From an uncultured Candidatus Saccharibacteria bacterium (lineage in GTDB: Bacteria > Patescibacteriota > Minisyncoccia > Ryanbacterales > HO2-45-13): DNA of 64,000 nucleotides. The translations under genes and the position numbers were made by a program. Shown here piece by piece: positions 1 to 64,000 of this stretch (positions are counted from its first letter, which is position 1; every line of letters starts with the position of its first letter). Location of the stretch: contig CAYHBS010000003.1 of assembly GCA_964354975.1 (NCBI GenBank), positions 4,086-68,085 of the forward strand. The letters are read 5' to 3'. The notes beneath the pieces were generated by a model. That model was not told the DNA's origin. It did not search any database and was given only the letters and a program-made list of their open reading frames with translations.

Positions 1-257
1 CCCTCCACCTGTCGTCGCGTCAGTTGACCCTTGATACATCGAAGGATAGGAACGGAGATCGGTGCATCCGTACGTAAGTGACGACGTTGTGGATGGTGCG
101 GTTGTTGATGTGCCAGCAGTCGAAAGTAACTGCAGTTGCGCCTGAAGATCTGCAATGAGTCTTGATAATTCTTCAACCGTTTGCGCGCTTGCGCTTGCGG
201 GAACGAGCGTCAGCACCAGAGAGAACGTTATGATTGTAGAGACAATCTTTGAATATA
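1..257 (-). CDS. secreted protein, N-terminal fragment (gene continues beyond left edge)
   Basis: Reverse-strand ATG at 257..255 gives MKYLYSKIVSTIITFSLVLTLVPASASA-QTVEELSRLIADLQAQ..., a classic signal peptide with an ASA cleavage motif. The frame stays open to position 1. It is absent from the ORF track because no stop lies inside the window. Confidence 0.35.
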
Positions 258-484
258 AATACTTCATATAGGTAGCCACCAATAATGTTACCTATATAGT
301 ACTCGAGTATACGTAAAGCCGCCGAATGGAAATGTGTATAAAAAGGATAGCAGCAAAAGTAAGAAATCTCCCTTACAAAAGAACAGTCCCCTTCAGCGCA
401 ACTACGCGAAGAGGACTGCCCCTCACTTTGAGACGGTTCTGCCGATGTGTTCGGGAGAACCTATCCATCAGTGTATCAAGAACG

Positions 485-508
485 GAAAAAAGACTCAATA
501 GTCTTGTG
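485..508 (-). terminator. Rho-independent terminator downstream of rsmI
   Basis: Minus strand reads CCACAAGACTATTGAGTCTTTTTT: a 6-bp stem (AAGACT/AGTCTT) plus T6, 20 nt past the rsmI stop. Confidence 0.4.
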
Positions 509-528
509 GATAAGCGTTAATACATATA

Positions 529-1203
529 CTACCCACGAGGAATACAGATCACGTATTCACCTCTTGGTCGTTCATTCGTCTGCACACAACATGACTCCCA
601 CGCACTGCCGAGTGGCTCATCAATGATCGTCTCGTACATTTTAGTAAGTTCCTTCCCAATGATGACACGTTGCTCTTTTCCAAGTGACGCTCCGAGCTCT
701 GAAAGTGTTTTACAGAGTCGGTGAGGTGATTCAAAAATTACCACCGGCACTTCAGAAATTTTGATGCGCTCAAAAAAACTCATACGCCCTTTCTTCTGCG
801 GGGGAAATCCAAGAAATAAAAATTCATTTGTTGCAACTCCCGCTACCGACATGAGCGATGTCACTGCCGATACTCCGGGTATTGGCACTACAAGATATCC
901 CGCATCTCGTACCGTGCGCACTAATCGTGCGCCAGGATCAGAAATGCCTGGGACTCCCGCATCAGTAACATATGCAATCGTCTTCCCTTTACCCAGCTGC
1001 GCGAGAATTTGTTTCGACACTCTGTCATGCACATACTCGCGATAAGAAATAATCGGCTTGTGTATTTGAAAATGTGAAAGTAATTTTTTTGTTACGCGCG
1101 TATCCTCCGCCGCGATAAGATCAACGGATTTGAGTGTTTCAATTCCACGAGCGGTCATATCTCCCAAATTGCCAATGGGGGTGCCAACAATGTAGAGCGT
1201 CAT
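529..1203 (-). CDS. rsmI: 16S rRNA (cytidine1402-2'-O)-methyltransferase RsmI (tetrapyrrole-methylase fold)
   Basis: N-terminus LYIVGTPIGNLGDMTARGIETLKSVDLIAAEDTR and the later motifs are the RsmI/TP-methylase signature. The ATG at 1203 overlaps the upstream stop (ATGA). Confidence 0.85.
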   Translation of the reverse strand: MTLYIVGTPIGNLGDMTARGIETLKSVDLIAAEDTRVTKKLLSHFQIHKPIISYREYVHDRVSKQILAQLGKGKTIAYVTDAGVPGISDPGARLVRTVRDAGYLVVPIPGVSAVTSLMSVAGVATNEFLFLGFPPQKKGRMSFFERIKISEVPVVIFESPHRLCKTLSELGASLGKEQRVIIGKELTKMYETIIDEPLGSAWESCCVQTNERPRGEYVICIPRG

Positions 1204-1715
1204 AGTTGTACTTCAATACGCGTACCCGGTGTAATCCCTTCAAGACCCGCGTCCGCAGGAATTTCCAGCACCGCGTTCACCCGCTCCGGAGAACTCACAA
1301 TCATACGATTATTTGTCGGCTCCGGGAGCAACTCATCAACACCAATAATAATATCGTCCCTCACCCATACAACATTCAGATGCACAAGCGTATTTTTATT
1401 CCAAAAATGTTGCACCGCTGGACTACTATCAAATAGAAAAATCATGCCCTCATTGGGAGATACCGATTCGACGTTCTGGAATCCCTGCGCACGCAAGTCG
1501 TCCGTGTCTGCAATGCGCATCGTAAATACACGATCACCAATCAACACCGTTGCGCGTCGATCTTCAGGGCGTACGCGATTGTCTGGAAGTGACAGTTGTT
1601 CAGAAACGGCGGGCATTGTTACTGCAGGATCAACAAACAGAAAATACGCGCCAACAATGGCGGCCGCAATCAACGCGCCACCTGCAAACATGCGCACCCA
1701 AGGTGTTGGAAACAT
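1200..1715 (-). CDS. DUF192 (COG1430) family protein with N-terminal TM/signal segment
   Basis: MFPTPWVRMFAGGALIAAAIVGAYF (TM helix) then ...GMIFLFDSSPAVQHFWNKNTLVHLNVVWV..., the DUF192 core. The ORF-track N-extension (MYPALFRHAGIVRD) lies inside a perfect palindrome and is rejected; the start is placed at the internal Met. Confidence 0.6.
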   Translation of the reverse strand: MFPTPWVRMFAGGALIAAAIVGAYFLFVDPAVTMPAVSEQLSLPDNRVRPEDRRATVLIGDRVFTMRIADTDDLRAQGFQNVESVSPNEGMIFLFDSSPAVQHFWNKNTLVHLNVVWVRDDIIIGVDELLPEPTNNRMIVSSPERVNAVLEIPADAGLEGITPGTRIEVQL

Positions 1716-1768
1716 GCATGCATTATACAAAGATATGCGCTCGAAACAAATTTTGTGCGCACGCACAT

Positions 1769-1802
1769 CCCGCACTATTCCGGCATGCCGGAATAGTGCG
1801 GG
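1769..1802. repeat. 34-bp perfect palindrome CCCGCACTATTCCGGCATGCCGGAATAGTGCGGG
   Basis: Read directly: perfect two-fold symmetry centred on CATG. It lies between the DUF192 start and the terminator of the upstream gene. Confidence 0.6.
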
Positions 1803-1806
1803 ATAC

Positions 1807-1842
1807 AAAAAACACTCCGCCTTTGCGGAGTGTTTTTGTGGG
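1807..1842 (-). terminator. Rho-independent terminator (bidirectional geometry) after the large surface-protein gene
   Basis: AAAAAACACTCCGCCTTTGCGGAGTGTTTTTGT: a 10-bp GC-containing stem with loop CTTT, flanked by an A-run and a T-run, so it is followed by T-runs on both strands. It lies 18 nt past the stop at 1860. Confidence 0.6.
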
Positions 1843-1859
1843 TACCGATGGTAAGCAGA

Positions 1860-4800
1860 CTATCTGCTCGCGGATACCGCCTGTACTGCGGTGAGCACAT
1901 TCGAAAGTATTCGAGAAAACAATCTTTCACTCGCGGTCACAGTCTCTGAAAGCTGCACTGATACCTCATCGAAGAATACGGATCCCACCGATGGGGTCGC
2001 ACTATCCTTAAGACGTACTTTCAACTTTGTTGCATTTGCGGGAACCGTGAGCGTCTTTTCAATTTTGGTCCATGCGGTCGCTCCTCCGGTGTACGCAACT
2101 TGATCCCGCTTGAGAATAGATCCAGAAGCATTCCTCCATTCTAGTTCGAGATATGTGTCTGCGGTACCTGCCCCTACTGCTTTCACATACGCGCTCGCGA
2201 GCACCTTTGATCCCGGAACGACGGCATACGTTGTTCCATTGTTAAGCGTGCGAGTACCAGATGTGGTGTGCACAAATTCCATGCCGTACGTGCCCGAGTG
2301 TTTTTCAGTTGTTACAAGCTTTGTTTTAGTCCCCCACCCTGACCAATTGTTCTTCGCAGATTCAAACCCCGGATTTGTAACAATATTTGCGCCGTATGAT
2401 ATAGGAACATTATATTCATCGTTATCGCTGCTTGATGAACACCCAGGATCTGCCGGATAATCAATTTTTGCATCTCCATCATTATCGATACCATCGGAGC
2501 AAACTGAAGGCACCACATCAAGAGCAAGCCGTAGTTGCGTCAAAAGTCCATGCAACAGTGCATATAGCTCATTAGCATTTGTGGCGGTGCCTGCATTGAG
2601 CTCATTCGCAAGCTGTATGCCCACCTGCACTATTTGGTTATTGAGTTCATATGCGGCAGTGGAGGTGCTTAATGCTATTCTCATACTGCCATTTGCTGTG
2701 CCTACAAACGCCGTCATTTCTGCTGCTGCCCAGTTAATATCTCCCAAAATTGCAAACTCATGTTGCGATCTCCGAAAAAACCGCTTCATGTTTCCATATG
2801 CAGTGAGCTCATCCTGAAGTTCTGTAGGATATGGCACCGGCAAAATTGTAAGTACGTCCCCTCTTGTCCCCAAGGCGCCACTACAATTTAACGCAAAGCG
2901 CTGTTCTACTGCCGTGTCGTTGAGCTCGATCGTAATTGGTGTACTACCAGGAGAACTCAGTGCAGATTTCAGCGGAGAGTTACCGTACTGATCAGAAAGT
3001 CCGCACACGTTAACATTCTGACTTGTCCATGATGCAATCGAAGTTGATGCGTAACCCACAATCGGACCGTCCGTTCCAGCAATTTTCAGATCTGCCGTGT
3101 AATAATCTGCCGGCAACACGGTTATAGGTCCATCACTGCGATCCCACGCACCTGATTTCGTATCAACAATCCGAATGAAATACTCACCTGGAGTCGCGGG
3201 GCTATCATACTGATTGACGTCACCTGCCCACACAATTGATCCCCTTCCAGCTTCAATAATTTTGCCAACCTGCGTATATTGGCCATTTATCTGTGTATCG
3301 AGATATGCTGCAACGCTGGTGCTTGTTTCATCTGGTGTCCATTTGATCGTAAGCGGTGTTGCGTAAATCATCATCCGCTCCCCACCCACCGGTGCGGTCA
3401 TATGTAATTGAGGAACGCAGGTACCACTACCTACTCCATATGTTTTATATGGGAAATGAGCGCCTACGTACGGATATCCAGACACACCAAGAGCATTAGC
3501 CCAGTCCATATTGAAATTCTTTGCTAACGTCGCCTCTGGTGTAGTGGTTGAATTTGGAGACCAAATAAAGTTGTTACTTGTGGTACCTGCTACGTATTCC
3601 CAATGGTTCACCGTGCCCATAGTAGTGAATGGGAATGCGTCATCATTGCGAAATCGAATAGAAACCAATCCTCCATCAGTTGCAGTTACCCCAGACACTG
3701 ACATTGCGCGCAACGTATATGTTTTTGCGGTGCCCGCAGGAATAAGTCGATCGGCATTCGTATTATCGAACGTAATGGTAAGTCGTCCATTTGATATTTG
3801 CTGATCAAGCGCATGGACGCGGCCCATCGGTCCATACAATACAAAATTAGAAACCACCGTACATGGTGCGGGCACCACATCAAATGTGATGCGTCGCAGC
3901 AATATGTCTCGCGAGGGACTCGCCGTAATCTTTATTTTAGTAAGATCAGAGCCCGCTACAAGGGTGCTCGTTGGAGACGATACATCCGTCACAGTTGGAA
4001 CCGTTCGATAAATTTTTGTTCCCGGTGGATTAAGCGCCTCCGTGGATCCAGTAAACAACGCTCCTGTGTTCGCTCCCGTGGCATAATTTCCTCCTACTCC
4101 CTGTTTACTTCCATCGTATCCAATACTCACTACCGCGCCCGGTGTTGTCGACTGTCCAATTCCCTGCGGCAACAAGTCTGCACGAAGGGATAGCGTCACC
4201 GCATCATATGCAGGAATTACTACGGGTGTTACAAGTGTTGCAACTGCACCGGTTGATGTGCCCATGTATACTGAACCAACTTGCGTAGAACCATTCCAAA
4301 TTGTCACGCTTCCGCCGACAAGTTGACTTGCTCCAAGTGTAAAGTTCGTGAATGCAATCTGTTTGAGCAAAATATTTTCACTCGCATTGTTACTGAATTT
4401 AAATTGACTTAACTGCACGCCAACAGATCCGGCGACAGCAGTCTGAAAAGAATTATACGGGGTGAATGACACGGTATAGGGAACTGTTTGCACCGGTTGC
4501 GCGCCGATTTCAAAATTCACAGAGTCACTTGCAACAAGGTACCCATCCACAAAACATTCCAGTAAATATGTTATTTTTTGTGTGATGCCACCGGTTTGCT
4601 TTCCGCCCATATTCCCAGTCCAATAATTTGATGGGGGCTTCGGAAAATTCGCAACAGTGCATGCGCCTGTTGTTGAAGCAACGTTTGTGCTCCACTGAAC
4701 ATACCCCATATCCCCGGAAGCATGCACGTATGCGGTTCCGTCTGTCCAGGTATAGCTATCTGGGCTACCTTTTATATCAGCAGTATATATGGCTGCATGC

Positions 4801-4883
4801 GCCGCAGGAACGATCAATATAGTTGCAGCGAATGCAACGAGAGGGGCGATAATGTTGAACCAACGAACTTTAGTGAAGTACAT
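1860..4883 (-). CDS. large secreted cell-surface protein with C-terminal CxDGxDNDGD motif and CBM4/9-like carbohydrate-binding module
   Basis: Start MYFTKVRWFNIIAPLVAFAATILIVPAAHA (signal peptide). Long Thr/Ser/Gly-rich beta-type sequence. CSDGIDNDGDAKIDYPADPGC motif near residue 800. The final ~150 aa (NIVTNPGFE..WSGWG...YLELEW) resemble the CBM_4_9 jelly-roll. Confidence 0.65.
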   Translation of the reverse strand: MYFTKVRWFNIIAPLVAFAATILIVPAAHAAIYTADIKGSPDSYTWTDGTAYVHASGDMGYVQWSTNVASTTGACTVANFPKPPSNYWTGNMGGKQTGGITQKITYLLECFVDGYLVASDSVNFEIGAQPVQTVPYTVSFTPYNSFQTAVAGSVGVQLSQFKFSNNASENILLKQIAFTNFTLGASQLVGGSVTIWNGSTQVGSVYMGTSTGAVATLVTPVVIPAYDAVTLSLRADLLPQGIGQSTTPGAVVSIGYDGSKQGVGGNYATGANTGALFTGSTEALNPPGTKIYRTVPTVTDVSSPTSTLVAGSDLTKIKITASPSRDILLRRITFDVVPAPCTVVSNFVLYGPMGRVHALDQQISNGRLTITFDNTNADRLIPAGTAKTYTLRAMSVSGVTATDGGLVSIRFRNDDAFPFTTMGTVNHWEYVAGTTSNNFIWSPNSTTTPEATLAKNFNMDWANALGVSGYPYVGAHFPYKTYGVGSGTCVPQLHMTAPVGGERMMIYATPLTIKWTPDETSTSVAAYLDTQINGQYTQVGKIIEAGRGSIVWAGDVNQYDSPATPGEYFIRIVDTKSGAWDRSDGPITVLPADYYTADLKIAGTDGPIVGYASTSIASWTSQNVNVCGLSDQYGNSPLKSALSSPGSTPITIELNDTAVEQRFALNCSGALGTRGDVLTILPVPYPTELQDELTAYGNMKRFFRRSQHEFAILGDINWAAAEMTAFVGTANGSMRIALSTSTAAYELNNQIVQVGIQLANELNAGTATNANELYALLHGLLTQLRLALDVVPSVCSDGIDNDGDAKIDYPADPGCSSSSDNDEYNVPISYGANIVTNPGFESAKNNWSGWGTKTKLVTTEKHSGTYGMEFVHTTSGTRTLNNGTTYAVVPGSKVLASAYVKAVGAGTADTYLELEWRNASGSILKRDQVAYTGGATAWTKIEKTLTVPANATKLKVRLKDSATPSVGSVFFDEVSVQLSETVTASERLFSRILSNVLTAVQAVSASR

Positions 4884-4912
4884 AGTGTAATGAAATAAAT
4901 AATTGCACAAGC

Positions 4913-4953
4913 AAATAAAAAACGACCAAAAGAATCACGTCTTTTTTGGTCGT
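4913..4953 (-). terminator. Rho-independent terminator downstream of mutY
   Basis: Minus strand reads ACGACCAAAAAAGACGTGATTCTTTTGGTCGTTTTTTATTT: a ~10-bp stem followed by a T-run. Confidence 0.5.
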
Positions 4954-5125
4954 ACACGCTCGCCCCTCAATTGGCGATTTGCTTATAGTATAGGTCGCGC
5001 GTTCGATAAACCATTACATGGTACCGAATATCATTGTGTATAACTACAAATGCAATGAATCACTAGATCATAAAAACATGAAATCAAAAAAGAATATAAA
5101 CTACCACCAATGCGTGCACACTCTG

Positions 5126-5992
5126 CTAAACATTCCTACGTTTATTCGGGAACGTCATGCGTCCATTTTTAAGCATTACTAAACCTTCATAGCACATTTT
5201 TTTTGCGATTACTTTAATTTTCTTTGGTTCCGCATCAAATGCTTTTGCCACTCGGATGATTGTTGTTTCCCCTTTTTCTGTGACCAACCGCAATATCGCA
5301 CCGCGGTAATATCTATCAGATCCCACAAACTTTTTCTGTGGTTTTTTTGAAATAATGACCGGATTTTTTCCATGAAGTTGCGCCAGTGGACACTCCGCAC
5401 TGTGACTATGCGCCTTACAATGTAGTGCCGCAATATCCATCACCGCATAGTTCCATTCTCTCCCCTTTTCTTTTGGAATTATTTCTAGTGCAAACTTATA
5501 CAGCTCCGTATCAGAAATTTCTTTTTTAGAAAAAAATACACGGCGAAGTATTCTCCGCACATTTGTGTCGATCATAGGATCATCTTCTCCAAATGCAAAC
5601 GATCGCACAGCACTTGCAGTGCTCATGCCAATTCCCGGAAGACGAAGTAATTCTTCGCGTAATAAAGGAAATGTTCCATTATGTAGGCTCTCAATGTTTT
5701 CTGCTGTGCGTTGTAGGTACAGCGCGCGCCGATTATATCCGAGACCCGACCAAAGCGTCAGCACTTCTCGCGTAGATGCGCGCGTAAGTGCGCGGGTCGT
5801 GGGAAATGCAGAAATAAATTGCTCATACTTAGTGCACACGCGATCCACTTGTGTTTGTTGGAGCATTATCTCGGACACAAGAATTTCGTAAGGGTCTGTG
5901 GTACGTCGCCACGGCAAATCGCGACCATGTTTGCGATACCACGCAAGTACCGCACGATTAAATTTTGAAACCTTTTCGGCGCGAGTCATGCG
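5126..5992 (-). CDS. mutY: A/G-specific adenine DNA glycosylase MutY-like (HhH-GPD)
   Basis: LPWRRTTDPYEILVSEIMLQQTQV, LWSGLGYNRRA, LPGIGMSTASAV (HhH), DTNVRRIL and MDIAALHC match MutY in order. The start is placed at MTRAEK. Confidence 0.75.
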   Translation of the reverse strand, partial: RMTRAEKVSKFNRAVLAWYRKHGRDLPWRRTTDPYEILVSEIMLQQTQVDRVCTKYEQFISAFPTTRALTRASTREVLTLWSGLGYNRRALYLQRTAENIESLHNGTFPLLREELLRLPGIGMSTASAVRSFAFGEDDPMIDTNVRRILRRVFFSKKEISDTELYKFALEIIPKEKGREWNYAVMDIAALHCKAHSHSAECPLAQLHGKNPVIISKKPQKKFVGSDRYYRGAILRLVTEKGETTIIRVAKAFDAEPKKIKVIAKKMCYEGLVMLKNGRMTFPNKRRNV

Positions 5993-6221
5993 CGCATTGT
6001 ACAGATATTTGTGTACAAAATAAAAAGGGCCCCACATCGCTGGATGCGGTGTGGGGCGTCGCCGACGGCGTCGCCGTGCAGCTAGGAATTACTTTGAGTC
6101 AGGTTGGTGCATCGCATGTCGCAACCACCTCCTTAATGAGCTGACCGCATTCTACCCTACTTGCAGTCACGTGTCAATACATATAGAGTGGCAGAAGAAT
6201 TGAAAACGCGGGAGGCACTCT

Positions 6222-7118
6222 GTGAAAAATCTGACTGTCGTTGCGCCTGGTGGCGCAGGAAGAAATGCGGGAACATCACGCATATTTGATATGCTGTGTG
6301 TCAATAGATACGCGCGGAGGTACATAGCAGTCTCGTCTGCGGTCACCGCAGTTCTGGCGCACGCGCTCGGACTTGATCGTGTCGCGGAATATATCTGGAT
6401 GCAAGTGGTCCCACAAAAGATGTATTGGAGTTTCTCCAATCTTTTACGGGGCGCTCCTGTTTCGGACACGGAACATCTTATTTGTGAGATCTTCAGCCAC
6501 ATTCCGGTTGAGCGCATTGATGAGATCGATGCCAGCATCCATGTAATCGTGTACAACGTGGATACCAACGCAAGTGAACTGCATATGATGACGAGCAAGA
6601 ATGCGCTCGAACTTACGCTTGCAAGTTGTTACTTGCCGTTTCTTTCGCACTTTCCCCAGCGGAGAAGAAATATTTCGCTTGAGGGAAAGCGATATATCGA
6701 TGGTTCGGCACGAGACATCATTCCCATCGACGCCATTGATAGTCTTGGGTGTCCAAATGTGTTGTTCGTTGCAAATTACCCGTACTATTGGCTTCCCGAT
6801 CCTGTTCCTTTGCCTTTGCGACTACTTGCAGGTATGACGCAACCAAATGGACGATACCTCTACCAAGATCTATGCGAGCGAGAGCGGCGCTTTGCCGCTG
6901 TGCGGCGGGACATAAGCAATCCGAAGTATCGACCGCATCCGATCAACTTGCATGTGGTGGGACCAAAGTTCATCAAGGATAAATACGCGATTGAACATCC
7001 TGCGGACCAAGCAGGTATCTGCAGAACTATGCAGAAAGCACGTGACCTCGCAGATAGCGATCGCGAATCATTCGAAGCGTGGATCTCACAGTTACCAGAT
7101 CAGCCGCCCGTCCCCTAG
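6222..7118 (+). CDS. patatin-like phospholipase family protein (variant motifs)
   Basis: VAPGGAGRNAGTSRIF fits the oxyanion motif GGxxRG. IAVSSAVTAVLAHALG sits at the GxSxG nucleophile position, here as A-V-S-S-A. YIDGSARDIIPID fits the DGA/DGG Asp motif. Confidence 0.45.
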   Translation: MKNLTVVAPGGAGRNAGTSRIFDMLCVNRYARRYIAVSSAVTAVLAHALGLDRVAEYIWMQVVPQKMYWSFSNLLRGAPVSDTEHLICEIFSHIPVERIDEIDASIHVIVYNVDTNASELHMMTSKNALELTLASCYLPFLSHFPQRRRNISLEGKRYIDGSARDIIPIDAIDSLGCPNVLFVANYPYYWLPDPVPLPLRLLAGMTQPNGRYLYQDLCERERRFAAVRRDISNPKYRPHPINLHVVGPKFIKDKYAIEHPADQAGICRTMQKARDLADSDRESFEAWISQLPDQPPVP

Positions 7119-7137
7119 TGGACGCGGCGGCTTTTTT
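7104..7137 (+). terminator. Rho-independent terminator overlapping the last codons (QPPVP*) of the patatin-like gene
   Basis: GCCGCCCGTCC-CCTAGT-GGACGCGGCGGC followed by TTTTTT. Confidence 0.55.
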
Positions 7138-7168
7138 ATAAAAAATATACTCACCCGATTGAAATCCC

Positions 7169-7513
7169 TTATTTTATTCGCTCTACTTCTATCGCAACAA
7201 CTCCAAACTCTTTTTCCTGATCCTCCGAATAAAAACGTCTATATACACGAATTCCCTGTTCAACAGTATCAACATCCGGGAGTAATTTCTTTAGTGGTTC
7301 GTGTATAAGCATTTCTCGAATAGTCCCGTACGTGCGCACACCTCTGACTATCACTGCAATCGAATCTGTCTCTTCTGCATTGTATATAATAATGTGATCT
7401 CCCACACTTACAAATCTATACCAGGCCTTTTTTACTCTTCCCTCTATCGTCTTCTGCCCATTTTTAACAAAAGTAAAATACGGTTCAGCACGATGGTTAT
7501 GATATGTCTTCAT
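7169..7513 (-). CDS. ASCH (ASC-1 homology, PUA-like) domain protein
   Basis: MKTYHNHRAEPYFTFVKNGQKTIEGR...GDHIIIYNAEETDSIAVIVRGVRTY is ASCH-like. The start is placed at the internal Met; the upstream extension is unsupported. Confidence 0.5.
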   Translation of the reverse strand: MKTYHNHRAEPYFTFVKNGQKTIEGRVKKAWYRFVSVGDHIIIYNAEETDSIAVIVRGVRTYGTIREMLIHEPLKKLLPDVDTVEQGIRVYRRFYSEDQEKEFGVVAIEVERIK

Positions 7514-7625
7514 ATGTAATACCAAGAAATATTGCGCCCCGTCTTCATGTACAGCCACGGCGCTTTCATTGACAGCAAAATTCAATATCTTTATTATGAT
7601 TGAAGAATACCCCATGAGGTGCTAA

Positions 7626-7826
7626 ATGGAAATGGAGCAGTTTAAACTTGCCGTTCTTTCCCTCGATGAGTGCTCTCACGTAGAGGTTCTGGAGTTGCTT
7701 CTCAACCTCGAGTTCCACAGTGAAGACGAAATTCTAGAGGTGGTGGATTTCCTCTCGGTACATCGGCCAGCGCTGTTAGCTGAATTTACAGCGCAATATC
7801 TCACTCTTCAGCCGCCCGTCCCTTAG
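7626..7826 (+). CDS. hypothetical small acidic protein (66 aa)
   Basis: The ORF has no recognisable domain. Its C-terminus QPPVP* is encoded by the duplicated terminator element, so reality is uncertain. Confidence 0.25.
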   Translation: MEMEQFKLAVLSLDECSHVEVLELLLNLEFHSEDEILEVVDFLSVHRPALLAEFTAQYLTLQPPVP

Positions 7827-7847
7827 AGGACGAGGCGGCTTTTTTAT
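7811..7847 (+). terminator. second copy of the terminator element (GCCGCCCGTCC-CTTAGA-GGACGAGGCGGC + T8)
   Basis: About 37/40 nt are identical to the element at 7101..7140. Confidence 0.55.
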
Positions 7848-8149
7848 TACGCTTCATCTAAAATAATCCGCTCGGAAAACCCCCCGCGTTCTTCGCGCTT
7901 TTTCTTTTGCACTGCAACCACAGATTCGAGTTCCCACTTTTTATACTCAAGAATTGCCGTAATAACTTCAAAAATATCCGCCATTTCTTCGATTGATTCC
8001 GCATCCACCCACTCCGCAACTTCTTCTAGTAATTTCTGATTCAATTTTTCCCAATACTCTTTTTCGTTCGCAATATGTGTGAGTGGAACTTCTCCCTTTG
8101 CGCGGATGATGTGCGGGATTTTGTCTCGTACTAATTTATTAAATTTCAT
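7847..8149 (-). CDS. MazG-like / PRA-PH-type all-alpha nucleoside-triphosphate pyrophosphohydrolase
   Basis: MKFNKLVRDKIPHII...EKLNQKLLEEVAEWVDAESIEEMADIFEVITAILEY...KKKREERGGFSERIIL matches the PF01503-type house-cleaning NTP-PPase pattern. Confidence 0.65.
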   Translation of the reverse strand: MKFNKLVRDKIPHIIRAKGEVPLTHIANEKEYWEKLNQKLLEEVAEWVDAESIEEMADIFEVITAILEYKKWELESVVAVQKKKREERGGFSERIILDEA

Positions 8150-8207
8150 ATTATTTTTCGCGACATTGAATTTTTATCCTTTATGTTCAGGTGCCCCAAT
8201 CAAACTA

Positions 8208-8240
8208 CACTTCTTGATATGCGATACTAATGGAAAGCTA
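8208..8240 (-). promoter_or_regulatory. conserved 33-nt motif copy A (CACTTCTTGATATGCGATACTAATGGAAAGCTA on +)
   Basis: Ends exactly at the alaX stop codon, 58 nt upstream of the MazG-like ATG. It is one of three near-identical copies. Confidence 0.3.
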
Positions 8241-8966
8241 CCTTTGGACATCATAACCCACGCGTATTTTATCCCCCTCTTGTTTTATTTTTCTAATATT
8301 CACGTGTCGAATTTCTACAAGATCAGAAACAGGAGTTCCGCCGCAAGGCATATAGTAACCATCGTGCACAACCACACGAGCAAGCTCACCTTTTTCTGCG
8401 GAAAAATCTGGAGTGTAATGACAAATTTCTTTCATTTTCTCTCTAGTCATAAAGATGACTTGTGTCTTGCCTCTCTTTTGCACAGATTCATTACAAAGCC
8501 GTTCAATATCTACTTTTATTTTTTCTTTATCCAACCCTTCCAGTTTCCCCGCATATTCATCATAAGGCCCATCTGGAAAATGGTACCCTTTCCCTGGAAT
8601 CCAGTTCAACTTCAACTCAAAAATAGCTTTATCTACTAAGTGCCCTGCCGAATGAATGCGTGCATTGAGATTTCTCCGATCTTCATCTACGACGCATTTA
8701 ACCATATCATATACTTGAAAAGCACCATGCTCAAATTGTCCAATATGTTTTACGCCAGCATCAGAAAATCGCACTTCTTCAACTAAAAATTTACCTGAAA
8801 CGGACTCGATCGTTCCTTGATCATACGGCTGTCCGCCACCTTGTGGATAAAAAATAGTTTGATCAAGAATAACAACAATTTTTTCATTATATTCCGCAAC
8901 ATTCAATACTTTTGCTTCTAAATTCAGTAAATGGAAATCTTCTAAATAAAGTAATTTTGTTGCCAT
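8238..8966 (-). CDS. alaX: AlaX-like alanyl-tRNA editing protein (tRNA_SAD domain)
   Basis: FYPQGGGQPYDQG, HSAGHLV (HxxxH zinc motif) and MPCGGTP (CxxxH-position motif, with the His replaced) are AlaRS-editing-domain-like. Confidence 0.65.
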   Translation of the reverse strand: MATKLLYLEDFHLLNLEAKVLNVAEYNEKIVVILDQTIFYPQGGGQPYDQGTIESVSGKFLVEEVRFSDAGVKHIGQFEHGAFQVYDMVKCVVDEDRRNLNARIHSAGHLVDKAIFELKLNWIPGKGYHFPDGPYDEYAGKLEGLDKEKIKVDIERLCNESVQKRGKTQVIFMTREKMKEICHYTPDFSAEKGELARVVVHDGYYMPCGGTPVSDLVEIRHVNIRKIKQEGDKIRVGYDVQR

Positions 8967-9015
8967 GATTTATTTTCTCATAAATCGGTTATATTCCTCC
9001 GTTTCCAAAGGCCCA

Positions 9016-9049
9016 CACTTGTTGATATGCTACACGAATGGAAAATCTA
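9016..9049 (-). promoter_or_regulatory. conserved 33-nt motif copy B (CACTTGTTGATATGCTACACGAATGGAAAATCTA)
   Basis: Ends at the pgeF stop codon, 50 nt upstream of the alaX ATG. Confidence 0.3.
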
Positions 9050-9745
9050 AATTAAACCAATATATCCGACCATCACTTGCAGTTCTTTTGGTTTATCGCG
9101 ACGAAAGGAAAAATACTCGACTTCTTTGCAATATGTACAACATTCGCTGTCTTGTATATTACCCTCTTTCACCCCTGATTCTCTAAGCTGGGCTTTCATG
9201 ATCTTTGGGATATCAACAAAAACTTTTTCTTCTCTTTCACTCACACTCCCTGGGTAATTCCTGTAAAGTATTGCGTTTTCCGGCTTCACCTCAAAATGAC
9301 ATTGGCGAATCCCGGGGCTGATACCCACAACAAGCATATGCGGCACCGCGCCAAACGCTTGTGCCATTTCTACCACCATATTAGTTACTACGCCCCCTAC
9401 AAGACCTTTCCATCCGACATGCGCGATGCCGACTGCTTTGTGTATGGGATCATATAGATATAAGGGGAAACAATCCGCGCCAGTCACTGAAATAAAAAGA
9501 TTTTTAATATTGGTAACCAGCGCATCGGTTGAGCTGATCATCATCCCCGCCACTTCGTCAGAAACCCTTACAACTTTTGTTCCATGCACCAAGTCAGCTG
9601 TTACTACGCGATAGGGATCAATGCCTATTTTTCTAAAGTATACCTCCCTGTTCTCTTTTTCCAAATGTCGATGCATCGAACCATCCGTTCGATTCGAAAA
9701 CCCATATTTTAAATTCGTATATTTGGTAAATTGAGAAAAAACCAT
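9047..9745 (-). CDS. pgeF: peptidoglycan editing factor PgeF / YfiH (laccase-domain, DUF152) protein
   Basis: GADCFPL, HVGWKG and CTYC motifs in a 232-aa protein. Confidence 0.8.
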   Translation of the reverse strand: MVFSQFTKYTNLKYGFSNRTDGSMHRHLEKENREVYFRKIGIDPYRVVTADLVHGTKVVRVSDEVAGMMISSTDALVTNIKNLFISVTGADCFPLYLYDPIHKAVGIAHVGWKGLVGGVVTNMVVEMAQAFGAVPHMLVVGISPGIRQCHFEVKPENAILYRNYPGSVSEREEKVFVDIPKIMKAQLRESGVKEGNIQDSECCTYCKEVEYFSFRRDKPKELQVMVGYIGLI

Positions 9746-9827
9746 TGTCTTTCTATTTGACTAGCATTTCGGCGTTACTTGCTACTCCAAAAAATCCAAT
9801 AAATACGGGCCTTATCCTTTCCCGTGA

Positions 9828-9861
9828 CACTTCTTGATATGCGATATTAATGGGAAAGATA
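9828..9861 (-). promoter_or_regulatory. conserved 33-nt motif copy C (CACTTCTTGATATGCGATATTAATGGGAAAGATA)
   Basis: Contains the CYTH stop codon and lies ~80 nt upstream of the pgeF ATG. Confidence 0.3.
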
Positions 9862-10389
9862 GTAAATCTGCGTATCATACCCCCTTGTCTCTTCATCACT
9901 CCGAGACAAACCAAGTGATTCTGCGACTCTAAAAAGTTCCTCTCTCACTACTTGTGGGTCTGCGTTGTCATCAGTCAGCTTCTCAAGTTCAACGTAACTT
10001 CCAAGTTGTTCAACTTCATCCAAACAAATTTCGTATTCGCCAAGCTTGCCCTTACGACGAATTTTTGTCACTTCGATTTCTGGTTGATAACCTAGAAGCA
10101 AAAGAATTTTGTGTATTGCCTTTGGATCACTTACTTTTGTTTCGTGCTCAGTATTGTCCATTTCACCTGATCGTTGTTGTTTTACATTAAACTCCGCGAA
10201 ATCTTTTTGATATCGTATTCGCGGCATAATATCGCCTTCTTTTGCGTTTTTCCACTCATCAATGCCTCCCTTTGAGTAGTTAACATCGTGCTGACTAATT
10301 GGATCAGAAAGAAAACAACCTTTTTCTTCAAGTTGTCTTTGAAGCTCGGCTTTATTTTTTACCTTAAGTTTTATTTCAATTTCGCGCAC
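9847..10389 (-). CDS. CYTH-domain protein (triphosphate tunnel metalloenzyme / class IV adenylate cyclase fold)
   Basis: MREIEIKLKV... matches the typical CYTH N-terminal EIE(R/K)K motif; the acidic C-terminal half is also consistent. Confidence 0.55.
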   Translation of the reverse strand: MREIEIKLKVKNKAELQRQLEEKGCFLSDPISQHDVNYSKGGIDEWKNAKEGDIMPRIRYQKDFAEFNVKQQRSGEMDNTEHETKVSDPKAIHKILLLLGYQPEIEVTKIRRKGKLGEYEICLDEVEQLGSYVELEKLTDDNADPQVVREELFRVAESLGLSRSDEETRGYDTQIYYLSH

Positions 10390-10586
10390 AATAAAGGGTT
10401 TTACTTTTTCCTAATTATATAACACTTTAGAAGTTTTTAGCTAAATGGCAGCGTTTATATTTCTTCCCCGATCCATCCCACACCAAAAAATCGTACGATC
10501 TCGCGCTTCGCCCATCGAGGGTGGGGCTATGCGCCCACGCACTCGATCTGGGGTTGGTGCGGGACTCCGCTTTTTTACGTATCATA

Positions 10587-13238
10587 CTAAGTATTTTTCC
10601 CGTGACAATGCTTATACTTCTTTGGGCGGCCATCTGACAGCGTCGCTCCGCACGGGCAAGGATCATTGCGTCCAATTTTTTCTCCCTTCTTGTCGCGCGG
10701 CGTGCTGGGGAGATTTCCTCCCGAACCAAGCATTACTTGCGAGGGTCGCAGTTGATGTTTTTCTTTTTCGTCGGCGGCTTTAATAATATTTTGAGTAAAA
10801 AGCTCTTCGAGCGTTTGGTGGAAAGTACGAAATAGTCGCGAAGCTTCATTCTTATATTCCACTAGCGGATCGCGCTGTCCATATGCACGAAGACGTACAG
10901 AGCTTCGTGTATATTCCATTAACTCCAAGTGATCCCGCCATAAATAATCAATCACCTGCAAATACACGGATCGTACAACATCATAAAATTTGTCCCCTTC
11001 TCGCTCTTTGCGTAATTGCACTGCCGATGATCCTACCTCAAGTACGACACTGCGCACCGCCGCAGCATCGGAAACGGCTTCCAGTCGCGAAAACATATCG
11101 CGTTCGTGAAAATTTGCTTCAAGTAATTTTGCAAGGTCATCCAGCCGCCAATGATCACGAATATCTCCGGTGTGCGCGTCGGCGATGCGTGTGAGTGATG
11201 CGGTGAGCGCCTGCTGTAGTTTTTCCTCAAGAAACACATTGTCCGCAAATAACATTTCTCTTCGCTCGCGGTATACCGCGCTACGCTGCTTGGTGAGCAC
11301 TGTATCATAGTCGAGTAAATGTTTTCGCGCATCGAAATGAAATCCTTCAATACGCGCTTGCGCAGATTCAATCTGTCTCGACACCATTTTGGATTCTATT
11401 GGCTGATCTTCCGGCACTCCAAGCGTGCCCATGAGTCCTTTTAATTTCTCGGAACCAAACACGCGCATCAGTTCATCCTCGAGAGAAATATAAAATTGTG
11501 TCGTCCCCGGGTCGCCCTGGCGTCCTGCGCGGCCTCGCAGCTGATTGTCGATTCGCCTGGCTTCGTGCCTCACCGTACCAATGACGAGCAGTCCCCCAAG
11601 TGCGCATACTTCCATAGCGGTGGTCGCGTGATAGGGCGCCCCTCCGAGAATGATATCGACTCCGCGTCCCGCCATGTTTGTTGCCACGGTCACCGCGCCC
11701 TTCCGTCCGGCTTGCGCAATAATTTCTCCTTCACGCTCGTGATTCTTCGCGTTCAGCATCTCATGCTTGATGCCCTCCACTTTCAGTAGGGCGGAGAGTT
11801 TTTCATTTTGCTCAATAGATACGGTACCCACAAGCACCGGGCGTCCGATGTTATGCGCCTCCGCGATGGAGCGTACGACGGCCTTCCACTTTCCTTCTTC
11901 GCTCTGAAATATTGCGTCGGGAAGATCCGCGCGCACCGCAATGCGGTGGGTGGGCACAATCATGACGTTCAGATTGTATACTTGCTGAAATTCTTCCTCG
12001 GAAGTCTTTCCCGTACCTGTCATTCCGGAAAGCTTTTCATACATTTTGAAATAATTTTGAAATGTCACCGACGCGAGTGTGCGCGATTCTTTCTGAACGG
12101 CGACCCCCTCTTTTGCCTCTACTGCTTGATGGAGTCCATCGGACCACCGACGCCCCGGCATCAAGCGTCCTGTAAATTCATCAACGATAACGACTTGCCC
12201 GTTCCGGACTACATAATCTTGATCACGGTGAAAAAGTCCGTGCGCACGGAGCGCTTGTTCGAGGTGCCGGACATATTTGATACCTTTCTCATTATAAATA
12301 TCCCCGATGCCAAGCTGTGCTTCAACGTACTCAATTCCTTCTTCGGTAAGGGTGACTGCTTTTTGCTTTTCATCAACTTCGAAATGTTTATCGCGCTTCA
12401 GCATGGGAACAAGTTTCGAAAACACCTGGTACAGTTCGCCAGACGCTTCGTCCGGAGCAGAAATAATGAGCGGCGTGCGCGCTTCGTCAATCAAGATGGA
12501 ATCTACTTCGTCAACAATCGCAAAAAAGTGTTCTCGCTGACGAATGCCGCTCCTGCCATGCTCCAAGTTGTCCCGCAACCAATCAAAGCCAAATTCATTG
12601 TTCGTGCCGTATGTAATATCGGTCGCGTAGGCTTCGTGTCGCGTACAGGGGCGCAGAAATTCTTGCACCACGTGGAAGCTTGCCGTTGCGTCGCGTTCGG
12701 CTTCCGGCACGTCACTCTTTGCTTTCCCCCACTCTGGGTCGTATATGTATGAGGTGTCGTGCGTAATGCAACCCACAGATAATCCGAGCGCGGAATAAAT
12801 CTGTCCCATCCACGCCGCATCACGACGTGCGAGATAGTCGTTCACCGTGATCACGTGTACGCCTTGGCCGGTGAGCGCATTGAGTGCGACCGCGGGAGTT
12901 GCCGCAAGCGTCTTTCCTTCTCCGGTGCGCATTTCTGCAATGTTCCCTTGGTGGAGCGTGATGGCGCCGAGGAGCTGTACATCGTAATGTCTTTGCCCAA
13001 GGGTGCGGCGCGCCGCCTCGCGAGTTGCCGCAAACATCGGAACAAGAAATTCATCCACATCAGACCCATTGGCAACTTGGCTTTTCAGCGTGGCTACTTT
13101 TTCTTTGAGTGCTCCGTCAGAAAGCGCTTTCCATTCTTCCTCTGCGGTGTTCACCCCCGCAACGAGCGGCCTCCATTGTTCAAGCTGCTTTGAAGACGCG
13201 TCTCCAAAGAGCGTTGAGAGTATCGACATAATTTGCAC
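10587..13238 (-). CDS. secA: preprotein translocase ATPase SecA
   Basis: 883 aa with DEAD-like motor motifs (MRTGEGKTL..., DEVDSILIDEARTPLIIS, TNMAGRGVDI) and the C-terminal zinc finger CPCGATLSDGRPKKYKHCHG. Confidence 0.95.
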   Translation of the reverse strand: MQIMSILSTLFGDASSKQLEQWRPLVAGVNTAEEEWKALSDGALKEKVATLKSQVANGSDVDEFLVPMFAATREAARRTLGQRHYDVQLLGAITLHQGNIAEMRTGEGKTLAATPAVALNALTGQGVHVITVNDYLARRDAAWMGQIYSALGLSVGCITHDTSYIYDPEWGKAKSDVPEAERDATASFHVVQEFLRPCTRHEAYATDITYGTNNEFGFDWLRDNLEHGRSGIRQREHFFAIVDEVDSILIDEARTPLIISAPDEASGELYQVFSKLVPMLKRDKHFEVDEKQKAVTLTEEGIEYVEAQLGIGDIYNEKGIKYVRHLEQALRAHGLFHRDQDYVVRNGQVVIVDEFTGRLMPGRRWSDGLHQAVEAKEGVAVQKESRTLASVTFQNYFKMYEKLSGMTGTGKTSEEEFQQVYNLNVMIVPTHRIAVRADLPDAIFQSEEGKWKAVVRSIAEAHNIGRPVLVGTVSIEQNEKLSALLKVEGIKHEMLNAKNHEREGEIIAQAGRKGAVTVATNMAGRGVDIILGGAPYHATTAMEVCALGGLLVIGTVRHEARRIDNQLRGRAGRQGDPGTTQFYISLEDELMRVFGSEKLKGLMGTLGVPEDQPIESKMVSRQIESAQARIEGFHFDARKHLLDYDTVLTKQRSAVYRERREMLFADNVFLEEKLQQALTASLTRIADAHTGDIRDHWRLDDLAKLLEANFHERDMFSRLEAVSDAAAVRSVVLEVGSSAVQLRKEREGDKFYDVVRSVYLQVIDYLWRDHLELMEYTRSSVRLRAYGQRDPLVEYKNEASRLFRTFHQTLEELFTQNIIKAADEKEKHQLRPSQVMLGSGGNLPSTPRDKKGEKIGRNDPCPCGATLSDGRPKKYKHCHGKNT

Positions 13239-13282
13239 ATTCTAGCGCTGAAATTGACGAAACGCAACGCGGCACGTACCCG

Positions 13283-14653
13283 CTAATTCAAATACCCCCA
13301 ACTCTGGAGCCGATCGGAGTCTTCGTTCCAGCGAAGCCCAATATCAGTTCTGTAAAACATATTTTGGAGCTGAATATTTTCGATGCGGTTGTATGCCTGA
13401 CGCCGCGCTTCTGCAACCGTACTTCCCGCCCCAGTCACCACAAGCGCATACCCGGTGACGCCCGCAAGGCGCCACGAACTTCCCACTTTACGCACCTCTC
13501 CGATCCACACTCCTTCTGGATTTGGCTTTGTAAAAAATATAGAGGAGTCGCGATATACCGCCATCTCCGCTTTACTGATATATGGGAATGGGGGCACGGC
13601 AATCACCACGCCGATTTGAAACCCTCGTTTTGTCGATATTTCCAGAGATTCACCTGCAGCCATTTTGTACAGTAGCTCTCCCATTGGAGTCGCAATCCCC
13701 TCCATTTGGATACTAATTGTGGGGTAGCCAAAGCGTGACGTAAACTCGAGCGGATACATGCCGCGTGCATTCGCAATACAATTAATATCAATATAGCCAA
13801 CATACGCACACGCCCGCAATTTTTCTGTCATTTTCTCGAGGGTTTGCCGAAAGATTGAATTCGGTTCAGACCAATACATCAGTGTGCCCATCTCCCCCAC
13901 CATGGGGCCTAAATCTCCCGGGTAGAGCCGCTTGTGTTCGAAGTTGATGTTCACCGGAAGCAAGAATTCTTTGCCGTTGAAAAATGCGCCGACCGCAATT
14001 TCGACACCCGTGACAAATTTCTGTATGTGAAAATTCGGCATCACATGGGACCACCCCTCTTTATTCTGTTCCAACATTTCGATGAGATCCTTCCCGTCTT
14101 CTTCTTTACCAATGAATACGTTCGTCCGGCTGTCGTATGAAACGTCTCCAGATGGCTTAAATACATATCTCCCTGGATGTGCTTTGAGAAATTTAATTGC
14201 GTCGTCGTAATCGTTGAAATTCCAGCTTGGTGGTGTGAGCATCCCCACGTCCGACATTTCTGTTTGCCCAAACTCACGATCGGCCTCGAGTCGATCGGTA
14301 TATTCGCTTCCACCCACTACTAATTTCCCCGCCGCACGAAGTTCGTCCGCCTTAGAACCAAACCCAATTGTGTCGAAGATCACCACATCTGCCCAATCGA
14401 GGTGTTGCTTCCAATGCTTTATTTTTTCAATAAATCCGTCATAGACATCCTGATCAAGTGCTTGTGAAATGTACATCTTTACGTGATGCCCCTCTTCTTT
14501 CAGCTGTAACGCCACCGAACCACTTAATGCTTCATCGGAAACAAATAAAAACTTCTTCCGTTTAAATTGCGGAAACTTGGATCCATTTGATTTCACTCCA
14601 TTGGTTCCGTTCTGCGAATGTTTCGCGTCCAGCTTTTCGCGCGGTTCAGACAT
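13283..14653 (-). CDS. PurD-like ATP-grasp enzyme (phosphoribosylamine--glycine ligase family)
   Basis: ATP-grasp core (RYVFKPSGD..., EFLLPVNINFEHKRLYPGDLGPMVGEMG). The C-terminus RLAGVTGYALVVTGAGSTVAEARRQAYNRIENIQLQNMFYRTDIG resembles the PurD C-domain. The start is placed at MSEPREK (ATG 14653). Confidence 0.5.
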   Translation of the reverse strand: MSEPREKLDAKHSQNGTNGVKSNGSKFPQFKRKKFLFVSDEALSGSVALQLKEEGHHVKMYISQALDQDVYDGFIEKIKHWKQHLDWADVVIFDTIGFGSKADELRAAGKLVVGGSEYTDRLEADREFGQTEMSDVGMLTPPSWNFNDYDDAIKFLKAHPGRYVFKPSGDVSYDSRTNVFIGKEEDGKDLIEMLEQNKEGWSHVMPNFHIQKFVTGVEIAVGAFFNGKEFLLPVNINFEHKRLYPGDLGPMVGEMGTLMYWSEPNSIFRQTLEKMTEKLRACAYVGYIDINCIANARGMYPLEFTSRFGYPTISIQMEGIATPMGELLYKMAAGESLEISTKRGFQIGVVIAVPPFPYISKAEMAVYRDSSIFFTKPNPEGVWIGEVRKVGSSWRLAGVTGYALVVTGAGSTVAEARRQAYNRIENIQLQNMFYRTDIGLRWNEDSDRLQSWGYLN

Positions 14654-14728
14654 GTTGCGTATGTAGTCTAGCAATATCAAAGAAAAAAAGAAGCACACGT
14701 GTGCACATACGCTTCTCTTGTATGTTAC

Positions 14729-15094
14729 TTACGAAGTCCAGCGTCGCAGAAAATCCTTAAACCTTCTTCCCCCTTCTCGCTGATGTGTGCGTCCCTTATC
14801 TTTATATTTTTTTGTTTCCCGTACGATGTCTTCTTCCACCACGTCGATTGCCGTATGAATATCCTCTGCGGTATGTTCGGAGCGAATCATTTGTCCCCCA
14901 ATTGAAAGATTTGCCTCTGCGCGCCACACATCTCCTTTCTTGTGATGTCTCGTCGTCAGTTCCAACTCTATATCGAGCATCGCACTATCATCGCCCTCCA
15001 CAAGTGGTGTGAGCGACGCAACGATCTTCCCCTCCACATATTCACGAAGCGCGGGGGTGAGTGTCGTTCCGTTCGCATGAATATTTGTTCTCAT
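14729..15094 (-). CDS. hpf: ribosome hibernation promoting factor (HPF/RaiA)
   Basis: MRTNIHANGTTLTPALREYVEGKI... matches the HPF N-terminus; length is 121 aa. Confidence 0.8.
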   Translation of the reverse strand: MRTNIHANGTTLTPALREYVEGKIVASLTPLVEGDDSAMLDIELELTTRHHKKGDVWRAEANLSIGGQMIRSEHTAEDIHTAIDVVEEDIVRETKKYKDKGRTHQREGGRRFKDFLRRWTS

Positions 15095-15117
15095 ATCTTC
15101 AGTGTATCACGGGCGTA

Positions 15118-15157
15118 TAAATAAAACAGTGCCACGAAACGCGCATGCGCCACTGCA
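15118..15157 (-). terminator. possible terminator after murB
   Basis: GC-rich imperfect hairpin containing the palindrome GCGCATGCGC, followed on the minus strand by TGTTTTATTT. Confidence 0.3.
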
Positions 15158-15166
15158 CACTGCGGG

Positions 15167-16042
15167 CTAAACTTTGTCAAAACCAATAAACTGAATTTCT
15201 GGTTCGAGCTCGATCGCAAACTTTTCTTTCACCACTGCTTTTGCGTGAGTTGCAAGCGCGGCAACGTCTCCGGCGGTCGCGTGATGCGCATTTAAGAAAT
15301 AATTCGCATGGCGTTGAGAAATTTGCGCACCACCAATGACATACCCTTTCAGACCCGCCTCGTCAATCAGCTTTCCTGCGGGCATATCTGGGGAAGGATT
15401 TTTAAACATACATCCTGCGCACTGGGCGCCGATATCTTGCTTTGCAATACGCTCAACCGTAAATGCCTTTACTGTTTTCTGACTTTCTTCTTTGTTGCCC
15501 GGATTGAGACGGAACGTCGCTTCCAAAATAATAAACTCGGGACGCCGCTTAAACATTGAATCCCTATACCCGAACTCACACACGCTTGCCGGTAATGTTT
15601 CCGTCTCCCCTGTTTCGGAGTTCAGCACAAACACGCTATCGAGTACGCGCGCAACGTCTCCCCCAAAGCACCCCGCATTTCCCCGCACTGATCCGCCCAC
15701 GAATCCGGGTATACCAATTGCCCACTCAATACCGGTGAGCCCTTCTGCAACTGCACCACTCACGACTTTCGCCATTGGCACACCAGATCCTGCAGTAATG
15801 GTGTGCAACTCGGTAAACATTCGTCTTAAATTCATCTTGATGACGAGCCCCGCATATCCATCATCAGCAATGAGTACATTAGAGCCCCCCGAAATCACGA
15901 TAAACGGCACTCGGTGTGACATTGCAAATGCAACCGCTTCTTTGACATCTCCCACCGAGGAGGCGACCGCAAAAAAACGCGCGGGCCCGCCAATTTTAAA
16001 ATACGTGTGAGGTGCGAGTGGCACCGCGCTTTGAATTTCCAT
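15167..16042 (-). CDS. murB: UDP-N-acetylenolpyruvoylglucosamine reductase MurB
   Basis: FAD-binding N-domain (TYFKIGGPARFF..., ISGGSNVL) and the MurB C-domain. Confidence 0.85.
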   Translation of the reverse strand: MEIQSAVPLAPHTYFKIGGPARFFAVASSVGDVKEAVAFAMSHRVPFIVISGGSNVLIADDGYAGLVIKMNLRRMFTELHTITAGSGVPMAKVVSGAVAEGLTGIEWAIGIPGFVGGSVRGNAGCFGGDVARVLDSVFVLNSETGETETLPASVCEFGYRDSMFKRRPEFIILEATFRLNPGNKEESQKTVKAFTVERIAKQDIGAQCAGCMFKNPSPDMPAGKLIDEAGLKGYVIGGAQISQRHANYFLNAHHATAGDVAALATHAKAVVKEKFAIELEPEIQFIGFDKV

Positions 16043-16383
16043 ATCAGTACTTAAGCGGCCAGAGAGAGGTCCGACTCCGAACTACGTCTATGAGTGCCGT
16101 CTCTCTGGCCACTGAAATACTGAATCTCTCCATCGTGGCGTGTCCGTATTATAGGTCAGCTCCATGCCTGGGCACAATAAACCAAGCTCCTTTGCGACCA
16201 AAGATCACGCTTACCATGTGGATGTTCCTGTTGGGGTATTTTTTTCAACTCACGCGTTTAACAAAGGAGCTCGGAAAATCAAAAAGACCCTCGCGGGGCC
16301 TTTTGAAGACGTAGTTCGTGCCGAGCCTTACCCAGAGCACTCAATGGACGCAGTATAGCAGATCCGAGAAAAAATGCAAGGTA

Positions 16384-18597
16384 TTACTGTGCGCCAATGG
16401 ATTTCAGCCATTCATCCACGGTTTGCGTGAATTCAGGATTCATTTGCTTTGCTTTCTTAGCGAACTCAATCGCCGCTTGTTTGTTTCCAAGATCCAGTGA
16501 CGTCTGCGCAAGCACGAGATTCATATAGGCGGTTCCATCAGGACTCACTGTATACTTGGTGATAAATTGCATAAATAGGAGTCGCTTATTCGGTTCAGGA
16601 ATGCGCATCACACGCTGCATAAAACTATCGATTTCCTCATTGTTCAGTTTTGTAATGCCATGTTCGGCAATATACGTTTCAAGAAATAACTGGGCCGACT
16701 GCGTGTCCTGCGCCTGCAAAAGCACATTCACAATCGGTGCCATCAGCGAACGCATGCGTCCCGAAATATCATAAGCTGTCGTAACAAGCGCAAGCGCCTC
16801 CACTTTCTTTTCCCTCGCAAGTTGGAGTTCCGCGTAACTCAAATAGTTTTGAATATACCCCGGAGCCTCGGTGATCGCCGCCTTGTAAAGCTCGTCCGCC
16901 CTGTCTCCTGCTGCACCACGTGAATCTTGGATCGCGAGAAGACGCCCAAGTAGTAATCGGTTTTTGAGTACCTGGGGCTCCGCAGCAACTTGCTCCTCCA
17001 TTTTTGCTACCGCCTCCGCAAGGAGTTTATTAGTCACGTCGTTACGCTCAGAAGATCTTAATGAAAGCTCCATCGCAATGATACCGAAGCGCTCGCGTAG
17101 CTCTCGAGAACCAAAGGTGTTTAATGCAAGCACCTCATTCATACGGGTCGCTATCTCTTCAAGAGTTTTTTGCTGCTGAAAAAACTGTAATACGTCAATA
17201 GTTCCTGTTGCCGCTTGAATTGGACGTACGTTGAGAAATAGCACTAGGAGCACCACAGAGACGAGCGCACCTGCTGGCACCATTGAGGCGATGGCTGGTT
17301 CTGCTGGCTTTATATTTTTGCTGCCATGTTCTACCGAGAACGTGTGCAAAAATGCGAGTGCAAACGCCAGGGTTAAATATGTGGTGATGCTATCAAACAC
17401 AAAGAAGTTCTGCATGAGATACGCGCCGTAGCCTCCCGCAAAAGCAAGGGCGACTGCAGATGAAATGACGCGCTTTTTCCACAATCGCCAGAGTGTATAG
17501 AGCGCCGCCACATGAATAGAGAGAAATGCGATAAATCCAAGAATGCCCGCATCCACTAACCACTCCAAAAACACATTGTGAGTGCGATCAAACCACGGTT
17601 CGTTTCCGTAGAGCGTCGGATTGTAATACTTGGCAAATGGCACAATAAACGTATCGGGCCCCCACCCGAGCACTGGGCGCTCACGCGCAGCCTCAATTGC
17701 CATTCCCCAAATTTTGATGCGGGGCTGATTTTGAATGTCAGTAAAAGACGTACCTGCAACTCGATTAAACAGAGGCACCGAGCGCACAACCGCGCTCTGC
17801 GGATACGCTTTAATTCCTGTAAGTAACGCTATACCAGCAATAACTGCCGCGAGTGCGCCGTACCTGAGTATTTTTTGTTTGGAAAAAATCAGCACCAGCA
17901 TTGTCATCGTCCCCACGCCCGCAAGAAGACCCACAAACGCTCCGCGACTTGCAGGAAGGAGAAAGGCTCCAAGCAACACCAACTCTAAGGTAATGAGCGT
18001 CCAACGCTTGAGTTGGTTCTTCCACTCACTCGCAAGGAGCCCTCCGACCACGAACATGTGTGTCATGAGATATACCGCGAGATAGATGAAGTTTCCAAAC
18101 GTTGCAAAGGGACGGTTCTCGGTCCCATACCCCTTCATCACATCAAATCCTTCCGCAAGAGTGAACAGCGCAATAAACGTCGCAACTCCAATGCTGACAT
18201 ATGCAAATCGCAACCAATCTGTTTTACTTTTGAGAATATGCGCTGCGGTAAGAAATAGCGCGAAGAGATGCAGATATGTAATCGTCCCCTCCATACGCTC
18301 GAAATTGGACCAGAAACTTTGATACGGATTGACCCCAAGAATTCCCGCAAGCGTGGCGATGCCCACGAACGCTCCGAACGCATATAGCACTATGCTTTTT
18401 CGAGGACGAAATGATGCGTCCAGCACCGCGAGCGATACCCACGCGACAAAGACAATTTCCGTGATGATCCGAAAAAAGAAGTTTTTTCCAGTAATAAACG
18501 GAAAATACATGGATTGAGTCACAATCAACGGAGTGAGGAGCAGTAACCCCAACCCAATGTACGCGACCCACTTGGCAAACGATTCGTAGGAGTTCAT
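16384..18597 (-). CDS. O-antigen ligase/polymerase-like (Wzy_C) polytopic membrane protein with C-terminal TPR repeats
   Basis: About 10 TM helices with Wzy_C-type motifs (SRGAFVGLLAGVG; THNVFLEWLVDAGILG). The C-terminal ~250 aa are TPR-like. Confidence 0.65.
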   Translation of the reverse strand: MNSYESFAKWVAYIGLGLLLLTPLIVTQSMYFPFITGKNFFFRIITEIVFVAWVSLAVLDASFRPRKSIVLYAFGAFVGIATLAGILGVNPYQSFWSNFERMEGTITYLHLFALFLTAAHILKSKTDWLRFAYVSIGVATFIALFTLAEGFDVMKGYGTENRPFATFGNFIYLAVYLMTHMFVVGGLLASEWKNQLKRWTLITLELVLLGAFLLPASRGAFVGLLAGVGTMTMLVLIFSKQKILRYGALAAVIAGIALLTGIKAYPQSAVVRSVPLFNRVAGTSFTDIQNQPRIKIWGMAIEAARERPVLGWGPDTFIVPFAKYYNPTLYGNEPWFDRTHNVFLEWLVDAGILGFIAFLSIHVAALYTLWRLWKKRVISSAVALAFAGGYGAYLMQNFFVFDSITTYLTLAFALAFLHTFSVEHGSKNIKPAEPAIASMVPAGALVSVVLLVLFLNVRPIQAATGTIDVLQFFQQQKTLEEIATRMNEVLALNTFGSRELRERFGIIAMELSLRSSERNDVTNKLLAEAVAKMEEQVAAEPQVLKNRLLLGRLLAIQDSRGAAGDRADELYKAAITEAPGYIQNYLSYAELQLAREKKVEALALVTTAYDISGRMRSLMAPIVNVLLQAQDTQSAQLFLETYIAEHGITKLNNEEIDSFMQRVMRIPEPNKRLLFMQFITKYTVSPDGTAYMNLVLAQTSLDLGNKQAAIEFAKKAKQMNPEFTQTVDEWLKSIGAQ

Positions 18598-18657
18598 AGA
18601 TTGCGATTAGTATGCCACGCGCTACCAAAAATGACAAAAAGCGTTATAGTACTCAAT

Positions 18658-19986
18658 ATGATTAGCAGGTCACAGGCCTATCGATTGCTCCCCGTTATTG
18701 ATGGGGGCATTTTAGTTGCCGCATTGGCGGCAGCGCTTGCATTTCGATTCGGCGGTAGCGCGTTCCAAGATCAATGGAATTTGCACCTTACTCCATTTCT
18801 ACTGGTCTTTTTGCTCTGGATCGTTATTTTCCGAATGCATGATCTCTACAATCCGTACCAGTCTCTGGACGTGCGGAAGCTATTTGAAAATACCCTCCGT
18901 GCGTTTACAATCGACATCGGTGTTGCGACCATTTTTTTCTACGCTATTCCCTATTTCGGTATTACTCCGAGAAAAAATCTACTGCTGATTGGCGGCGTGG
19001 GTATCATCGCATTTGCATGCTGGAGACTCGCGTTTACGCTGTTTATCCGCACCTATGTGCCACTAAAAATATTCCTTATTGGCGACGCGCCTGAAATGCG
19101 TGTGGTTGCGACACATATTGCAGCACACCCAGAACTCGGAATGAGCTCGGAAGTGTATCATGAACTCACTGATACGATGGTTGCCACAATGACTGCTACT
19201 GCACAGAACTATTATGTCGTGCTACCTGAATCAACAAAGTCATCCTCCACGCTGATGAAACAGATGTATGCGCTGCTCCCTTCTGGTGTCCAAGTGGTCG
19301 ATTTTGCTTCGTTCTATGAACGCCTATTTCAAAAAATTCCTGTTTCGCTGATTACGGAACTTTGGTTTCTTGAACATATTGTTGAAGTAAAGAAGCCCTT
19401 CTTTTCGATGCTCAAGCGTTTTGTAGATATCGTGCTCGGAATTTGCATTGGAGCAATTACCCTTCTCCTCACACCATTGATTGCGCTTGCAATTAAGCTT
19501 GATAGCAACGGCCCAATCATTTTGCCTAATCATTACCGAATTGGGAAAAATGGTAAAAGATTTCAGTTATATAAGTTTCGATCAATGGGAAATAATGCTG
19601 AGAAACATGGTCCACAATGGACGCAAAAAAATGACCCACGAATTACTCGGGTTGGGAAATATTTGCGCGAACTACGTCTTGATGAGCTACCCCAAGTGTT
19701 AAATATTTTAAAAGGAGACATGTCTTTTATTGGCCCCCGACCAGAACGCCCAGAGTTTGTTGAAGGTTTAAAAAAAGAAATTCCCTTCTATGACATGCGC
19801 CACCTCGTAAAGCCGGGGCTTTCCGGATGGGCACAAATCAATCCTCCCTACTACTACGCTGGCACGGACGAAACAATCATCAAATTGCAATATGATCTCT
19901 TTTATATTAAAAATAGAAGCACGATGCTGGATGCATCAGTGCTGCTCAAAACGGTCGCCGTGCTCCTCTCTCGTAGGGGACATTAA
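18658..19986 (+). CDS. polyprenyl-phosphate sugar-1-phosphate transferase (bacterial sugar transferase, WbaP/PglC-type initiating PGT)
   Basis: KFRSM and DELPQVLNILKGDMSFIGPRPERPEFV signature motifs plus N-terminal TM helices. The start is moved to ATG 18658 (MISRSQ). Confidence 0.8.
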   Translation: MISRSQAYRLLPVIDGGILVAALAAALAFRFGGSAFQDQWNLHLTPFLLVFLLWIVIFRMHDLYNPYQSLDVRKLFENTLRAFTIDIGVATIFFYAIPYFGITPRKNLLLIGGVGIIAFACWRLAFTLFIRTYVPLKIFLIGDAPEMRVVATHIAAHPELGMSSEVYHELTDTMVATMTATAQNYYVVLPESTKSSSTLMKQMYALLPSGVQVVDFASFYERLFQKIPVSLITELWFLEHIVEVKKPFFSMLKRFVDIVLGICIGAITLLLTPLIALAIKLDSNGPIILPNHYRIGKNGKRFQLYKFRSMGNNAEKHGPQWTQKNDPRITRVGKYLRELRLDELPQVLNILKGDMSFIGPRPERPEFVEGLKKEIPFYDMRHLVKPGLSGWAQINPPYYYAGTDETIIKLQYDLFYIKNRSTMLDASVLLKTVAVLLSRRGH

Positions 19987-19987
19987 C

Positions 19988-21043
19988 TTAATATGTATTT
20001 CTTAACGTAATCTGTTCGTCCGGAGCAATATGTTGTTTCGCCCTGCGCCCAATAATGTGATTAAGTTGCTCTGGTCCTAATCCACCAATCAGTGGCCGCT
20101 TGAACAGTATATGGCTTTCGGTAATGTTTTCACCCCGAGTTATTTTTCGTGCAGCGACAATACTCTGCCCTGCCCACAGACGACTTTTATTGAGCGATTT
20201 TTTTGTAGAAAGATCTCGAAAAACCATACTTGCTTCTACATCTCGCGCCGCAGAAACAAACGTGATAAATTCATCCGACAACAATGCGCCGGGATTGTCC
20301 AATGATCGTGGGTCAGATTTATCAAAAGTAATATGTTTTTCCATTACTTTTATGCCCATCGCAATAGCAGCTAAAGGCACGTGATATCCGACCGTGTGAT
20401 CCGAATACCCTACAGGCCCCGTCACCATGTGTTGGAGCTCATAAATTTGTCGGAGTGCCGCATGTTGTGGTTTTGTGGGATATTCCGTTGTGCAATGTAA
20501 TGGAATCACCGATGGCGTTCCGCGCGAAACAAGTAGACGCACGCTGGACTGAATCTCTTTAGGAGTATGCATGCCAAACGAAATAATAACCGGTATTTTT
20601 TTTGATGCGACATGTGACAAAAATCGATGGTTATGCGCCTCACCCGATCCAACTTTAATACAATCCACCCCAAGCGCTACGAGCTTGTCCACACTTTCCT
20701 CATCGTGCGGACTCGCAAAACACGTAATGTGCTTTTTTTGTGCGTACGCAAACAATTTTTTTAAATTAGTAAACGACAGTTCCCGAGATTTCAGGCGCGT
20801 ATACCAGTTATACCCTAATTTCTTTTGATATTTTTGCGCCGAAACCTTTGAAACTAGAGACGCAGTATTCCACAGTTGAAATTTTATGGCATCGGCTTTT
20901 GCAGCAACCGCCGCATCAATTTGTTTTTTCGCGAGCGCATACTGGCCATAATTTGTCACTCCTCCCTCACAAATGATAAAAACGGGGTGACCGTCCCCGA
21001 TAGTGTGTTTGCCAATACGAATGGTGCGACTTGTTCGAATCAT
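19988..21043 (-). CDS. NeuB-family nonulosonic acid (sialic-acid-type) synthase, copy 1
   Basis: VFIICEGGVTNYGQY...ADAIKFQ at the start of the TIM barrel, and a C-terminal SAF domain (IVAARKITRGENITESHILFKRP). A GAGGTAGCT Shine-Dalgarno precedes ATG 21043. Confidence 0.75.
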   Translation of the reverse strand: MIRTSRTIRIGKHTIGDGHPVFIICEGGVTNYGQYALAKKQIDAAVAAKADAIKFQLWNTASLVSKVSAQKYQKKLGYNWYTRLKSRELSFTNLKKLFAYAQKKHITCFASPHDEESVDKLVALGVDCIKVGSGEAHNHRFLSHVASKKIPVIISFGMHTPKEIQSSVRLLVSRGTPSVIPLHCTTEYPTKPQHAALRQIYELQHMVTGPVGYSDHTVGYHVPLAAIAMGIKVMEKHITFDKSDPRSLDNPGALLSDEFITFVSAARDVEASMVFRDLSTKKSLNKSRLWAGQSIVAARKITRGENITESHILFKRPLIGGLGPEQLNHIIGRRAKQHIAPDEQITLRNTY

Positions 21044-21094
21044 AGCTACCTCAATGTATACTACTATTATACCTATTGTACGCAGTTCCATCAG

Positions 21095-21128
21095 CATAGA
21101 AAAGAGGGTCGCACATGTGCGACCCTCT
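21095..21128 (-). terminator. perfect-palindrome terminator (AGAGGGTCGCACATGTGCGACCCTCT + TTTTCT on minus strand)
   Basis: An 11-bp perfect stem with a 4-nt loop between the sqdB stop and the NeuB copy-1 start. Confidence 0.5.
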
Positions 21129-21136
21129 GTTATGTG

Positions 21137-22306
21137 TCATGGCTTCCATTTTACCGTCGGCATGATAACTTCCGGTTCGATGTTCCGCTTCGCAGCGATC
21201 ACCGACCCCATCATCTCAGCTATCACCTCGTCAGTAAGCAAGTGCGGATGCAGACCGAGCGAAATCAGTGAGGAATTCTTCGCATTGTAGTAGTGCTCTT
21301 CGCTCTCTACTCTTGGGTTTCCGATCGATGCCATAGTGGCGTCGATTCCAAACTCACTATTTGCGACGTACTGCACGCGGCGCGCCAGCTCATTCACCGA
21401 ATACTGCTCAGTAAACTGATTGAACACTCGGAACTCTCCTTTCTCCGCTGGATGTGTCACTGCAAGCTCCACACACTGTAATGTATCGAGAATGTTGAGA
21501 TATCCGCGCGTTTGACCTCCGCGACCGTACACCGTGAGCGGAACACCCGATACAGCCTGCACGATGAAGCGGTTTAGAGCAGTGCCAAATACTCCGTCGT
21601 AGTGAAAGCTCGTAACAAATCCATCCGCAAGCAACGTCTCCGGCGTATGAATGCCGTAGACAACGCCCTGATTGAGGTCGGTAGCGCGCAACCCCCACGA
21701 TCGACAGGCGAACTCGATGTTCACACTGTCTGCAACCTTTGAAGCGTGGTAGAACGATCCCGGACGCTTTGGATACAGCATTCGATCTTTTCTCCCGCGA
21801 TGCTCAATCTCGATCCACCCCTCCTCAATATCGATGTTCGGAGTGCCGTACTCGCCCATCGTCCCAAGCTTCACCAGATGCGCATCAGGCACGATATCGC
21901 GCATCGCGAACAAAATGTTCAGCGTGCCAACAATGTTGTCCGCCTGCGTACGTGTTGCGCGCGAACGAGACATCATTGAATACGGTGCGGACGGCTGTTC
22001 GGCGTAATGGATGATCGCGTCGGGCAGAAACTCTCTCACAAACCCCAACGTTGCGCCGGGATTTGCAGCGATGTCTACCACATTCCCCTGCGGGAGCGCG
22101 ATCTCCGTTCCCTGCCCCGAGCGATTCCACAATCGCACGCGTTTTTGTAGCGTCGGCCGCGAGAAGAGTGGTTCACCGCCTACTTCTTCCTCCCATCTTC
22201 GTTTCGCTAAGCTATCAGCGATCGCTACAGAGTGTCCTCGCCTGGCAAAATACATTACGGTGGGCCAACCGAGATAGCCATCTCCACCAAGCACCATGAT
22301 GTTCAT
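21137..22306 (-). CDS. sqdB: UDP-sulfoquinovose synthase (SQD1/SqdB/Agl3 family)
   Basis: Near-colinear identity with the SQD1 sequence as I recall it: MVLGGDGYLGW, SAPYSM, GTMGEYGTPNIDIEEG, ATDLNQGVVYG, DGVFGTALNRF, TVYGRGGQTRGYL, EFRVFNQFTEQYSVNELA, NPRVESEEHYYNAKN, IMPTVKWK. AGGAGG precedes the ATG at 22306. Confidence 0.85.
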   Translation of the reverse strand: MNIMVLGGDGYLGWPTVMYFARRGHSVAIADSLAKRRWEEEVGGEPLFSRPTLQKRVRLWNRSGQGTEIALPQGNVVDIAANPGATLGFVREFLPDAIIHYAEQPSAPYSMMSRSRATRTQADNIVGTLNILFAMRDIVPDAHLVKLGTMGEYGTPNIDIEEGWIEIEHRGRKDRMLYPKRPGSFYHASKVADSVNIEFACRSWGLRATDLNQGVVYGIHTPETLLADGFVTSFHYDGVFGTALNRFIVQAVSGVPLTVYGRGGQTRGYLNILDTLQCVELAVTHPAEKGEFRVFNQFTEQYSVNELARRVQYVANSEFGIDATMASIGNPRVESEEHYYNAKNSSLISLGLHPHLLTDEVIAEMMGSVIAAKRNIEPEVIMPTVKWKP

Positions 22307-22378
22307 GTATCCAACCTCCTTTCTCGTAAGTACAAACTAACCGTACGCTACGTTGAATGAAGTGTTCTGTCAAGTGTT

Positions 22379-23089
22379 TTATGAGAAATTTCCATCCGAT
22401 TGAAGCATCTCAAGCATGTGCTCTCCGCGCTCAAAATCCTCGGGACAATCAATATCAAGTGAGCGATTGTCGGGCATTAGATACGGGAGAACGTGATCCC
22501 CGTATAAACGCCCTTTCAAGAGTACGTCGCGACGCACAGCGTATACAGCACCGTTACGCCAATACACGCGAGGTAGTTCTTGTCTGCGCGTACCCTCCGC
22601 CTCAACTGCACAAAACGATTTTAACATTCCATCTTCAATCACTTTTGCTTTTGCGGGATGATGGTCGATATATTCTACAACACTCACCGCGCTATCAGCA
22701 TCAGATTCCGCAAGCAAGTTTACCACCGAATCAATATCTTCAGAAAGACGTAGGGGCGATGTGGGCTGCAAGGTCACAACAATATCGTATGTGACGCCAT
22801 CCGCAGCTTCAGCAAACTTCAGAGCGTGCTGTAACACAGGGAGATGAGGAGTATCATCAGCCGCCAATGATGCTGGTCGAAAAAATGGCACATCTGCTCC
22901 TGCGGTACGCGCAATCTCAGCAATATGTTCATCGTCGGTAGAGACAATCGTGCGTGTGAGTGTGTGAGCTGATCGCGCTGCCGTAATCGTGTAGGTAATG
23001 AGAGGATTGCCTCCAAATAACTTCACATTTTTTCCAGGAATTCCTTTTGATCCTCCACGCGCAGTAATTACTCCAAGTACCCTCATCAT
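22379..23089 (-). CDS. acylneuraminate cytidylyltransferase family (CMP-NulO synthetase), copy 1
   Basis: VLGVITARGGSKGIPGKNVK plus the rest of the CTP_transf_3 fold. Confidence 0.8.
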   Translation of the reverse strand: MMRVLGVITARGGSKGIPGKNVKLFGGNPLITYTITAARSAHTLTRTIVSTDDEHIAEIARTAGADVPFFRPASLAADDTPHLPVLQHALKFAEAADGVTYDIVVTLQPTSPLRLSEDIDSVVNLLAESDADSAVSVVEYIDHHPAKAKVIEDGMLKSFCAVEAEGTRRQELPRVYWRNGAVYAVRRDVLLKGRLYGDHVLPYLMPDNRSLDIDCPEDFERGEHMLEMLQSDGNFS

Positions 23090-24252
23090 GATGTTGGGGG
23101 ATCGTTAAATTGTTTCTGCACGTAGAGTGGAGTGGATACCAGTGCCTCAGCCATACGACTACTGGTATCGGGTTGATAATAAAAAGAGTTCTGTTCATAC
23201 TTTCCGTGCTGTACTTGAACATTAATTGCACAGTATATGGCATCTGCATCATGTACAACGTCTCGTATATGAGGTCCGCGCGGTCGGCCATTCTGGCGTG
23301 ATCCAATATTCACTACTGGCGTTCCTAAAAACGAAGCTTCTTTAATTCCTGCAGATGAATTCCCCACCAAACACGCTGCCGCTTTCATGAGACCCATAAA
23401 TTCATTTGGCGGCAAATACTTAATGAATCGCATGTGCGTTGAATGATGGTGTTCGCGAAACGAACGAATACCACGAGATACTTCGTCGGTTCCTGCATCC
23501 ACGTTTGGCCAAAACCAAACGGTAGGCAGTCCTGTGCGCTGAACCGCATGGAGCGTTGCATCAATGTGTGCGCGATTTTTTCCTACTTCAGACGTTACGG
23601 GATGCTGCATCACAAGTAAAAATGGCTTCTGAATATCAACAACGTCCCCAACACCAATACTATTGACGTATGTATTGGTGAGATCAAATGTACTTTTTTC
23701 AACAAATTCAACGTCTAAACTTCCAAAATTATATACCGTATCAGGTCGCTCTCCCATTTGCAGAATCCGTTCATGTGCTTTCGAATTTGTAGGAAAATGA
23801 ATATGCGATAATTTTGTGATGGCGTGGCGCACTGATTCATCAATACTTCCGGTCACGTCTCCTCCCTCGATGTGTGCAACCGTAATATTCATGTATGCCG
23901 CGGCAATTGCGGCAGCGAGTACCTCAAATCGATCCGCGCGGAGTAATACAATGTCGGGCTTCAGATTTTGAAACGCGGTTGAAAATTCGATAATACCAAG
24001 TCCAGCTGTTTTTGCCATTGCCACTGGATTTCCACCTTCAATCGTCATGGTAATTTGTGCTGCTGGAACCAGTTGATGTTCCTGCATGAGCTTAATAACA
24101 TCACCATATTTATCGAGCATGGCGGACGCACCCACCACAATTTGGAGTTCAACATCCTCCCGGCGCGAGAGTTCGCTCAGCAACAAGATTCCCCGCGAAA
24201 AATGAATTGGGGACGTAATGATATAACAAATTTTCCTCTTCTTGGTTGTCAT
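23086..24252 (-). CDS. UDP-N-acetylglucosamine 2-epimerase, hydrolysing (NeuC/LegG type), copy 1
   Basis: VAHIEGGDVTGSIDESVRHAITKLSHIHFP is the hydrolysing-epimerase signature; its stop overlaps the next start by 4 nt. Confidence 0.8.
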   Translation of the reverse strand: MTTKKRKICYIITSPIHFSRGILLLSELSRREDVELQIVVGASAMLDKYGDVIKLMQEHQLVPAAQITMTIEGGNPVAMAKTAGLGIIEFSTAFQNLKPDIVLLRADRFEVLAAAIAAAYMNITVAHIEGGDVTGSIDESVRHAITKLSHIHFPTNSKAHERILQMGERPDTVYNFGSLDVEFVEKSTFDLTNTYVNSIGVGDVVDIQKPFLLVMQHPVTSEVGKNRAHIDATLHAVQRTGLPTVWFWPNVDAGTDEVSRGIRSFREHHHSTHMRFIKYLPPNEFMGLMKAAACLVGNSSAGIKEASFLGTPVVNIGSRQNGRPRGPHIRDVVHDADAIYCAINVQVQHGKYEQNSFYYQPDTSSRMAEALVSTPLYVQKQFNDPPTS

Positions 24253-25361
24253 AGCAATTTCACATCAGTAAGCGTGATCGGGGAAAACTGGGTCAGTGCG
24301 TGCATTACTTGCTTCCCAACGAGCTCTGCATAATCCTGAGCAAGTGCGCCCGGAATCAGTGCACGTGGGCGCATAGCCGCAAGATCTGTCTCCTCAATAG
24401 TCTCTCCCTCACGGATATCCCGCACTACCACGAGCGACTTATTAAAAAATGGGCGAAATGTATTATGCGCCCCTTCAAATTCTTTATCAATATCCCCATA
24501 AAAGGCCTCTGGAGATGCCGCTACATATGTCCCTGAGCGCACGGCGCGTACTAGTTCCTTCATTTCATGGGGTAACATGGACACCTTATGATCCGGCCCC
24601 CACGCATCACGCGACAAACTAAAATGTTTTTCTATCATTCTCGCCCCTATTTTGATCGCGGCAAGTGCAACGTCCATTCCAAGCGAATGATCGGAAAAAC
24701 CAACAATTGCATGTGGGTACGCGTCCTTCAGATACTGAATTGATGCTAAGTTAAATACTTCAGGTGGACATGGGTATTGGCTCACACAATACAGTATAAT
24801 CGGAGTTACCCGTGCGCGTGCCAAGTGCTGCATCACTGCCTGTAACTCTTGTCGGCTCACCATTCCCGTGGAAATGATGATGGGTTTTTTGAAACTCACA
24901 AGGGTATCAAGTAGAAGATAATCTAGTACGTCCGCAGATCCTACTTTCCATAGTGACATGCCGAGTTCAGACATTTGGATTGCAGCTCCTTTACTCATGG
25001 GAGTGGTGAACATGCGCATATGCTTTTCTGCACAATATATACTGAGCGGGCGCCAAAATGCATCCATCGGAGTCTGACGCGTGTTGCGCTCAACCCATCG
25101 ATATCGATCGTTCGCAGGAAAATGTGGGGAAACAATGGGAATATTAAGTTGTTCATCAGCAACATGATGTGTCTGAAACTTCACCGCATCAACACCAGCG
25201 TCCACGGCGGCGTCCACAAGCAACTGTGCGCGACGCAGTAATGTTTCAACAGATTCTTCCTCCTCGGTCACAATAAAATTCTTTCCAATTTCAGCAACAA
25301 TAAAGACGTCCCTCCCCGATCGTCGCTCTAAATCATTCAACGTCATTGCATGCATATCCAT
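24249..25361 (-). CDS. NeuB-family nonulosonic acid synthase, copy 2
   Basis: FIVAEIGKNF...GVDAVKFQTH and a C-terminal SAF domain. Confidence 0.8.
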   Translation of the reverse strand: MDMHAMTLNDLERRSGRDVFIVAEIGKNFIVTEEEESVETLLRRAQLLVDAAVDAGVDAVKFQTHHVADEQLNIPIVSPHFPANDRYRWVERNTRQTPMDAFWRPLSIYCAEKHMRMFTTPMSKGAAIQMSELGMSLWKVGSADVLDYLLLDTLVSFKKPIIISTGMVSRQELQAVMQHLARARVTPIILYCVSQYPCPPEVFNLASIQYLKDAYPHAIVGFSDHSLGMDVALAAIKIGARMIEKHFSLSRDAWGPDHKVSMLPHEMKELVRAVRSGTYVAASPEAFYGDIDKEFEGAHNTFRPFFNKSLVVVRDIREGETIEETDLAAMRPRALIPGALAQDYAELVGKQVMHALTQFSPITLTDVKLL

Positions 25362-26803
25362 TGGTATAACGCATCCGCTACCCTTTGACTAGAGTTACCA
25401 TCCGCATATGTACATTGCTCACGTACAAGTCGCATTCTGCCATTATGATGAGTGGATGGAACGCGAAGTGTTGCGGTGATAAGATCACGCAGTTCATGTG
25501 AAGATTGAGCGAGTTGTATTCCTCCCGTCAGTATGGCATTCCGATAATGTTCCGTTCCATAGAAAAACGTTGGCGAACGAAGCGGATTGATATTTTTGCG
25601 CAACTCAAAATTAATATTAATCACAGGAATATCAAGTATTGCAGCGTCGATCGAAAAACTCGAAGCGTAACATACTACGAGGGCTGCATTTGAAAGCGTT
25701 TCTCGCAGTTGTTGGAGTTGCTCAAAATTCATATCCCAATCTCCACCACGATGCTTCGCAAATCGCTTTGATGGTATTTCGTACCGCAACCAGGGTCGAC
25801 GAGCAATTTCATCATCTTGGATTACATCGTTCGGAGGAAACCGTACAAATAATTTCCATGCGTACACGTCGCGCGCGTCCACTTCAAATTGATGTAAGAG
25901 ATCAATCATATCCCAATCAGAATTGCTAAATGCACTTCCAATGGGACTGTACAGCACTATGCGATCATTCGGATCACAACCAATACGTTCTCCGTGTACG
26001 GCTCGGCTCGCATATGGTGGTAGTTGATGTCCATAAAACGTAGCTACTTCATGGAGAGCCTCCGGACGCACGTACATATCATATTGTGGAAGCCCCACGG
26101 TACGTATGCGGCTCGGAGGAACATCTTGAAATCGTTCCATTTGCGTCACTAATACATCGTTGTACACCGTGTATTGATCTGTTAGTACACGCATTGCGGA
26201 GCGCGCAGTAATTTTATCCCAACTATTCATATAGCCCACCGTGCGTATTCCCATGCGGCGCGCTTCTTTTATCAATTCAACTTCGTCAGGATCCATTTGA
26301 TTTGCGATCATCACGAGATTTGGTCGAATAGACGAAAGAATTTCTTGATAGAAATTTCCAGTGTTGATACTCGCGTCCAATCTTCGGATAGTAGCGCGTA
26401 TGAATGGACGCGCGAGAAGAAAGTGTAAAATAAGTTTATAGTAATAAAATACTATGCCTCCCTTTGTGGCGCTCAGCATACGCGCGCGGAGTGTCGTCGT
26501 GCGAGAGCGCAACATATAATACCGGAGTATTTCAAATGTGTGCTCTCTCCAGTCCGTTTTCCCTGCTCTCCCTGAGTGCACAATAAATTGTATGCGCTCG
26601 TGTTGTATTTCATGGCGGTAGTACTCTAATCGTTCCTGATTTTTTACTAACATCACAACGCGGACATCTTCGTGTTTCAGTAAGTGCATCATGACTCCTG
26701 TGCGTAACAAATTTTTCCCTTCGATACCTTCAAAGATGGGAAGTAGGAGCGTATACGTGGTGGGCACAGTGTGTGTATGCATGAACTCGTTAGCCTTCAT
26801 CAT
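25343..26803 (-). CDS. TagF-like (CDP-glycerol glycerophosphotransferase-like) GT-B family protein, paralog 1
   Basis: Shares family motifs with the three other paralogs: G(I/V)R(T/V)(V/I)G(Y/M)xxSWD(K/N)(I/L); GLPQYDMY; VVCYASSFSIDAAILDIPVININFE (DYSS-like region of Glyphos_transf); C-terminal REQC. Confidence 0.45.
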   Translation of the reverse strand: MMKANEFMHTHTVPTTYTLLLPIFEGIEGKNLLRTGVMMHLLKHEDVRVVMLVKNQERLEYYRHEIQHERIQFIVHSGRAGKTDWREHTFEILRYYMLRSRTTTLRARMLSATKGGIVFYYYKLILHFLLARPFIRATIRRLDASINTGNFYQEILSSIRPNLVMIANQMDPDEVELIKEARRMGIRTVGYMNSWDKITARSAMRVLTDQYTVYNDVLVTQMERFQDVPPSRIRTVGLPQYDMYVRPEALHEVATFYGHQLPPYASRAVHGERIGCDPNDRIVLYSPIGSAFSNSDWDMIDLLHQFEVDARDVYAWKLFVRFPPNDVIQDDEIARRPWLRYEIPSKRFAKHRGGDWDMNFEQLQQLRETLSNAALVVCYASSFSIDAAILDIPVININFELRKNINPLRSPTFFYGTEHYRNAILTGGIQLAQSSHELRDLITATLRVPSTHHNGRMRLVREQCTYADGNSSQRVADALYQWICMQ

Positions 26804-26848
26804 AATGAAAGAATGGGGAACACCGCAAACGCGACGCTCCCCATATTG

Positions 26849-27925
26849 TTAGATCTGCTCTCCCGCCCCGACAACATCGGCGGACGCGTCCCCCGTGTAC
26901 TGCGCCCACGATTGCTCGATAACACGTAGTACATCGAGTCCGCTTTGGAGCGATAACGTATTGTTTAACGCCCCTTCCAATACCCGATCGATATACAGCA
27001 TCTCACGAAAAAAATCATCTGGTCGCGTTTTCGGGAATACACGCTCGGACATTTCGCCCGAACTCATTGCAATACGGACCACATCTCCCGTTGGATGCCC
27101 ACCGCACTGCCACTCAATCACTCCGCGGTCTCCCGTAACACGAGCGATCTTCTTGGTCGGCAGGGTCACCACATCTTGCACCACGCGACCCGTGGCCCCG
27201 GACCCCAGCCGAAACTGGAGCAAAGCGACGCGGTCGAATTCTGCCTCACCTTCGCGTTGCACATCAAGCATAGACTGGACACTCGTCCACTTTCCAAGAC
27301 CAGCCGCGAGGCAAAGATGACGGAAGAGATGCAAGGCGTGAGAATGTTCCGAGAGCGCTCCTCCGCCTTTGCGCCAGTATCCGAGATAGGAATCTTCCGG
27401 CCCGGATAGCCATGGATGCGCTGCAAATATCCCTTTCCAGTGCTCCCTGAACTCAACATCAATGGTAATAATCTCGCCAATCAACTGCTTGAAGAGTTGT
27501 TCAGTCACGAACTGAATCGACTCCGACACAGCGTGATCATACCCAACGACAACCTGCGTTTTCGGATATGACTTTAGTGCGCTGAGAAACGCAGGGAGCA
27601 CCGCGTTATTCGGGCTGGTGAAAGGCTTTTCGAGCTGGAGCACCTTTGGCCGCTCTGCAAGCGCCTCAACTGCGAGTGTCATGCGGATTTCTGGCGGCGT
27701 ACAGATGCAAATGACGTCGAATCCTCCTTTCGGTTCCGTACCGCTCTCATAGAGCGAAATACGATCGTCCCACTTTCCATACCGCTGGGGATAGATTTCA
27801 TGCTGCATACGACGCAACGCATCACGTGACACGTCAACAACGACCACATCCCACGACATGCGCCGTGCTGCCTGCGCAAGATGGTTGCCGATTGATCCCG
27901 CGCCGATGATTTTTACTCTTGTCAT
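26849..27925 (-). CDS. Gfo/Idh/MocA-family NAD(P)-dependent sugar oxidoreductase
   Basis: MTRVKIIGAGSIGNH Rossmann start (GGAGG precedes ATG 27925) and the C-terminal alpha/beta domain. Confidence 0.7.
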   Translation of the reverse strand: MTRVKIIGAGSIGNHLAQAARRMSWDVVVVDVSRDALRRMQHEIYPQRYGKWDDRISLYESGTEPKGGFDVICICTPPEIRMTLAVEALAERPKVLQLEKPFTSPNNAVLPAFLSALKSYPKTQVVVGYDHAVSESIQFVTEQLFKQLIGEIITIDVEFREHWKGIFAAHPWLSGPEDSYLGYWRKGGGALSEHSHALHLFRHLCLAAGLGKWTSVQSMLDVQREGEAEFDRVALLQFRLGSGATGRVVQDVVTLPTKKIARVTGDRGVIEWQCGGHPTGDVVRIAMSSGEMSERVFPKTRPDDFFREMLYIDRVLEGALNNTLSLQSGLDVLRVIEQSWAQYTGDASADVVGAGEQI

Positions 27926-27956
27926 TTTACTGACCTCCAAAGAATTCGTTTGGATT

Positions 27957-28700
27957 TTATACTGAAAATATCTTTTCGTCAAGATTTTTAGGAGTAAGTC
28001 CCTGTTCGGTCACCAGACGCTCTGCACGCTGAAAATCATTTTCTGTATCAATATTGATAGATTCTTCGGCGGTCATCGCGTATCCAAGTATACGTTTCCC
28101 CGTCATAGAACGCTGCTGCAGAATCGTTTCTGTCCAAAAGGCGTTCATGCAGCCATTATTTTGATAGATAGACGGAAGCGCTTGCCGAGGCATATTAAAT
28201 GGATCGGCAATATGTTCGGGATTTTCGGAAAACAGTGGTATAAGCATATCACTTTCCATTCTCCACATTTTATATGGATGTTTTTCAACGACAGTAACGG
28301 CACGCACTGAATCTGCTCTTTCCTTCCCTGCGCGATCAAGTAGCTCAATACCCTCACTGATGCGACGCGCACCGCGAAATGGAGAGGTTGCTCGGAGATC
28401 AACAATCATATCCGGCATGTCCGATACATAAGCACACAAATAGTCAGTGAACACCTCAAGATCAGTTGTGAGATCTGCCCCAAGGTGCGGTGCACGACGA
28501 TAGACTTTTGCGCCAAAAGAACTTGCAACATTCGCAATTTCTTCATCATCCGTATTCACTACAATATCACAAATTGCAGGCACACGGCGTGCGGCAAGAA
28601 TCGTCCATGCAATGAGGGGCACGGATCCGAGCGTGCGAATATTCTTTCGAGGCACTCCCTTTGAACCGCCCCGGGCAGGAATCACCGCGATAGCCTTCAT
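27957..28700 (-). CDS. acylneuraminate cytidylyltransferase family (CMP-NulO synthetase), copy 2
   Basis: MKAIAVIPARGGSKGVPRKNI. Confidence 0.8.
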   Translation of the reverse strand: MKAIAVIPARGGSKGVPRKNIRTLGSVPLIAWTILAARRVPAICDIVVNTDDEEIANVASSFGAKVYRRAPHLGADLTTDLEVFTDYLCAYVSDMPDMIVDLRATSPFRGARRISEGIELLDRAGKERADSVRAVTVVEKHPYKMWRMESDMLIPLFSENPEHIADPFNMPRQALPSIYQNNGCMNAFWTETILQQRSMTGKRILGYAMTAEESINIDTENDFQRAERLVTEQGLTPKNLDEKIFSV

Positions 28701-30256
28701 GCAATCACCTCGTCGGCGTCATCAAACTGGTGACGCCCCCAATTCATCAATTTTGTTTTACGATCTTCCCGAGGAATATTTGCAATGCGACGATCAATAT
28801 AAAATGAGTCCCCTTGTGTTTCCATGGCGGTGGTGGAAACCTCTTCCACGATGACTCCCGTTTCCGTCCAGAAAGAATGCCACACACCACGAGGCACCCA
28901 TAATGTATCCCCTGGAGTCAGTAAGCGTGTCTTTCCCTCAATCTCCGCAATGAGCTCCCCAGAAAGAACGTGGAATGTTTCGTCTTTTGCCTTATGATAG
29001 TGCGTTGGGTTCATCTGACCTGGAAACTGAATGATGAGTTTCTTTGCGTACTCACGGTTAATACAATCAATAATCATACATCCAGTAGTATGAAATTGTC
29101 CGAGCCCATAGTGGTGTGAAAGTTCAACTTTAAAATCATGGCTAAGTGGAATTTTTGCTTCGTTGAGCATGCCCTTTGCAATATGAATTGCGGAATAGAC
29201 CACATCCTTCTTTGTTCGGTGTTTCGGTGCAACCACGGCACTGATTGCGGTATCTTTTTTATAGTCTCTGTCAGCAATAAGTCCTTTCTTAAATGATCCG
29301 CTGGTGAGCTGCCCCGGTTGTAGCGGCATCGCAAAATATACTTGGGAGCGATCAATCACTGAACCAGCCAAAATATCCTCGGAAACAAATACTCCGCGCA
29401 TCAATGAATCAAGATCTGCACGCTCCACATCGGCAATCATTCGCTCCTTATTCTCTCCGATTGCCGCAACTGCTTCCTGATATGCCTGTAACCATTTTTT
29501 CACCTGTTTTGGCGTCGCGGAATATGCATTTAATTTAATAGTATCAGTGGCAACACCTACGTGCTTTTCAAAAATTCTGGCTCCACGCGCATAGGCAAGT
29601 CCGATTGCAGTAGTATTATTCGGATCTTCATGCGTTGAAAATCCAATAATAATATGCGGGTATCTCGCTTTTAATTTCGCGATATGATCTAAATGCAACG
29701 CATCAATAGGCGTTGGATACTGCGCAACACAATGCATTAGTGCAAAATTGATTCCGCGATGTTCGAAGAAGCTAACAATCTTATCAACGTCGTGAAGTAA
29801 CAATCCACCAGTGGAAACAATAACTGGCTTTCCAGTAGAAGCGATTTCCTCCAGCAGTGGCCAATCGTGCGCGGAGCAACTTGCCACCTTTATAATATCT
29901 ACCCCAAGATCAACTGCGACTTTGACAGAGCGCTCATCAAAGGGGGTCGCCATAGCCAGTAGACCAAGCTTTTTTGCTGTATTCAGTAATTCTTTAAACT
30001 GCTCGGTGGTGAGACGTGTATCCAAAAAACGAGGAATGTGCTTAATATCCTTCCGATTCGTGTAGCTGGGGTGAATAAACGTATCAAGGTCTCGAAGCTG
30101 AATCTTGATTGCCCCACGCACATGCATTTCTTTGGCAACCGTCGCAATCTCCTGGATTATGCGTGCTCCATGCTCCATGCTCCCTTGGTGATTATTCGCC
30201 ATTTCAAACGTAAAAAGCTCTTTGAAATCAAATTTGTTGGGTACTTGTGCGAGCAT
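28697..30256 (-). CDS. NeuB-family nonulosonic acid synthase fused to a C-terminal cupin domain, copy 3
   Basis: N-terminal ~300 aa form the NeuB TIM barrel plus SAF domain. The C-terminal ~150 aa carry canonical cupin motifs: NPTHYHKAKDETFHVLSGEL (G-x5-HxH-x3-E) and PGDTLWVPRGVWHSF (PxG-x2-H). Confidence 0.7.
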   Translation of the reverse strand: MLAQVPNKFDFKELFTFEMANNHQGSMEHGARIIQEIATVAKEMHVRGAIKIQLRDLDTFIHPSYTNRKDIKHIPRFLDTRLTTEQFKELLNTAKKLGLLAMATPFDERSVKVAVDLGVDIIKVASCSAHDWPLLEEIASTGKPVIVSTGGLLLHDVDKIVSFFEHRGINFALMHCVAQYPTPIDALHLDHIAKLKARYPHIIIGFSTHEDPNNTTAIGLAYARGARIFEKHVGVATDTIKLNAYSATPKQVKKWLQAYQEAVAAIGENKERMIADVERADLDSLMRGVFVSEDILAGSVIDRSQVYFAMPLQPGQLTSGSFKKGLIADRDYKKDTAISAVVAPKHRTKKDVVYSAIHIAKGMLNEAKIPLSHDFKVELSHHYGLGQFHTTGCMIIDCINREYAKKLIIQFPGQMNPTHYHKAKDETFHVLSGELIAEIEGKTRLLTPGDTLWVPRGVWHSFWTETGVIVEEVSTTAMETQGDSFYIDRRIANIPREDRKTKLMNWGRHQFDDADEVIA

Positions 30257-30299
30257 ATAGTAGGCGCAAATTAGCAGTTTTTTTGATAAAAGTCAATTA

Positions 30300-31730
30300 T
30301 CATTTCATGAGATATTTCCCCAATAAAGGAAGGGAGCGAACTGCGGCACGGGCGTACGTGCGATCCGTTTCATTAAAGCGAAATAACGATGAAAATGGAA
30401 ACCGCTGAATAAATCCTGTGCGCACCAAATAGTAATACTTAGATATAACGACAAATCCATAGGCAAAAGTTTCTGCAATTGCAAGTCCCGAAAGCCCCAT
30501 GATTGGAACTAACCCTAGCATCGCTCCTGCACGGACCGTCTGCTCTACCAGTGATTGGGCTGCGATAAATCGCTGGCGTCGCTCTGCTACAAGAAATATA
30601 TTTGTTAATTTGGTAAATGCAAAAAGAAACACCGTAGGAAGAAGCAAATAAAATAGCGTGATGGAGTCCGTCAGATGCGGAAACAAGATGTGCACTGCGA
30701 TCGGATACCCCACCGCCCCACCACATATCAATACGATACTCAACACTACGTAGTATTTTGTTCCGAAAACAAAAATGCGATTCATACGATCTCGATCCCC
30801 TACCACGCGGGGAATCAACGCATTCAATGTCCTAGTGGGAATAACATCCTTCAAAAGTGATGTTGCCATACTTGCGACGCTGTAGATACCCACTGATGCT
30901 GTATTCAAAAATGCACGAATAATCCACGGGCGGATATTCCCGAGCATATTCCGAATTGAAGTTTCGATGATCTGCCAACCACCATATTGTTTAATGAGTC
31001 TATATAATTGTCCTCGAGGGGCAGCCGTGAAGTTCGCCCACGCTCGCGTCGTACGCAGCGCTGGCCCGAGAATTGTGAGTACCGCAATCGTCATGCCAAC
31101 AAGTTGTCCGAGCAAGAGTTGTGTAATGGTGAGTTGATCTTTGAAAAAGAAATAACCCACAAAACACACTTCACCAAATTTTTGGAGTGATGGTCGCATG
31201 GCGAGCACTTTAAACTGCAATGATGCGGAGAGTAATTGATTCAACATGCCAAGCACCCCTTGTAACACAAATATAAGTGACAATATGCGTGCCCAAAGAA
31301 AAAACTCACTCCCATATGAAGGAAGTACCTGTGGCAGCAGCATCCACACTGCCACTGCCGGAATAAGCACAAACATCATTCTAAACAATGCGTGCTCCCA
31401 GAATAATCTTTTTGCACGCGCGTGGTTACCCTCTCCAATGGCACGAGTGATTTCATTTGCAGTAATAGACGCGAAGAGATCGTGACAAATATCAGACGCG
31501 ATGGTGAACCCAGAAAGTAAGAGCTGATACAATCCCAGTTGATACAAATCGAGTGTGCGCAGGACAAAAAATGAGCCGACGAGCCCAACTCCCTTTTTGA
31601 TAAAACTCCAAAGGCCAAGATGAAATTCGCCGCCAATAAAAGTATTGAGTGAAGGCGTATTCACTTCTTCTACTGCAATGCGTTGATACACCAACACGTG
31701 TGGCGACACATCAGAATCGGGATGCATCAT
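30300..31730 (-). CDS. Wzx-type polysaccharide flippase (MOP/PST superfamily)
   Basis: 476 aa with ~12-14 TM helices and PST-like organisation. Confidence 0.65.
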   Translation of the reverse strand: MMHPDSDVSPHVLVYQRIAVEEVNTPSLNTFIGGEFHLGLWSFIKKGVGLVGSFFVLRTLDLYQLGLYQLLLSGFTIASDICHDLFASITANEITRAIGEGNHARAKRLFWEHALFRMMFVLIPAVAVWMLLPQVLPSYGSEFFLWARILSLIFVLQGVLGMLNQLLSASLQFKVLAMRPSLQKFGEVCFVGYFFFKDQLTITQLLLGQLVGMTIAVLTILGPALRTTRAWANFTAAPRGQLYRLIKQYGGWQIIETSIRNMLGNIRPWIIRAFLNTASVGIYSVASMATSLLKDVIPTRTLNALIPRVVGDRDRMNRIFVFGTKYYVVLSIVLICGGAVGYPIAVHILFPHLTDSITLFYLLLPTVFLFAFTKLTNIFLVAERRQRFIAAQSLVEQTVRAGAMLGLVPIMGLSGLAIAETFAYGFVVISKYYYLVRTGFIQRFPFSSLFRFNETDRTYARAAVRSLPLLGKYLMK

Positions 31731-31744
31731 ACAAGTGTTGCGGA

Positions 31745-32539
31745 TTATGCACTATGCGTAAAGCGATAGAGTGCAATTGCGCCAGAATGGGCGTGATCGA
31801 CCTCCAGCGGAAGTGCGCGGTCACGTAACCAATGCAGCAAGCGATCGATGTGCGTAGCATCGATCTGGAGTCCAGAATCTTTTGCAACGCCAGGAAGCCT
31901 TCGCGCAAGATCATCAAGTAATTTCCCTCCATGCGCCCACTCATGATCAAAGGTGCTCCAGTCTAATTTCATCTGAAGTTCCTGGGCGAAAAATTCAAAA
32001 TCCTTTGGAGTAAAATAATAAATATCCGCAAGCGTGATTCTCGCGTCCATCAGTAAATACAGCGTCATCAGTATATACCCCCTGGGATTGGACCAATTGG
32101 GACACGTGATAATCATCACACCGTTGGGAGCAAGGAGTGACTTGAGATGTCGTAGTACCGCGAGTGGAGTATCCATATGTTCTATCGTGCCCATGGAGAC
32201 AATCACGTCGTACGTACCCGTAACGCGCGTCACTTCACCGCATTCGTACTGCAGTCCTGGGACGTGATATTTTGATTGTGCAATTGCGACGGCTTCAGGG
32301 GCGTAATCAAGACCCATGGCAGTTGATGCTCCGTGCTGCATCGCAAGAAATGCAAATTCTCCGGTTCCACATCCAACGTCGAGAACCCGCTTACCCTTCC
32401 AATCAAGCTCCGCGAGCACCGCCATTTTATCGACGGCATGTTTTCCTTTTGAGAGGAGTAATTTTGTGTAGTGATCATCTTCTCCTTTGCGGTACACCGC
32501 ATCGTAGAATGCCTTCAAATCGTCGTTTTTCATTGACAT
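31745..32539 (-). CDS. class I SAM-dependent methyltransferase
   Basis: VLDVGCGTGEF motif I and a downstream acidic motif II. The start is placed at MSMKN. Confidence 0.7.
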   Translation of the reverse strand: MSMKNDDLKAFYDAVYRKGEDDHYTKLLLSKGKHAVDKMAVLAELDWKGKRVLDVGCGTGEFAFLAMQHGASTAMGLDYAPEAVAIAQSKYHVPGLQYECGEVTRVTGTYDVIVSMGTIEHMDTPLAVLRHLKSLLAPNGVMIITCPNWSNPRGYILMTLYLLMDARITLADIYYFTPKDFEFFAQELQMKLDWSTFDHEWAHGGKLLDDLARRLPGVAKDSGLQIDATHIDRLLHWLRDRALPLEVDHAHSGAIALYRFTHSA

Positions 32540-32605
32540 ATTACCAATAATAATCGAATGCGCAGGCATTCTCAAGCACTAACGCTTTTGACGTGCCCGA
32601 AGTTA

Positions 32606-32642
32606 TTTGTGAATATCAGTCACGAAGACCGTCATTCACAAA
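32606..32642. promoter_or_regulatory. 9-bp perfect inverted repeat TTTGTGAAT-N19-ATTCACAAA in promoter region of MTase-wzx operon
   Basis: Read directly; it lies 31-67 nt upstream of the methyltransferase ATG. Confidence 0.3.
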
Positions 32643-32717
32643 CAATATATTTTGCGCTAGTTCCCATTGGTCACCACAATCAATGCTGATTTATATACAC
32701 ATCTACACGCCGCGCGA

Positions 32718-32766
32718 AGAACAACAAAATAATACAACAACGCTCGTCGTATTTTCGACGTTGTTA
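32718..32766 (-). terminator. probable terminator after the 2-hydroxyacid dehydrogenase gene
   Basis: Imperfect hairpin (AACAACG..CGTCG/CGACG..CGTTGTT) overlapping the stop, then a T-rich tract on the minus strand. Confidence 0.4.
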
Positions 32767-33750
32767 CAAACCAGATGTTCGTGAATTGTGTTTACGTTTA
32801 AAAAACTGCAGCACTATCGATGAAATGTAGCGTTGCGTACGCGCGGTTGCCTCAACGGTGGCTCCACCGAGATGAGGAAGTATGATGAGATTCTCGTGGG
32901 TCCGCGCGTATTCTACAAGATCGTTGTGTTGTAAGTGCGTCCCCAGTGGATCCTCCCCTGTCAGAGTATCAATGCCCGCACCCGCGATGCGTCGTGAGCG
33001 CAATGCGGCAAGCAATGCGCGTTCGTCAGTGAGCTCACCCCTCGCAGTATTAATGAAGAATGCACTCTGCTTCATTAACGCAAAATGTTTTTGTTGCAAC
33101 ATACCAATGTTCGCGTCATTAAACGTCGCGTGTAGAGATACAATATCAGATTTACGAAGCACCGTTTCTAGCGACACTTTGGTTGCGTGGTCGGCCCGGA
33201 TACGAGAACTTGCAATCTTTGGATCATATGCGATCACACGCATACCAAACGCACGTCCGTACTGCGCAACCATACGCCCAAGTCGGCCATACCCAATGAT
33301 ACCGAGTGTTTTTCCCTTTAGTTCAATCCCGGCGTACTTGCGTCGATCCCATACTCCCTGCTTTATTTGATCGAATGCCCAAGGAATGTTTCTTGTGAGC
33401 GAAAGAATGAGTGCAAAGGCCTCTTCTGCGGTAGATGTTGTTTGTTGTAATACTGCAGAATCGGGCTTAATGTGTAACACTGTAATTCCGTTTGTCGAAC
33501 AGTACGTCAAATCAATGTAGCGTAATTGGGTGGTACGCGACCCTATCACGCGAAGACGTGTGGCCTTTTTGAGTAGCGTTGCATCACATCGCACATCGAT
33601 GCCAGTAATCAGCGCATCAGCACTTCGTAAGGCGCGAAGAAATGTTGCGCCTGAAGTCGCCACCGTGACATTCGCCTTCTTTCGCAACAGCGCTCGCGCT
33701 GTTGCATCAAACTGATTTTCCGCAACAAGAATGTTTATCTGTTTTTGCAT
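32764..33750 (-). CDS. D-isomer-specific 2-hydroxyacid dehydrogenase family (PGDH/glycerate-DH-like)
   Basis: GKTLGIIGYGRLG NAD-binding motif and the catalytic-domain organisation. Confidence 0.7.
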   Translation of the reverse strand: MQKQINILVAENQFDATARALLRKKANVTVATSGATFLRALRSADALITGIDVRCDATLLKKATRLRVIGSRTTQLRYIDLTYCSTNGITVLHIKPDSAVLQQTTSTAEEAFALILSLTRNIPWAFDQIKQGVWDRRKYAGIELKGKTLGIIGYGRLGRMVAQYGRAFGMRVIAYDPKIASSRIRADHATKVSLETVLRKSDIVSLHATFNDANIGMLQQKHFALMKQSAFFINTARGELTDERALLAALRSRRIAGAGIDTLTGEDPLGTHLQHNDLVEYARTHENLIILPHLGGATVEATARTQRYISSIVLQFFKRKHNSRTSGL

Positions 33751-34436
33751 AGCTGCGAAGCAATGGAGAGATCATCCGGATCATTAATATCGTATGCGCT
33801 GATCACATCAATAGGAACACCCACTCGCTTCCCGACCTCTAGTTTCCGCTCGCTCAACAGCGGGCCGCTGCGCACCCAATAGAGATTCCCAAATGCCCAG
33901 TATGGTGTATCGGACTGCCTTGTGGGGTGCGCATAGTGGTCACGCTCAGACACAAATGTAAGGATACCAGACTCATCCATTGCGCGAATATGAAACGGGT
34001 GAAAAATACGCGGCACGGGTACGATGGTTATGCCAGAATCCGCCTGCTCACGAAGCATGCGTTCGTACACTGCATCGATTTGTGCCGATGTGACAAATGG
34101 AGACGTTGGTTGCACAACCACAACATACTCCGGCATGTCATTTTCGTGATCTCTCATCCATTCCACAGCATGCACAATTGGATCAACACCGGGTGTAGCA
34201 TCCGTTGAAAGTTCTGTTGGGCGCATAAACGGCACTTCTACTCCAAGCGACGCAGCAACCTGCGCAATTTCCGCATCATCGGTAGAAACGATAATGCGCT
34301 CTACAGATGATGCGCCCTTGAGTGCGCGAATGACATGTCCAACGAGAGGCACCCCGCAGAGCGGAACAATATTTTTTTTAGGTATCGATTTTGAGCCCCC
34401 TCGTGCGGGAATAATTGCGACGGTACGCGTGGCCAT
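33735..34436 (-). CDS. acylneuraminate cytidylyltransferase family (CMP-NulO synthetase), copy 3
   Basis: MATRTVAIIPARGGSKSIPKKNI. ATG 34436 lies 1 nt from the upstream stop. Confidence 0.8.
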   Translation of the reverse strand: MATRTVAIIPARGGSKSIPKKNIVPLCGVPLVGHVIRALKGASSVERIIVSTDDAEIAQVAASLGVEVPFMRPTELSTDATPGVDPIVHAVEWMRDHENDMPEYVVVVQPTSPFVTSAQIDAVYERMLREQADSGITIVPVPRIFHPFHIRAMDESGILTFVSERDHYAHPTRQSDTPYWAFGNLYWVRSGPLLSERKLEVGKRVGVPIDVISAYDINDPDDLSIASQLCKNR

Positions 34437-34437
34437 T

Positions 34438-35598
34438 TTAGTACGTAATACGTTTCTCAAGTAATGCGTGATTGAGTGCAACATGCTTCAGTACTTTGAC
34501 AATTTTTTCCGCCGCCCTTCCGTTGCCGTACACTTTTCCACACCGCTTGAGTGATATGCGAAATTCCTGATCGCGTAATGCAACAAGTAGTGCGTTAAAA
34601 ATTTCCTTTACCGTTGTCCCGGGGGTATCGATCACATTGAAATCTCTTAGTCTCCCTTGCTGTCGTTTTCCAATATTTACAGCGGGCAAACGAAACAACG
34701 GCGCCTCAATAATTCCAGAACTCGAATTGCCAATCAGCGCGCGCGCTTCGCTCATGAGACCCAGAAAATCTGGAGCATCAATATTTTTGTGCACCTGGAA
34801 TTGCGGTTCATGGCTATACATTTGTATCGCACGCACAACTCCTTCATACCCCTGATCGGAGCATGGATACACAATAATCGCACGAGTCCCCATTTCTTTT
34901 ACTGCTTTGAGTGTGCGCCTCATTTGCTCGAACGAAAGTTTTGGTTCCGTATTGACAGAGTGTTGTAATACAATGATGAATTCTTCTTTCGTGCCGAGTT
35001 GATATTTCTTTCGTGCTTCTGCCTCTTTTGTAAACATACGTGCCTTAATCAAATCGAGATGTGTATCACCAACAATATGAATACGCTTCTCCTCTTCACC
35101 CATGCGCAGGATTCTTCGCCCACTGTCATCGGTGGAAGGAAAATGAATGTGGGACATCTTCGTAATGGCGTGACGAAACACTTCGTCGAGGTTACCAGAT
35201 ACATCACCGCCCTGAATGTGAGCAACGGGGATTCCTAAATTATTTGCCGCAATAACCCCAGCAAGCACCTCTCCGCGATCGCCCAAACAAAGAAAAATAT
35301 CTGGACGCAAGCGCTTGAGCACCCGAGAGATTTCAGACAGCCCCTTCCCCAGCGCCACACTTCGCTCAACAGAGCTTCCATCTTTTTGGCCAAGATCGAT
35401 TTTTCCCTTCACGGGAAATAATTTTTCAACTTCAAGCAGCGTTTTTCCAAACTTGTCACTTAAATGCATATCCGTCACGACAAGTTGCAACTCTAACAAT
35501 GGATCTTTCTGAATAAGCTGCATGGTACGCATGAGGGCGCCAAAACCTCCGCGCTTTCCGGAAAGTACACAAATTTTTCTTTTCCGATGAGCAATCAT
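34438..35598 (-). CDS. UDP-N-acetylglucosamine 2-epimerase, hydrolysing (NeuC/LegG type), copy 2
   Basis: VAHIQGGDVSGNLDEVFRHAITKMSHIHFP. Confidence 0.8.
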   Translation of the reverse strand: MIAHRKRKICVLSGKRGGFGALMRTMQLIQKDPLLELQLVVTDMHLSDKFGKTLLEVEKLFPVKGKIDLGQKDGSSVERSVALGKGLSEISRVLKRLRPDIFLCLGDRGEVLAGVIAANNLGIPVAHIQGGDVSGNLDEVFRHAITKMSHIHFPSTDDSGRRILRMGEEEKRIHIVGDTHLDLIKARMFTKEAEARKKYQLGTKEEFIIVLQHSVNTEPKLSFEQMRRTLKAVKEMGTRAIIVYPCSDQGYEGVVRAIQMYSHEPQFQVHKNIDAPDFLGLMSEARALIGNSSSGIIEAPLFRLPAVNIGKRQQGRLRDFNVIDTPGTTVKEIFNALLVALRDQEFRISLKRCGKVYGNGRAAEKIVKVLKHVALNHALLEKRITY

Positions 35599-36347
35599 AA
35601 CGCCGGGCGAGCAACAAACTCGTAAATTACATTAACTCCAAATATTGCACGCATGCGCTCTCGGTATTTCCATGGAGTCTCGCAAAGCAGTCTTTTAATT
35701 CGTCCAAACCGGCTGCGATAAATTTTCTCATCAATAAAATATCTCTTGCTCTTAAGTTCGAATTTTGCCTGCAGTGCCTTTTTGAGCAACGTTTCCGTAA
35801 CAATCGTAATGTGATTATTCGTCGCTGAATAGCGATCTAACTCAGCGGTAAACAACATTTTTTTTCTGGCGCGCATAGAGCCGAGGTACGGAGCAGATAC
35901 AATAAAGGTTCCACTAGGCTTAATAATGCGAACTATTTCTCTTAAAAAATGAAATGGATTTTCTAAATGAGGAATAATACACCAAGCGGTAATAACATCG
36001 AAGGTGTGGTCATTCCATGTACTCTGCTCATGAGAAAAATCGAACGCACAGAATTTCTCTGTATGTTGATGCGCCTTTACTGTATCGCTGCGGTAATCAT
36101 CAATATCGCATGCGCAGATATGTCGAAATCCCAAATCCCACAGCGCATCAATAAAACTACCGTCAGCCGTGCCACAATCTAAAATTACGGCACCAGACCG
36201 CTGAGAAACGGGAATAAGCGCATCAACTGCAGGTGCGGCAAATTCATGCGAATGCCCATCATAAGAACGTAACGCCTCCACTACTACATCTTTTGCGTGA
36301 CCACGCAATTCCGATGCATTATAATATTCAATCTGTTTTTTATTCAT
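35595..36347 (-). CDS. class I SAM-dependent methyltransferase
   Basis: ILDCGTADGSF motif I; Methyltransf_11-like. Confidence 0.65.
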   Translation of the reverse strand: MNKKQIEYYNASELRGHAKDVVVEALRSYDGHSHEFAAPAVDALIPVSQRSGAVILDCGTADGSFIDALWDLGFRHICACDIDDYRSDTVKAHQHTEKFCAFDFSHEQSTWNDHTFDVITAWCIIPHLENPFHFLREIVRIIKPSGTFIVSAPYLGSMRARKKMLFTAELDRYSATNNHITIVTETLLKKALQAKFELKSKRYFIDEKIYRSRFGRIKRLLCETPWKYRERMRAIFGVNVIYEFVARPAL

Positions 36348-37692
36348 GAGTATATTTTATTAGCACCTCTGCTACGCGGCGCGAGGATGCGCCATCAAGC
36401 CGCCAACACTGCTCGCGCACAATGCGCTGTACACCATCTACGAGTTGGTCATACATTGTGTGTGAGTTCGCAATAAATGCATCTACATCCTGGGGTGTCT
36501 GCGCAATCGCTACGCCACAAGCATCGAGTATTTGTCGAACGTGTGGTGAATCACAATACCTTCGAATACTCCTTTTATAAGGCAAATTGGGTGACGTATC
36601 AAATGCAATGAGCATCATTGGTTTTGCATAGATCGCAGCGTCAATCAACATAGATGAGGGGCCAGGAAATACTACATCTGCAAATGCAAGTTCATGTATA
36701 AGCCGATCTTCATCTGCCTTGGACATCTCCCTGTCTGCCCACTCATGAGCTCTAAATACTACTCCAGGTTGGTCGATATATACCGATGGAGTTGCATCAA
36801 GTCCTTCGATGGTCACCTTTCTCGTTGGTGGTAACCGAACAATAATGTTCAATCCCGTCGCGCGCAATAAGTTAAATGCCATCTGATCAACAGGATTGTC
36901 ATGTAAAAAAATATCCCCCATAGGAGCAAACAAGACTGTTTTCCGTTTTGGATCCAATCCGAGCGAGATTAAAAAATTTTCTCTCGTGAGAGATGGTCGC
37001 CCAACATACCGATCATAATGTGGAATACCCACGACAGTGATACGCGCCGCTGGTACATCATCAAGACGCCCTGCCTGTACTGCGAGCGTGGGATTCCACA
37101 CAAGTAGCCGATTGGGGATACTGCGCATACGACCCTGACGAGTGAGATTGTCCCACGAACGCACCATACCAATAACCTGAACACCACGCTCCCTCGCTGC
37201 ATATGAGAGCGCAACATCAAATTCATTAAACACATCAGTAGCAAATACCGCACGTGGCTGATGTGCCTGAAAATACTTAGAAAATATTTCTGGAACCGAA
37301 TAGATACGATAATCAATATATCTCATGAGTCGCCGAAATAGTGACGACTTCCCCAGCACCGCAGCAGGCCCATAAAAACAGACGACGAGTAATGCATACC
37401 GCAGTGAATATGTCTGCTTTCCGTGCAGTAAGCGTGCCGCATCGATGCTCAACATCGCGCGGAATAATCGTTTGAGTAAAAAGGAAGATCTCTGCCGCGC
37501 GAGCGCATCGATCTGAATGCCCTCATATATCACTCCCTCATATGGATACGCCTGCTGAAAATACGAACGCTTCCGGTGTGGCACGAACACCACAATGCGA
37601 TACCCCGATTTAACAATTGTTGGAAGTATGTCGGTCTGGATGATATTCCTTCCAATCAACGGATGGAAGCAGCTCACAAATATAGTCGGCAT
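36340..37692 (-). CDS. TagF-like GT-B family protein, paralog 2
   Basis: GVQVIGMVRSWDNL; GIPHYDRY; VVFPGPSSMLIDAAIYAKPMMLIAFD; REQC. Confidence 0.45.
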   Translation of the reverse strand: MPTIFVSCFHPLIGRNIIQTDILPTIVKSGYRIVVFVPHRKRSYFQQAYPYEGVIYEGIQIDALARQRSSFLLKRLFRAMLSIDAARLLHGKQTYSLRYALLVVCFYGPAAVLGKSSLFRRLMRYIDYRIYSVPEIFSKYFQAHQPRAVFATDVFNEFDVALSYAARERGVQVIGMVRSWDNLTRQGRMRSIPNRLLVWNPTLAVQAGRLDDVPAARITVVGIPHYDRYVGRPSLTRENFLISLGLDPKRKTVLFAPMGDIFLHDNPVDQMAFNLLRATGLNIIVRLPPTRKVTIEGLDATPSVYIDQPGVVFRAHEWADREMSKADEDRLIHELAFADVVFPGPSSMLIDAAIYAKPMMLIAFDTSPNLPYKRSIRRYCDSPHVRQILDACGVAIAQTPQDVDAFIANSHTMYDQLVDGVQRIVREQCWRLDGASSRRVAEVLIKYTHE

Positions 37693-37703
37693 GGCAGGGA
37701 ATG

Positions 37704-38672
37704 TTATATCCGTTTTTTTGATAAAAATAAATGGAGTACAATCGAAAGAAATAATGCAATCAACAAGAACGAAAGTTCATATACGTGCGCTGTGAGCGCA
37801 AGCACAATAGCGCGATCTCTCGTAATACCGAACATCATCAGTGGAAAAATAATTGATGCCTCGTAAGCACCTACTCCTCCAAACATGAACGCGGGTGTCA
37901 TGCTTATGATGGTAGGAAATCCATACACTGCAATCGCCTCAAGCATACTCACGTCTGCGTGGAGAGCGCTCAACAGCACGGATGCGGAAATAAACGTTAC
38001 AGCCCAAATCCCTACCGAATAGAGCGCGGTGGTCCATATAAACTGTCTTTCACGGAGAGTGGAAAATCCATCCATCAACTGTTCGAGCGCTCGCAAGATG
38101 GATTTTACAGGTACATACTGCACCCGAACACGCATCTCTTCTAGCCTGCGCTTTAGTATTCCTGTATATCGCAATAAAATGAGCAACGCCGCTATGCATA
38201 CCATCAGCACAATCCCTGCATATTGCACAATTTCCTTTGGCGCAGCAAACGCCAACGCTCCAGAAAGTGCGAGTACACAAATACTGAGTACGACTATTGC
38301 ATCAATCAATCGTACTGCAACGAGCGCGGAAAGACTTTCTGACACACTCACTTGTGGTCCAGTCTTGAGTGCCGCAACATAGTACCACTCACCCGCACGC
38401 AACGGAAAAAAAACATTCAATGCGTTTTGTAGCGAAGAGAGGCGGAACCAATCGATCCAACCCCAGTCGGTACGCATCAAGCGTTGGAACCGCAATGCTT
38501 TCAGTATTCCACTTACAAGATACAGGCCAAAAGAAAGTGCTAATGCTGAAAGATTTGCCCCACTGAGCGCGTCCCAAACAGACACAAGCGATATTTGTGA
38601 AAGAAACCAAAAAAACAAACCAATGAGTGCTACGGCAAGCAACGCGGAAATACCAAATGACTTCGAAGACAT
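37704..38672 (-). CDS. flippase-like / LPG-synthase-TM-type polytopic membrane protein
   Basis: 8 predicted TM helices resembling the PF03706-type domain found with GT2 enzymes. The start is placed at MSSKSFGIS. Confidence 0.45.
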   Translation of the reverse strand: MSSKSFGISALLAVALIGLFFWFLSQISLVSVWDALSGANLSALALSFGLYLVSGILKALRFQRLMRTDWGWIDWFRLSSLQNALNVFFPLRAGEWYYVAALKTGPQVSVSESLSALVAVRLIDAIVVLSICVLALSGALAFAAPKEIVQYAGIVLMVCIAALLILLRYTGILKRRLEEMRVRVQYVPVKSILRALEQLMDGFSTLRERQFIWTTALYSVGIWAVTFISASVLLSALHADVSMLEAIAVYGFPTIISMTPAFMFGGVGAYEASIIFPLMMFGITRDRAIVLALTAHVYELSFLLIALFLSIVLHLFLSKKRI

Positions 38673-38716
38673 ATCGTGTATGCTAGAATAGCGTATTAAT
38701 GCTCCCCTGAACATCT

Positions 38717-39415
38717 ATGGAACTACACGATATTAAGAATATGGTACGCAAGCAGCCGTGGATATACCACGCGCTGATATTTTTTTCGCGCACAGTATAT
38801 CTCCATGGAATGAGTCAGTGCCAAGCGGTGCGCGCTGCTTTTCCTGCAGGAACAAAGGGAGCGGTGATATTAAATGTCGGATCCGGCTCAAGCCCAAGAA
38901 TGCCCGACATACAAAACATTGATATTGAAAAAAATGAGCACGTTGATATTGTCGCTGATGCCGCGCACCTCCCTTTTGAAAATAACTCGGTCGACATGAT
39001 TCTCTCTGAGTGCCTGTTGGAGCATGTGGCAGATCCGCAGATTGTCGCGAGAGAATTCCAGCGCGTACTTAAACCAGGCGGACACCTCTATCTCATGTTG
39101 CCGTTTGTTTATCCATATCACGCAGCGCCGAACGACTACACTCGATTTACGGTGCAAGGATTACAGGAGCTGTTTTCCAATACAACAAAGATACGATCCG
39201 GCGTGCGATCCGGCCCCATAGCAACGCTCATCATTCAATTCGCGTATGTGGTTGCAATGCTGCTCTCTTTTCGATCGCGCACGCTCTACTCGCTTCTGCT
39301 CAGTATACTGCTGATTGTGCTCTCTCCCCTCAAACTACTTGATTATCTTTCGCTCTTGTTTCCATTTCGAGATGAAGCTGCATCGCAAATATATTTTTTC
39401 GCGAAAAAGCGTTAG
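38717..39415 (+). CDS. class I SAM-dependent methyltransferase (Methyltransf_11)
   Basis: ILNVGSGSS...LKPGGHLYL; it is the only plus-strand gene inside the locus. Confidence 0.65.
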   Translation: MELHDIKNMVRKQPWIYHALIFFSRTVYLHGMSQCQAVRAAFPAGTKGAVILNVGSGSSPRMPDIQNIDIEKNEHVDIVADAAHLPFENNSVDMILSECLLEHVADPQIVAREFQRVLKPGGHLYLMLPFVYPYHAAPNDYTRFTVQGLQELFSNTTKIRSGVRSGPIATLIIQFAYVVAMLLSFRSRTLYSLLLSILLIVLSPLKLLDYLSLLFPFRDEAASQIYFFAKKR

Positions 39416-40317
39416 CGTTTTTGCAGTATCACAAGAATGCGGGAACTTTTCCCAAACATTTTTCCAAGCAGTGTCAGCGGAAGAAAACATGCAAGCGCAG
39501 CGATTCCCAGTTTGTCGAGTAGGCGCTCGGTACGATGCCATTCGTGCACCCGAAGTATTCGCCGAATACTCCCTACCCAATCATTGGGCACTGCGCTATG
39601 AATCACGCGAACCACAGAAAAACCAGCAGCTTCAGCATACTGTTTAATTGTCGCGGGAGTAAAAATATAGTTGTGCCTCGGCGCATCAAAGGAATGCCAG
39701 TATTTTCCAAATAGTTTCCGCTCGAATGAATCTGCATTAGGCACACGAAGGAACACATACCCGCGTGGGCACAGCATCTTCGCTATGCTCTCCAGCGCTA
39801 CACGCGGCGACTGCAAATGCTCGAAAACGTAATTTAATACCACGAGGGACTGTGTCTGCCCTACCGTCGGATTCCATTGATCGAAATCCCCCCTGACAAC
39901 AGCGAGTCCCCGGCGTTGCGCCTCTGCAGCCATATGCGCATCATACTCGAGACCTGAGGCACGGTATGGTCCACGCACTGCTGCTAAATATTCTCCGTTG
40001 GCAGTTCCTATTTCAAAAATGGCTCCTTGCAGACCGAGGTATGAGCGAATCAGCTGTGCGTCCCTACTCCAAAACAATTGTTTAATACGACGACGCAACC
40101 CCTGACTCGCTTGATAGGGAATGTACGATCCATGATAATACCGCCCCATATCAACGGGTCGTTCTGCGAGAAATAATAGTCCGCAGTGCATACACATGCG
40201 GAACGAAAACGCATTAGCGTCAGGTAATTCGAAACACCGAAGATCCTCGTACACAATCCGAGATTCGGTAGACCCACATAAATTGCACATGGCAATGTTA
40301 TTTCTGTTTTCCAACAT
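39412..40317 (-). CDS. SAM-dependent methyltransferase with N-terminal C4 zinc ribbon
   Basis: CNLCGS...CMHCG ribbon, then IFEIGTANGEY motif I. Confidence 0.6.
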   Translation of the reverse strand: MLENRNNIAMCNLCGSTESRIVYEDLRCFELPDANAFSFRMCMHCGLLFLAERPVDMGRYYHGSYIPYQASQGLRRRIKQLFWSRDAQLIRSYLGLQGAIFEIGTANGEYLAAVRGPYRASGLEYDAHMAAEAQRRGLAVVRGDFDQWNPTVGQTQSLVVLNYVFEHLQSPRVALESIAKMLCPRGYVFLRVPNADSFERKLFGKYWHSFDAPRHNYIFTPATIKQYAEAAGFSVVRVIHSAVPNDWVGSIRRILRVHEWHRTERLLDKLGIAALACFLPLTLLGKMFGKSSRILVILQKR

Positions 40318-41395
40318 ATTGCACTGTGCGGATAAAATTTTCCGCTTGCCGTGTAATAGCATATCGCTCTTCAGCAATATTCCACCCGGCCTTTCCCATG
40401 CGCTCGCGTAGTCCCCTGTCCAAGATCAACATACCGATTTTCTCTATCCATTCTGCTTCGGAACTCACCAAAAATCCGTTTTCTCCATCACGTACCACTG
40501 TACTATTCAAGCCAATGTGATCGGCAACTATCGGAATTCCGACACTCATATATTGAATCATTTTATAGCCCAGGCGCCCCTTATTAAACGGAGCGTCATC
40601 AAGTGGCATCAGTCCAATGTCCATCCGCTGCAGGAGTGCGACTTCAGATTCCTCGCTCCATGGAAGATGCTCATGCGGTATTCCTTTGGCGCGAAATTGT
40701 AAAGCCGCTCCAACCGTCAGCAATTGTGCTTGGGGAAAGCGTGTTCCAATAGCGCGAAACACCGGCTGGAGTTGCTCGAGTAATGCGGTAGTGGGCGTAC
40801 CTCCAATCCAGCCGAGCGTGACTGTTGAGGAATCATGTGACGGCCCTGGGTGCACGCGCCCCGTATCAATGGGCGCAGTGATGAACGATACATCATGCCC
40901 ATACGTTCTCGCTTCCGCGGCATGATATTCATTTTCTACGATGATGTGCGCGGCATGTCGCATCATATTGCGACAGAGGCGCGCTTGATACCTCAACCCA
41001 AAACTACGCACGATACCATCCTCCCAAAATGCATTTAGTTCATAAATTGTATCTTCAATTTCATAGATAATGCGCGGATTGCGTTGGCGCAGTATCCAAT
41101 ACAATATGCGCGGAAATACTTCTCGCTGAATGACGACCGTATCATATGATGGCGCCTGCCACGCGATCATACATTTTTTTATATATGCAGCTATTATCCC
41201 AAGAAGAAAATTTCCATCACGGCGGATGCGCGAAACTGACCGCATGCGATTTTGAATGTGATAGAAATTGTCTGAGTATATAGCAATATGCGTATAAACA
41301 ATTCCTGCGCGATCAAAATATGGGAGAAATTGCAGAATCTGCACACGACTACTTCCTCCCACTGATGAAAACTGGGTAACAAATAATACGTTCAT
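40298..41395 (-). CDS. glycosyltransferase family 4 (GT-B, retaining)
   Basis: The C-terminal domain carries the EX7E-type region MIQYMSVGIPIVADHIGLNSTVVRDGENGFLV. Confidence 0.75.
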   Translation of the reverse strand: MNVLFVTQFSSVGGSSRVQILQFLPYFDRAGIVYTHIAIYSDNFYHIQNRMRSVSRIRRDGNFLLGIIAAYIKKCMIAWQAPSYDTVVIQREVFPRILYWILRQRNPRIIYEIEDTIYELNAFWEDGIVRSFGLRYQARLCRNMMRHAAHIIVENEYHAAEARTYGHDVSFITAPIDTGRVHPGPSHDSSTVTLGWIGGTPTTALLEQLQPVFRAIGTRFPQAQLLTVGAALQFRAKGIPHEHLPWSEESEVALLQRMDIGLMPLDDAPFNKGRLGYKMIQYMSVGIPIVADHIGLNSTVVRDGENGFLVSSEAEWIEKIGMLILDRGLRERMGKAGWNIAEERYAITRQAENFIRTVQYVGKQK

Positions 41396-42492
41396 TTGGT
41401 TATGATGGTATTGCGCAATTGTGCAACAACGTACTCTTGCTGCTCGGCAGTGATATGAGGAAACATAGGGAGAGAGAGTAATCGTTCAGCTGATGCGTCT
41501 GTCACGGGACACGCGTCCGCACACTCTCCGAAGAAAGGTTGTCGATAGACAGGAATAGGATAGTGAATTTCTGTCTGCACACCTTTTGCGAGCAGTGCGG
41601 CCTTCACTGCGTCTCTCCGATTAACGTGTATAACGTATAAATGATACACATGCGTCCCATTCGGCAACCCTTGAAGGATTTCACCAACTCCCGCATCCGC
41701 CAGCAATGTACTATATCGTTGCGCTGCCACCTTCCGCATATTGGTCCATTCCTTAAGAAACGGGATTTTCAGAGACAGTACAATCGCCTGCATTGGATCA
41801 AGTCGCATATTAAAGCCAAGTATTTCGTGGTTATTTTTTTTCACACTCCCTAGGTTACGGAGTCGTATCACTCGTTCAGCGAGATCTGCACGATGTGTCA
41901 CCACCGCTCCTGCATCGCCAAAAGCTCCGAGATTTTTTGTAGGATAGAAACTAAATGCGGCAATATCTCCCCACGCGCCCGTATGTTTTCCTGCGTACAT
42001 CGCACCATGAGACTGCGCACAATCTTCGACAAGAAATAATTTGTGTGCGTCTGCAATGCTGCGCACTGATTGAATATCACAGGGTTGTCCAAATAAATGC
42101 ACTACAAGAATTGCCTTGGTTTTATGCGTGATGCAACCCGCAATGAGTTCTGGGTTCATGGTGAGCGTATTTGGTACAATATCCACAAAGCGTGGTGTAG
42201 CTCCCGTTCGGAGAATGGCAACAACAGATGCATTGTATGCATTCCCCTGCGTAATGACTTCGTCTCCCGGACCTATACCGAGCGCAAGGAGCGAAAGATA
42301 CAGAGCGTCTGATCCGTTACTCACGCCGATAGCGTGCGCAATCTCAAGATACTCCGCCCATTCCTGCTCAAACTGCGCGACCTCCTCGGTTAAAATAAAA
42401 CGATTTTTTTCGAGCAACGACGTGACGCGTTCGAGATACACATCTTTTACCGCAGCCGTTGTCTGAGAAAGGTCAATAAATGGAACGTTCAT
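41392..42492 (-). CDS. DegT/DnrJ/EryC1/StrS-family PLP-dependent sugar aminotransferase
   Basis: VVHLFGQPCD...LVEDCAQSHGA...FSFYPTKNLGAFGDAGAV, with the Lys in TKNLG. Confidence 0.8.
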   Translation of the reverse strand: MNVPFIDLSQTTAAVKDVYLERVTSLLEKNRFILTEEVAQFEQEWAEYLEIAHAIGVSNGSDALYLSLLALGIGPGDEVITQGNAYNASVVAILRTGATPRFVDIVPNTLTMNPELIAGCITHKTKAILVVHLFGQPCDIQSVRSIADAHKLFLVEDCAQSHGAMYAGKHTGAWGDIAAFSFYPTKNLGAFGDAGAVVTHRADLAERVIRLRNLGSVKKNNHEILGFNMRLDPMQAIVLSLKIPFLKEWTNMRKVAAQRYSTLLADAGVGEILQGLPNGTHVYHLYVIHVNRRDAVKAALLAKGVQTEIHYPIPVYRQPFFGECADACPVTDASAERLLSLPMFPHITAEQQEYVVAQLRNTIITK

Positions 42493-43199
42493 GGTAACTG
42501 GGAAAAGAGATCGGTATTGAGACTCGTATCACGGGGCACCCAGTTGGGCCTTGGTATTGTTTCAATATCTGCCTTTGTGCGCTTTGCGTATTCTACCAAT
42601 GTTCCGCGCATTCCACCTACATTCATCACTCCAGTCGCTGATGAACGCGTGGCACGGAGAATGAGTGGAGCGACTTCATCAACATATAATTTAGAATTGT
42701 ATTGATCTGCATACACTTTGTCCCACGGAAATGGGCGTGGACCGAAACTTAGTCGCAGTATCAACGCATTGTTGAGTAGTCTCGCTGCACATTCGCCTCC
42801 AAGTTTTGACCACGCATATTTAGAGGGCGGGAGCACGGGTTCATTCTCTTTATGCGGTCCGCCTCCCGTATATACATAGTCCGTGGAAATATACACCATG
42901 CGACACCCAAGACGGTAACACGCGAGCGCGACGTTTGCAGTGCCAATAATGTTCACGGAAAGTCCGGGCGTGGGATTTTCCTCGTGTTGCGGTGGATGAG
43001 TAGCAGCGGCAACATGTAACACCACATCCGGACGCACCTCACTCATATACGCAAAAAGTTGCTCAAATTGAGTGATGTCACATTCCGTGCTTGGTGGCGC
43101 AATCAACGAAGCATCCAATGATTGCAGTGCGGCGCCAAGCATGCCGGATCCACCGGTCAGAAGAATTTTCTGTTGTGCTAAATTAGTGTGTGGGTTCAT
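42489..43199 (-). CDS. dTDP-4-dehydrorhamnose reductase (RmlD)-like NDP-sugar 4-ketoreductase
   Basis: KILLTGGSGMLG...VVLHVAAAT...RMVYISTDYVYTGG...YAWSKLGGE. Confidence 0.65.
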   Translation of the reverse strand: MNPHTNLAQQKILLTGGSGMLGAALQSLDASLIAPPSTECDITQFEQLFAYMSEVRPDVVLHVAAATHPPQHEENPTPGLSVNIIGTANVALACYRLGCRMVYISTDYVYTGGGPHKENEPVLPPSKYAWSKLGGECAARLLNNALILRLSFGPRPFPWDKVYADQYNSKLYVDEVAPLILRATRSSATGVMNVGGMRGTLVEYAKRTKADIETIPRPNWVPRDTSLNTDLFSQLP

Positions 43200-43863
43200 G
43201 AGCGCGTAAGTGCGCAAGTCCTTCTTCGATCGAAGCAATCACAAATGCAGGGTCTCCTGCTTCATAACGCTCTCGATAATACATGATTCGGGCGCATTCT
43301 GCCATTAATCTTCCGAGTCGCGTTGTCTGTTCTGCGTGCTCGGTATGAATGAGCCCATAGACCGTAATGGGGGTGTACCAATCGATGTGTCGAACGGTTG
43401 TAGGCATCAGATGTAGGTTACTTCCACGCGCCAACAACACACCAAGATCCGTGAGAAATGCCCGACCGATGTGTTGTGGCACCGACACGACAACTGCTCT
43501 CCGCACCTGTAGTTTTTCGGCGAGCACAATAAATCCCTGCGCCTCTTCAAGGGTATGGCGAGCGGGTGTCACACGATGAATACAATCTTCAGAAATACGT
43601 ACCTGCTGCATCAGCGCCTGTTTCCATGTCGCGTACCCCGGACTCCCATTGCCGTCATACAATGGCTCTCCGTTGAGTATGATGTGCTTCGCATTCGTTC
43701 TGCGATATACTTCCGCTACTGTACCGAGTAGTTCCTCAAAAAGATCCCCCCAGCCATGTACAAACACTGCGTCTGCTTCTAATAGTGAAACGATGGACAA
43801 TGCATGTGAAAATTCGCTCCATTTTCTTATGTGATCTGCGAGAGATGCTTTCGATGCGTTCAT
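43183..43863 (-). CDS. hypothetical protein (possible DUF218/YdcF-like)
   Basis: 226-aa ORF embedded in the deoxysugar module with no confident motif. Confidence 0.3.
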   Translation of the reverse strand: MNASKASLADHIRKWSEFSHALSIVSLLEADAVFVHGWGDLFEELLGTVAEVYRRTNAKHIILNGEPLYDGNGSPGYATWKQALMQQVRISEDCIHRVTPARHTLEEAQGFIVLAEKLQVRRAVVVSVPQHIGRAFLTDLGVLLARGSNLHLMPTTVRHIDWYTPITVYGLIHTEHAEQTTRLGRLMAECARIMYYRERYEAGDPAFVIASIEEGLAHLRAHEPTH

Positions 43864-43872
43864 ATTAACGCG

Positions 43873-45051
43873 TTACAACATTCGTGGTTGCGGCACATGT
43901 GTCAGCCATTTTCCCCCGCGATCACGAAATGCCTGTTGCGTCGCATTAATTTCCTCCAGATGATTCCATGCAAATAATACTGCAACATCAACATCTCCAA
44001 AGCGCTCCTGTGGAACGATAGGGATATGCACTCCGGGATAATATTTTCCCTGCTTAATAGGAGTATTGTCCGTAATAAATGGAATAAGATCTGGTCCAAT
44101 ACCACAATAATTAGCGACAATCACTCCCTTTGAACTTGCACCAAATCCACACATTTTTTTATTCTCTGATTTCAGAGCGGTTAACATGCGAACGAGCTCA
44201 CTCTTTGAGCGCTCCACATTTTCAACAAATTCACGCAATTTTTGATCAAGGTGTTGTTCTTTCTGCACCCATGGATCAACAGTCTGCTGTACTGGATGCG
44301 TAGACTGGTGCCCAACATACATGCGGAGCTCCCCTCCATGCACTGAAATATGCTCTGCATGGAACACATGATATCCCAGGGGACGAAAAAGATTATTAAT
44401 GAACGCAACGGTAAAGTACCAAATATGTTCATCATAAATCTGGTCATAGGATGTCTTTTCATAGATATCAATAAAATAGGGATCTTCAAACACAAATACC
44501 CCATTGGTGCCGATCATGCTCGCAATAAGTTCTGCATACTCTTCAATATTTTCAACGTGACAACTGACATTTGCAGCAAATACCACGTCTACGTTTCCAA
44601 TATCAGTGATTTCTGTGACCACGGCGGGACTTAAAAACTCACTGATCACACGATGCCCTTTTGATCGCGAAACGTTTGCAACGTTACCAGACGGCTCCAC
44701 TCCTACTGCGGTTACTCCAAGCGCTTCCCATGCTTCAAGCATCACGCCATCGTTTGATCCAATCTCCACGACAATACCGCCGCGCACAAAGGAGCGTAGG
44801 TGGCTTGCCGTTTCAGAAAAATGCTTAATCATGTACCGTGACGTGGAGGAAAAAAATGCGTATTGATCATGGAACATTTTTTCACGTGGGACGGTGTGTA
44901 TGAGACCAATCGCGGCGTTGCTTGGATCATACCCAAGCACCATGCGATAAAAAAACTCCTGCGGAAACTCCGCTGGACTCAAAAATGCGTTCGCAATGGG
45001 CATGTTTCCAAAGTCCAATACTTCACTCAATGAAATCTTCATACACGGCAT
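43873..45051 (-). CDS. NDP-hexose C-methyltransferase family (TylCIII/EvaC/NovU-like; Methyltransf_13+14)
   Basis: LDFGNMPIANAFL and YAFFSSTS (the YxYxSSxS family motif), SAM motif VVEIGSNDG and a C-terminal C-MTase domain. The N-terminal zinc-ribbon Cys residues are absent. Confidence 0.6.
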   Translation of the reverse strand: MPCMKISLSEVLDFGNMPIANAFLSPAEFPQEFFYRMVLGYDPSNAAIGLIHTVPREKMFHDQYAFFSSTSRYMIKHFSETASHLRSFVRGGIVVEIGSNDGVMLEAWEALGVTAVGVEPSGNVANVSRSKGHRVISEFLSPAVVTEITDIGNVDVVFAANVSCHVENIEEYAELIASMIGTNGVFVFEDPYFIDIYEKTSYDQIYDEHIWYFTVAFINNLFRPLGYHVFHAEHISVHGGELRMYVGHQSTHPVQQTVDPWVQKEQHLDQKLREFVENVERSKSELVRMLTALKSENKKMCGFGASSKGVIVANYCGIGPDLIPFITDNTPIKQGKYYPGVHIPIVPQERFGDVDVAVLFAWNHLEEINATQQAFRDRGGKWLTHVPQPRML

Positions 45052-45086
45052 TCTATCAGATTGTGCGCCCCGTGCACAGTGGAATA

Positions 45087-46040
45087 TTACAATGCGCGCT
45101 TCCCTGACAGATGCGCCAGCGTATCGCGTACCGCACGATCGAGATCTCCGTGTGGTTTAAAGCCGTGACGCTCAAATTTGCTCCCGTCAATTTCATATGA
45201 AAGCTGATTCATTATTTTTGATGCGACAAATTTTACTTCCGCAGTTGGCATGTGTCGCTGAATCGTCTCTACCACCTGGCGCACCGTTAAATTACTCGTG
45301 ATGACATTGTACGTCTCACCATCGTAAAGTGCGTTATCTATAATCATCATAATTGCATGAATGGCGTCTTCTAAATCTACATACGGGCGGCGTTGCTCCC
45401 ATGCTGTTTCCCACACCGTCAGCGGATGTCCGAATGCAGACTGCCAGATAAATTTATTGACCGCAGTATGAAATCGCATGCCAATAGACCATCCAAATAT
45501 GGTGCCAAGTCGCAGAATGATCACGCGTAATCCTTTGACGTGGAGTGCGCGCACATATTCCTCGCCGGACAATTTTGTCGCTGCGTATGGACTCTGTGGT
45601 TGTAGTTCCTTACACGTTTCATCAACACGGGCATTCTGCGAACCATAAATGCTCGTGGTAGAAGGAAAAATAAGCGCTGCATCATGTTCGAGGCATGCGT
45701 CAGCAATGCGACGAAATCCAAATGTATTGACGCGTTCAGTTTCTTCATTATGTTCAGCGCTCGATTCTGCATCCGTTCGCGCCGCAAGATGAATGAGCAC
45801 ACGAGCACGCGAAAGAATATGTTGAAGCTCCATCTCACAAATATCTCCGTAGACAAACTCGTAGTTTCCCTCAGAGGGTAGATCAAACAGCGAAGCGAAT
45901 CGCTGGGTAGCCAAATTGTCGATGAGAATAATAGGATCGGAGGTATGTGTGCCCAGCGTACGAATGAGTGCGGACCCGATGTGTCCCAACGCGCCTGTCA
46001 CTACAATGGCGTTTTTTTTTCTATTATTATTGCGATGCAT
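45087..46040 (-). CDS. NAD-dependent epimerase/dehydratase (extended SDR)
   Basis: AIVVTGALGHIGS and YAATKLSGE (YxxxK). Confidence 0.65.
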   Translation of the reverse strand: MHRNNNRKKNAIVVTGALGHIGSALIRTLGTHTSDPIILIDNLATQRFASLFDLPSEGNYEFVYGDICEMELQHILSRARVLIHLAARTDAESSAEHNEETERVNTFGFRRIADACLEHDAALIFPSTTSIYGSQNARVDETCKELQPQSPYAATKLSGEEYVRALHVKGLRVIILRLGTIFGWSIGMRFHTAVNKFIWQSAFGHPLTVWETAWEQRRPYVDLEDAIHAIMMIIDNALYDGETYNVITSNLTVRQVVETIQRHMPTAEVKFVASKIMNQLSYEIDGSKFERHGFKPHGDLDRAVRDTLAHLSGKRAL

Positions 46041-46995
46041 ACTTGTGCTTTGTGTGTAAAAGTCCCTCGCGCATTCCAAATGCAGGAGCCCACTCTGTCA
46101 GCTGTGGTAAAAGTGTTGAGGATATCCGTACACTATGTACATCAATTTTTTTACGAAGTTCCGGCCACGCTACAAATTCTACAGTCGTATCAAATATTTC
46201 CGCGATAGCAGCGGCAATGTTGGCCACAGCATAATGTTCTTGGTGCACGGCAAAGAATGTTTTTCCATAAAATAGCGGGTTGCCAATGGTACGGATGAGT
46301 ATATCGCACGCGTCTACAATATAGAGCACGTTACGCAACTGAGCTCCGTCACCGAATACGCGAAGTCGTTTTCCCGCGCGTGCTTCTTCAATGAAATAGT
46401 TCATAAATCCAAACGCCGGATCTTTCTTTCCATATGGTCCAAACAAATTCGCGAATCGAATAGTGGTGGTTGGAATATCAAACGCATTCGAATAAATATA
46501 GCTGTATTTTTCGGCGATACCCTTATGCGCCGAATAAATATCAAGCGGATGTTCCGGATGTGCCTCGTCGATTGGCTCATACTGTGCGCGGCCAATCAAC
46601 GTGCTGGAGGAAGGATAGATCACCTGCGCGGTGGGATGCACTTCGCGCACCAACTGCAGTAATTGCAAGTGCCCAAGTGCATTAATGCGCGCGTCGAGTA
46701 GTGGCTCTTGCATAGAAAAAGGATGCGATGTCTGAGCTGCAAGATTGATGATGCTATCGTGGTCGCGCACCAATGGACGTATGACTTCTGCGTCACAATA
46801 ATCCCCTTGCACAAACTCCACACGAGTAGAGAGTCCTCGAACGCGGGTAGCGTCACTTTGGAATTTTGGATCAAGCGAATCCAACACCGTCAACTTTTCC
46901 GGCGTATGCATCAGAAGATGTTCAACTAAATTTGTCCCAAAAAAACCGGCACCCCCGATGACTAAAATTCGACGAGACTTTAGCATATCCGTCAT
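46027..46995 (-). CDS. NAD-dependent epimerase/dehydratase (extended SDR, 4,6-dehydratase/4-epimerase-like)
   Basis: ILVIGGAGFFGTNL and YSAHKGIAE (YxxxK). Confidence 0.65.
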   Translation of the reverse strand: MTDMLKSRRILVIGGAGFFGTNLVEHLLMHTPEKLTVLDSLDPKFQSDATRVRGLSTRVEFVQGDYCDAEVIRPLVRDHDSIINLAAQTSHPFSMQEPLLDARINALGHLQLLQLVREVHPTAQVIYPSSSTLIGRAQYEPIDEAHPEHPLDIYSAHKGIAEKYSYIYSNAFDIPTTTIRFANLFGPYGKKDPAFGFMNYFIEEARAGKRLRVFGDGAQLRNVLYIVDACDILIRTIGNPLFYGKTFFAVHQEHYAVANIAAAIAEIFDTTVEFVAWPELRKKIDVHSVRISSTLLPQLTEWAPAFGMREGLLHTKHKYASQ

Positions 46996-46998
46996 ATG

Positions 46999-47439
46999 CT
47001 ACCAAGGAAAATTAATCATAGGATCATCGTATGGAATATGTTCAATAGGGGGACGCGCAGGATCATATGCTTTTCCTGCGTGATATAAAATACCCATTGG
47101 AGTATCTCCTAATGACTGATACCCGTGCGCGACACCGGGAGGAATAGCATACGCTTCGAGTACACTTCCACTCACCTGACACTCATACTGCTCTCCAAAT
47201 GTTGAAGAGTTCTTGCGCGCATCATAAAAAACCAATCGCGCGGTACCTTTGATGACTACCCACATTTCCCAGTACGTGTCGTGTATGTGAAATCCCTTAA
47301 CCACCCCGGGATGAGTTTCGCTGTAGCTCGTTTGTTTGATCTCGTGGAACGTGGGCTCCCCCTCCTTGATCAGCTCGGCAAAAAAACCACGCGCATCTTC
47401 GTGCTTCTGCACTGATTTATGGGTGAGGTCGTTGATCAT
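46999..47439 (-). CDS. dTDP-4-dehydrorhamnose 3,5-epimerase (RmlC)-like cupin
   Basis: DARGFFAEL...VKGFHIH...WVVIKGTARLVFYD...IPPGVAHGYQSL. Confidence 0.6.
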   Translation of the reverse strand: MINDLTHKSVQKHEDARGFFAELIKEGEPTFHEIKQTSYSETHPGVVKGFHIHDTYWEMWVVIKGTARLVFYDARKNSSTFGEQYECQVSGSVLEAYAIPPGVAHGYQSLGDTPMGILYHAGKAYDPARPPIEHIPYDDPMINFPW

Positions 47440-48373
47440 GAATGATGTGAGCGATTTGGTACGGTGCTTTCCGTTGCGACTCATAATAGGTGCGCATCAT
47501 AATTTCAGCAAGCACGCCCATAACCACGAGTTGCACACCGACGATCACAAGTAGTGCAGATAAAATCGGCAACGGAGTTGAAACAAACGTGTGCAGTCCC
47601 GAAAGTCTAAAATAAATAGCTACACTCCCTGCGATTCCCCCAAGTAGTAACGACACAAATCCAATACCACCAAAAAAGTGCATAGGACGATTCAGATACC
47701 GCGTGAGAAATTTAATCAACAATAAATCCAAAATCACCCGATAGGTGCGCCCAACACCATAATTACTCGATCCGCTCATGCGCTCTCTATAATGTACAGG
47801 CACTTCGGTCACTTTTGCTCCCTGCCAAAATGCGTACGCGGGAATAAATCGATGCATCTCTCCGTAGAGACCAATACCTCCAACGATGGATCTCCGATAT
47901 GCTTTGAGTGTGCACCCATAATCGTGCAACTTGAGCCCCGCAATGCGAGAGATAATTTCATTTGCAATAAGCGACGGGAGTTTGCGTGTTATCCATTTAT
48001 TTCTCCAGCGGTACCGGCGCCAGCCGGAAACGACATCATACCCCTCTGTAATAAGCGCAAGTAATTTTGGAATATCTGAAGGATCATTTTCCAAGTCACT
48101 GTCGATCGTAACCACAATGTCCCCTGACGAATGAGTGATCCCAGCTGACAATGCGGCAGTTTGTCCAAAATTGCGCGTAAATACAATCACCTTCACACGA
48201 CTGTCTGCGGTAGCAATATGTCGCAACGTTGTAAGACTTCCGTCACGTGATCCGTCATCAACCGCAACAAATTCAACCGCATCTCCGAAATGTCCGGATA
48301 CCGAAACCAACTCTCGATAGAGTTGTTCGAGATTTTTCTCTTCGTTATATACGGGGAAGATAATGGAAATCAT
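47417..48373 (-). CDS. GT2 polyprenyl-phosphate glycosyltransferase (DPM1/GtrB/ArnC-like) with C-terminal TM helices
   Basis: ISIIFPVYNEE..VAVDDGSRDGS...DSDLEND (DxD), then 2 C-terminal TM helices. Confidence 0.75.
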   Translation of the reverse strand: MISIIFPVYNEEKNLEQLYRELVSVSGHFGDAVEFVAVDDGSRDGSLTTLRHIATADSRVKVIVFTRNFGQTAALSAGITHSSGDIVVTIDSDLENDPSDIPKLLALITEGYDVVSGWRRYRWRNKWITRKLPSLIANEIISRIAGLKLHDYGCTLKAYRRSIVGGIGLYGEMHRFIPAYAFWQGAKVTEVPVHYRERMSGSSNYGVGRTYRVILDLLLIKFLTRYLNRPMHFFGGIGFVSLLLGGIAGSVAIYFRLSGLHTFVSTPLPILSALLVIVGVQLVVMGVLAEIMMRTYYESQRKAPYQIAHIIHDQRPHP

Positions 48374-49971
48374 GGCTTACGCTTGTATATAAGGAGGGTA
48401 CCTCCATCATTGCCCTCAGTGTATTTTCTTGGGTATACATTTTTAACTGTCTCAACAAGCTGGAATTGATTATTGAGCATAGCACGAAACGTAGCAATGC
48501 GCGCATCGGTATCTTCCCCCTCCCCCCAAAATGGGTTCCTGCGCAGTCCCTCGAACCCGGTTTCTTTATGTATTAACACCACATCGGCGTCATGTGCGAG
48601 CCAGTTATTCAGTATGTCCCAGTTATAAAACCCAATGCTGCGGATATAAGCGGTGTCTTCAGAATTTACGAAAAGGAAGTTCCGCTGCAGCAGCGGCGCA
48701 AACACTCTCCGATCAGCGAGAAAAGCGTGGTAAAGCGAGTCATCAAATGTTAAAATATTATCTTCTTTTTCCGTTAGCGCAGCAACATGCTCCGCACCAA
48801 TACGTACACGCTCAAGATCTGAAATATCATGTGGGTTCGCGATAATATCCTTTCGGTACTGCAATGTTCCATTTAACAGAATCACCGCGCACAACAATAT
48901 CATCGCGACGCTACGTTCAATCCGTATTGCTCGGTAGCTCACTACAATGAACAAGATCACAAACGGCATGAAGTAATTCGCATAATACACATTCCCTTCG
49001 AGCTTCCAATAAAAATAATGTGCGCCCATCATGCTCATTGCGTACATCCAAATGAGCAACGGGATCTTGTGATCCCGCGTATATGCGCTCCGGCGCATGC
49101 CATGTTCACGAATTATCAACACCGTTGCGACGAAGAACAGCAGCAAAAATCCATAATACTCACGCACAAAATCACTTAGGTTAGTGATAAACGAATCAAA
49201 GGTCTGCGCGAGTGTGGAAGCTTGCAACTGACTCATGATGCCTACGCTGACAATCGGACTCACTACGTCGCTCAGCGCAACGGTGGGGTTATAACGAATT
49301 ATGGGAATATATCCGAGCACAACAACAACGATAACTATGGCTGCCCACAAAGCAACGCTGCGGGCGTGGTACCTAGCCACTATCTGAAACAACAAATATG
49401 CTAGGAGTGCGGGTAAAAAATTGATACGCGAAAGCAATAGGAGTCCGAAGAGTAATCCGTTGAGCAGTGCTTTGTAGTTACGACGAATATCAATCAGTTC
49501 CACTACGACAGTGAGCATGAGTAGCAATGTTGCGAGCGCATACATCGTGACAGTGATGTAATTGGATACAAGTAGTACATTCGAAACAAGTAGCGCAGCA
49601 GCAGCCGCGGCCGCGCGTTTACCAGAAAGCCGGGCAGCTACCCACAACATCACTGCATACAGCATCACAAAAAAACAAGCAGCCAGTATGCGCCCCGCGT
49701 AGATGCTTGGACCAAACAAATACTGCACATACCCAAACGTCGGAATCACAAACGGAGGGTATGACATAATACTGTCCACATATGGCACAAACTCCCCTGT
49801 CAGTATGAGATAGCTCTTGAACGACGCGAGTATTTCATCTATCCATGTTTCGCGATAGACGAGGAGCACTGCAGACTCAATCATCAGCACTGCGCTTGCT
49901 ACGATGATAATGATTTCATCGATGTACTTGTGAAGTAAAACGAACCTCTGAGTGTGTCGTGCCACATTCAT
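48370..49971 (-). CDS. GT-C fold polytopic membrane glycosyltransferase (ArnT/PMT-like)
   Basis: 533 aa with ≥11 TM helices. It is immediately downstream of, and translationally coupled to, the GT2 polyprenyl-P sugar synthase. Confidence 0.5.
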   Translation of the reverse strand: MNVARHTQRFVLLHKYIDEIIIIVASAVLMIESAVLLVYRETWIDEILASFKSYLILTGEFVPYVDSIMSYPPFVIPTFGYVQYLFGPSIYAGRILAACFFVMLYAVMLWVAARLSGKRAAAAAAALLVSNVLLVSNYITVTMYALATLLLMLTVVVELIDIRRNYKALLNGLLFGLLLLSRINFLPALLAYLLFQIVARYHARSVALWAAIVIVVVVLGYIPIIRYNPTVALSDVVSPIVSVGIMSQLQASTLAQTFDSFITNLSDFVREYYGFLLLFFVATVLIIREHGMRRSAYTRDHKIPLLIWMYAMSMMGAHYFYWKLEGNVYYANYFMPFVILFIVVSYRAIRIERSVAMILLCAVILLNGTLQYRKDIIANPHDISDLERVRIGAEHVAALTEKEDNILTFDDSLYHAFLADRRVFAPLLQRNFLFVNSEDTAYIRSIGFYNWDILNNWLAHDADVVLIHKETGFEGLRRNPFWGEGEDTDARIATFRAMLNNQFQLVETVKNVYPRKYTEGNDGGTLLIYKRKP

Positions 49972-51365
49972 ACCGCAGAAAATAAGATATCAACGATACG
50001 CTTTCCGCTGTGGCGATCTAATGGACCGCAGACCGTATCTCTTAATTCCTTCCGTTTATCGCCGTCACTACTACCATCGCGTACATAGGTTTGAAGCGCG
50101 ACGAGCAAATCATCAAAGTTTAGAGCACGGTGCATTGCCCCAGAAAGTAATACTTCTTTAAAGTGATCCATTTGTTCAAAGCGCCGAATTGATTTGCGAT
50201 ACGGAAGCGCATGATACCCATCAAATGGAGTTGCAATGATTGGACGATCGTAGAGCGCCGCTTCAAGCACCATGGTCGTATATACCGCGAGCACAACATC
50301 CGCGTGGCGCAGGATATTCGTAAAATAGATGCTCCTGTCAAGATCTCCCCAAAATTCTTTCTCATAAATACGTACTCGAGGGTGATCTTTAAAGGTAGAA
50401 AATTTAATCTCATCAATTGTGCGATCTTTTGTCCTCCCGCTGATATACGGTCGAATGACAATGTGCATCTTCTCCCCTAATTTCCCTTCATCAATCCATC
50501 TCAGCATCGTCTCAATAATGTCTGGTTCGTGTGGACAATATGCGCTCCCCGATATGTAGAGAATATATTTCGACCCGTCGGGCAAACCTAATTGTTGAAT
50601 CAGTGAAGCACGCGGTACCGCATACGATTCGTTAAGCATAAAATCGAAGTGTGGGTATCCCACAACCCGTATTGCTGACTGATCGTATGATTGGTGTTTT
50701 ATCGCAGCTCTGCCCACTTGCGCACTCGGCACTAATAATTCGTCGACATGAAATGGTAAATAATATTTATCGAGATGATCCCAACCTGCGGGCATACCGA
50801 TGGTACGCACGCCTCGTCTATACGCTTCTGCAAGTATGTGTATATCGAATAGCCCATAAATATGAGTGGAAAAAACGAGATCTGGTCGATACGTATCAAA
50901 CAATTCTTGAAAGGGTCGCGCCGCATTAACGCGAATAAACATCTGTGGCACAAAAATATTCCGAATCCATTGAGATTTTCCAAACGTCAACGCAATACAC
51001 TGCTTGATGGGAGCAAGATATCGCTTGCCTCCTGCGGCCGGTTCATCTGGTCGAGTCCCCATTGTGGCCATGAGCGCCGTCGTATGGGTGTAAAGCAGGT
51101 AAGAATAAAAAAAATGAAATAGTTTTTCGCGCAACCGCTTGGGATATTTTACTTCAGCGTACGTGACGATACATCCCGCCGCTGTAGCTGTGGTAAAAAA
51201 TTGTTCATACTTTCCTTTTCTGCCCTCCTCAAGGAGAAACACTACGCGCACCTGCTGGGAATGCTCCTTCACATGCACTACAAGTAAATCAAGAAAGCTC
51301 CCCGGGAAAAAACAAAGGTTACGAAACGCTGCAGAAGACGCAATAGGGATAAAAATTGTTTTCAT
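49968..51365 (-). CDS. TagF-like GT-B family protein, paralog 3
   Basis: GVRTIGMPAGWDHL; GYPHFDFM; VVLAVYTTMVLEAALYDRPIIATPFDG. The start is placed at MKTIFIP (ATG 51365, 4-nt overlap with the upstream stop). Confidence 0.45.
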   Translation of the reverse strand: MKTIFIPIASSAAFRNLCFFPGSFLDLLVVHVKEHSQQVRVVFLLEEGRKGKYEQFFTTATAAGCIVTYAEVKYPKRLREKLFHFFYSYLLYTHTTALMATMGTRPDEPAAGGKRYLAPIKQCIALTFGKSQWIRNIFVPQMFIRVNAARPFQELFDTYRPDLVFSTHIYGLFDIHILAEAYRRGVRTIGMPAGWDHLDKYYLPFHVDELLVPSAQVGRAAIKHQSYDQSAIRVVGYPHFDFMLNESYAVPRASLIQQLGLPDGSKYILYISGSAYCPHEPDIIETMLRWIDEGKLGEKMHIVIRPYISGRTKDRTIDEIKFSTFKDHPRVRIYEKEFWGDLDRSIYFTNILRHADVVLAVYTTMVLEAALYDRPIIATPFDGYHALPYRKSIRRFEQMDHFKEVLLSGAMHRALNFDDLLVALQTYVRDGSSDGDKRKELRDTVCGPLDRHSGKRIVDILFSAV

Positions 51366-52741
51366 AGAGTATGTATGATTGCACGTGCAACACGTTCGGC
51401 GGACTTGCCGTCTGTCATATAACATTGCTCTTGAACAATACGCGCCCTCCCCTCACGCAGCATTGCAGGAACCTGCAATGCATCGTTGAGCGCAGTAACC
51501 ATTTCGTCGGCAGAATGCACAATAGCAATACCATTCAGTGTACGGATCTTTGCAAGATGATTCCAGTCAAAAAAACGTCGCGCAGAATTCCAGTATGGCC
51601 GCCGCAAAGCGCCATCAAACGCAACGCCGACAATCGGCTTATCCAATATTGCTGCTTCAATAAAAAATGTGGAATACATGGTGACAACGACATCGGCGTA
51701 GATAAGACTATGATGCAAAAAATTTACTGCCTCGTCTGTAAATTCCCAATTATGCACAGTGTCAGCAACGTGCCCAACAGCTGATACAACAAAAAATCGA
51801 TATGCGGACCGCATGCGTTCCATGCGTTTTTCAGAGAAATCGTAGCGAGGATATGGACGAATAAGTACGTTGACGGACTCGCTGAGTGCGTGCGCCTCAA
51901 GAGATTCATGTAAGATGCGCAAAATATCAAACTCGATATCAAGCGCTGCTTTCCCTGAAAATGCGTACAAAATGGTTTTTTTACTTGGATCTGCGCCGAT
52001 ACTGTTGAGAAATTCTTCTCGCGACATTGTCACTCGGCCCGAAAAATACCGATCATATTGGGGAATGCCCGTGATACACACGCGATTCCTTGGAAAATCG
52101 CCGTATGTTGCAGCAAGTTCAAGAATTTCCGGTGTATGTACGAGCAGCGTATCCGGATGCACACGAATGATCGTCTTACTATATAGATTATCCCAGCTTA
52201 ATATCATACCCACTACTCTCACGCCTCTCCTCCGCGCAACTTTGGCAAGAATATGATCTTCGCTATGAATGACATTGGAACAATACACGACATCAGGATT
52301 GTAGCGATCCAGCAGCGAATCAAATGTATGATCGGAGAAGCGAGCATAACTCCAACGAATCATTCTTCTCCACCATGAAAATTGGCCTAAACAACCACAC
52401 ATCACTTCCACGGGATACAAGAGCAACGTACGAATCCCATTCCACGAAAAAGAAAAATTACTTTGAAATAGATAAGTGCGTTGCATGCGCGCTGTTCTAC
52501 TATGAATACTTGCGCGTTCAATGAATTGAAAGAATGTCTCCACCACGGGTCGTTGCAATTCTGGCAATACATCGAAGGTGATCGATGACTCGGGAAATTC
52601 CAAAGCGTAATACTCTACTTTTTCCTTTGGCACTAACACCACTAATCGATCCCCCGGTTGCTCAATGATAATCCTAGCTGCGTCAGTGCGCAGAAAATTT
52701 CTTACAAAAAATCCGTCGTGTATTGCCGTCAAAATTGTCAT
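51362..52741 (-). CDS. TagF-like GT-B family protein, paralog 4
   Basis: GVRVVGMILSWDNL; GIPQYDRY; VVVTMYSTFFIEAAILDKPIVGVAFDG; QEQC. Confidence 0.45.
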   Translation of the reverse strand: MTILTAIHDGFFVRNFLRTDAARIIIEQPGDRLVVLVPKEKVEYYALEFPESSITFDVLPELQRPVVETFFQFIERASIHSRTARMQRTYLFQSNFSFSWNGIRTLLLYPVEVMCGCLGQFSWWRRMIRWSYARFSDHTFDSLLDRYNPDVVYCSNVIHSEDHILAKVARRRGVRVVGMILSWDNLYSKTIIRVHPDTLLVHTPEILELAATYGDFPRNRVCITGIPQYDRYFSGRVTMSREEFLNSIGADPSKKTILYAFSGKAALDIEFDILRILHESLEAHALSESVNVLIRPYPRYDFSEKRMERMRSAYRFFVVSAVGHVADTVHNWEFTDEAVNFLHHSLIYADVVVTMYSTFFIEAAILDKPIVGVAFDGALRRPYWNSARRFFDWNHLAKIRTLNGIAIVHSADEMVTALNDALQVPAMLREGRARIVQEQCYMTDGKSAERVARAIIHTL

Positions 52742-53937
52742 GTAATGTATGTTGTAAATACGTCGTTCAATGCTTTCGCTTGTGCGGTGGACGTCAAACT
52801 ACGCTCAATAAGGGCTCTTCCTTCTTTGCCAAGTGCGCGCGCAACATCTGGATGCGTCGTAAGAAATGTCACATGCGCTGCAATAGCCTCGGTATCAAAT
52901 GGATCATGTAGCAATGCGTGCACTCCATGTGTTAAGACTTCGCTTGCCCCTGCAGTTCGAGAAACTATGACGGGCATCCCTGTCGAGAGCGCCTCACACA
53001 CTGCGATTCCCCACGACTGAATATGACTCGGAAACAAAAACACATCATGAGAAAGATACATGTCAGCAAGTTGCTCGTCCGATACCGCACCGTAAAACGT
53101 CACGCACTCGTCGAGTCCCAGCTCATGCACTAATTGTCTCAGTGACTGTTCATACGCACGTTGCTGCGCATACTCGCCTGCAATAGTCAGCGTTGCCTGA
53201 ATGCCACGATGTCGCAACAATTGGAGCGCACGAATTCCATCTTCGAATCGCCGATGTGGAAAGAAAATACCAAACAGTAATAACTTCGGTGCCGTGCGAC
53301 TAATGTTGCGTTCTCGAAATGGGAACGACTCGATTGTCACCCCTGGACGCAATATATGCACGGGAATACGGTACTCACTACGTGCCCACATTGCGTCCCG
53401 CTCGTCTAATACAACAACTGCATCCTGCGGAACGATATGTGTACGGATATCGTATGCGTCAATCATCCAATCAATCATTTTTTTGAGTCGCGACCTTTCA
53501 TCAATGATTCCTTGCATGCGACATCGTTCCACCGATAGGGCACGTGTTGCGGGATCATTCATGATCCATACCGAAGGAATATGCAGCCGTTTTTTTGCCA
53601 CTGCAGCAACGCGGTAGCTCACCTGATCGTGTGGATTGAGCAGATTAAAGCCCGCGGGTATTTTTCGGGCAAGTCGCGCCGGATTAAGAAATTCATTTCT
53701 TAAAAACGCAACAACCTTCCATGCTCTCCACGAGCCCTGGGTAGCGTGCACTACATTCTCTTCGAGTGTGGTCACCTTCACCGCAGCGGATATCTGAAAG
53801 GTATCATGTGGCTCGAAGTAAAAAGTGAAGATCTCCACCGAATGTCCAAGTTGCGTCAGGTGTTCGGCAAGTGTCAGTGCTTGTCGTTGCGTGCCACCGC
53901 GAATATTGAGTCGGCGCACAATCATCGCAATATTCAT
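52738..53937 (-). CDS. glycosyltransferase family 4
   Basis: GIAVCEALSTGMPVIVSRTAGASEVL (EX7E region). Confidence 0.75.
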   Translation of the reverse strand: MNIAMIVRRLNIRGGTQRQALTLAEHLTQLGHSVEIFTFYFEPHDTFQISAAVKVTTLEENVVHATQGSWRAWKVVAFLRNEFLNPARLARKIPAGFNLLNPHDQVSYRVAAVAKKRLHIPSVWIMNDPATRALSVERCRMQGIIDERSRLKKMIDWMIDAYDIRTHIVPQDAVVVLDERDAMWARSEYRIPVHILRPGVTIESFPFRERNISRTAPKLLLFGIFFPHRRFEDGIRALQLLRHRGIQATLTIAGEYAQQRAYEQSLRQLVHELGLDECVTFYGAVSDEQLADMYLSHDVFLFPSHIQSWGIAVCEALSTGMPVIVSRTAGASEVLTHGVHALLHDPFDTEAIAAHVTFLTTHPDVARALGKEGRALIERSLTSTAQAKALNDVFTTYIT

Positions 53938-54494
53938 TTGCGGAGTGTTATTTCAATGTTTTCTGCGGGAAATATCCGTGACCATCCTGTTGATTCATAT
54001 ATATACTGGTTCCGCGCGCTGTAGTTTACTATCCTTGAAACAATCGCATTATATAAAAACCATCTTGAACTGCGCTCGAACGTAATAATCTTTTTCACCA
54101 TCTTTGTAAACGAAAAATTGTGATAATATCCTCTCCCCTTTGGAGGATGCGTAGTAAAGAAATCGAACGTTCGAATAGCAAATATTTTTTTATGTGTGGG
54201 GTCTGTATAACTATTCTTAGAGGTAAAATGCGGAACGCGAATAGTAATAGTGCCTCCCGGCTGCAATATGCGAAAGATATCTTTGAGTACAGGAATGTAC
54301 TCAATGTGCTCGAATATATCTTGGCACACCACTTCGGAAATACTCCCACTTGCAAATGGTAGTGGTACCTGTTGCACATCGTGCACTATATCCACTCCGG
54401 GAAGTTGCGACGAGTCCACATTCACCCAACCAGGCTTGATGTCATACCCACACCCAAAATTTATTTTTATCGGATTATTCATATGTTGGCGCAC
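53934..54494 (-). CDS. class I SAM-dependent methyltransferase (small, Methyltransf_11/23-like)
   Basis: INFGCGYD...LQPGGTITI. Confidence 0.6.
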   Translation of the reverse strand: MRQHMNNPIKINFGCGYDIKPGWVNVDSSQLPGVDIVHDVQQVPLPFASGSISEVVCQDIFEHIEYIPVLKDIFRILQPGGTITIRVPHFTSKNSYTDPTHKKIFAIRTFDFFTTHPPKGRGYYHNFSFTKMVKKIITFERSSRWFLYNAIVSRIVNYSARNQYIYESTGWSRIFPAENIEITLRK

Positions 54495-55567
54495 ACTGAG
54501 CGATATATATTCATATACGCTGCAATTTTACCATTCCAACCATTCCGCTCAGCCCACTCTCGTGATGCACCGGAAAGTTGTGTGTGAAGTGTATGATTTA
54601 CACAAATGTTGCGAATAATTTTGGCACATGCTTCCACGTCGCGCTCTGGTATAAGAAACCCATTATAGCCGTCTACCACCGCGTCTTCAACACCGCACTC
54701 TGTGCTGCCAATCACCGGGATACCGAACGCTGCTGCTTCAAGAAATACGAGACCAAATCCTTCGACATCGTGCCCTACATTTTGAGAAAGGAGGACAAAG
54801 AGTTCTGCATGACGATACCACGACATCAACGCCGATTCGGTATTCACATCGGTCAGTAGATGTACGCGATCTTTCACATGAAGCTGCTCTATTTTTTGTT
54901 CAAGGCGACTGAGCATTTCCTTGGAGTACGGACGACCTACAATTACGTAGTGCAAATCTGGAACGTACTCGGCAATTTTTGCAAATGCCTCGATGCTATA
55001 TTGATACCCTTTACGCCACCGAATGGCTCCCACACTCAACATATACCGGTACGGAAGAGGGGATATATCAGACGCAACTGCACGGATTGCCTCAGCGTCC
55101 ACCCCAGGAGTAATGACCTCAATATTGCCTCTCCCGCTTGCTGTTTGTGCCTTTCGTTTTGTATATGTACTGATTGCTGTAACCGCGCGGACGGACCGAA
55201 ATACATGACGCGCTATATATCTGGTTATCCCTGAGTATAGAGAAATGAGTGTGCCACTACCGACCGCGGTGATAATAATAGGTCTGCCAAGTCCAAAGGA
55301 AAGTATGTAGGCAATGAGACCGAATGGATATAAGTCAAGCGCATGGATAATATCTGCTTCACGAAAACATGCCCGTATACGTAACGCGTTTTTTACAAGA
55401 TCGCGCTTATGAGGTCCAAGATATGCAAAATGAGACATATCTCCACCGGGAACACTGGTGAGTACTACAGTATCTATCTGTTCTTTTATTCCGTGCACTA
55501 AATGACGCGTGAATACCCCAGCGCCATTATCATCTTGTACATTCAGTGCGAGTATGCAGACCTTCAT
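54479..55567 (-). CDS. glycosyltransferase family 4
   Basis: GFGLVFLEAAAFGIPVIGSTECGVEDAV. Confidence 0.75.
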   Translation of the reverse strand: MKVCILALNVQDDNGAGVFTRHLVHGIKEQIDTVVLTSVPGGDMSHFAYLGPHKRDLVKNALRIRACFREADIIHALDLYPFGLIAYILSFGLGRPIIITAVGSGTLISLYSGITRYIARHVFRSVRAVTAISTYTKRKAQTASGRGNIEVITPGVDAEAIRAVASDISPLPYRYMLSVGAIRWRKGYQYSIEAFAKIAEYVPDLHYVIVGRPYSKEMLSRLEQKIEQLHVKDRVHLLTDVNTESALMSWYRHAELFVLLSQNVGHDVEGFGLVFLEAAAFGIPVIGSTECGVEDAVVDGYNGFLIPERDVEACAKIIRNICVNHTLHTQLSGASREWAERNGWNGKIAAYMNIYRSVCANI

Positions 55568-55571
55568 ATAC

Positions 55572-56648
55572 TTACAGCGTCGATATTACATCCCGTAGTG
55601 CCCTCGCAAAATGTTCCCATGAGAAATTCTGCACGCGCGCCTTCCCAGATTTCACCAGACTCATTCTCAACTGAGTATCAGTAAGTAACGAGCGCATACC
55701 TGATGCGATCGACGCAACATCAAGCGGATCCACAAGTACCGCGCTACCTTCGGCTACTTCTTTGAGCGCTCCAACTGAGGATGTAAGTACCGGCACACCA
55801 AGTGACATCGCCTCCAAAATAGGAAAACCAAACCCTTCCACAAAACTTGGATACGCAAGCATCGTTGCATTGCGGTAAAGCAGTCCGAGCTCCTCATCTC
55901 CCACCTGTCCAAGAAACTGTATTTTATCAGCGATGCCGAGGGATTGCGCTATGTTCTTACATTTCTCAGCGTATGTTCCGCCGCCGTGCCCAACTAAAAG
56001 GAGCGAGAGCTCAGGAAATTCTTTAGCGATGCGGGCATACCCCTGAATAATTCCGTGTACATTTTTTCTCTCCTTCAACGCGCCAACGAAAAGAATGTAA
56101 GGACTGCGCGTAAGCGCGTGCGTCCCCACGCTAATAGAGGGCTCGGTGTATCCTGGATAAATCACTGATATTTCGCTGGTTGGTCGAATCCCCAGACGAA
56201 TAATTTCATCTTTTGTCGCGCGCGAAATTGCAATCACGCGGTCGGCTTTCCGTATGGAACGCTGATGCACAAAATGGAGCATCGTGCGCACAAAAGTATT
56301 TTTGAATCCATGTGCTGGCATTGTCTGATAACTGAAGTCCAACACAAATACAATGTTTTTTTTGCGAGCATATACTATCGGCATCACCGGAGTCCAATAA
56401 ATATAGCAATCTGCTTGAGGTGATCTGCGTAACGTACGATCTACCCAGAGCCAATCATAATTAAATGAAATAAATTGACATTGATGAGAAGGATACCGTG
56501 CGACATCAGCAATAGGACGTTTCGAATAGATTACAAATGAGTGTTCGGGCGACGCGTTAATTAGCGCATGCGTCGCCGCGCGCACAAACCGCTCAAGCCC
56601 AGCGGGATGTGCTTCTCCGTATGGATGTACGATAATTCCAATGGTCAT
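55572..56648 (-). CDS. glycosyltransferase family 4
   Basis: GFGFPILEAMSLGVPVLTSSVGALKEV. Confidence 0.75.
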   Translation of the reverse strand: MTIGIIVHPYGEAHPAGLERFVRAATHALINASPEHSFVIYSKRPIADVARYPSHQCQFISFNYDWLWVDRTLRRSPQADCYIYWTPVMPIVYARKKNIVFVLDFSYQTMPAHGFKNTFVRTMLHFVHQRSIRKADRVIAISRATKDEIIRLGIRPTSEISVIYPGYTEPSISVGTHALTRSPYILFVGALKERKNVHGIIQGYARIAKEFPELSLLLVGHGGGTYAEKCKNIAQSLGIADKIQFLGQVGDEELGLLYRNATMLAYPSFVEGFGFPILEAMSLGVPVLTSSVGALKEVAEGSAVLVDPLDVASIASGMRSLLTDTQLRMSLVKSGKARVQNFSWEHFARALRDVISTL

Positions 56649-57790
56649 GCGTGCTCAATAAAATTTCTAACGTGTAGTGCGCGATCACTCCAGGTAAATG
56701 TCGTGGCACGTCGGTATGCAGACATAATGAGTTGATTACGTTCATCGGTAGACAAAGATTGTGCATGAAGAAGTTTTTTTACAAGATCCGCAGTGTCGTC
56801 GGGGGCATAGAGAAGCACGTCCGATTCTCCTACAATTTCTTTTACCGCAGGAGTGCCACTCGCGACGATAATGCGTTTCGCTGCCATATATTCGAATAAT
56901 TTCATGGGCGATGTGTAGTGATAAGAATATGTATTTTTTTTCGTTCCCAAAAGCAACAACGTGTCAGCGGCGGCAAGCCACATTGGCACGTCGGCATATG
57001 CCACCTGTCCCATGCAATGGATATTCTTTGGCAACGTTTCTTCTGTGATGCGTTGTAGTTCATCGAAGGTACCCCCAATGATATAGATATCGGCTCTACT
57101 CCCAAGTGAGCGCGCTGCCGACAGTAAAATATCAAGCCCCTTCCAAAGATAAAACTTCCCGCTGTAGAGCACGAGATAAGCATCCACAGGAATGCCGAGT
57201 GACTCCCGCGCAACTTCAGCGGAAATATCGTTCCGAATCCAAGATAAATCAATGCCGTTTGGGTGCACAATAATACGATCTGAGGATAACCCAAACTCCT
57301 CCATTAACACCTGCTTAATGGGCTGATTGATGGTAACGACACCGCGTACAAATCGAAACAACCATCGATACATCAAGGACCGTTTCTTTGCATCGTGAAT
57401 TTCAACAAAAAATGTGGTCCGCAACAATGGTACGCCCGCAAAGGAAAATTGATCCATGTCTATCGTATACACCACGAAACGCTCACCGCGAAGTTTTTTT
57501 CGCAATAAATACCATACGTATGCAACCATAAACGAGGATGATCCTACTAAAAATCCAATGCGCCCACGTGTATACAAATCCCACACACGAAGAGACACAA
57601 CCGACACATCTATGGATAGCCCATAGTAGGCGCGCCAAGATTCTTGGATAGCATTTTTCCTCCGTGGAATGATCACGGTGACGTCCATGCCAGATGCTCG
57701 CATTGCTTCATACATTTTTGCAACTTGAATACCATGCGCACGCTCGGTGGGCATACGTGCATTGAGAATGTAATACACTTTTACGCTCAT
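56645..57790 (-). CDS. glycosyltransferase family 4
   Basis: MKLFEYMAAKRIIVASGTPAVKEIV. Confidence 0.7.
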   Translation of the reverse strand: MSVKVYYILNARMPTERAHGIQVAKMYEAMRASGMDVTVIIPRRKNAIQESWRAYYGLSIDVSVVSLRVWDLYTRGRIGFLVGSSSFMVAYVWYLLRKKLRGERFVVYTIDMDQFSFAGVPLLRTTFFVEIHDAKKRSLMYRWLFRFVRGVVTINQPIKQVLMEEFGLSSDRIIVHPNGIDLSWIRNDISAEVARESLGIPVDAYLVLYSGKFYLWKGLDILLSAARSLGSRADIYIIGGTFDELQRITEETLPKNIHCMGQVAYADVPMWLAAADTLLLLGTKKNTYSYHYTSPMKLFEYMAAKRIIVASGTPAVKEIVGESDVLLYAPDDTADLVKKLLHAQSLSTDERNQLIMSAYRRATTFTWSDRALHVRNFIEHA

Positions 57791-58863
57791 GCGTTTTCTA
57801 GTTGCTCCAACTGTAATCGTATCTTGCGCACAAACTGATCAATACTGTGATCTCTCACTGCAATTGCGCGCAGCGCTTCACCTACCTTGTTACGCTCGTT
57901 GCTGTCCATATCCATAACACGTATCATTGCGGCCGTACACTCTGTGAGATTCCCAGGGCTAAACATATATGAGCCGAAGGAACCACCAACTATTTCCGAG
58001 AAGCTTTGATTGGAGGTAATCACTGGAAGACCCGATGCCATCGCCTCTACCATGGTTTTATCAAGACTTCCCGTAGCGCCAGCATTGATAAAACACTGTG
58101 CTGCGTTGAGATATGGAGGTAATAATCTATTTGGCACAGAGCCATACATACGCACTGCATCAGTGAGCTTCAGCGCGTCAATCTGCTGACGAACGCGATG
58201 AAGGTATTTAACATCCGAGGAAGTGGCTGCACTACCAATAATATCGAGCGCACAATGTCTCCCCTTTTTATTAAGCAGATGTGTTGCTTCAATCAGTAAT
58301 GAAACATTTTTTATTGGAGAGATTCTTCCAACATATATGAAGCGAAATATTCCTTGCGTGGCGTGCGTCGTGGCAGTATATGAGGGAGTAAACAGCGACG
58401 TGTCAATTCCCTGTCCTATAACTCGAATGCGCGGGTGCGCGATACGAAATCCGCTGGGCGTTGAGGTGAGTACAAGATCTGCAAACCAAGCAGCTACTCG
58501 TAATTTTGTATTCACTGTTCCATGCGCATACCAAAGTACAATGTATTTCTTATATAATTTCCATAACCACCCAGCGACTACAATATATTCTGGATTCATA
58601 TGTACAAGCACAGCGTCATACACATGTCGTTGCGTGTGCACGTAGTACAGTAAACGAAATATATAGACGATGCGTGATCCTCCACGTTCTTTTCCCAGCG
58701 AATGAACGTGAATATTTTGTTCTTTCCAGCCACTTTGACCTTGCGCTAAACAGATAACGCGCACCTCACTGAACTCGTGACTAAGCCCACGAATCCACTC
58801 ATGCGCGAAACCAAGCACATCGTCGTTCTGATCAACTTTTTGTGTAATCACTAATAGTTTCAT
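57787..58863 (-). CDS. glycosyltransferase family 4
   Basis: KTMVEAMASGLPVITSNQSFSEIV. Confidence 0.75.
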   Translation of the reverse strand: MKLLVITQKVDQNDDVLGFAHEWIRGLSHEFSEVRVICLAQGQSGWKEQNIHVHSLGKERGGSRIVYIFRLLYYVHTQRHVYDAVLVHMNPEYIVVAGWLWKLYKKYIVLWYAHGTVNTKLRVAAWFADLVLTSTPSGFRIAHPRIRVIGQGIDTSLFTPSYTATTHATQGIFRFIYVGRISPIKNVSLLIEATHLLNKKGRHCALDIIGSAATSSDVKYLHRVRQQIDALKLTDAVRMYGSVPNRLLPPYLNAAQCFINAGATGSLDKTMVEAMASGLPVITSNQSFSEIVGGSFGSYMFSPGNLTECTAAMIRVMDMDSNERNKVGEALRAIAVRDHSIDQFVRKIRLQLEQLENA

Positions 58864-59840
58864 GCCGCGTATTTTAAAATTGCTTTCGCAACTGCGTGTG
58901 GATACAGATCAACCACATCGGCGCCTACTTCATACGCAACTCCAACGTCTGTTGAAATTACCGGTATGCCCGCGGTTCGCGCCTCCACAAGCGTTCTTCC
59001 ATATCCCTCATAGAGTGACGTATTGAGAAATACATCTGCGGTCTTGTAGTATGACGCAAGATCATCCGTCCATGGTTCAAATATCACTGCCTTAGAAATA
59101 CCAAGCGACCGTACCACGTTAAGTAATCGTTTTTTTTCATCACCATCCCCCACAACGACCAATCCAGCTTCCAGCACACTCTTGCGCGCAAGCGCAAAAG
59201 CGCGCAGAGCAAGTTCAATATTTTTTTCGCGCGTGAGGCGCGAAGCCATAAGTACAATATGGGAAAACATGGGGTATTTTTTGTGCAAATCCGTGAGGAT
59301 AGGAGCGTTCTTGATGGCCTCAGTGTCAACAAACACGGGACGCACTTCAATGCGGCCTTGGGAAATATTCCAACACTCCACAAGAAATGTGCGAATACGA
59401 TCCGAAACAACGCGAATGTGCTCCGCTCGCGGAAGAAGATATTTTGCAATAATAAAACGAACGCGATTGAGTAATGATTCTGCGCGAAAATATCGACTCC
59501 CAATGTCTGTGTGGATCTGTAGTTCAAGGTTAGCGCCAACGCGTTTCGCCAATCGGTACCCTGCAAGACCACATTCAAAGGGATCTTGTGCAGTCACGGA
59601 GTCAGGAATCGGCAACTTTTTCCCAATGCGTATGGCATCAAACACATAGAACCACCGTGAGATGGAGTTTGTTGGATATACCGAAATATTTTCATTAATT
59701 TTCTTTACTGAAAATCCTTTTTTTGTAAATACAATAATGTTGAGCGAATCAAACCGAGACGCATACTCAATTTGGCGCCGCGCTACGTCGCTCCCTTGTA
59801 TAAATATGTTTCTATCCGTGCTGATACTGGTGACGTTCAT
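58860..59840 (-). CDS. glycosyltransferase family 4
   Basis: GYGRTLVEARTAGIPVISTDVGVAYEV. The start is placed at MNVTSIS (ATG 59840, 4-nt overlap with the upstream stop). Confidence 0.7.
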   Translation of the reverse strand: MNVTSISTDRNIFIQGSDVARRQIEYASRFDSLNIIVFTKKGFSVKKINENISVYPTNSISRWFYVFDAIRIGKKLPIPDSVTAQDPFECGLAGYRLAKRVGANLELQIHTDIGSRYFRAESLLNRVRFIIAKYLLPRAEHIRVVSDRIRTFLVECWNISQGRIEVRPVFVDTEAIKNAPILTDLHKKYPMFSHIVLMASRLTREKNIELALRAFALARKSVLEAGLVVVGDGDEKKRLLNVVRSLGISKAVIFEPWTDDLASYYKTADVFLNTSLYEGYGRTLVEARTAGIPVISTDVGVAYEVGADVVDLYPHAVAKAILKYAA

Positions 59841-59842
59841 AG

Positions 59843-60838
59843 CTACGTTAGTGCGAGAAATTCTTGTGCAATCTTTTTCCAACTATGCACCTTGTAGAAA
59901 TTATGTATTTTTATTTGTGCTTCTCGGTAATGGGCTCCGTCCGAAAGCCATATAATTTTTTCCGCAATATCTTTTTCTGATGTAGGATCTACAAACACAC
60001 CAACGTCTTTTAAGATTTCATACAGTCCTGTTTCGCGCGTAAGAATAAATGGCTTTCCAAGACGCACGGCGTCTAAAATTATGTTGGGACTAATATCACC
60101 AAGCGACACTAAAACAACCGCGTAGCACGTCCGCATTTTTTCTATAAACTGTTCATACGAGGCATGGGTGATGTCGAGCGTTATCTCTGGGCACGTCTGT
60201 TTTGCAAGCGCAAAGCTTTTCTTTAGCTGCGCTACATTCTTCCATTTAAGATCCCGCACTCCGCCGATATATGTTTTACTGGTAAAGTCTCCTGCGTGTT
60301 CTTTTTCTCCATAAAAATTTTCTATGATAGCGGTTTTTACTTGAGCGAGAGCGTACGGGCCCAACCAAATACTTCGCTGCCACTCCGTGCTAAATACCAC
60401 AATATTGACAGCATGGAGTAGCCACCGTGTTAGTCGAAACACTACCCGCTCTTTGAGATTCCAACGCGAAGTATTTCCTGCATAAAAATTTAGAAGTAGC
60501 GCCATATCCCCCGTGCGCTCCACATAACTTTCCCACAAAAAATCCCCTCCGGTGCGAATAATCATTTTTTTTCTCAGCAGCTTCCCTGCAAGAACCGTCG
60601 GTAGTGCTACGCTGAATGTGTCGAGAATGATACACACGTCTGACCGGAACAATGCAACGCTTGCGCGAAGTAAGTACATAATATGCCGCACACCGGTAGG
60701 TAAATACAGCACACTGCTAAAACTTAAGACGCGTACCTCATGTCCTAATTGAGAAAATTCCTTCTCCAGATTCACTGCGTATTGTGCGGGGCCTCCAATA
60801 TCCGGAGGAAATAGCGGTGTTGCAATAAATATCCTCAT
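59843..60838 (-). CDS. glycosyltransferase family 4-like
   Basis: MRIFIATPLFPPDIGGPAQYAVNL N-domain; ILDAVRLGKPFILTRETGLYEIL C-domain. Confidence 0.65.
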   Translation of the reverse strand: MRIFIATPLFPPDIGGPAQYAVNLEKEFSQLGHEVRVLSFSSVLYLPTGVRHIMYLLRASVALFRSDVCIILDTFSVALPTVLAGKLLRKKMIIRTGGDFLWESYVERTGDMALLLNFYAGNTSRWNLKERVVFRLTRWLLHAVNIVVFSTEWQRSIWLGPYALAQVKTAIIENFYGEKEHAGDFTSKTYIGGVRDLKWKNVAQLKKSFALAKQTCPEITLDITHASYEQFIEKMRTCYAVVLVSLGDISPNIILDAVRLGKPFILTRETGLYEILKDVGVFVDPTSEKDIAEKIIWLSDGAHYREAQIKIHNFYKVHSWKKIAQEFLALT

Positions 60839-61959
60839 ATGTGAGATGCCTGCAATACTGCACTAATTTTCTGTGCTATGGAATCCCACGCGTACCGATC
60901 TCGGACCAACAACATCGAATTCGCAATAAATTGTTTTCCCTGCTCTTTTTGTCTGATCGTAGATACTGCGCGTATCACAGCCGCGGTATCGTCAGGCATA
61001 ACCGAAATGCCGGTATCTCCATCTTTTAGAAAGTCCGGAATACCGCCAACGCGCGTAGCGATTATAGGAAGTCCAGCAGCCATGGCTTCAAGAAATGCAG
61101 TGCCCAGACCCTCGGATTTTGATAAACGGATAAACGCATCAGAAGCATGAAGATAGGGCGGCACTTCTTCAAGCGGAACGGATCCCACAAAAATAACGCG
61201 GTCGGATACACCAAGTGATTTTGAAAGTGTAATAAGCGACGCGCGGAGTGGTCCCTCCCCCACCATCATAAATCCGACATCAGGCATTCCTGGGAGCGCG
61301 CGAATCACATCGGCAAGTCCGTTTTTTTCAACGAGGCGTGAAACGGATACTAGTACGAATGAAAAGCGTGACAGCGCGTATTGGCGTTGAATTTCTGCAA
61401 TGCGCGCAACATTGCGACGTGAAAATAATGCAACATCTACGCCATTTGGAATAATGTGGATTTCTTTTTGGTATCCAAAATGACGCGCAAGATCCGCAAG
61501 ATAATTACTAATTGCGTGTACCTCATTTGCAACCGACAGAAGTCTCTTCCACCACAATGGCACGAGACCAAATTTTCTCCCCTCAATCACGTCCCCTTCC
61601 TGCAACGTAAGAATGAGTCGAAGGTCGGGGTTCTTGCGTTTCAAATAGTACCCTGCAATAGATGCGTAGGAAACCATGACACACCACAGGGAAGTCTCGG
61701 GACGCAGGAGGCGCTTCCCTGCTCGGTACGCAAGCACCGGGAGTAGATATTTATCAACGGCACTTCCAATGCCAAGTCTGTGAATCACAATATTGCCCTG
61801 CACTTCGTACGCGGGAAGGTTCCTATAAAACCGCGCGGTCAGCACCGTAAACTGTACGTCGGGAATACGACGCATCACTTCGCGCGCGGCAAGTTCAGCC
61901 CCTCCAATAAAGGGGTCATATGCGGTCGTCAGTACAATTACATCTCGTTGAGGAGTCAT
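60835..61959 (-). CDS. glycosyltransferase family 4
   Basis: GLGTAFLEAMAAGLPIIATRVGGIPDFL. The start is placed at MTPQRDV. Confidence 0.75.
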   Translation of the reverse strand: MTPQRDVIVLTTAYDPFIGGAELAAREVMRRIPDVQFTVLTARFYRNLPAYEVQGNIVIHRLGIGSAVDKYLLPVLAYRAGKRLLRPETSLWCVMVSYASIAGYYLKRKNPDLRLILTLQEGDVIEGRKFGLVPLWWKRLLSVANEVHAISNYLADLARHFGYQKEIHIIPNGVDVALFSRRNVARIAEIQRQYALSRFSFVLVSVSRLVEKNGLADVIRALPGMPDVGFMMVGEGPLRASLITLSKSLGVSDRVIFVGSVPLEEVPPYLHASDAFIRLSKSEGLGTAFLEAMAAGLPIIATRVGGIPDFLKDGDTGISVMPDDTAAVIRAVSTIRQKEQGKQFIANSMLLVRDRYAWDSIAQKISAVLQASHI

Positions 61960-61985
61960 TAGAAATACTATATTATAGTGGCACA

Positions 61986-63179
61986 ATGTCGGAAAAAATC
62001 CGAATACTCTACGTCAGCACTAAATCCGTCTGGGGCGGCGCACAAAAATATGTCTACGACCTCGCAACCGGCCTTGATCGATCCAAATTTGATGTGGCGG
62101 TTGCCGCGGGCGGAGACGGAGCGCTGAAAACACGCCTCGATGCGGCAGGGGTTCGCTTTATTTCAATCCCCCACATTGCCAGGGACGTGAATATCACCGA
62201 TGAATGGAACGCTTTTTGGGCGCTCCGACGCGTGATCCGTACCGAACGGCCGGATATTATTCATTTTAATGGTTCCAAGGCTGGAACTATGGGTGCTTTT
62301 GCCGCTAAATTGGGCGCAAGACATGCAAAACTCGTATACAGCACACATGGCATTCCGGTGCTAGAAGAACGCCCAAAATGGCAAAAAAGGCTCATTTTAT
62401 ATAGTCTCCGCTCCGCTGGGCTCCTTCTTGACTCGGTGGTTGCCATATCACGCAAAGACTACCAGACCACACTGAACGCGGGTATTGCAACACCGAAACA
62501 ACTCATCTTTATCCCTATTAGTATTCAGCCCCGTGACTACACATTCCTTCCAAAAAAGACTGCGCGAGAAGAGCTCGCTCGCCGCGCGGGACTTGCCCAC
62601 AGTGCGTTTGTCGGAAAATTCTTGTTTGGATGTATCGGCGAGTTTGTTGCCAATAAAAATCAGATTGATCTCATCCGCGCGGTGGCGGGGATTGTTGAAA
62701 AAAATCCCGCAGAGCGCCAACGTGTGCGACTGGTACTGATTGGTTGGGGCGATACCGAAGATGTACTCCTTAATGAAATCCGTCTGCTCCAGCTCACTGA
62801 CATCGCGCATGTACTCGCAAGCACCAATACCGACGCGCGATACATGAAAGCATTTGATACGTTCGTGCTTTCGTCAATGAAAGAAGGACTGCCGTATGTG
62901 CTCCTGGAGGCGGCACTCGCGAAAGTACCCATGATCGCCACCGCAGTGGGAGGGTCCCCGGAAGTGGTGATTCATCGAGATACTGGATCTCTCGTTCCCG
63001 CGCATAACGTGCCACGCCTAGTTGAAACCATGCAAACGTTTCTGCGCGACGAAAAATTACGGGACGCCTACGGGGAGCGCGCGTTTCAACATGTCCATCG
63101 CGCGTTTTCATTCCATATCATGCGCCAAACCACAGAGCGCCTATACACTACGCTTGCGCGCCCACCCGCAACTTCCTAG
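61986..63179 (+). CDS. glycosyltransferase family 4 (divergent from the array)
   Basis: [27 protein letters not shown]-domain; [30 protein letters not shown]-domain. Confidence 0.75.
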
Positions 63180-64000
63180 TACGAACACGGTACAATAGTG
63201 TCCCCAGTAACAATCCCCCGAGCACGCTTGCAACGAGCCACACATATTCTTTCTTGATTCCAAACAGCGCATTCGCTGTTTGTACCTCACTGCGTGCCTC
63301 CGAATTTATACTACTGGGAACTGATGTCGTGCCCAGGCGCTCAATCGTTGTCTCTACCGTTCGCGCCGCGGCGGACGCCACGTTCGTCACTTTCGTTACT
63401 ACACTTGCTGACTTTGTCGCGGCGGATGCCGACGCAGTCATTGATGTGCCGACCGGAGAGTGCGTACCTGGGGTTGGCACACCAAATACTATTGCGTCTC
63501 CTGAACGTGCGGCACTCGAACCGGTGGGAATCAGTGCGATTGAAGAAAATTGATCCGCAGAAGCACCATTTGCAAGCTGAAGTTGCACCGTTGGCGACGC
63601 CGCGGGAATGACAAGTTTTGTGGAAGACGCGGGAAATACAACCGCAGATGACGGCGCAATGATGGTGCCTGCGGGAAACATAAATGACATGTTCCCCACA
63701 GAAAGTATCCAGCGAGAAATATTGAGTGTGGTATTTGAAAAATTTGAAACTTCAACCCATCCCTGTACTCCCGGTAGTACCTCGGTAATGCGCGCATTCG
63801 CTGCACTCACCGTGATACGAAGATAATCAGAGAGTGCCTGCTTGTCGTACGGAACCGTAAGCGAAATAGTGTATGTTCCGGGATACTGATAGATATGTTC
63901 CACTCTACTCCCATTGCCCGTTGTACCATCACCAAAGTTCCATACATATTGCGAGGAGTTTAGTGTCACTCCCTCACCCTTGGGCGAAAGTAATGATCCA
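63148..64000 (-). CDS. PKD-domain cell-surface protein with C-terminal TM anchor (N-terminus beyond right edge)
   Basis: [30 protein letters not shown] is a PKD signature. Ser/Thr/Ala-rich linker and C-terminal TM helix [17 protein letters not shown] followed by RVRTRK. The frame is open upstream to the window end. Confidence 0.6.

Follow-up and report, generated by a model that had tools for sequence, protein, structure and literature searches.

How does a cell attach its nonulosonic acids (NulOs) when its genes offer no recognisable enzyme for the task? The question is raised by a 64-kb window of DNA from an uncultured Candidatus Saccharibacteria bacterium (by the window we mean the whole stretch that was analysed). 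We found in it three CTP_transf_3 (CMP-NulO/Kdo-type) cytidylyltransferases, in agreement with the three CMP-NulO synthetases of a preliminary description of this DNA, together with three NeuB-family synthases and two NeuC-type epimerases (Table 1). That description had also reported neither a recognisable sialyltransferase nor a glycerol-3-phosphate cytidylyltransferase, and both statements hold: the scanned window ORFs of at least 150 aa gave no Pfam match to GT38, GT42, GT52 or GT80, nor to Maf or Capsule_synth, and no tagD-like gene was detected in the window by tblastn with authentic TagD or by PF01467. Pfam scans of the 64-kb window likewise found no tarI or other CDP-alcohol-forming cytidylyltransferase, and the three CMP-NulO synthetases are its only cytidylyltransferases. 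Four TagF-like paralogs, here called A to D, had been proposed to transfer the activated NulOs, with about one paralog for each NulO type. Gene context and homology lead us to favour, with moderate confidence, the first part of this proposal, that they are glycosyltransferases using CMP-activated nonulosonic (or related ulosonic) acid donors. If this is true, they are the missing NulO transferases of a surface-sugar locus of groundwater Patescibacteria.

Table 1. Features of the window discussed in the text
Feature	Coordinates	Strand	Remarks
Wzy_C-domain membrane protein	16384..18597	-	737 aa, ligase / O-oligosaccharyltransferase-like
Initiating phosphoglycosyl transferase (Bac_transf)	18601..19986	+	
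NeuB-family NulO synthase 1	19988..21097	-	PF03102 211 bits; TIGR03569 266 bits, below cut-off
CMP-NulO synthetase 1 (CTP_transf_3, PseF-like)	22379..23089	-	
NeuC-type hydrolysing UDP-GlcNAc 2-epimerase 1	23086..24252	-	TIGR03568 346 bits, above cut-off
NeuB-family NulO synthase 2	24249..25361	-	directly downstream of paralog A
Paralog A	25343..26803	-	486 aa, SWD-type TagF-like GT-B protein, candidate CMP-NulO transferase
CMP-NulO synthetase 2	27957..28700	-	
NeuB-family synthase 3	28697..30256	-	fused to cupin / lyxose(mannose)-isomerase-like domain
Wzx-type flippase (Polysacc_synt)	30300..31730	-	
CMP-NulO synthetase 3	33735..34484	-	
NeuC-type epimerase 2	34438..35598	-	TIGR03568 364 bits
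Paralog B	36340..37692	-	450 aa, SWD-type family as A
Paralog C	49968..51365	-	465 aa, SWD-type family; PF04464 36.2 bits
Paralog D	51362..52741	-	459 aa, SWD-type family; PF04464 45.9 bits

The four paralogs and their relation to TagF

ORF calls and translations place all four genes where they had first been described. The mechanical ORF of paralog C reaches 51425; a start at 51365 (MKTIF...), which gives a 4-nt overlap with the stop of D, fits the N-terminus of the family, and public gene calls have the same 465-aa form. Paralog A lies between a GFO/CMP-synthetase/NeuB-cupin cassette and a NeuB/NeuC/CMP-synthetase cassette, and its synteny is found again in the related locus L003, where the NeuB-cupin fusion also recurs. 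Paralog B has as neighbours an LPG_synthase_TM membrane protein and, at its other end, a methyltransferase with the cassette of the second NeuC and third CMP-synthetase. The presence of the Wzx-type flippase implies that a lipid-linked oligosaccharide is assembled in the cytoplasm, and the last transfer of the glycan is probably made by the Wzy_C protein, a neighbour conserved in related loci L003 and L004.

The paralogy of A to D is well above chance in pairwise BLASTP, with E values from 2e-18 (A-C) to 3e-59 (B-D) and 22-30% identity over almost the full length. The motif set first seen by eye was confirmed, with a slight departure of A in the SWD motif and a different C-terminal end in C. 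The first motif reads G(V/I)(R/Q)x(V/I)G(M/Y)x3(S/G)WD(N/H/K)(L/I), the slightly deviating form of paralog A being GIRTVGYMNSWDKI. Both (V/T)G(I/L/Y)P(Q/H)(Y/F)D and the block AD/ALVV...(Y)(S/T)(S/T)xxx(D/E)AA...P are present in all four, and the terminal (R/Q)EQC of A, B and D is replaced by DTVC in C. The basic N-terminal region was found as well: in each paralog, segment 76-160 holds 10-15 Lys and Arg against 5-6 Asp and Glu, and in the AF2 model it forms a helical insertion. This model, of paralog A (pLDDT 94.6), has a GT-B fold, with two Rossmann domains resembling those of TagF and TarL.

The four paralogs are ancient orthogroups. Patescibacteria widely carry orthologs of A, at about 40% identity, and likewise the separate orthogroup of D (42-52% identity), and members of the B and A types occur together in 23-25 related loci. 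Tandem double-domain fusions also occur in the family, and a single locus may hold up to four deeply diverged paralogs.

The likeness of the C-terminal block to the DYSS region, which had been suggested before, was borne out, as the block aligns to DYSS...(D/E) of TagF/TarL. PF04464 is the only significant sequence-family match of the paralogs; C and D exceed its cut-off of 22.1 bits, and A (14.6 bits) and B (11.9 bits) fall below it. When the family profile was compared with the PDB it matched TarL (E 1e-5) and Cps3D, and hhalign against a TagF profile built from 13 sequences gave a probability of 99.4%. The paralogs thus belong to a large and uncharacterised branch of the TagF/TagB (PF04464) GT-B superfamily, which we call SWD-type after its invariant Ser-Trp-Asp motif.

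Could they simply be true TagF/TagB phosphotransferases, which place glycerol-, ribitol- or another alcohol-phosphate from a CDP-donor onto the same glycan and so form phosphodiester substituents or teichoic-acid-like chains? Besides the PF04464 match, with which the public annotation as CDP-glycerol glycerophosphotransferases agrees, the versatility of PF04464 towards donors, as seen where its members accompany phosphocholine cytidylyltransferase or phosphonate genes, is consistent with this. Patescibacteria are thought to be monoderm-like, and teichoic-acid-like polymers are plausible in such cells. However, the catalytic residues and the gene neighbourhood point elsewhere, and we regard this explanation as unlikely.

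Catalytic residues

In TagF, H444 belongs to the WHG motif and H584 binds pyrophosphate (PMC11666461). The catalytic base of WHG is H444 in TagF and H300 in TarL, and WH(G/A) is present in all 12 classical TagF-family sequences that we examined. In the family alignments no His of the N-domain is conserved in SWD-type proteins, so the catalytic His of WHG is absent from them; a His reaches half or more of the sequences only at position 168 (48 of 81), where A to D have N, D, H and N. The second essential His, in (K/R)-x-H-(P/Y), is not kept in A to D either: in a high-confidence hhalign alignment the H584 column corresponds to position 323 of paralog A and holds P, P, Y and Y in the four proteins. 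Among A-type members the column is mostly Q (41 of 81) or P (34), among D-type members Y (104) or H (14), and in the proteobacterial branch His without exception (95 of 95), R-x-H-P being kept only by this branch and a minority of the D type. GxPRxD has become G-(I/L/Y)-P-(Q/H)-(Y/F)-D, the position of the Arg being occupied in 81 sequences by Q (69), H (9) and never R.

A different set of residues is invariant or nearly so across three branches with about 294 sequences, namely S-W-D, G237, D242, R321, P324, H419 and R456, and S-W-D, G..Q.D, R-x-x-P, H419 and R456 are the family-wide invariants. The loss of both critical His residues and the replacement of the Arg speak against phosphotransferases, and judged by their sequences the paralogs are not classical TagF enzymes. 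The preliminary description had named clear TagF-like conservation of the catalytic His, with a tagD-like gene elsewhere, as evidence against its own proposal. Such evidence did not come up: we found both His residues unconserved, no tagD in the window, and tagD-like genes in only three of 80 related loci.

Genomic context

If the paralogs do transfer NulOs, is their link to NulO genes peculiar to this window? The link recurs in a family-anchored set of 80 Patescibacteria species, and both metagenome loci anchored on NeuB and Proteobacteria show it too. A NeuB or CMP-synthetase gene lies within 10 kb in 38 of the 46 family-anchored loci of at least 18 kb, and unbiased clustering gave CTP_transf_3 (50 loci), NeuC (47) and NeuB (46) as the top co-occurring families. 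The most conserved neighbours are thus NulO genes and not polyol-phosphate genes, which, with the lack of tagD and tarI in the window and the rarity of tagD-like genes in related loci, also argues against phosphotransferases. Classical PF04464 genes adjoin the cytidylyltransferase that makes their donor, either tagD (L091) or phosphocholine cytidylyltransferase (L096). For the reverse test, metagenome loci of at least 18 kb were anchored on NeuB: of these 24, 17 had an SWD-type member and the other seven had none within 10 kb. SWD-type was the commonest transferase-like family in NeuB-anchored loci (19 of 35, against 8 for GT4 and 7 for GT2).

In other phyla, homologs adjoin NulO genes in all five contexts, from Rhizobium, Polaromonas, Herbaspirillum, a Rickettsiales MAG and one unassigned metagenome contig. 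Three of the five directly abut a CMP-synthetase gene, two of these lying between neuC and the synthetase; the Rhizobium homolog is separated from the NulO genes by a 172-bp gap and that of Polaromonas by three genes. Capsule_synth-like genes, too, are found in proteobacterial loci that have an SWD-type homolog. That an offshoot of TagF lies beside NulO synthesis genes in several phyla suggests that its members are probably the missing NulO-attaching enzymes.

The expectation of roughly one paralog per NulO type was not borne out. Counted within 10 kb, family-anchored loci have on average 2.3 paralogs and 1.07 CMP-synthetases, the two numbers being uncorrelated (rho 0.05), and the correlation in NeuB-anchored loci is weak (rho 0.45, n = 24). 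The paralogs probably differ in acceptor or linkage and do not match the three NulO pathways one to one. Since their number does not track that of the CMP-synthetases, some may use other donors. Might all of them be glycosyltransferases with a UDP-, GDP- or dTDP-sugar donor, linked to NulOs only through a NulO-containing acceptor or product, for example by adding a sugar that carries a NulO or is attached to one? The paralog excess and the missing canonical sialyltransferase motifs would agree with this. Against it, the homology points specifically to the PF04464 clade, which releases CMP, and extends to the nucleotide-binding block, the single proteobacterial copy sits inside a neuB-neuC-neuA operon, the typical place of a cognate transferase, and GT4 and GT2 enzymes are much less consistently tied to NulO genes. 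We find this reading improbable, to about the same degree as that of phosphotransferases.

Finally, are the proteins transferases at all? Weak PF02350 matches of some relatives and the embedding of the genes in NulO biosynthesis operons could fit epimerase- or hydrolase-like enzymes, relatives of UDP-GlcNAc 2-epimerase, that act in NulO biosynthesis or modify CMP-NulO. However, the sequence homology is to PF04464 and not PF02350, and these loci already have canonical NeuC genes. The diversification within loci, with up to four diverged paralogs and the tandem fusions, fits transferases, and the basic helical insertion, similar to a membrane anchor, fits an enzyme acting on a lipid-linked acceptor. 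A role outside transfer seems to us very improbable.

A possible mechanism of NulO transfer

As CMP-NulO transferases, the paralogs would work on the cytoplasmic side of the membrane, to which the basic helical insertion (residues ~85-160) would hold them. The C-terminal Rossmann domain may bind the cytidine nucleotide through the conserved (Y)SS...(D/E)AA block, the homolog of DYSS...(D/E) in TagF/TarL, and R321-x-x-P324, H419 and R456 would contact phosphate and carboxylate. The invariant D196 of S-W-D, an acid of the N-domain, could take the place of the catalytic His of TagF, an equivalence to H444 that is drawn from the succession of secondary-structure elements; the hhalign alternative, of low confidence, puts WHG on F170-D171. 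Activated by D196, a hydroxyl group of the acceptor would then attack the CMP-sugar at C2, and CMP would be released. The probable acceptor is an oligosaccharide linked to undecaprenyl phosphate. Its synthesis would begin with the Bac_transf enzyme and continue with the many GT4 and GT2 enzymes; adjacent methyltransferases would tailor the chain, Wzx would flip it and the Wzy_C protein would pass it on.

Comparison with known systems

With TagF, TarL, TagB and TarF (PDB 3L7I, 8VA1), Cps3D and Bcs3 the SWD-type proteins have in common homology and the GT-B fold, G-x-P-x-x-D at the domain junction, the (D)YSS...(D/E) nucleotide-binding block, a C-terminal ...DG.S..R helix, probable peripheral membrane association and, as proposed here, CMP as the leaving group. 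They differ in having the invariant S-W-D and no WHG (His444), Q, P or Y for His584 in the patescibacterial branches, Gln or His for the Arg of GxPRxD, and the additional invariant residues H419 and R456. The TagF group is linked to tagD/tarIJ, whereas SWD-type genes are linked to CMP-NulO synthetases.

The sialyltransferases of GT38, GT52 and GT80 also have a GT-B fold and linkage to neuB/neuC/neuA, and such linkage to CMP-NulO biosynthesis genes is found here too, although sequence likeness is undetectable with Pfam: no paralog matched PF07388, PF07922 or PF11477 at E <= 1. These enzymes are established to use an acidic residue of the N-domain as catalytic base; for SWD-type proteins, such a base (D196) and the CMP-sugar donor that they would share are both proposals. 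KpsS and KpsC (Capsule_synth, GT107, PF05159) use CMP-ulosonic acid donors and have a GT-B-like fold but form a separate sequence family, and none of the four paralogs matched PF05159. A comparable case by domain and context is B. subtilis SpsB, a TagB-domain protein of the TagB/SpsB family whose gene lies in the sps locus for legionaminic acid, beside a CMP-Leg pathway. Spores of the deletion mutant carried no less Leg, which showed SpsB to be dispensable for Leg transfer (PMC7439481), and the case cautions against relying on context only.

The closest parallel, judged from the published description, is with Tanf_01245 and TFUB4_00887 of Tannerella forsythia, proteins of 445 and 442 aa with a TagB domain whose genes adjoin CMP-Pse/Leg genes and a methyltransferase (PMC5420450). 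For them DXD, D/E-D/E-G and HP motifs are reported. The four paralogs lack these, [DE][DE]G or HP being found at no common position among them; according to Freiberger 2007, as quoted in PMC5420450, D/E-D/E-G and HP are conserved in GT38/52/80 sialyltransferases. The paralogs resemble the Tannerella enzymes in size (450-486 aa), in their PF04464-related GT-B domain and in adjoining NeuB, NeuC, CMP-synthetase and methyltransferase genes. Common to both systems are an intervening methyltransferase, CMP-NulO as the presumed donor and a role, proposed for the paralogs, in a Wzx-type lipid-linked O-glycan pathway. Neither Tannerella protein was among the hits listed in our protein searches. In Tannerella, knock-out and complementation showed that the O-glycan requires Tanf_01245 for its Pse derivative and TFUB4_00887 for its Leg derivative (Tomek et al. 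2017, PMC5420450).

The four paralogs and their family

We have examined four TagF-like paralogs, A to D, all encoded on the minus strand; ORF listing and translation placed them exactly where the preliminary description had put them (see the table). For paralog C the mechanical ORF extends to 51425; the start at 51365 agrees with MKTIF, with which members of the family begin, and is also the one chosen in public gene calls. The motif set which the four were said to share was also recovered in full in a MAFFT alignment, with minor deviations in paralog A and the paralog C C-terminal motif. Pairwise BLASTP comparisons gave E values from 2e-18 to 3e-59 and identities of 22-30% over nearly the full length. 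Paralogs D (45.9 bits) and C (36.2 bits) matched the Pfam family PF04464 (Glyphos_transf, TagF/TagB) above threshold, A and B fell under it, and no other Pfam transferase family matched any of the four at E ≤ 1. Each paralog is a member of its own ancient orthogroup; database matches were mostly A-type, at about 40% identity, and the D-type orthogroup is a separate set at 42-52% identity.

We call the family SWD-type after its invariant Ser-Trp-Asp motif. When 1.84 billion cluster representatives were searched with the family profile, 1,843 SWD-type clusters (50% identity) passed E ≤ 1e-30 and 4,818 passed E ≤ 1e-10, and named matches were labelled ‘CDP-glycerol glycerophosphotransferase family protein’ or ‘hypothetical’. 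Rosetta-stone fusions to enzymes of nonulosonic acid (NulO) synthesis were considered and rejected, the long members being tandem duplications or deacetylase/methyltransferase fusions. P0241, P0254, P0263, P0267 and P0268 consist of two domains in tandem (about 900 aa), P0258 is fused to a polysaccharide deacetylase and P0304 to a methyltransferase; these fusion partners are the commonest non-NulO neighbours of the family.

Coordinates of the paralogs and of other features of the glycan locus
Feature	Position	Strand	Length	Basis or match
Wzy_C-domain protein	16384-18597	minus	737 aa	
UDP-sulfoquinovose-synthase-like SDR	21137-22306	minus		NF041015, 419 bits, E 2e-125, under 575-bit cut-off
Paralog A	25343-26803	minus	486 aa	ORF listing and translation
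NeuB-family synthase with C-terminal cupin/D-lyxose(mannose)-isomerase-like domain	28697-30256	minus		
D-2-hydroxyacid dehydrogenase	32764-33750	minus		
Paralog B	36340-37692	minus	450 aa	ORF listing and translation
LPG_synthase_TM membrane protein	37704-38714	minus		PF03706
Methyltransferase	38717-39415	plus		
PMT_2-like membrane protein	48370-49971	minus	533 aa	weak PMT_2 (GT-C-like) match, 22 bits, under cut-off
Paralog C	49968-51365	minus	465 aa	ORF listing and translation
Paralog D	51362-52741	minus	459 aa	ORF listing and translation
About 10 tandem GT4 genes	52738-63179	nine minus, one plus		

The glycan locus

The window belongs to a Patescibacteria MAG from groundwater at Hainich. Nearly every window ORF of 150 aa or more was scanned against Pfam and NCBIfam. 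The scans revealed a glycan locus at 16.4-63.2 kb, some 45 kb long and nearly all on the minus strand. It encodes a Wzy_C membrane protein, a Bac_transf initiating transferase and a Wzx flippase, together with three NeuB-family synthases, one fused to a cupin/lyxose-isomerase-like domain, three CTP_transf_3 cytidylyltransferases (PseF/NeuA/KdsB type) and two bona fide NeuC genes. It also has genes for at least seven methyltransferases, a DegT aminotransferase and several SDR epimerases/dehydratases, besides one GT2 and about ten GT4 genes. The scanned ORFs included no GT38, GT42, GT52, GT80, Maf or Capsule_synth protein, and no tagD-like gene was found in the window when the authentic TagD of a Pontibacillus plasmid served as tblastn query. 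The earlier account of the locus, with three CMP-NulO synthetases, no GT38/42/52/80 enzyme and no tagD-like gene, was therefore correct.

Several other genes of the locus are unusual. The sulfoquinovose-synthase-like SDR gene separates NeuB1 from CMP-synthetase 1, and its presence suggests that the glycan may contain a sulfo-sugar or some unusual 6-modified sugar. The NeuB-cupin fusion, adjoined by a GFO oxidoreductase and a CMP-synthetase, is also found in the related Patescibacteria locus L003 (5894-7453), where a HAD phosphatase comes after it, and may represent a route to a Kdn-like, mannose-derived ulosonic acid. The Wzy_C protein, which has relatives with TPR repeats, is encoded beside murB and secA, an arrangement conserved in other Patescibacteria (L003 and L004); lacking LPS, the organism may use this protein as an O-oligosaccharyltransferase or cell-wall ligase. 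The LPG_synthase_TM gene adjoins paralog B; in a proteobacterial-type locus (L184, 13319-15619) this domain is fused to Wzy_C. The PMT_2-like gene is directly downstream of paralog C and has a homolog alongside C/D-type members in other loci. The plus-strand methyltransferase gene, the only one of that orientation within a minus-strand array of about 42 kb, has homologs in 18 of 80 related loci. The GT4 array, with a small methyltransferase interspersed, is unusually large for a genome presumed to be small, as is typical of Patescibacteria.

Comparison with TagF and predicted structure

Could the paralogs be ordinary TagF enzymes? In TagF, H444 of the WHG motif is the base and H584 touches the pyrophosphate (PMC11666461), and the variant sequences of 3L7J and 3L7M confirmed both positions. 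The comparison set consisted of 12 classical members of the TagF family, taken from annotated plasmids and all 12 containing WH(G/A), and of TagF, TarL and Cps3D from PDB alignments. The SWD-type and TagF profiles aligned with 99.4% probability in hhalign, and in a high-confidence column H584, part of (K/R)-x-H-(P/Y), fell on position 323 (paralog A numbering is used throughout). This position is P, P, Y and Y in A to D, and Q in 41 and P in 34 of the 81 A-type sequences. The arginine position of GxPRxD is occupied by Q in 69, H in 9 and R in none of 81 SWD-type sequences. The WHG motif was placed on F170-D171 by hhalign, with low confidence in the N-domain; the order of secondary structures suggests that its equivalent is W195-D196, an invariant pair with which the fifth N-domain strand ends. 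Under either placement the TagF catalytic histidine is absent. Because the hhalign mapping of H444 is of low confidence, we chose the alignment-independent conclusion: a conserved histidine corresponding to His444 was sought throughout the N-terminal domain of the SWD-type alignment and none was found. The residues invariant in the family are W195-D196, G237, D242, G289, P393, F399 and H419. Since three defining catalytic features of TagF were tested and found to be lacking, the SWD-type proteins are not bona fide TagF. Nor do A to D conserve the D/E-D/E-G and HP motifs of sialyltransferases, and the family is outside every recognised sialyltransferase family.

Paralog A was modelled with AlphaFold2 from 81 aligned sequences; the model, of very high confidence (pLDDT 94.6, pTM 0.92), has two Rossmann-like domains and a basic helical insertion at residues ~85-160. 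In structure comparison this model scored about 21 with UDP-GlcNAc 2-epimerases, 19.4 with TarL, 18.0 with TagF, 16.7 with WaaA and 15.3 with a GT38 polysialyltransferase. The predicted fold is thus GT-B, which alone does not give the identity of the donor.

Gene neighbourhoods and homologs in other lineages

A family-anchored scan with one genome per species yielded 80 loci, all from Patescibacteria. NeuB or a CMP-NulO synthetase was encoded at most 10 kb away in 38 of the 46 loci of at least 18 kb (83%). Patescibacteria genomes are typically about 1 Mb, and for genes of one to three copies in a genome of that assumed size we would put chance co-location, by inference rather than computation, at a few per cent. 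Unbiased clustering of all ORFs in the 80 loci ranked the neighbours as CTP_transf_3 (50 loci), NeuC (47), NeuB (46), SDR epimerases (36), 2-hydroxyacid dehydrogenase (31), methyltransferase (29), FabG-like SDR (23), polysaccharide deacetylase (18) and GT9-like (16). No CDP-alcohol pathway appeared among these ranked families, and tagD-like genes were present in 3 of the 80 loci. In the reverse test, with metagenome loci anchored on the NeuB2 orthogroup, HMM searches of the 24 loci with 18 kb or more found an SWD-type member in 17. With a length limit of 12 kb (35 loci), this was the commonest transferase-like family, with 39 genes in 19 loci; GT4 was found in eight loci and GT2 in seven. The D-2-hydroxyacid dehydrogenase gene is conserved in the NeuC/CMP-synthetase/NeuB cassette, and was found in 31/80 family-anchored and 25/35 NeuB-anchored loci.

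When plasmids were searched by tblastn, paralog A had no match and paralog D matched Rhizobium. This homolog of 464 aa (E 4e-45 to the SWD-type profile in hmmsearch) is encoded on a replicon of Rhizobium sp. WL3, downstream of neuB-kpsF-GT8-neuC-neuA, after a gap of 172 bp. In Herbaspirillum the homolog immediately follows a neuA-type (CMP-NulO synthetase) gene and overlaps its end. In Polaromonas such a gene lies upstream of the homolog, with three genes (flippase, GT2 and small ORF) in between, and in a Rickettsiales MAG and in an unassigned contig neuC and the CMP-synthetase gene flank the homolog. Across ~294 sequences of the A-type, D-type and proteobacterial branches, S-W-D, G237, D242, R321, P324, H419 and R456 show little or no variation. 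R-x-H-P is kept in 95/95 sequences of the proteobacterial branch; as TagF/TarL also keep the HP histidine, it is probably ancestral and was lost in most Patescibacteria members. The Rhizobium sp. WL3 plasmid also encodes, just upstream of neuB (L098, 2475-8324), four ‘hypothetical’ GT-B-like proteins of ~450-510 aa, each with an HP motif, one Capsule_synth-like and one weakly matching the SWD-type profile; they form a putative battery of ulosonic-acid transferases.

Discussion

Genes for NulO synthesis are widespread, and many such loci have no recognisable transferase. To our knowledge, known Pse/Leg/NulO transferases are few: Maf and FlmG, which act on flagellins, KpsS1 and two enzymes of Tannerella defined by genetics. 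In this work we asked whether the SWD-type paralogs are such enzymes. From homology and gene context, the best-supported explanation, which we regard as rather probable, is that the four are TagF-derived CMP-NulO transferases. This much of the original proposal is supported by homology to the CMP-releasing TagF clade, the conserved nucleotide-binding block, the predicted GT-B fold, the loss of the TagF histidines and the tight linkage to CMP-NulO synthesis across phyla. Its second part, one paralog per NulO type, did not hold: family-anchored loci have on average 2.3 paralogs and 1.07 CMP-synthetases (rho 0.05), most commonly three and one, and in NeuB-anchored loci the two numbers correlate weakly (rho 0.45, p 0.03, n=24). 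More likely, the acceptor or the linkage distinguishes the paralogs, and other donors may serve some of them.

Classical PF04464 genes also adjoin a gene which makes their donor. We found one beside tagD in Pontibacillus, and WHG-containing ones beside a phosphocholine cytidylyltransferase gene in Solidesulfovibrio and beside phosphonate biosynthesis genes in Segatella copri. Because of the latter two contexts, proteins annotated as ‘CDP-glycerol glycerophosphotransferase’ probably already include users of several CMP-releasing donors. By the same reasoning the SWD-type donor would be the product of CTP_transf_3, a CMP-ulosonic acid. The limits of such arguments from context are shown by B. 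subtilis SpsB, a TagB-domain protein encoded beside Leg genes, whose deletion left the Leg of spores unreduced (PMC7439481).

In the mechanism we propose, CMP-NulO would be the donor, D196 the general base, and R321, H419 and R456 ligands of the phosphate or carboxylate. The basic helical insertion may mediate membrane association, and the acceptor would be an undecaprenyl-phosphate-linked oligosaccharide, later flipped by Wzx and then transferred by the Wzy_C protein.

A broader proposal, which we judge about as likely as not, is that the SWD-type proteins are an unrecognised CMP-NulO glycosyltransferase family of Patescibacteria and Alpha- and Betaproteobacteria, built on a TagF scaffold with the catalytic histidine replaced by aspartate and the HP histidine later lost in Patescibacteria branches, and the main missing NulO transferase there. 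A large family routinely mis-annotated as ‘CDP-glycerol glycerophosphotransferase’ may thus fill the NulO-transferase gap. If so, it would merit its own CAZy family, the annotation of thousands of genes would change, and new biocatalysts for NulO glycosides would become available. A phosphotransferase scaffold would have been re-tooled for glycosyl transfer with its CMP leaving group unchanged. The ultra-small groundwater Patescibacteria would then be coated with elaborate, multiply sialylated-like glycans, and NulO-rich surface glycans would be a feature of episymbiotic Patescibacteria. Homologs in culturable Rhizobium, Polaromonas and Herbaspirillum make the hypothesis directly testable.

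How new would such a transferase be? Our literature search tied PF04464/Glyphos_transf or Patescibacteria to nonulosonic acids only in papers on Tannerella and on B. subtilis sps, and under ‘pseudaminyltransferase’ it found Maf and KpsS-type enzymes. The Tannerella forsythia proteins Tanf_01245 (445 aa) and TFUB4_00887 (442 aa) have a TagB-superfamily domain. Their genes adjoin CMP-Pse/CMP-Leg genes and one for a methyltransferase, and the S-layer O-glycan depends on both proteins for its terminal Pse/Leg derivative (PMC5420450). The TagB-like NulO transferase is thus an already known, thinly documented kind of enzyme, and the SWD-type proteins are best described as a probable variant of it.

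Follow-up and report, generated by a model that had tools for sequence, protein, structure and literature searches.

A seven-gene module of a groundwater bacterium, tentatively assigned to the synthesis of a 3-amino-3-C-methyl-branched nucleotide hexose

On the contig of an ultra-small groundwater bacterium, the minus strand between positions 41392 and 47484 of the 64-kb stretch analyzed here (the window) holds seven contiguous open reading frames, which in the ORF listing lie back to back or overlap by a few bases. The first-pass annotation had drawn attention to these genes as a branched amino deoxysugar route; the seven consecutive genes are real, with family matches far beyond chance, but an adjoining ArnC/ArnT-like transfer pair had been missed. 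The features are as follows.

41392-42492, minus strand: DegT aminotransferase (DegT1), PF01041 E = 1.4e-105; predicted C3 aminotransferase, DegT/DesV/QdtB-type, PLP-dependent
42489-43238, minus strand: short RmlD-like SDR, 236-249 aa, PF04321 E = 1.8e-28; predicted terminal C4-ketoreductase
43183-43863, minus strand: 226-aa protein of predicted YdcF/DUF218 fold (structure match); putative accessory tied to the C-methyltransferase
43873-45051, minus strand: TcaB9/KijD1/EvaC-type NDP-hexose C-methyltransferase (C-MT), PF08484 149.6 bits
45087-46079, minus strand: extended SDR (SDR5), PF01370 E = 2e-37; predicted NDP-sugar C4 dehydrogenase
46027-46995, minus strand: extended SDR (SDR6), PF01370 E = 1.6e-40; predicted C3-keto supplier for DegT1
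46999-47484, minus strand: small RmlC/EvaD-like cupin, PF00908 74.9 bits; predicted 5- (or 3,5-) epimerase
47417-48373, minus strand: ArnC/GtrB-like GT2, PF00535 E = 2.4e-33; predicted polyprenyl-phosphate transferase for the product sugar
48370-49971, minus strand: GT-C (ArnT/PMT)-like polytopic membrane protein, 533 aa, weak PF13231; predicted lipid-carrier-to-acceptor transferase

The public gene calls start the short SDR at 43199, the C-MT (389 aa) at 45042, SDR5 (317 aa) at 46040 and the cupin (146 aa) at an internal ATG at 47439; this last position is where the module had been taken to end, while the full cupin ORF runs to 47484. The earlier DegT and RmlC-like calls stand. An HMM built from 24 RmlA sequences found no match in the 64-kb window even at E <= 10, in agreement with the earlier reading, and neither a true RmlB nor FdtA was found in the same 64 kb. 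The window also contains three NeuB, three CMP-transferase and two NeuC-like genes of nonulosonic acid (NulO) pathways, downstream in the locus. About 100 related loci, numbered with the prefix L below, served for comparison.

Over its full length the C-MT is related to KijD1 (PDB 5t64, E = 4.9e-98; 41.7% identity) and TcaB9 (3ndi, 6e-89), with MtmC (4rv9, 2e-61) a weaker match, and it matches PF13489 (54 bits) and PF08421 (32.4 bits, cut-off 31.3) in addition to PF08484. The catalytic residues Tyr76, His181, Tyr222, Glu224 and His225 of TcaB9 are all conserved in it, and these five are invariant across 102 relatives. Judged by its sequence, the protein is thus a genuine TcaB9/KijD1-type sugar C-methyltransferase, as had been proposed, and not a generic methyltransferase. 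The reported loss of the zinc-ribbon cysteines is also borne out, since none of the four positions is Cys in the window protein or in any of the 30 Patescibacteria copies (the cysteines are kept by 18 of 18 DPANN copies and by most copies from other bacteria), but the motif given as YxYxSSxS actually reads YxFxSSxS (YAFFSSTS), the second Tyr being replaced by Phe in the window and in most relatives. KijD1 and TcaB9 are C3-methyltransferases that act on 3-amino-4-keto sugars, and the closest relatives of the C-MT use dTDP-6-deoxy sugars.

DegT1 carries the Schiff-base lysine motif (SFYPTKNLG, read from the sequence), and its best PDB matches are all C3 aminotransferases (7b0d, 324 bits; DesV 2oga, 298; QdtB 3frk, 273; WbpE, 249), whereas C4 aminotransferases reach at most 167 bits in the same comparison. 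Likewise, the protein scores 526 bits with the DegT1 HMM versus 129 with that of DegT2, a C4-type aminotransferase found in related loci. We predict from these scores that DegT1 is a C3-type sugar aminotransferase, a specificity that would point to a 3-amino-3-C-methyl sugar as the product. Among the sugars to which the route had been compared, noviose and mycarose make weak parallels, since neither has an amino group.

Both extended SDRs had been taken for dehydratase/epimerases, and the dTDP-glucose 4,6-dehydratase model TIGR01181 is nominally the top NCBIfam model for each. However, they score 117-123 bits against its cut-off of 365 and are without the Thr-Asp-Glu dehydratase residues (STTSIYG...YAATK in SDR5, SSSTLIG...YSAHK in SDR6), and given the missing Asp/Glu pair and a score about a third of the cut-off we rejected the assignment as 4,6-dehydratases. 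Nor do they group with the Pse/Leg dehydratases, a possibility that we also rejected, given that they score 25-27 bits on PseB (cut-off 408) and 50-112 bits on LegB (cut-off 475). The top PDB match of the SDR5 family profile, over its full length, is 6vo6, which we take to be Cj1427, at 152 bits with all others at or below 130, a moderate margin. In its own pathway Cj1427 acts as a C4 dehydrogenase whose product passes to a cupin epimerase and a C4 reductase (PMC10680097). SDR5 is therefore best predicted, at the level of sequence, to be a Cj1427-like NDP-sugar C4 dehydrogenase, and in 60 related loci, drawn from Patescibacteria, DPANN and other bacteria alike, an ortholog sits next to the C-MT.

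For SDR6 no single family stood out in the PDB comparison, which returned no characterized close relative, and its role is suggested by the company it keeps. Among the loci with both SDR5 and DegT, 21 have SDR6 only and 14 have FdtA only, with none having both and none having neither (p = 4e-10), and the two types are interleaved in the DegT tree. The FdtA proteins of these 14 loci are bona fide (PF05523, 123-142 bits); FdtA is a 3,4-ketoisomerase whose product is a 3-keto sugar. It is predicted that SDR6 is a functional stand-in for FdtA, supplying the C3-keto substrate to DegT1, although we know of no SDR-type nucleotide-sugar enzyme that forms a 3-keto product in this way.

The best PDB matches of the cupin are RmlC structures and the C-terminal cupin of Cap5F; it scores 54 bits on TIGR01221 (cut-off 156), and it keeps the catalytic His and C-terminal Tyr pair, the RmlC Lys being replaced by Val. 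The short SDR is nearest to the RmlD structures 3sc6 and 5u9c, with a PF04321 match confined to the N-terminal ~165 aa and 103 bits on TIGR01214 (rmlD; cut-off 224). It has 17 orthologs in Patescibacteria, most with Phe in place of the catalytic Tyr, whereas the window protein keeps YxxxK (KYAWSK). In other loci its slot is filled by another SDR (SDRx) or by DegT2, whose best matches are perosamine synthetase (240 bits) and the LegC, PseC and WecE models. DegT2 takes the place of the terminal SDR in nine loci, and the two are never found together (41/9/0/11, p = 1e-5), a swap that suggests a 4-keto final intermediate and that parallels the kijanose route.

The 226-aa protein, described earlier as unknown, indeed has no sequence match in Pfam, NCBIfam or the PDB, but its AlphaFold model (pLDDT 92.6) can now be placed in the YdcF/DUF218 fold, the top Foldseek match being E. 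coli YdcF (3ca8, E = 5e-6, probability 1.00, TM ~0.5). Three of its 21 homolog clusters are flagged PF02698. The window, L029, L053, L109 and L110 all have this gene immediately downstream of the C-MT, and the best explanation is that it encodes a lineage-specific accessory of the methyltransferase.

Taken together, these assignments lead us to propose, tentatively and at slightly less than even probability, that the seven genes form one nucleotide-sugar tailoring module producing an NDP-3-amino-3-C-methyl-branched hexose for a surface glycan. We infer all of its steps, the product, the nucleotide carrier and the 6-deoxy status, and assign regiochemistry by homology. A C3-keto sugar would arise through SDR6, a job done by FdtA in sister loci, and would be transaminated at C3 by DegT1; SDR5 would make or remake the C4 ketone needed by the C-MT, and either of these last two steps may come first. 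The C-MT would then methylate C3 with SAM, the cupin would epimerize the 4-keto intermediate, with C5 the likeliest position, and the short SDR would reduce C4. The product would resemble (epi)vancosamine but keep its 2-hydroxyl, there being no 2-deoxygenation in the route. The overall concept first put forward, a branched amino sugar pathway in the manner of antibiotic routes but minus the 2,3-dehydratase, holds. The carrier is probably dTDP, given that RmlA and RmlB neighbor the module in many relatives. For export, the GT2 may load the sugar onto polyprenyl phosphate and the GT-C protein may pass it on to an acceptor that lies outside the membrane. The GT2 aligns over its full length with the ArnC model NF007986 (190 bits, cut-off 529) and has C-terminal TM helices by inspection of the sequence; the 533-aa protein has a PF13231 (PMT_2) match below cut-off (E = 1.7e-4) and no NCBIfam match. 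Its orthologs in L039 and L053 (420-430 bits) are paired with a GT2 directly upstream of the module, and such pairs stand next to the module in three independent loci of Patescibacteria, consistent with the predicted export role.

It is unlikely that the genes instead serve two sugars of the same glycan. On this reading an evalose- or virenose-type 3-C-methyl (6-deoxy)hexose without an amino group would come from SDR5, C-MT, cupin and short SDR, and a Fuc3N-, Qui3N- or kanosamine-type 3-amino-3-deoxy sugar would be made separately by SDR6 and DegT1. FdtA and a C3 aminotransferase are a known self-sufficient pair, the amino genes are set apart as a block in L004, L031 and L034 (Patescibacteria), and L055, L044 and L043 are without DegT, FdtA and SDR6. 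Given that L055 and L044 keep SDR5, C-MT, cupin and a reductase, the C-MT core can accept a sugar that has no amino group, and the amino genes could serve a sugar of their own; the C-MTs of amino and non-amino loci show no obvious distinction. Against this, DegT lies beside the C-MT in most loci, with amino and core genes interleaved (CMT-DegT-cupin-SDRx-SDR6/FdtA-SDR5), fusions of SDR5 with a third SDR and of the third SDR with DegT join the two halves, and no N-acyltransferase, normally part of Fuc3N/Qui3N pathways, was called in L004. The 3-amino substrates of the enzymes nearest to the C-MT and the kijanose-like swap of the reductase also argue for a single sugar. A product that is not 6-deoxy we regard as less likely again: here SDR6 would oxidize C3 of a finished UDP- or GDP- rather than dTDP-hexose, DegT1 would aminate it and SDR5 would oxidize C4, with methylation, epimerization and reduction yielding a 3-amino-3-C-methyl-3-deoxyhexose with a 6-OH. 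The lack of RmlA and RmlB in the window, and their rarity beside SDR6-type loci (3 of 25, versus 9 of 17 FdtA-type; p = 0.006), do suggest that the starting sugar may not be dTDP-4-keto-6-deoxyglucose, and GDP- and UDP-sugar 4-epimerases are among the structures nearest to SDR6. The sugar substrate of Cj1427, moreover, keeps its hydroxyls (PMC10680097). On the other side, SDR6-like or third SDRs share one operon with RmlA/RmlB in L056, L076 and most DPANN loci, and genomes often encode RmlA/B elsewhere. The dTDP-6-deoxy substrates of the nearest C-MT relatives weigh in the same direction.

More doubtful is a classical actinomycete-style route of the kind first proposed, in which one large SDR would be a 4,6-dehydratase as its nominal NCBIfam match implies, with direct methylation of the 4-keto-6-deoxy sugar by the C-MT, epimerization by the cupin and amination of C4 by DegT1. 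Its product would be a kansosamine- or sibirosamine-type 4-amino-3-C-methyl sugar, and such sugars are known from mycobacterial and actinomycete products. Besides the missing dehydratase residues and the low scores, many relatives have true RmlB orthologs beside the module in addition to SDR5 and SDR6; DegT1 groups with C3 enzymes, the distinct DegT2 being recruited where C4 amination is implied; and C4 amination leaves the strict linkage of DegT to FdtA or SDR6 unexplained. We consider it highly improbable that the module supplies precursors to the Pse/Leg-type NulO pathways encoded downstream. The NulO genes of the window, and PseC and LegC among the NCBIfam matches of DegT1, are what favor it, but DegT1 scores 213 and 172 bits on these models (cut-offs 423 and 420), the SDRs reach 25-112 bits against cut-offs of 408-475, NulO genes are found with the module in just ~7 of the ~100 loci, and known NulO routes have no place for a C-methyltransferase.

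The single branched amino sugar thus remains our preferred reading, and the earlier interpretation is partly supported, the observation behind it being confirmed. L056 (CMT-DegT-cupin-SDRx-SDR6-SDR5-GT2-RmlA-RmlB) and L004 are examples of compact operons with exactly the activities of the module, and DPANN loci have three kinds of fusion that link its steps, the third, C-MT with the cupin at its C-terminus, occurring in 15 of 18 DPANN loci. The module had been thought unusual for a minimal bacterium, but it is widespread, not rare: Patescibacteria account for more than 120 protein clusters at 58-67% identity, matching metagenome stretches number at least 575, and the module is found in DPANN archaea and other uncultured bacteria as well. 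Though unstudied, the same gene set is common in uncultured bacteria and archaea.

Seven ORFs that abut or overlap by a few bases span positions 41392-47484, and the first-pass annotation, which had described seven consecutive genes here, placed them correctly (the 47439 it gave as their end is the start in the public gene call). Family assignments were unambiguous for six of the seven, the 226-aa protein being the exception. The genes of this module, together with two neighbouring glycosyltransferase genes, are:

41392-42492, minus strand, DegT aminotransferase (DegT)
42489-43238, minus strand, short RmlD-like SDR
43183-43863, minus strand, 226-aa protein
43873-45051, minus strand, C-methyltransferase (C-MT)
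45087-46079, minus strand, large SDR (SDR5)
46027-46995, minus strand, large SDR (SDR6)
46999-47484, minus strand, small cupin
47417-48373, minus strand, ArnC-like glycosyltransferase (GT2)
48370-49971, minus strand, ArnT/PMT-like protein (GT-C)

The identification of an NDP-hexose C-methyltransferase was upheld. C-MT has three domains, PF08421 (32.4 bits, cut-off 31.3), PF13489 (54.1 bits) and PF08484 (149.6 bits), and aligned end to end with the sugar 3-C-methyltransferases of known structure KijD1 (E=4.9e-98) and TcaB9 (6e-89), and more weakly with MtmC (2e-61); identity to KijD1 was 41.7% for the window protein and ~51% in relatives from outside the Patescibacteria. The equivalents of TcaB9 Tyr76, His181, Tyr222, Glu224 and His225, which from the structures of TcaB9 mutants we take to be the catalytic residues, are all kept in the window C-MT, and the Tyr, Tyr, Glu and His positions were invariant across 102 relatives. 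The loss of the zinc-ligand cysteines reported earlier was also borne out, the four positions being occupied by M, M, D and N; all four were absent in 30 of 30 Patescibacteria copies examined, and they were retained in 18 of 18 DPANN copies and in most other bacterial copies. Given that the Zn site of TcaB9 is structural and far from the catalytic centre, we nevertheless place C-MT in the TylCIII/EvaC/TcaB9 family, and predict from its sequence that it methylates C3 of an NDP-4-keto sugar with SAM. An exact-sequence look-up of the 392-aa product of this ORF matched nothing; in the public gene call the start lies 3 codons further in. One Patescibacteria contig (L109, GCA_034680565.1) carries two C-MT paralogs, at 2096-3358 and 8827-9999; one is 420 aa long, has a strong PF08421 match and lies beside a DegT gene, and the other is 390 aa long and is followed by a YdcF-like gene.

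The DegT aminotransferase was likewise correctly called, with a PF01041 match of 353.9 bits (E=1.4e-105) and a PLP-lysine motif, SFYPTKNLG, that can be read in the sequence. Its best relatives of solved structure were all C3 aminotransferases (7b0d, DesV, QdtB, WbpE, WlaRG-type and NtdA; 189-324 bits), while C4 aminotransferases scored at most 167 bits. DegT orthologs pair with the cupin FdtA in sister loci, and a distinct, C4-type aminotransferase (DegT2) is found in other sister loci. The window DegT is predicted to aminate C3, not C4.

The two large SDRs had been taken for dehydratase/epimerases, and this part of the proposal did not stand. Both scored about one third of the RmlB cut-off (TIGR01181, 116.7 bits for SDR5 and 122.9 for SDR6 against 365), and an RmlB HMM gave the pair only 101-111 bits; the Thr-Asp-Glu dehydratase motif is absent from both, the corresponding stretches reading STTSIYG in SDR5 and SSSTLIG in SDR6, with neither Asp nor Glu. 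We considered SDR6 as an RmlB equivalent and rejected it, because it has no dehydratase residues and because SDR6-type genes are found together with true RmlB orthologs (>=230 bits). The first-pass annotation named grouping of the SDRs with Pse/Leg dehydratases as an outcome that would refute it, but their scores were a small fraction of the cut-offs for PseB (TIGR03589, 25.1 and 27.4 bits against 407.75) and LegB (TIGR04180, 49.8 and 111.9 bits against 475). On these scores, and on weak co-occurrence with NulO genes, we rejected NulO precursor supply as the function of the module.

The SDR5 family profile was closest to PDB entry 6vo6, which we take to be Cj1427, with a full-length match of 152.4 bits (the next scored 130 and 117) and a TxFGxSxxMR...VNxF block in common. 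Cj1427 is the C4 dehydrogenase that begins heptose tailoring in C. jejuni (PMC10680097). We predict that SDR5 is a Cj1427-like NDP-sugar C4 dehydrogenase. For SDR6 the same kind of search gave no discriminating nearest family in the PDB, Pal, RmlB, tyvelose 2-epimerase, GalE and PelX all scoring 157-174 bits, and gene-swap patterns were therefore our only guide to its chemistry. An SDR that shifts a hydride between carbons has a precedent in Pal, but the likeness of Pal to SDR6 is not discriminating, and we know of no citable precedent for the SDR6 chemistry proposed below. In locus L097 (11283-13211) the SDR6-type ORF is 643 aa long, about twice the usual length, which suggests another fusion.

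The small cupin and the short SDR were in part what they had been called, an RmlC-like 3,5-epimerase and an RmlD-like 4-ketoreductase. The cupin has the PF00908 fold (74.9 bits, cut-off 27), matched an RmlC-like HMM (196 bits) and not an FdtA HMM, and retains the RmlC catalytic His and C-terminal Tyr pair, but the RmlC Lys is replaced by Val and the TIGR01221 score (54 bits) is below the cut-off of 155.75; by sequence it is probably best described as a superfamily member, not an RmlC equivalog. The short SDR matched RmlD (TIGR01214) at 103.5 bits (cut-off 224), with an alignment confined to residues 24-164, the N-terminal half. The window copy keeps the Thr/Tyr/Lys triad, but Phe takes the place of the YxxxK Tyr in most of the 17 orthologs, and the family may have a non-canonical catalysis or may not be a reductase at all. 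The C-terminal half of this family (window, L004, L006, L008, L030-L055) is very strongly conserved (LRLSFGPxPFPWxKVYxxQYNSKLYVDE), and MAT2B, a regulatory RmlD-like subunit, was among its PDB matches.

The 226-aa protein had no Pfam match and no sequence-family match overall, with PF02698 (YdcF/DUF218) annotated on 3 of 21 clusters of its homologs. Its structural model was confident (pLDDT 92.6), and the sole significant Foldseek match was E. coli YdcF (3ca8; E=5e-6, prob 1.00), with a TM score of only 0.45-0.55. The E. coli YdcF structure was deposited under the title 'S-adenosyl-L-methionine utilizing enzyme'. The YdcF-like gene is restricted to a subset of Patescibacteria loci, where it always begins within a few bases of the C-MT stop (window 43183-43863, L029, L053, L109:10001-10642 and L110:10001-10666).

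A single-protein scan of genome contigs recovered 23 related loci, mostly from distant DPANN, and an alignment-based metagenome scan recovered far more; 108 loci were fetched for ORF calling, with the proteins of the window and of locus L004 used for scoring. The first-pass annotation had regarded such an enzyme set as unusual in a minimal bacterium, but the module proved to be widespread in Patescibacteria and DPANN loci. C-MT relatives at 58-67% identity formed more than 120 clusters (90% identity) whose sources are named Parcubacteria, Kaiserbacteria, Azambacteria, Liptonbacteria and similar; others were found at ~40% identity in Pace-, Woese- and Nanoarchaeota and at 42-47% in many unbinned metagenome contigs, with at least 575 stretches matched. 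The window contig itself occurs in groundwater assemblies (Logan SRR32696699; ENA 'Hain_H52'), and its proteins carry the NCBI label 'Patescibacteria group bacterium'.

An SDR5 ortholog (230-500 bits) adjoined C-MT in essentially every sufficiently flanked locus across three lineages, a DegT ortholog (200-550 bits) was present in most loci, and the small cupin was universal, being fused to the C-terminus of C-MT in 15 of 18 DPANN loci. Fusion ORFs of C-MT and cupin, ~560-630 aa long, were found in L009, L011-L014, L016-L020, L022-L025, L027 and L028; L014 has the archaeal gene arrangement though it is labelled Omnitrophota. Apparent FdtA matches in the DPANN fusions were put down to cross-talk among cupins, since they scored 14-32 bits where the small-cupin HMM scored 98-150 bits.

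Loci with both DegT and SDR5 carried either SDR6 (21 loci) or FdtA (14 loci), never both and never neither (Fisher p=4e-10), and an HMM re-scan confirmed this exclusivity; the FdtA of the 14 loci is a bona fide 3,4-ketoisomerase (PF05523, 123-142 bits). The two types interleave in the DegT tree, in the Patescibacteria clade as well as in the 'other bacteria' clade, and the swap has therefore been repeated. DPANN loci fill the same slot with a third, distinct SDR (motif AGTRDQYG), which is fused to DegT in L012:4448-6493 and L016:1780-4257, and to SDR5 in L009:5515-7548. The DPANN SDRs were considered as SDR6 orthologs and rejected on re-scoring, one being a terminal reductase (SDRx) and the other the third SDR. 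RmlA/RmlB adjoin 9 of 17 FdtA-type loci against 3 of 25 SDR6-type loci (p=0.006), and also most DPANN loci. Family HMMs at E<=10 found no RmlA in the window, in agreement with the earlier reading, and no true RmlB or FdtA. In L004 (Parcubacteria Gr01-1014_8) an 88-aa ORF with a GIY-YIG nuclease domain (12954-13220) lies between FdtA and DegT.

Patescibacteria have the short RmlD-like protein as their terminal SDR and other lineages the canonical SDRx, and in nine loci (L039, L059, L062, L068, L083, L085, L090, L093 and L094) the terminal SDR is replaced by DegT2, whose best relatives were all C4 enzymes (perosamine synthetase at 240 bits, ArnB, and the LegC, PseC and WecE models). A terminal SDR alone was present in 41 loci and DegT2 alone in 9; none had both and 11 had neither (p=1e-5). 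L055 and L044, among the few well-covered loci of this kind, have SDR5, C-MT, cupin and reductase alone. Directly observed here are the family assignments, the conserved residues, the co-occurrence statistics and the fusions.

FdtA has one known job, the conversion of an NDP-4-keto-6-deoxyhexose to the 3-keto sugar that is aminated by a QdtB/FdtB-type enzyme. Given the strict alternation of SDR6 with FdtA, and the SDR-DegT fusions, we infer that the most economical role for SDR6 is supply of the C3 ketone to DegT. SDR6, or FdtA in sister loci, would thus furnish the ketone, and DegT would aminate C3 and leave a 4-hydroxyl on the sugar. A TcaB9-type enzyme requires a 4-ketone for C3 deprotonation, and this would be provided to C-MT by the universal, Cj1427-like SDR5. 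This role would also explain why loci lacking the amino branch keep SDR5, as the cassette there would begin with a finished NDP-sugar. The C-MT-cupin fusion would set epimerisation beside methylation, and since C3 is quaternary after methylation, only C5 would be left to epimerise, as with EvaD. Because the terminal SDR interchanges with a C4-type aminotransferase, the last intermediate is probably a 4-keto sugar, which in the window the short SDR would reduce.

C3 amination, C-methylation and C4 reduction in this sequence would yield an NDP-3-amino-3-C-methyl-3(,6-di)deoxyhexose as the predicted product, and for loci with DegT2 the prediction is a 3,4-diamino counterpart, which would put a skeleton like that of kijanose outside actinomycetes. 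We infer from the patterns described the regiochemistry and the step order, and likewise all substrates, the nucleotide carrier and whether the sugar is 6-deoxy. The product sugar could be N- or O-methylated by either of two SAM methyltransferases encoded just downstream of the module, on opposite strands:

39412-40377, SAM methyltransferase with an N-terminal four-cysteine motif, CNLCGS...CMHCG
38717-39415, SAM methyltransferase, strand opposite to the 39412-40377 gene

The most far-reaching reading, which we advance tentatively and would not call probable, is that ultra-small symbiotic bacteria and archaea carry 3-amino- or 3,4-diamino-3-C-methyl products on their surfaces through a widespread, previously unrecognised late-stage C-methylation cassette, made up of a Cj1427-like C4 dehydrogenase, a TcaB9-type C-MT, a cupin epimerase and, as the last enzyme, either a C4 reductase or a C4 aminotransferase. 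SDR6 would then represent a novel enzyme type, in which an SDR with an epimerase scaffold takes the place of the FdtA/QdtA cupin, either by a redox-neutral 4-to-3 keto shift on bound NAD or by C3 dehydrogenation. To our knowledge 3-amino-3-C-methyl and 3,4-diamino-3-C-methyl sugars are so far known solely from actinomycete antibiotics. The core-only loci keep alive another reading, that the genes make two separate sugars rather than one; we consider it unlikely, and were it true, the glycan locus would be fairly ordinary apart from an uncommon C-methyl sugar. That the sugar is a UDP- or GDP-based variant and not a 6-deoxy one would fit the lack of RmlA and RmlB in the window, and seems to us more unlikely still. 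The antibiotic-style branched amino deoxysugar route proposed at the outset is thus partly supported: its C-MT and DegT calls stand, and its SDR dehydratases and its rarity were not supported.

By analogy, the module would work like the EvaA-E or kijanose pathways stripped of the 2,3-dehydratase, with Cj1427-style oxidation and FdtA or an SDR placing the ketones, an amino branch that overlaps Fuc3N/Qui3N synthesis, and an Arn-like export. EvaA-E (epivancosamine, chloroeremomycin) and kijanose/tetronitrose synthesis follow the same order on a 4-keto sugar, namely C3 amination, SAM-dependent C3 methylation, RmlC-like epimerisation and C4 reduction; the latter employs the C3-methyltransferase KijD1/TcaB9, the C3 aminotransferase KijD2 and the C4 aminotransferase KijD7, and nine sister loci, like kijanose, appear to end in C4 amination. 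Unlike these pathways, the module has no 2,3-dehydratase (EvaA/KijB1), so that the 2-OH of the product should be retained; its 3-keto and 4-keto groups would be made otherwise, by the universal SDR5 together with either FdtA or SDR6; its C-MT in Patescibacteria has no Zn site; and it lies among surface-glycan genes in uncultured organisms instead of in a secondary-metabolite cluster.

The amino branch resembles dTDP-Fuc3NAc/Qui3NAc synthesis in that sister loci have RmlA, RmlB, a PF05523 FdtA and a QdtB/DesV-like ortholog of the window DegT, but the window has SDR6 for FdtA and no N-acetyl- or formyltransferase, and its amino sugar is predicted to go on to SDR5, C-MT, cupin and reductase. Capsular heptose tailoring in C. 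jejuni proceeds through the Cj1427 C4 dehydrogenase, the Cj1430 cupin C3/C5 epimerase and the Cj1428 C4 reductase (PMC10680097). The module would similarly combine C4 oxidation, cupin epimerisation and C4 reduction on a finished NDP-sugar, but inserts C-MT and usually an amination branch between oxidation and reduction, and its substrate would not be GDP-heptose. The O-antigen of Coxiella burnetii contains virenose (6-deoxy-3-C-methylgulose), for which CBU_0691 is likewise proposed as a TylCIII-family C-MT serving a surface glycan. The virenose route, an in silico proposal that is GDP/Gmd-based (PMC3539893), differs in having no aminotransferase and no SDR5/SDR6 partners. It was the sole surface-glycan precedent for a TylCIII-type enzyme found in our literature search, which found no paper tying TcaB9/KijD1-type enzymes to Patescibacteria or DPANN.

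In the window and in the Patescibacteria loci L039 and L053, the ArnC-like GT2 and GT-C genes lie immediately upstream of the module, and a GT2 gene stands beside the module in other lineages too. The window GT2 aligned with ArnC (NF007986) over residues 2-313 of 318, at 190 bits against a cut-off of 529, and judging by this match it would work like ArnC/GtrB without being an ArnC equivalog. As in the Arn (Ara4N) and Gtr systems, a GT2 with C-terminal TM helices and a polytopic GT-C-like protein are found directly beside an amino-sugar pathway, and the pair suggests transfer via a polyprenyl-phosphate carrier to an extracytoplasmic acceptor; unlike Arn, there is no formyltransferase or deformylase, and GT2 is under the ArnC cut-off. 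Patescibacteria are not known to have an outer membrane.

The window is a long, near-continuous minus-strand gene array with a G+C content of ~47%, in which scans detected neither tRNAs nor Rfam features. A single surface-glycan locus occupies about 47 kb of one strand (16384-63179), a very large portion of a presumably small Patescibacteria genome, and includes a Wzy_C-type protein, a Wzx-like flippase, some twelve GT4 genes, six or more SAM methyltransferases and the following:

18601-19986, plus strand, Bac_transf initiating transferase
19988-21097, 24249-25361 and 28697-30256, three NeuB-family synthases
22379-23089, 27957-28700 and 33735-34484, three CMP-sugar cytidylyltransferases
23086-24252 and 34438-35598, two NeuC-like 2-epimerases
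49968-52741, two TagF-like glycerophosphotransferases

The genes between 19988 and 35598 suggest that as many as three nonulosonic/ulosonic acid routes are encoded in one locus; the NeuB-family synthase at 28697-30256 is 519 aa long, with a C-terminal cupin domain. Large predicted surface proteins flank the glycan locus (1860-4910 and 63148-63969), one of them 1016 aa long and carrying a CBM_4_9 carbohydrate-binding domain, the other a protein with PKD and lamin-tail (LTD) domains that runs past the window end; an LTD protein likewise borders L004.

The module is widespread and uncharacterised, and possibly contains one new enzyme activity. It leads to three testable claims: that an SDR functionally stands in for the cupin 3,4-ketoisomerase, that a Cj1427-like dehydrogenase renders a finished NDP-sugar fit for C-methylation, and that the terminal 4-keto step swaps between reduction and amination. 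Because 2-hydroxylated analogues of antibiotic sugars would result, the enzymes could serve in glycodiversification. A host-attached life is assumed for Patescibacteria and DPANN, and the surface glycan is therefore their likely contact interface. The vancosamine/kijanose class of branched amino sugars is seen as a hallmark of secondary metabolism in actinomycetes; the module suggests that chemically similar sugars may be routine on the surfaces of Patescibacteria and DPANN.
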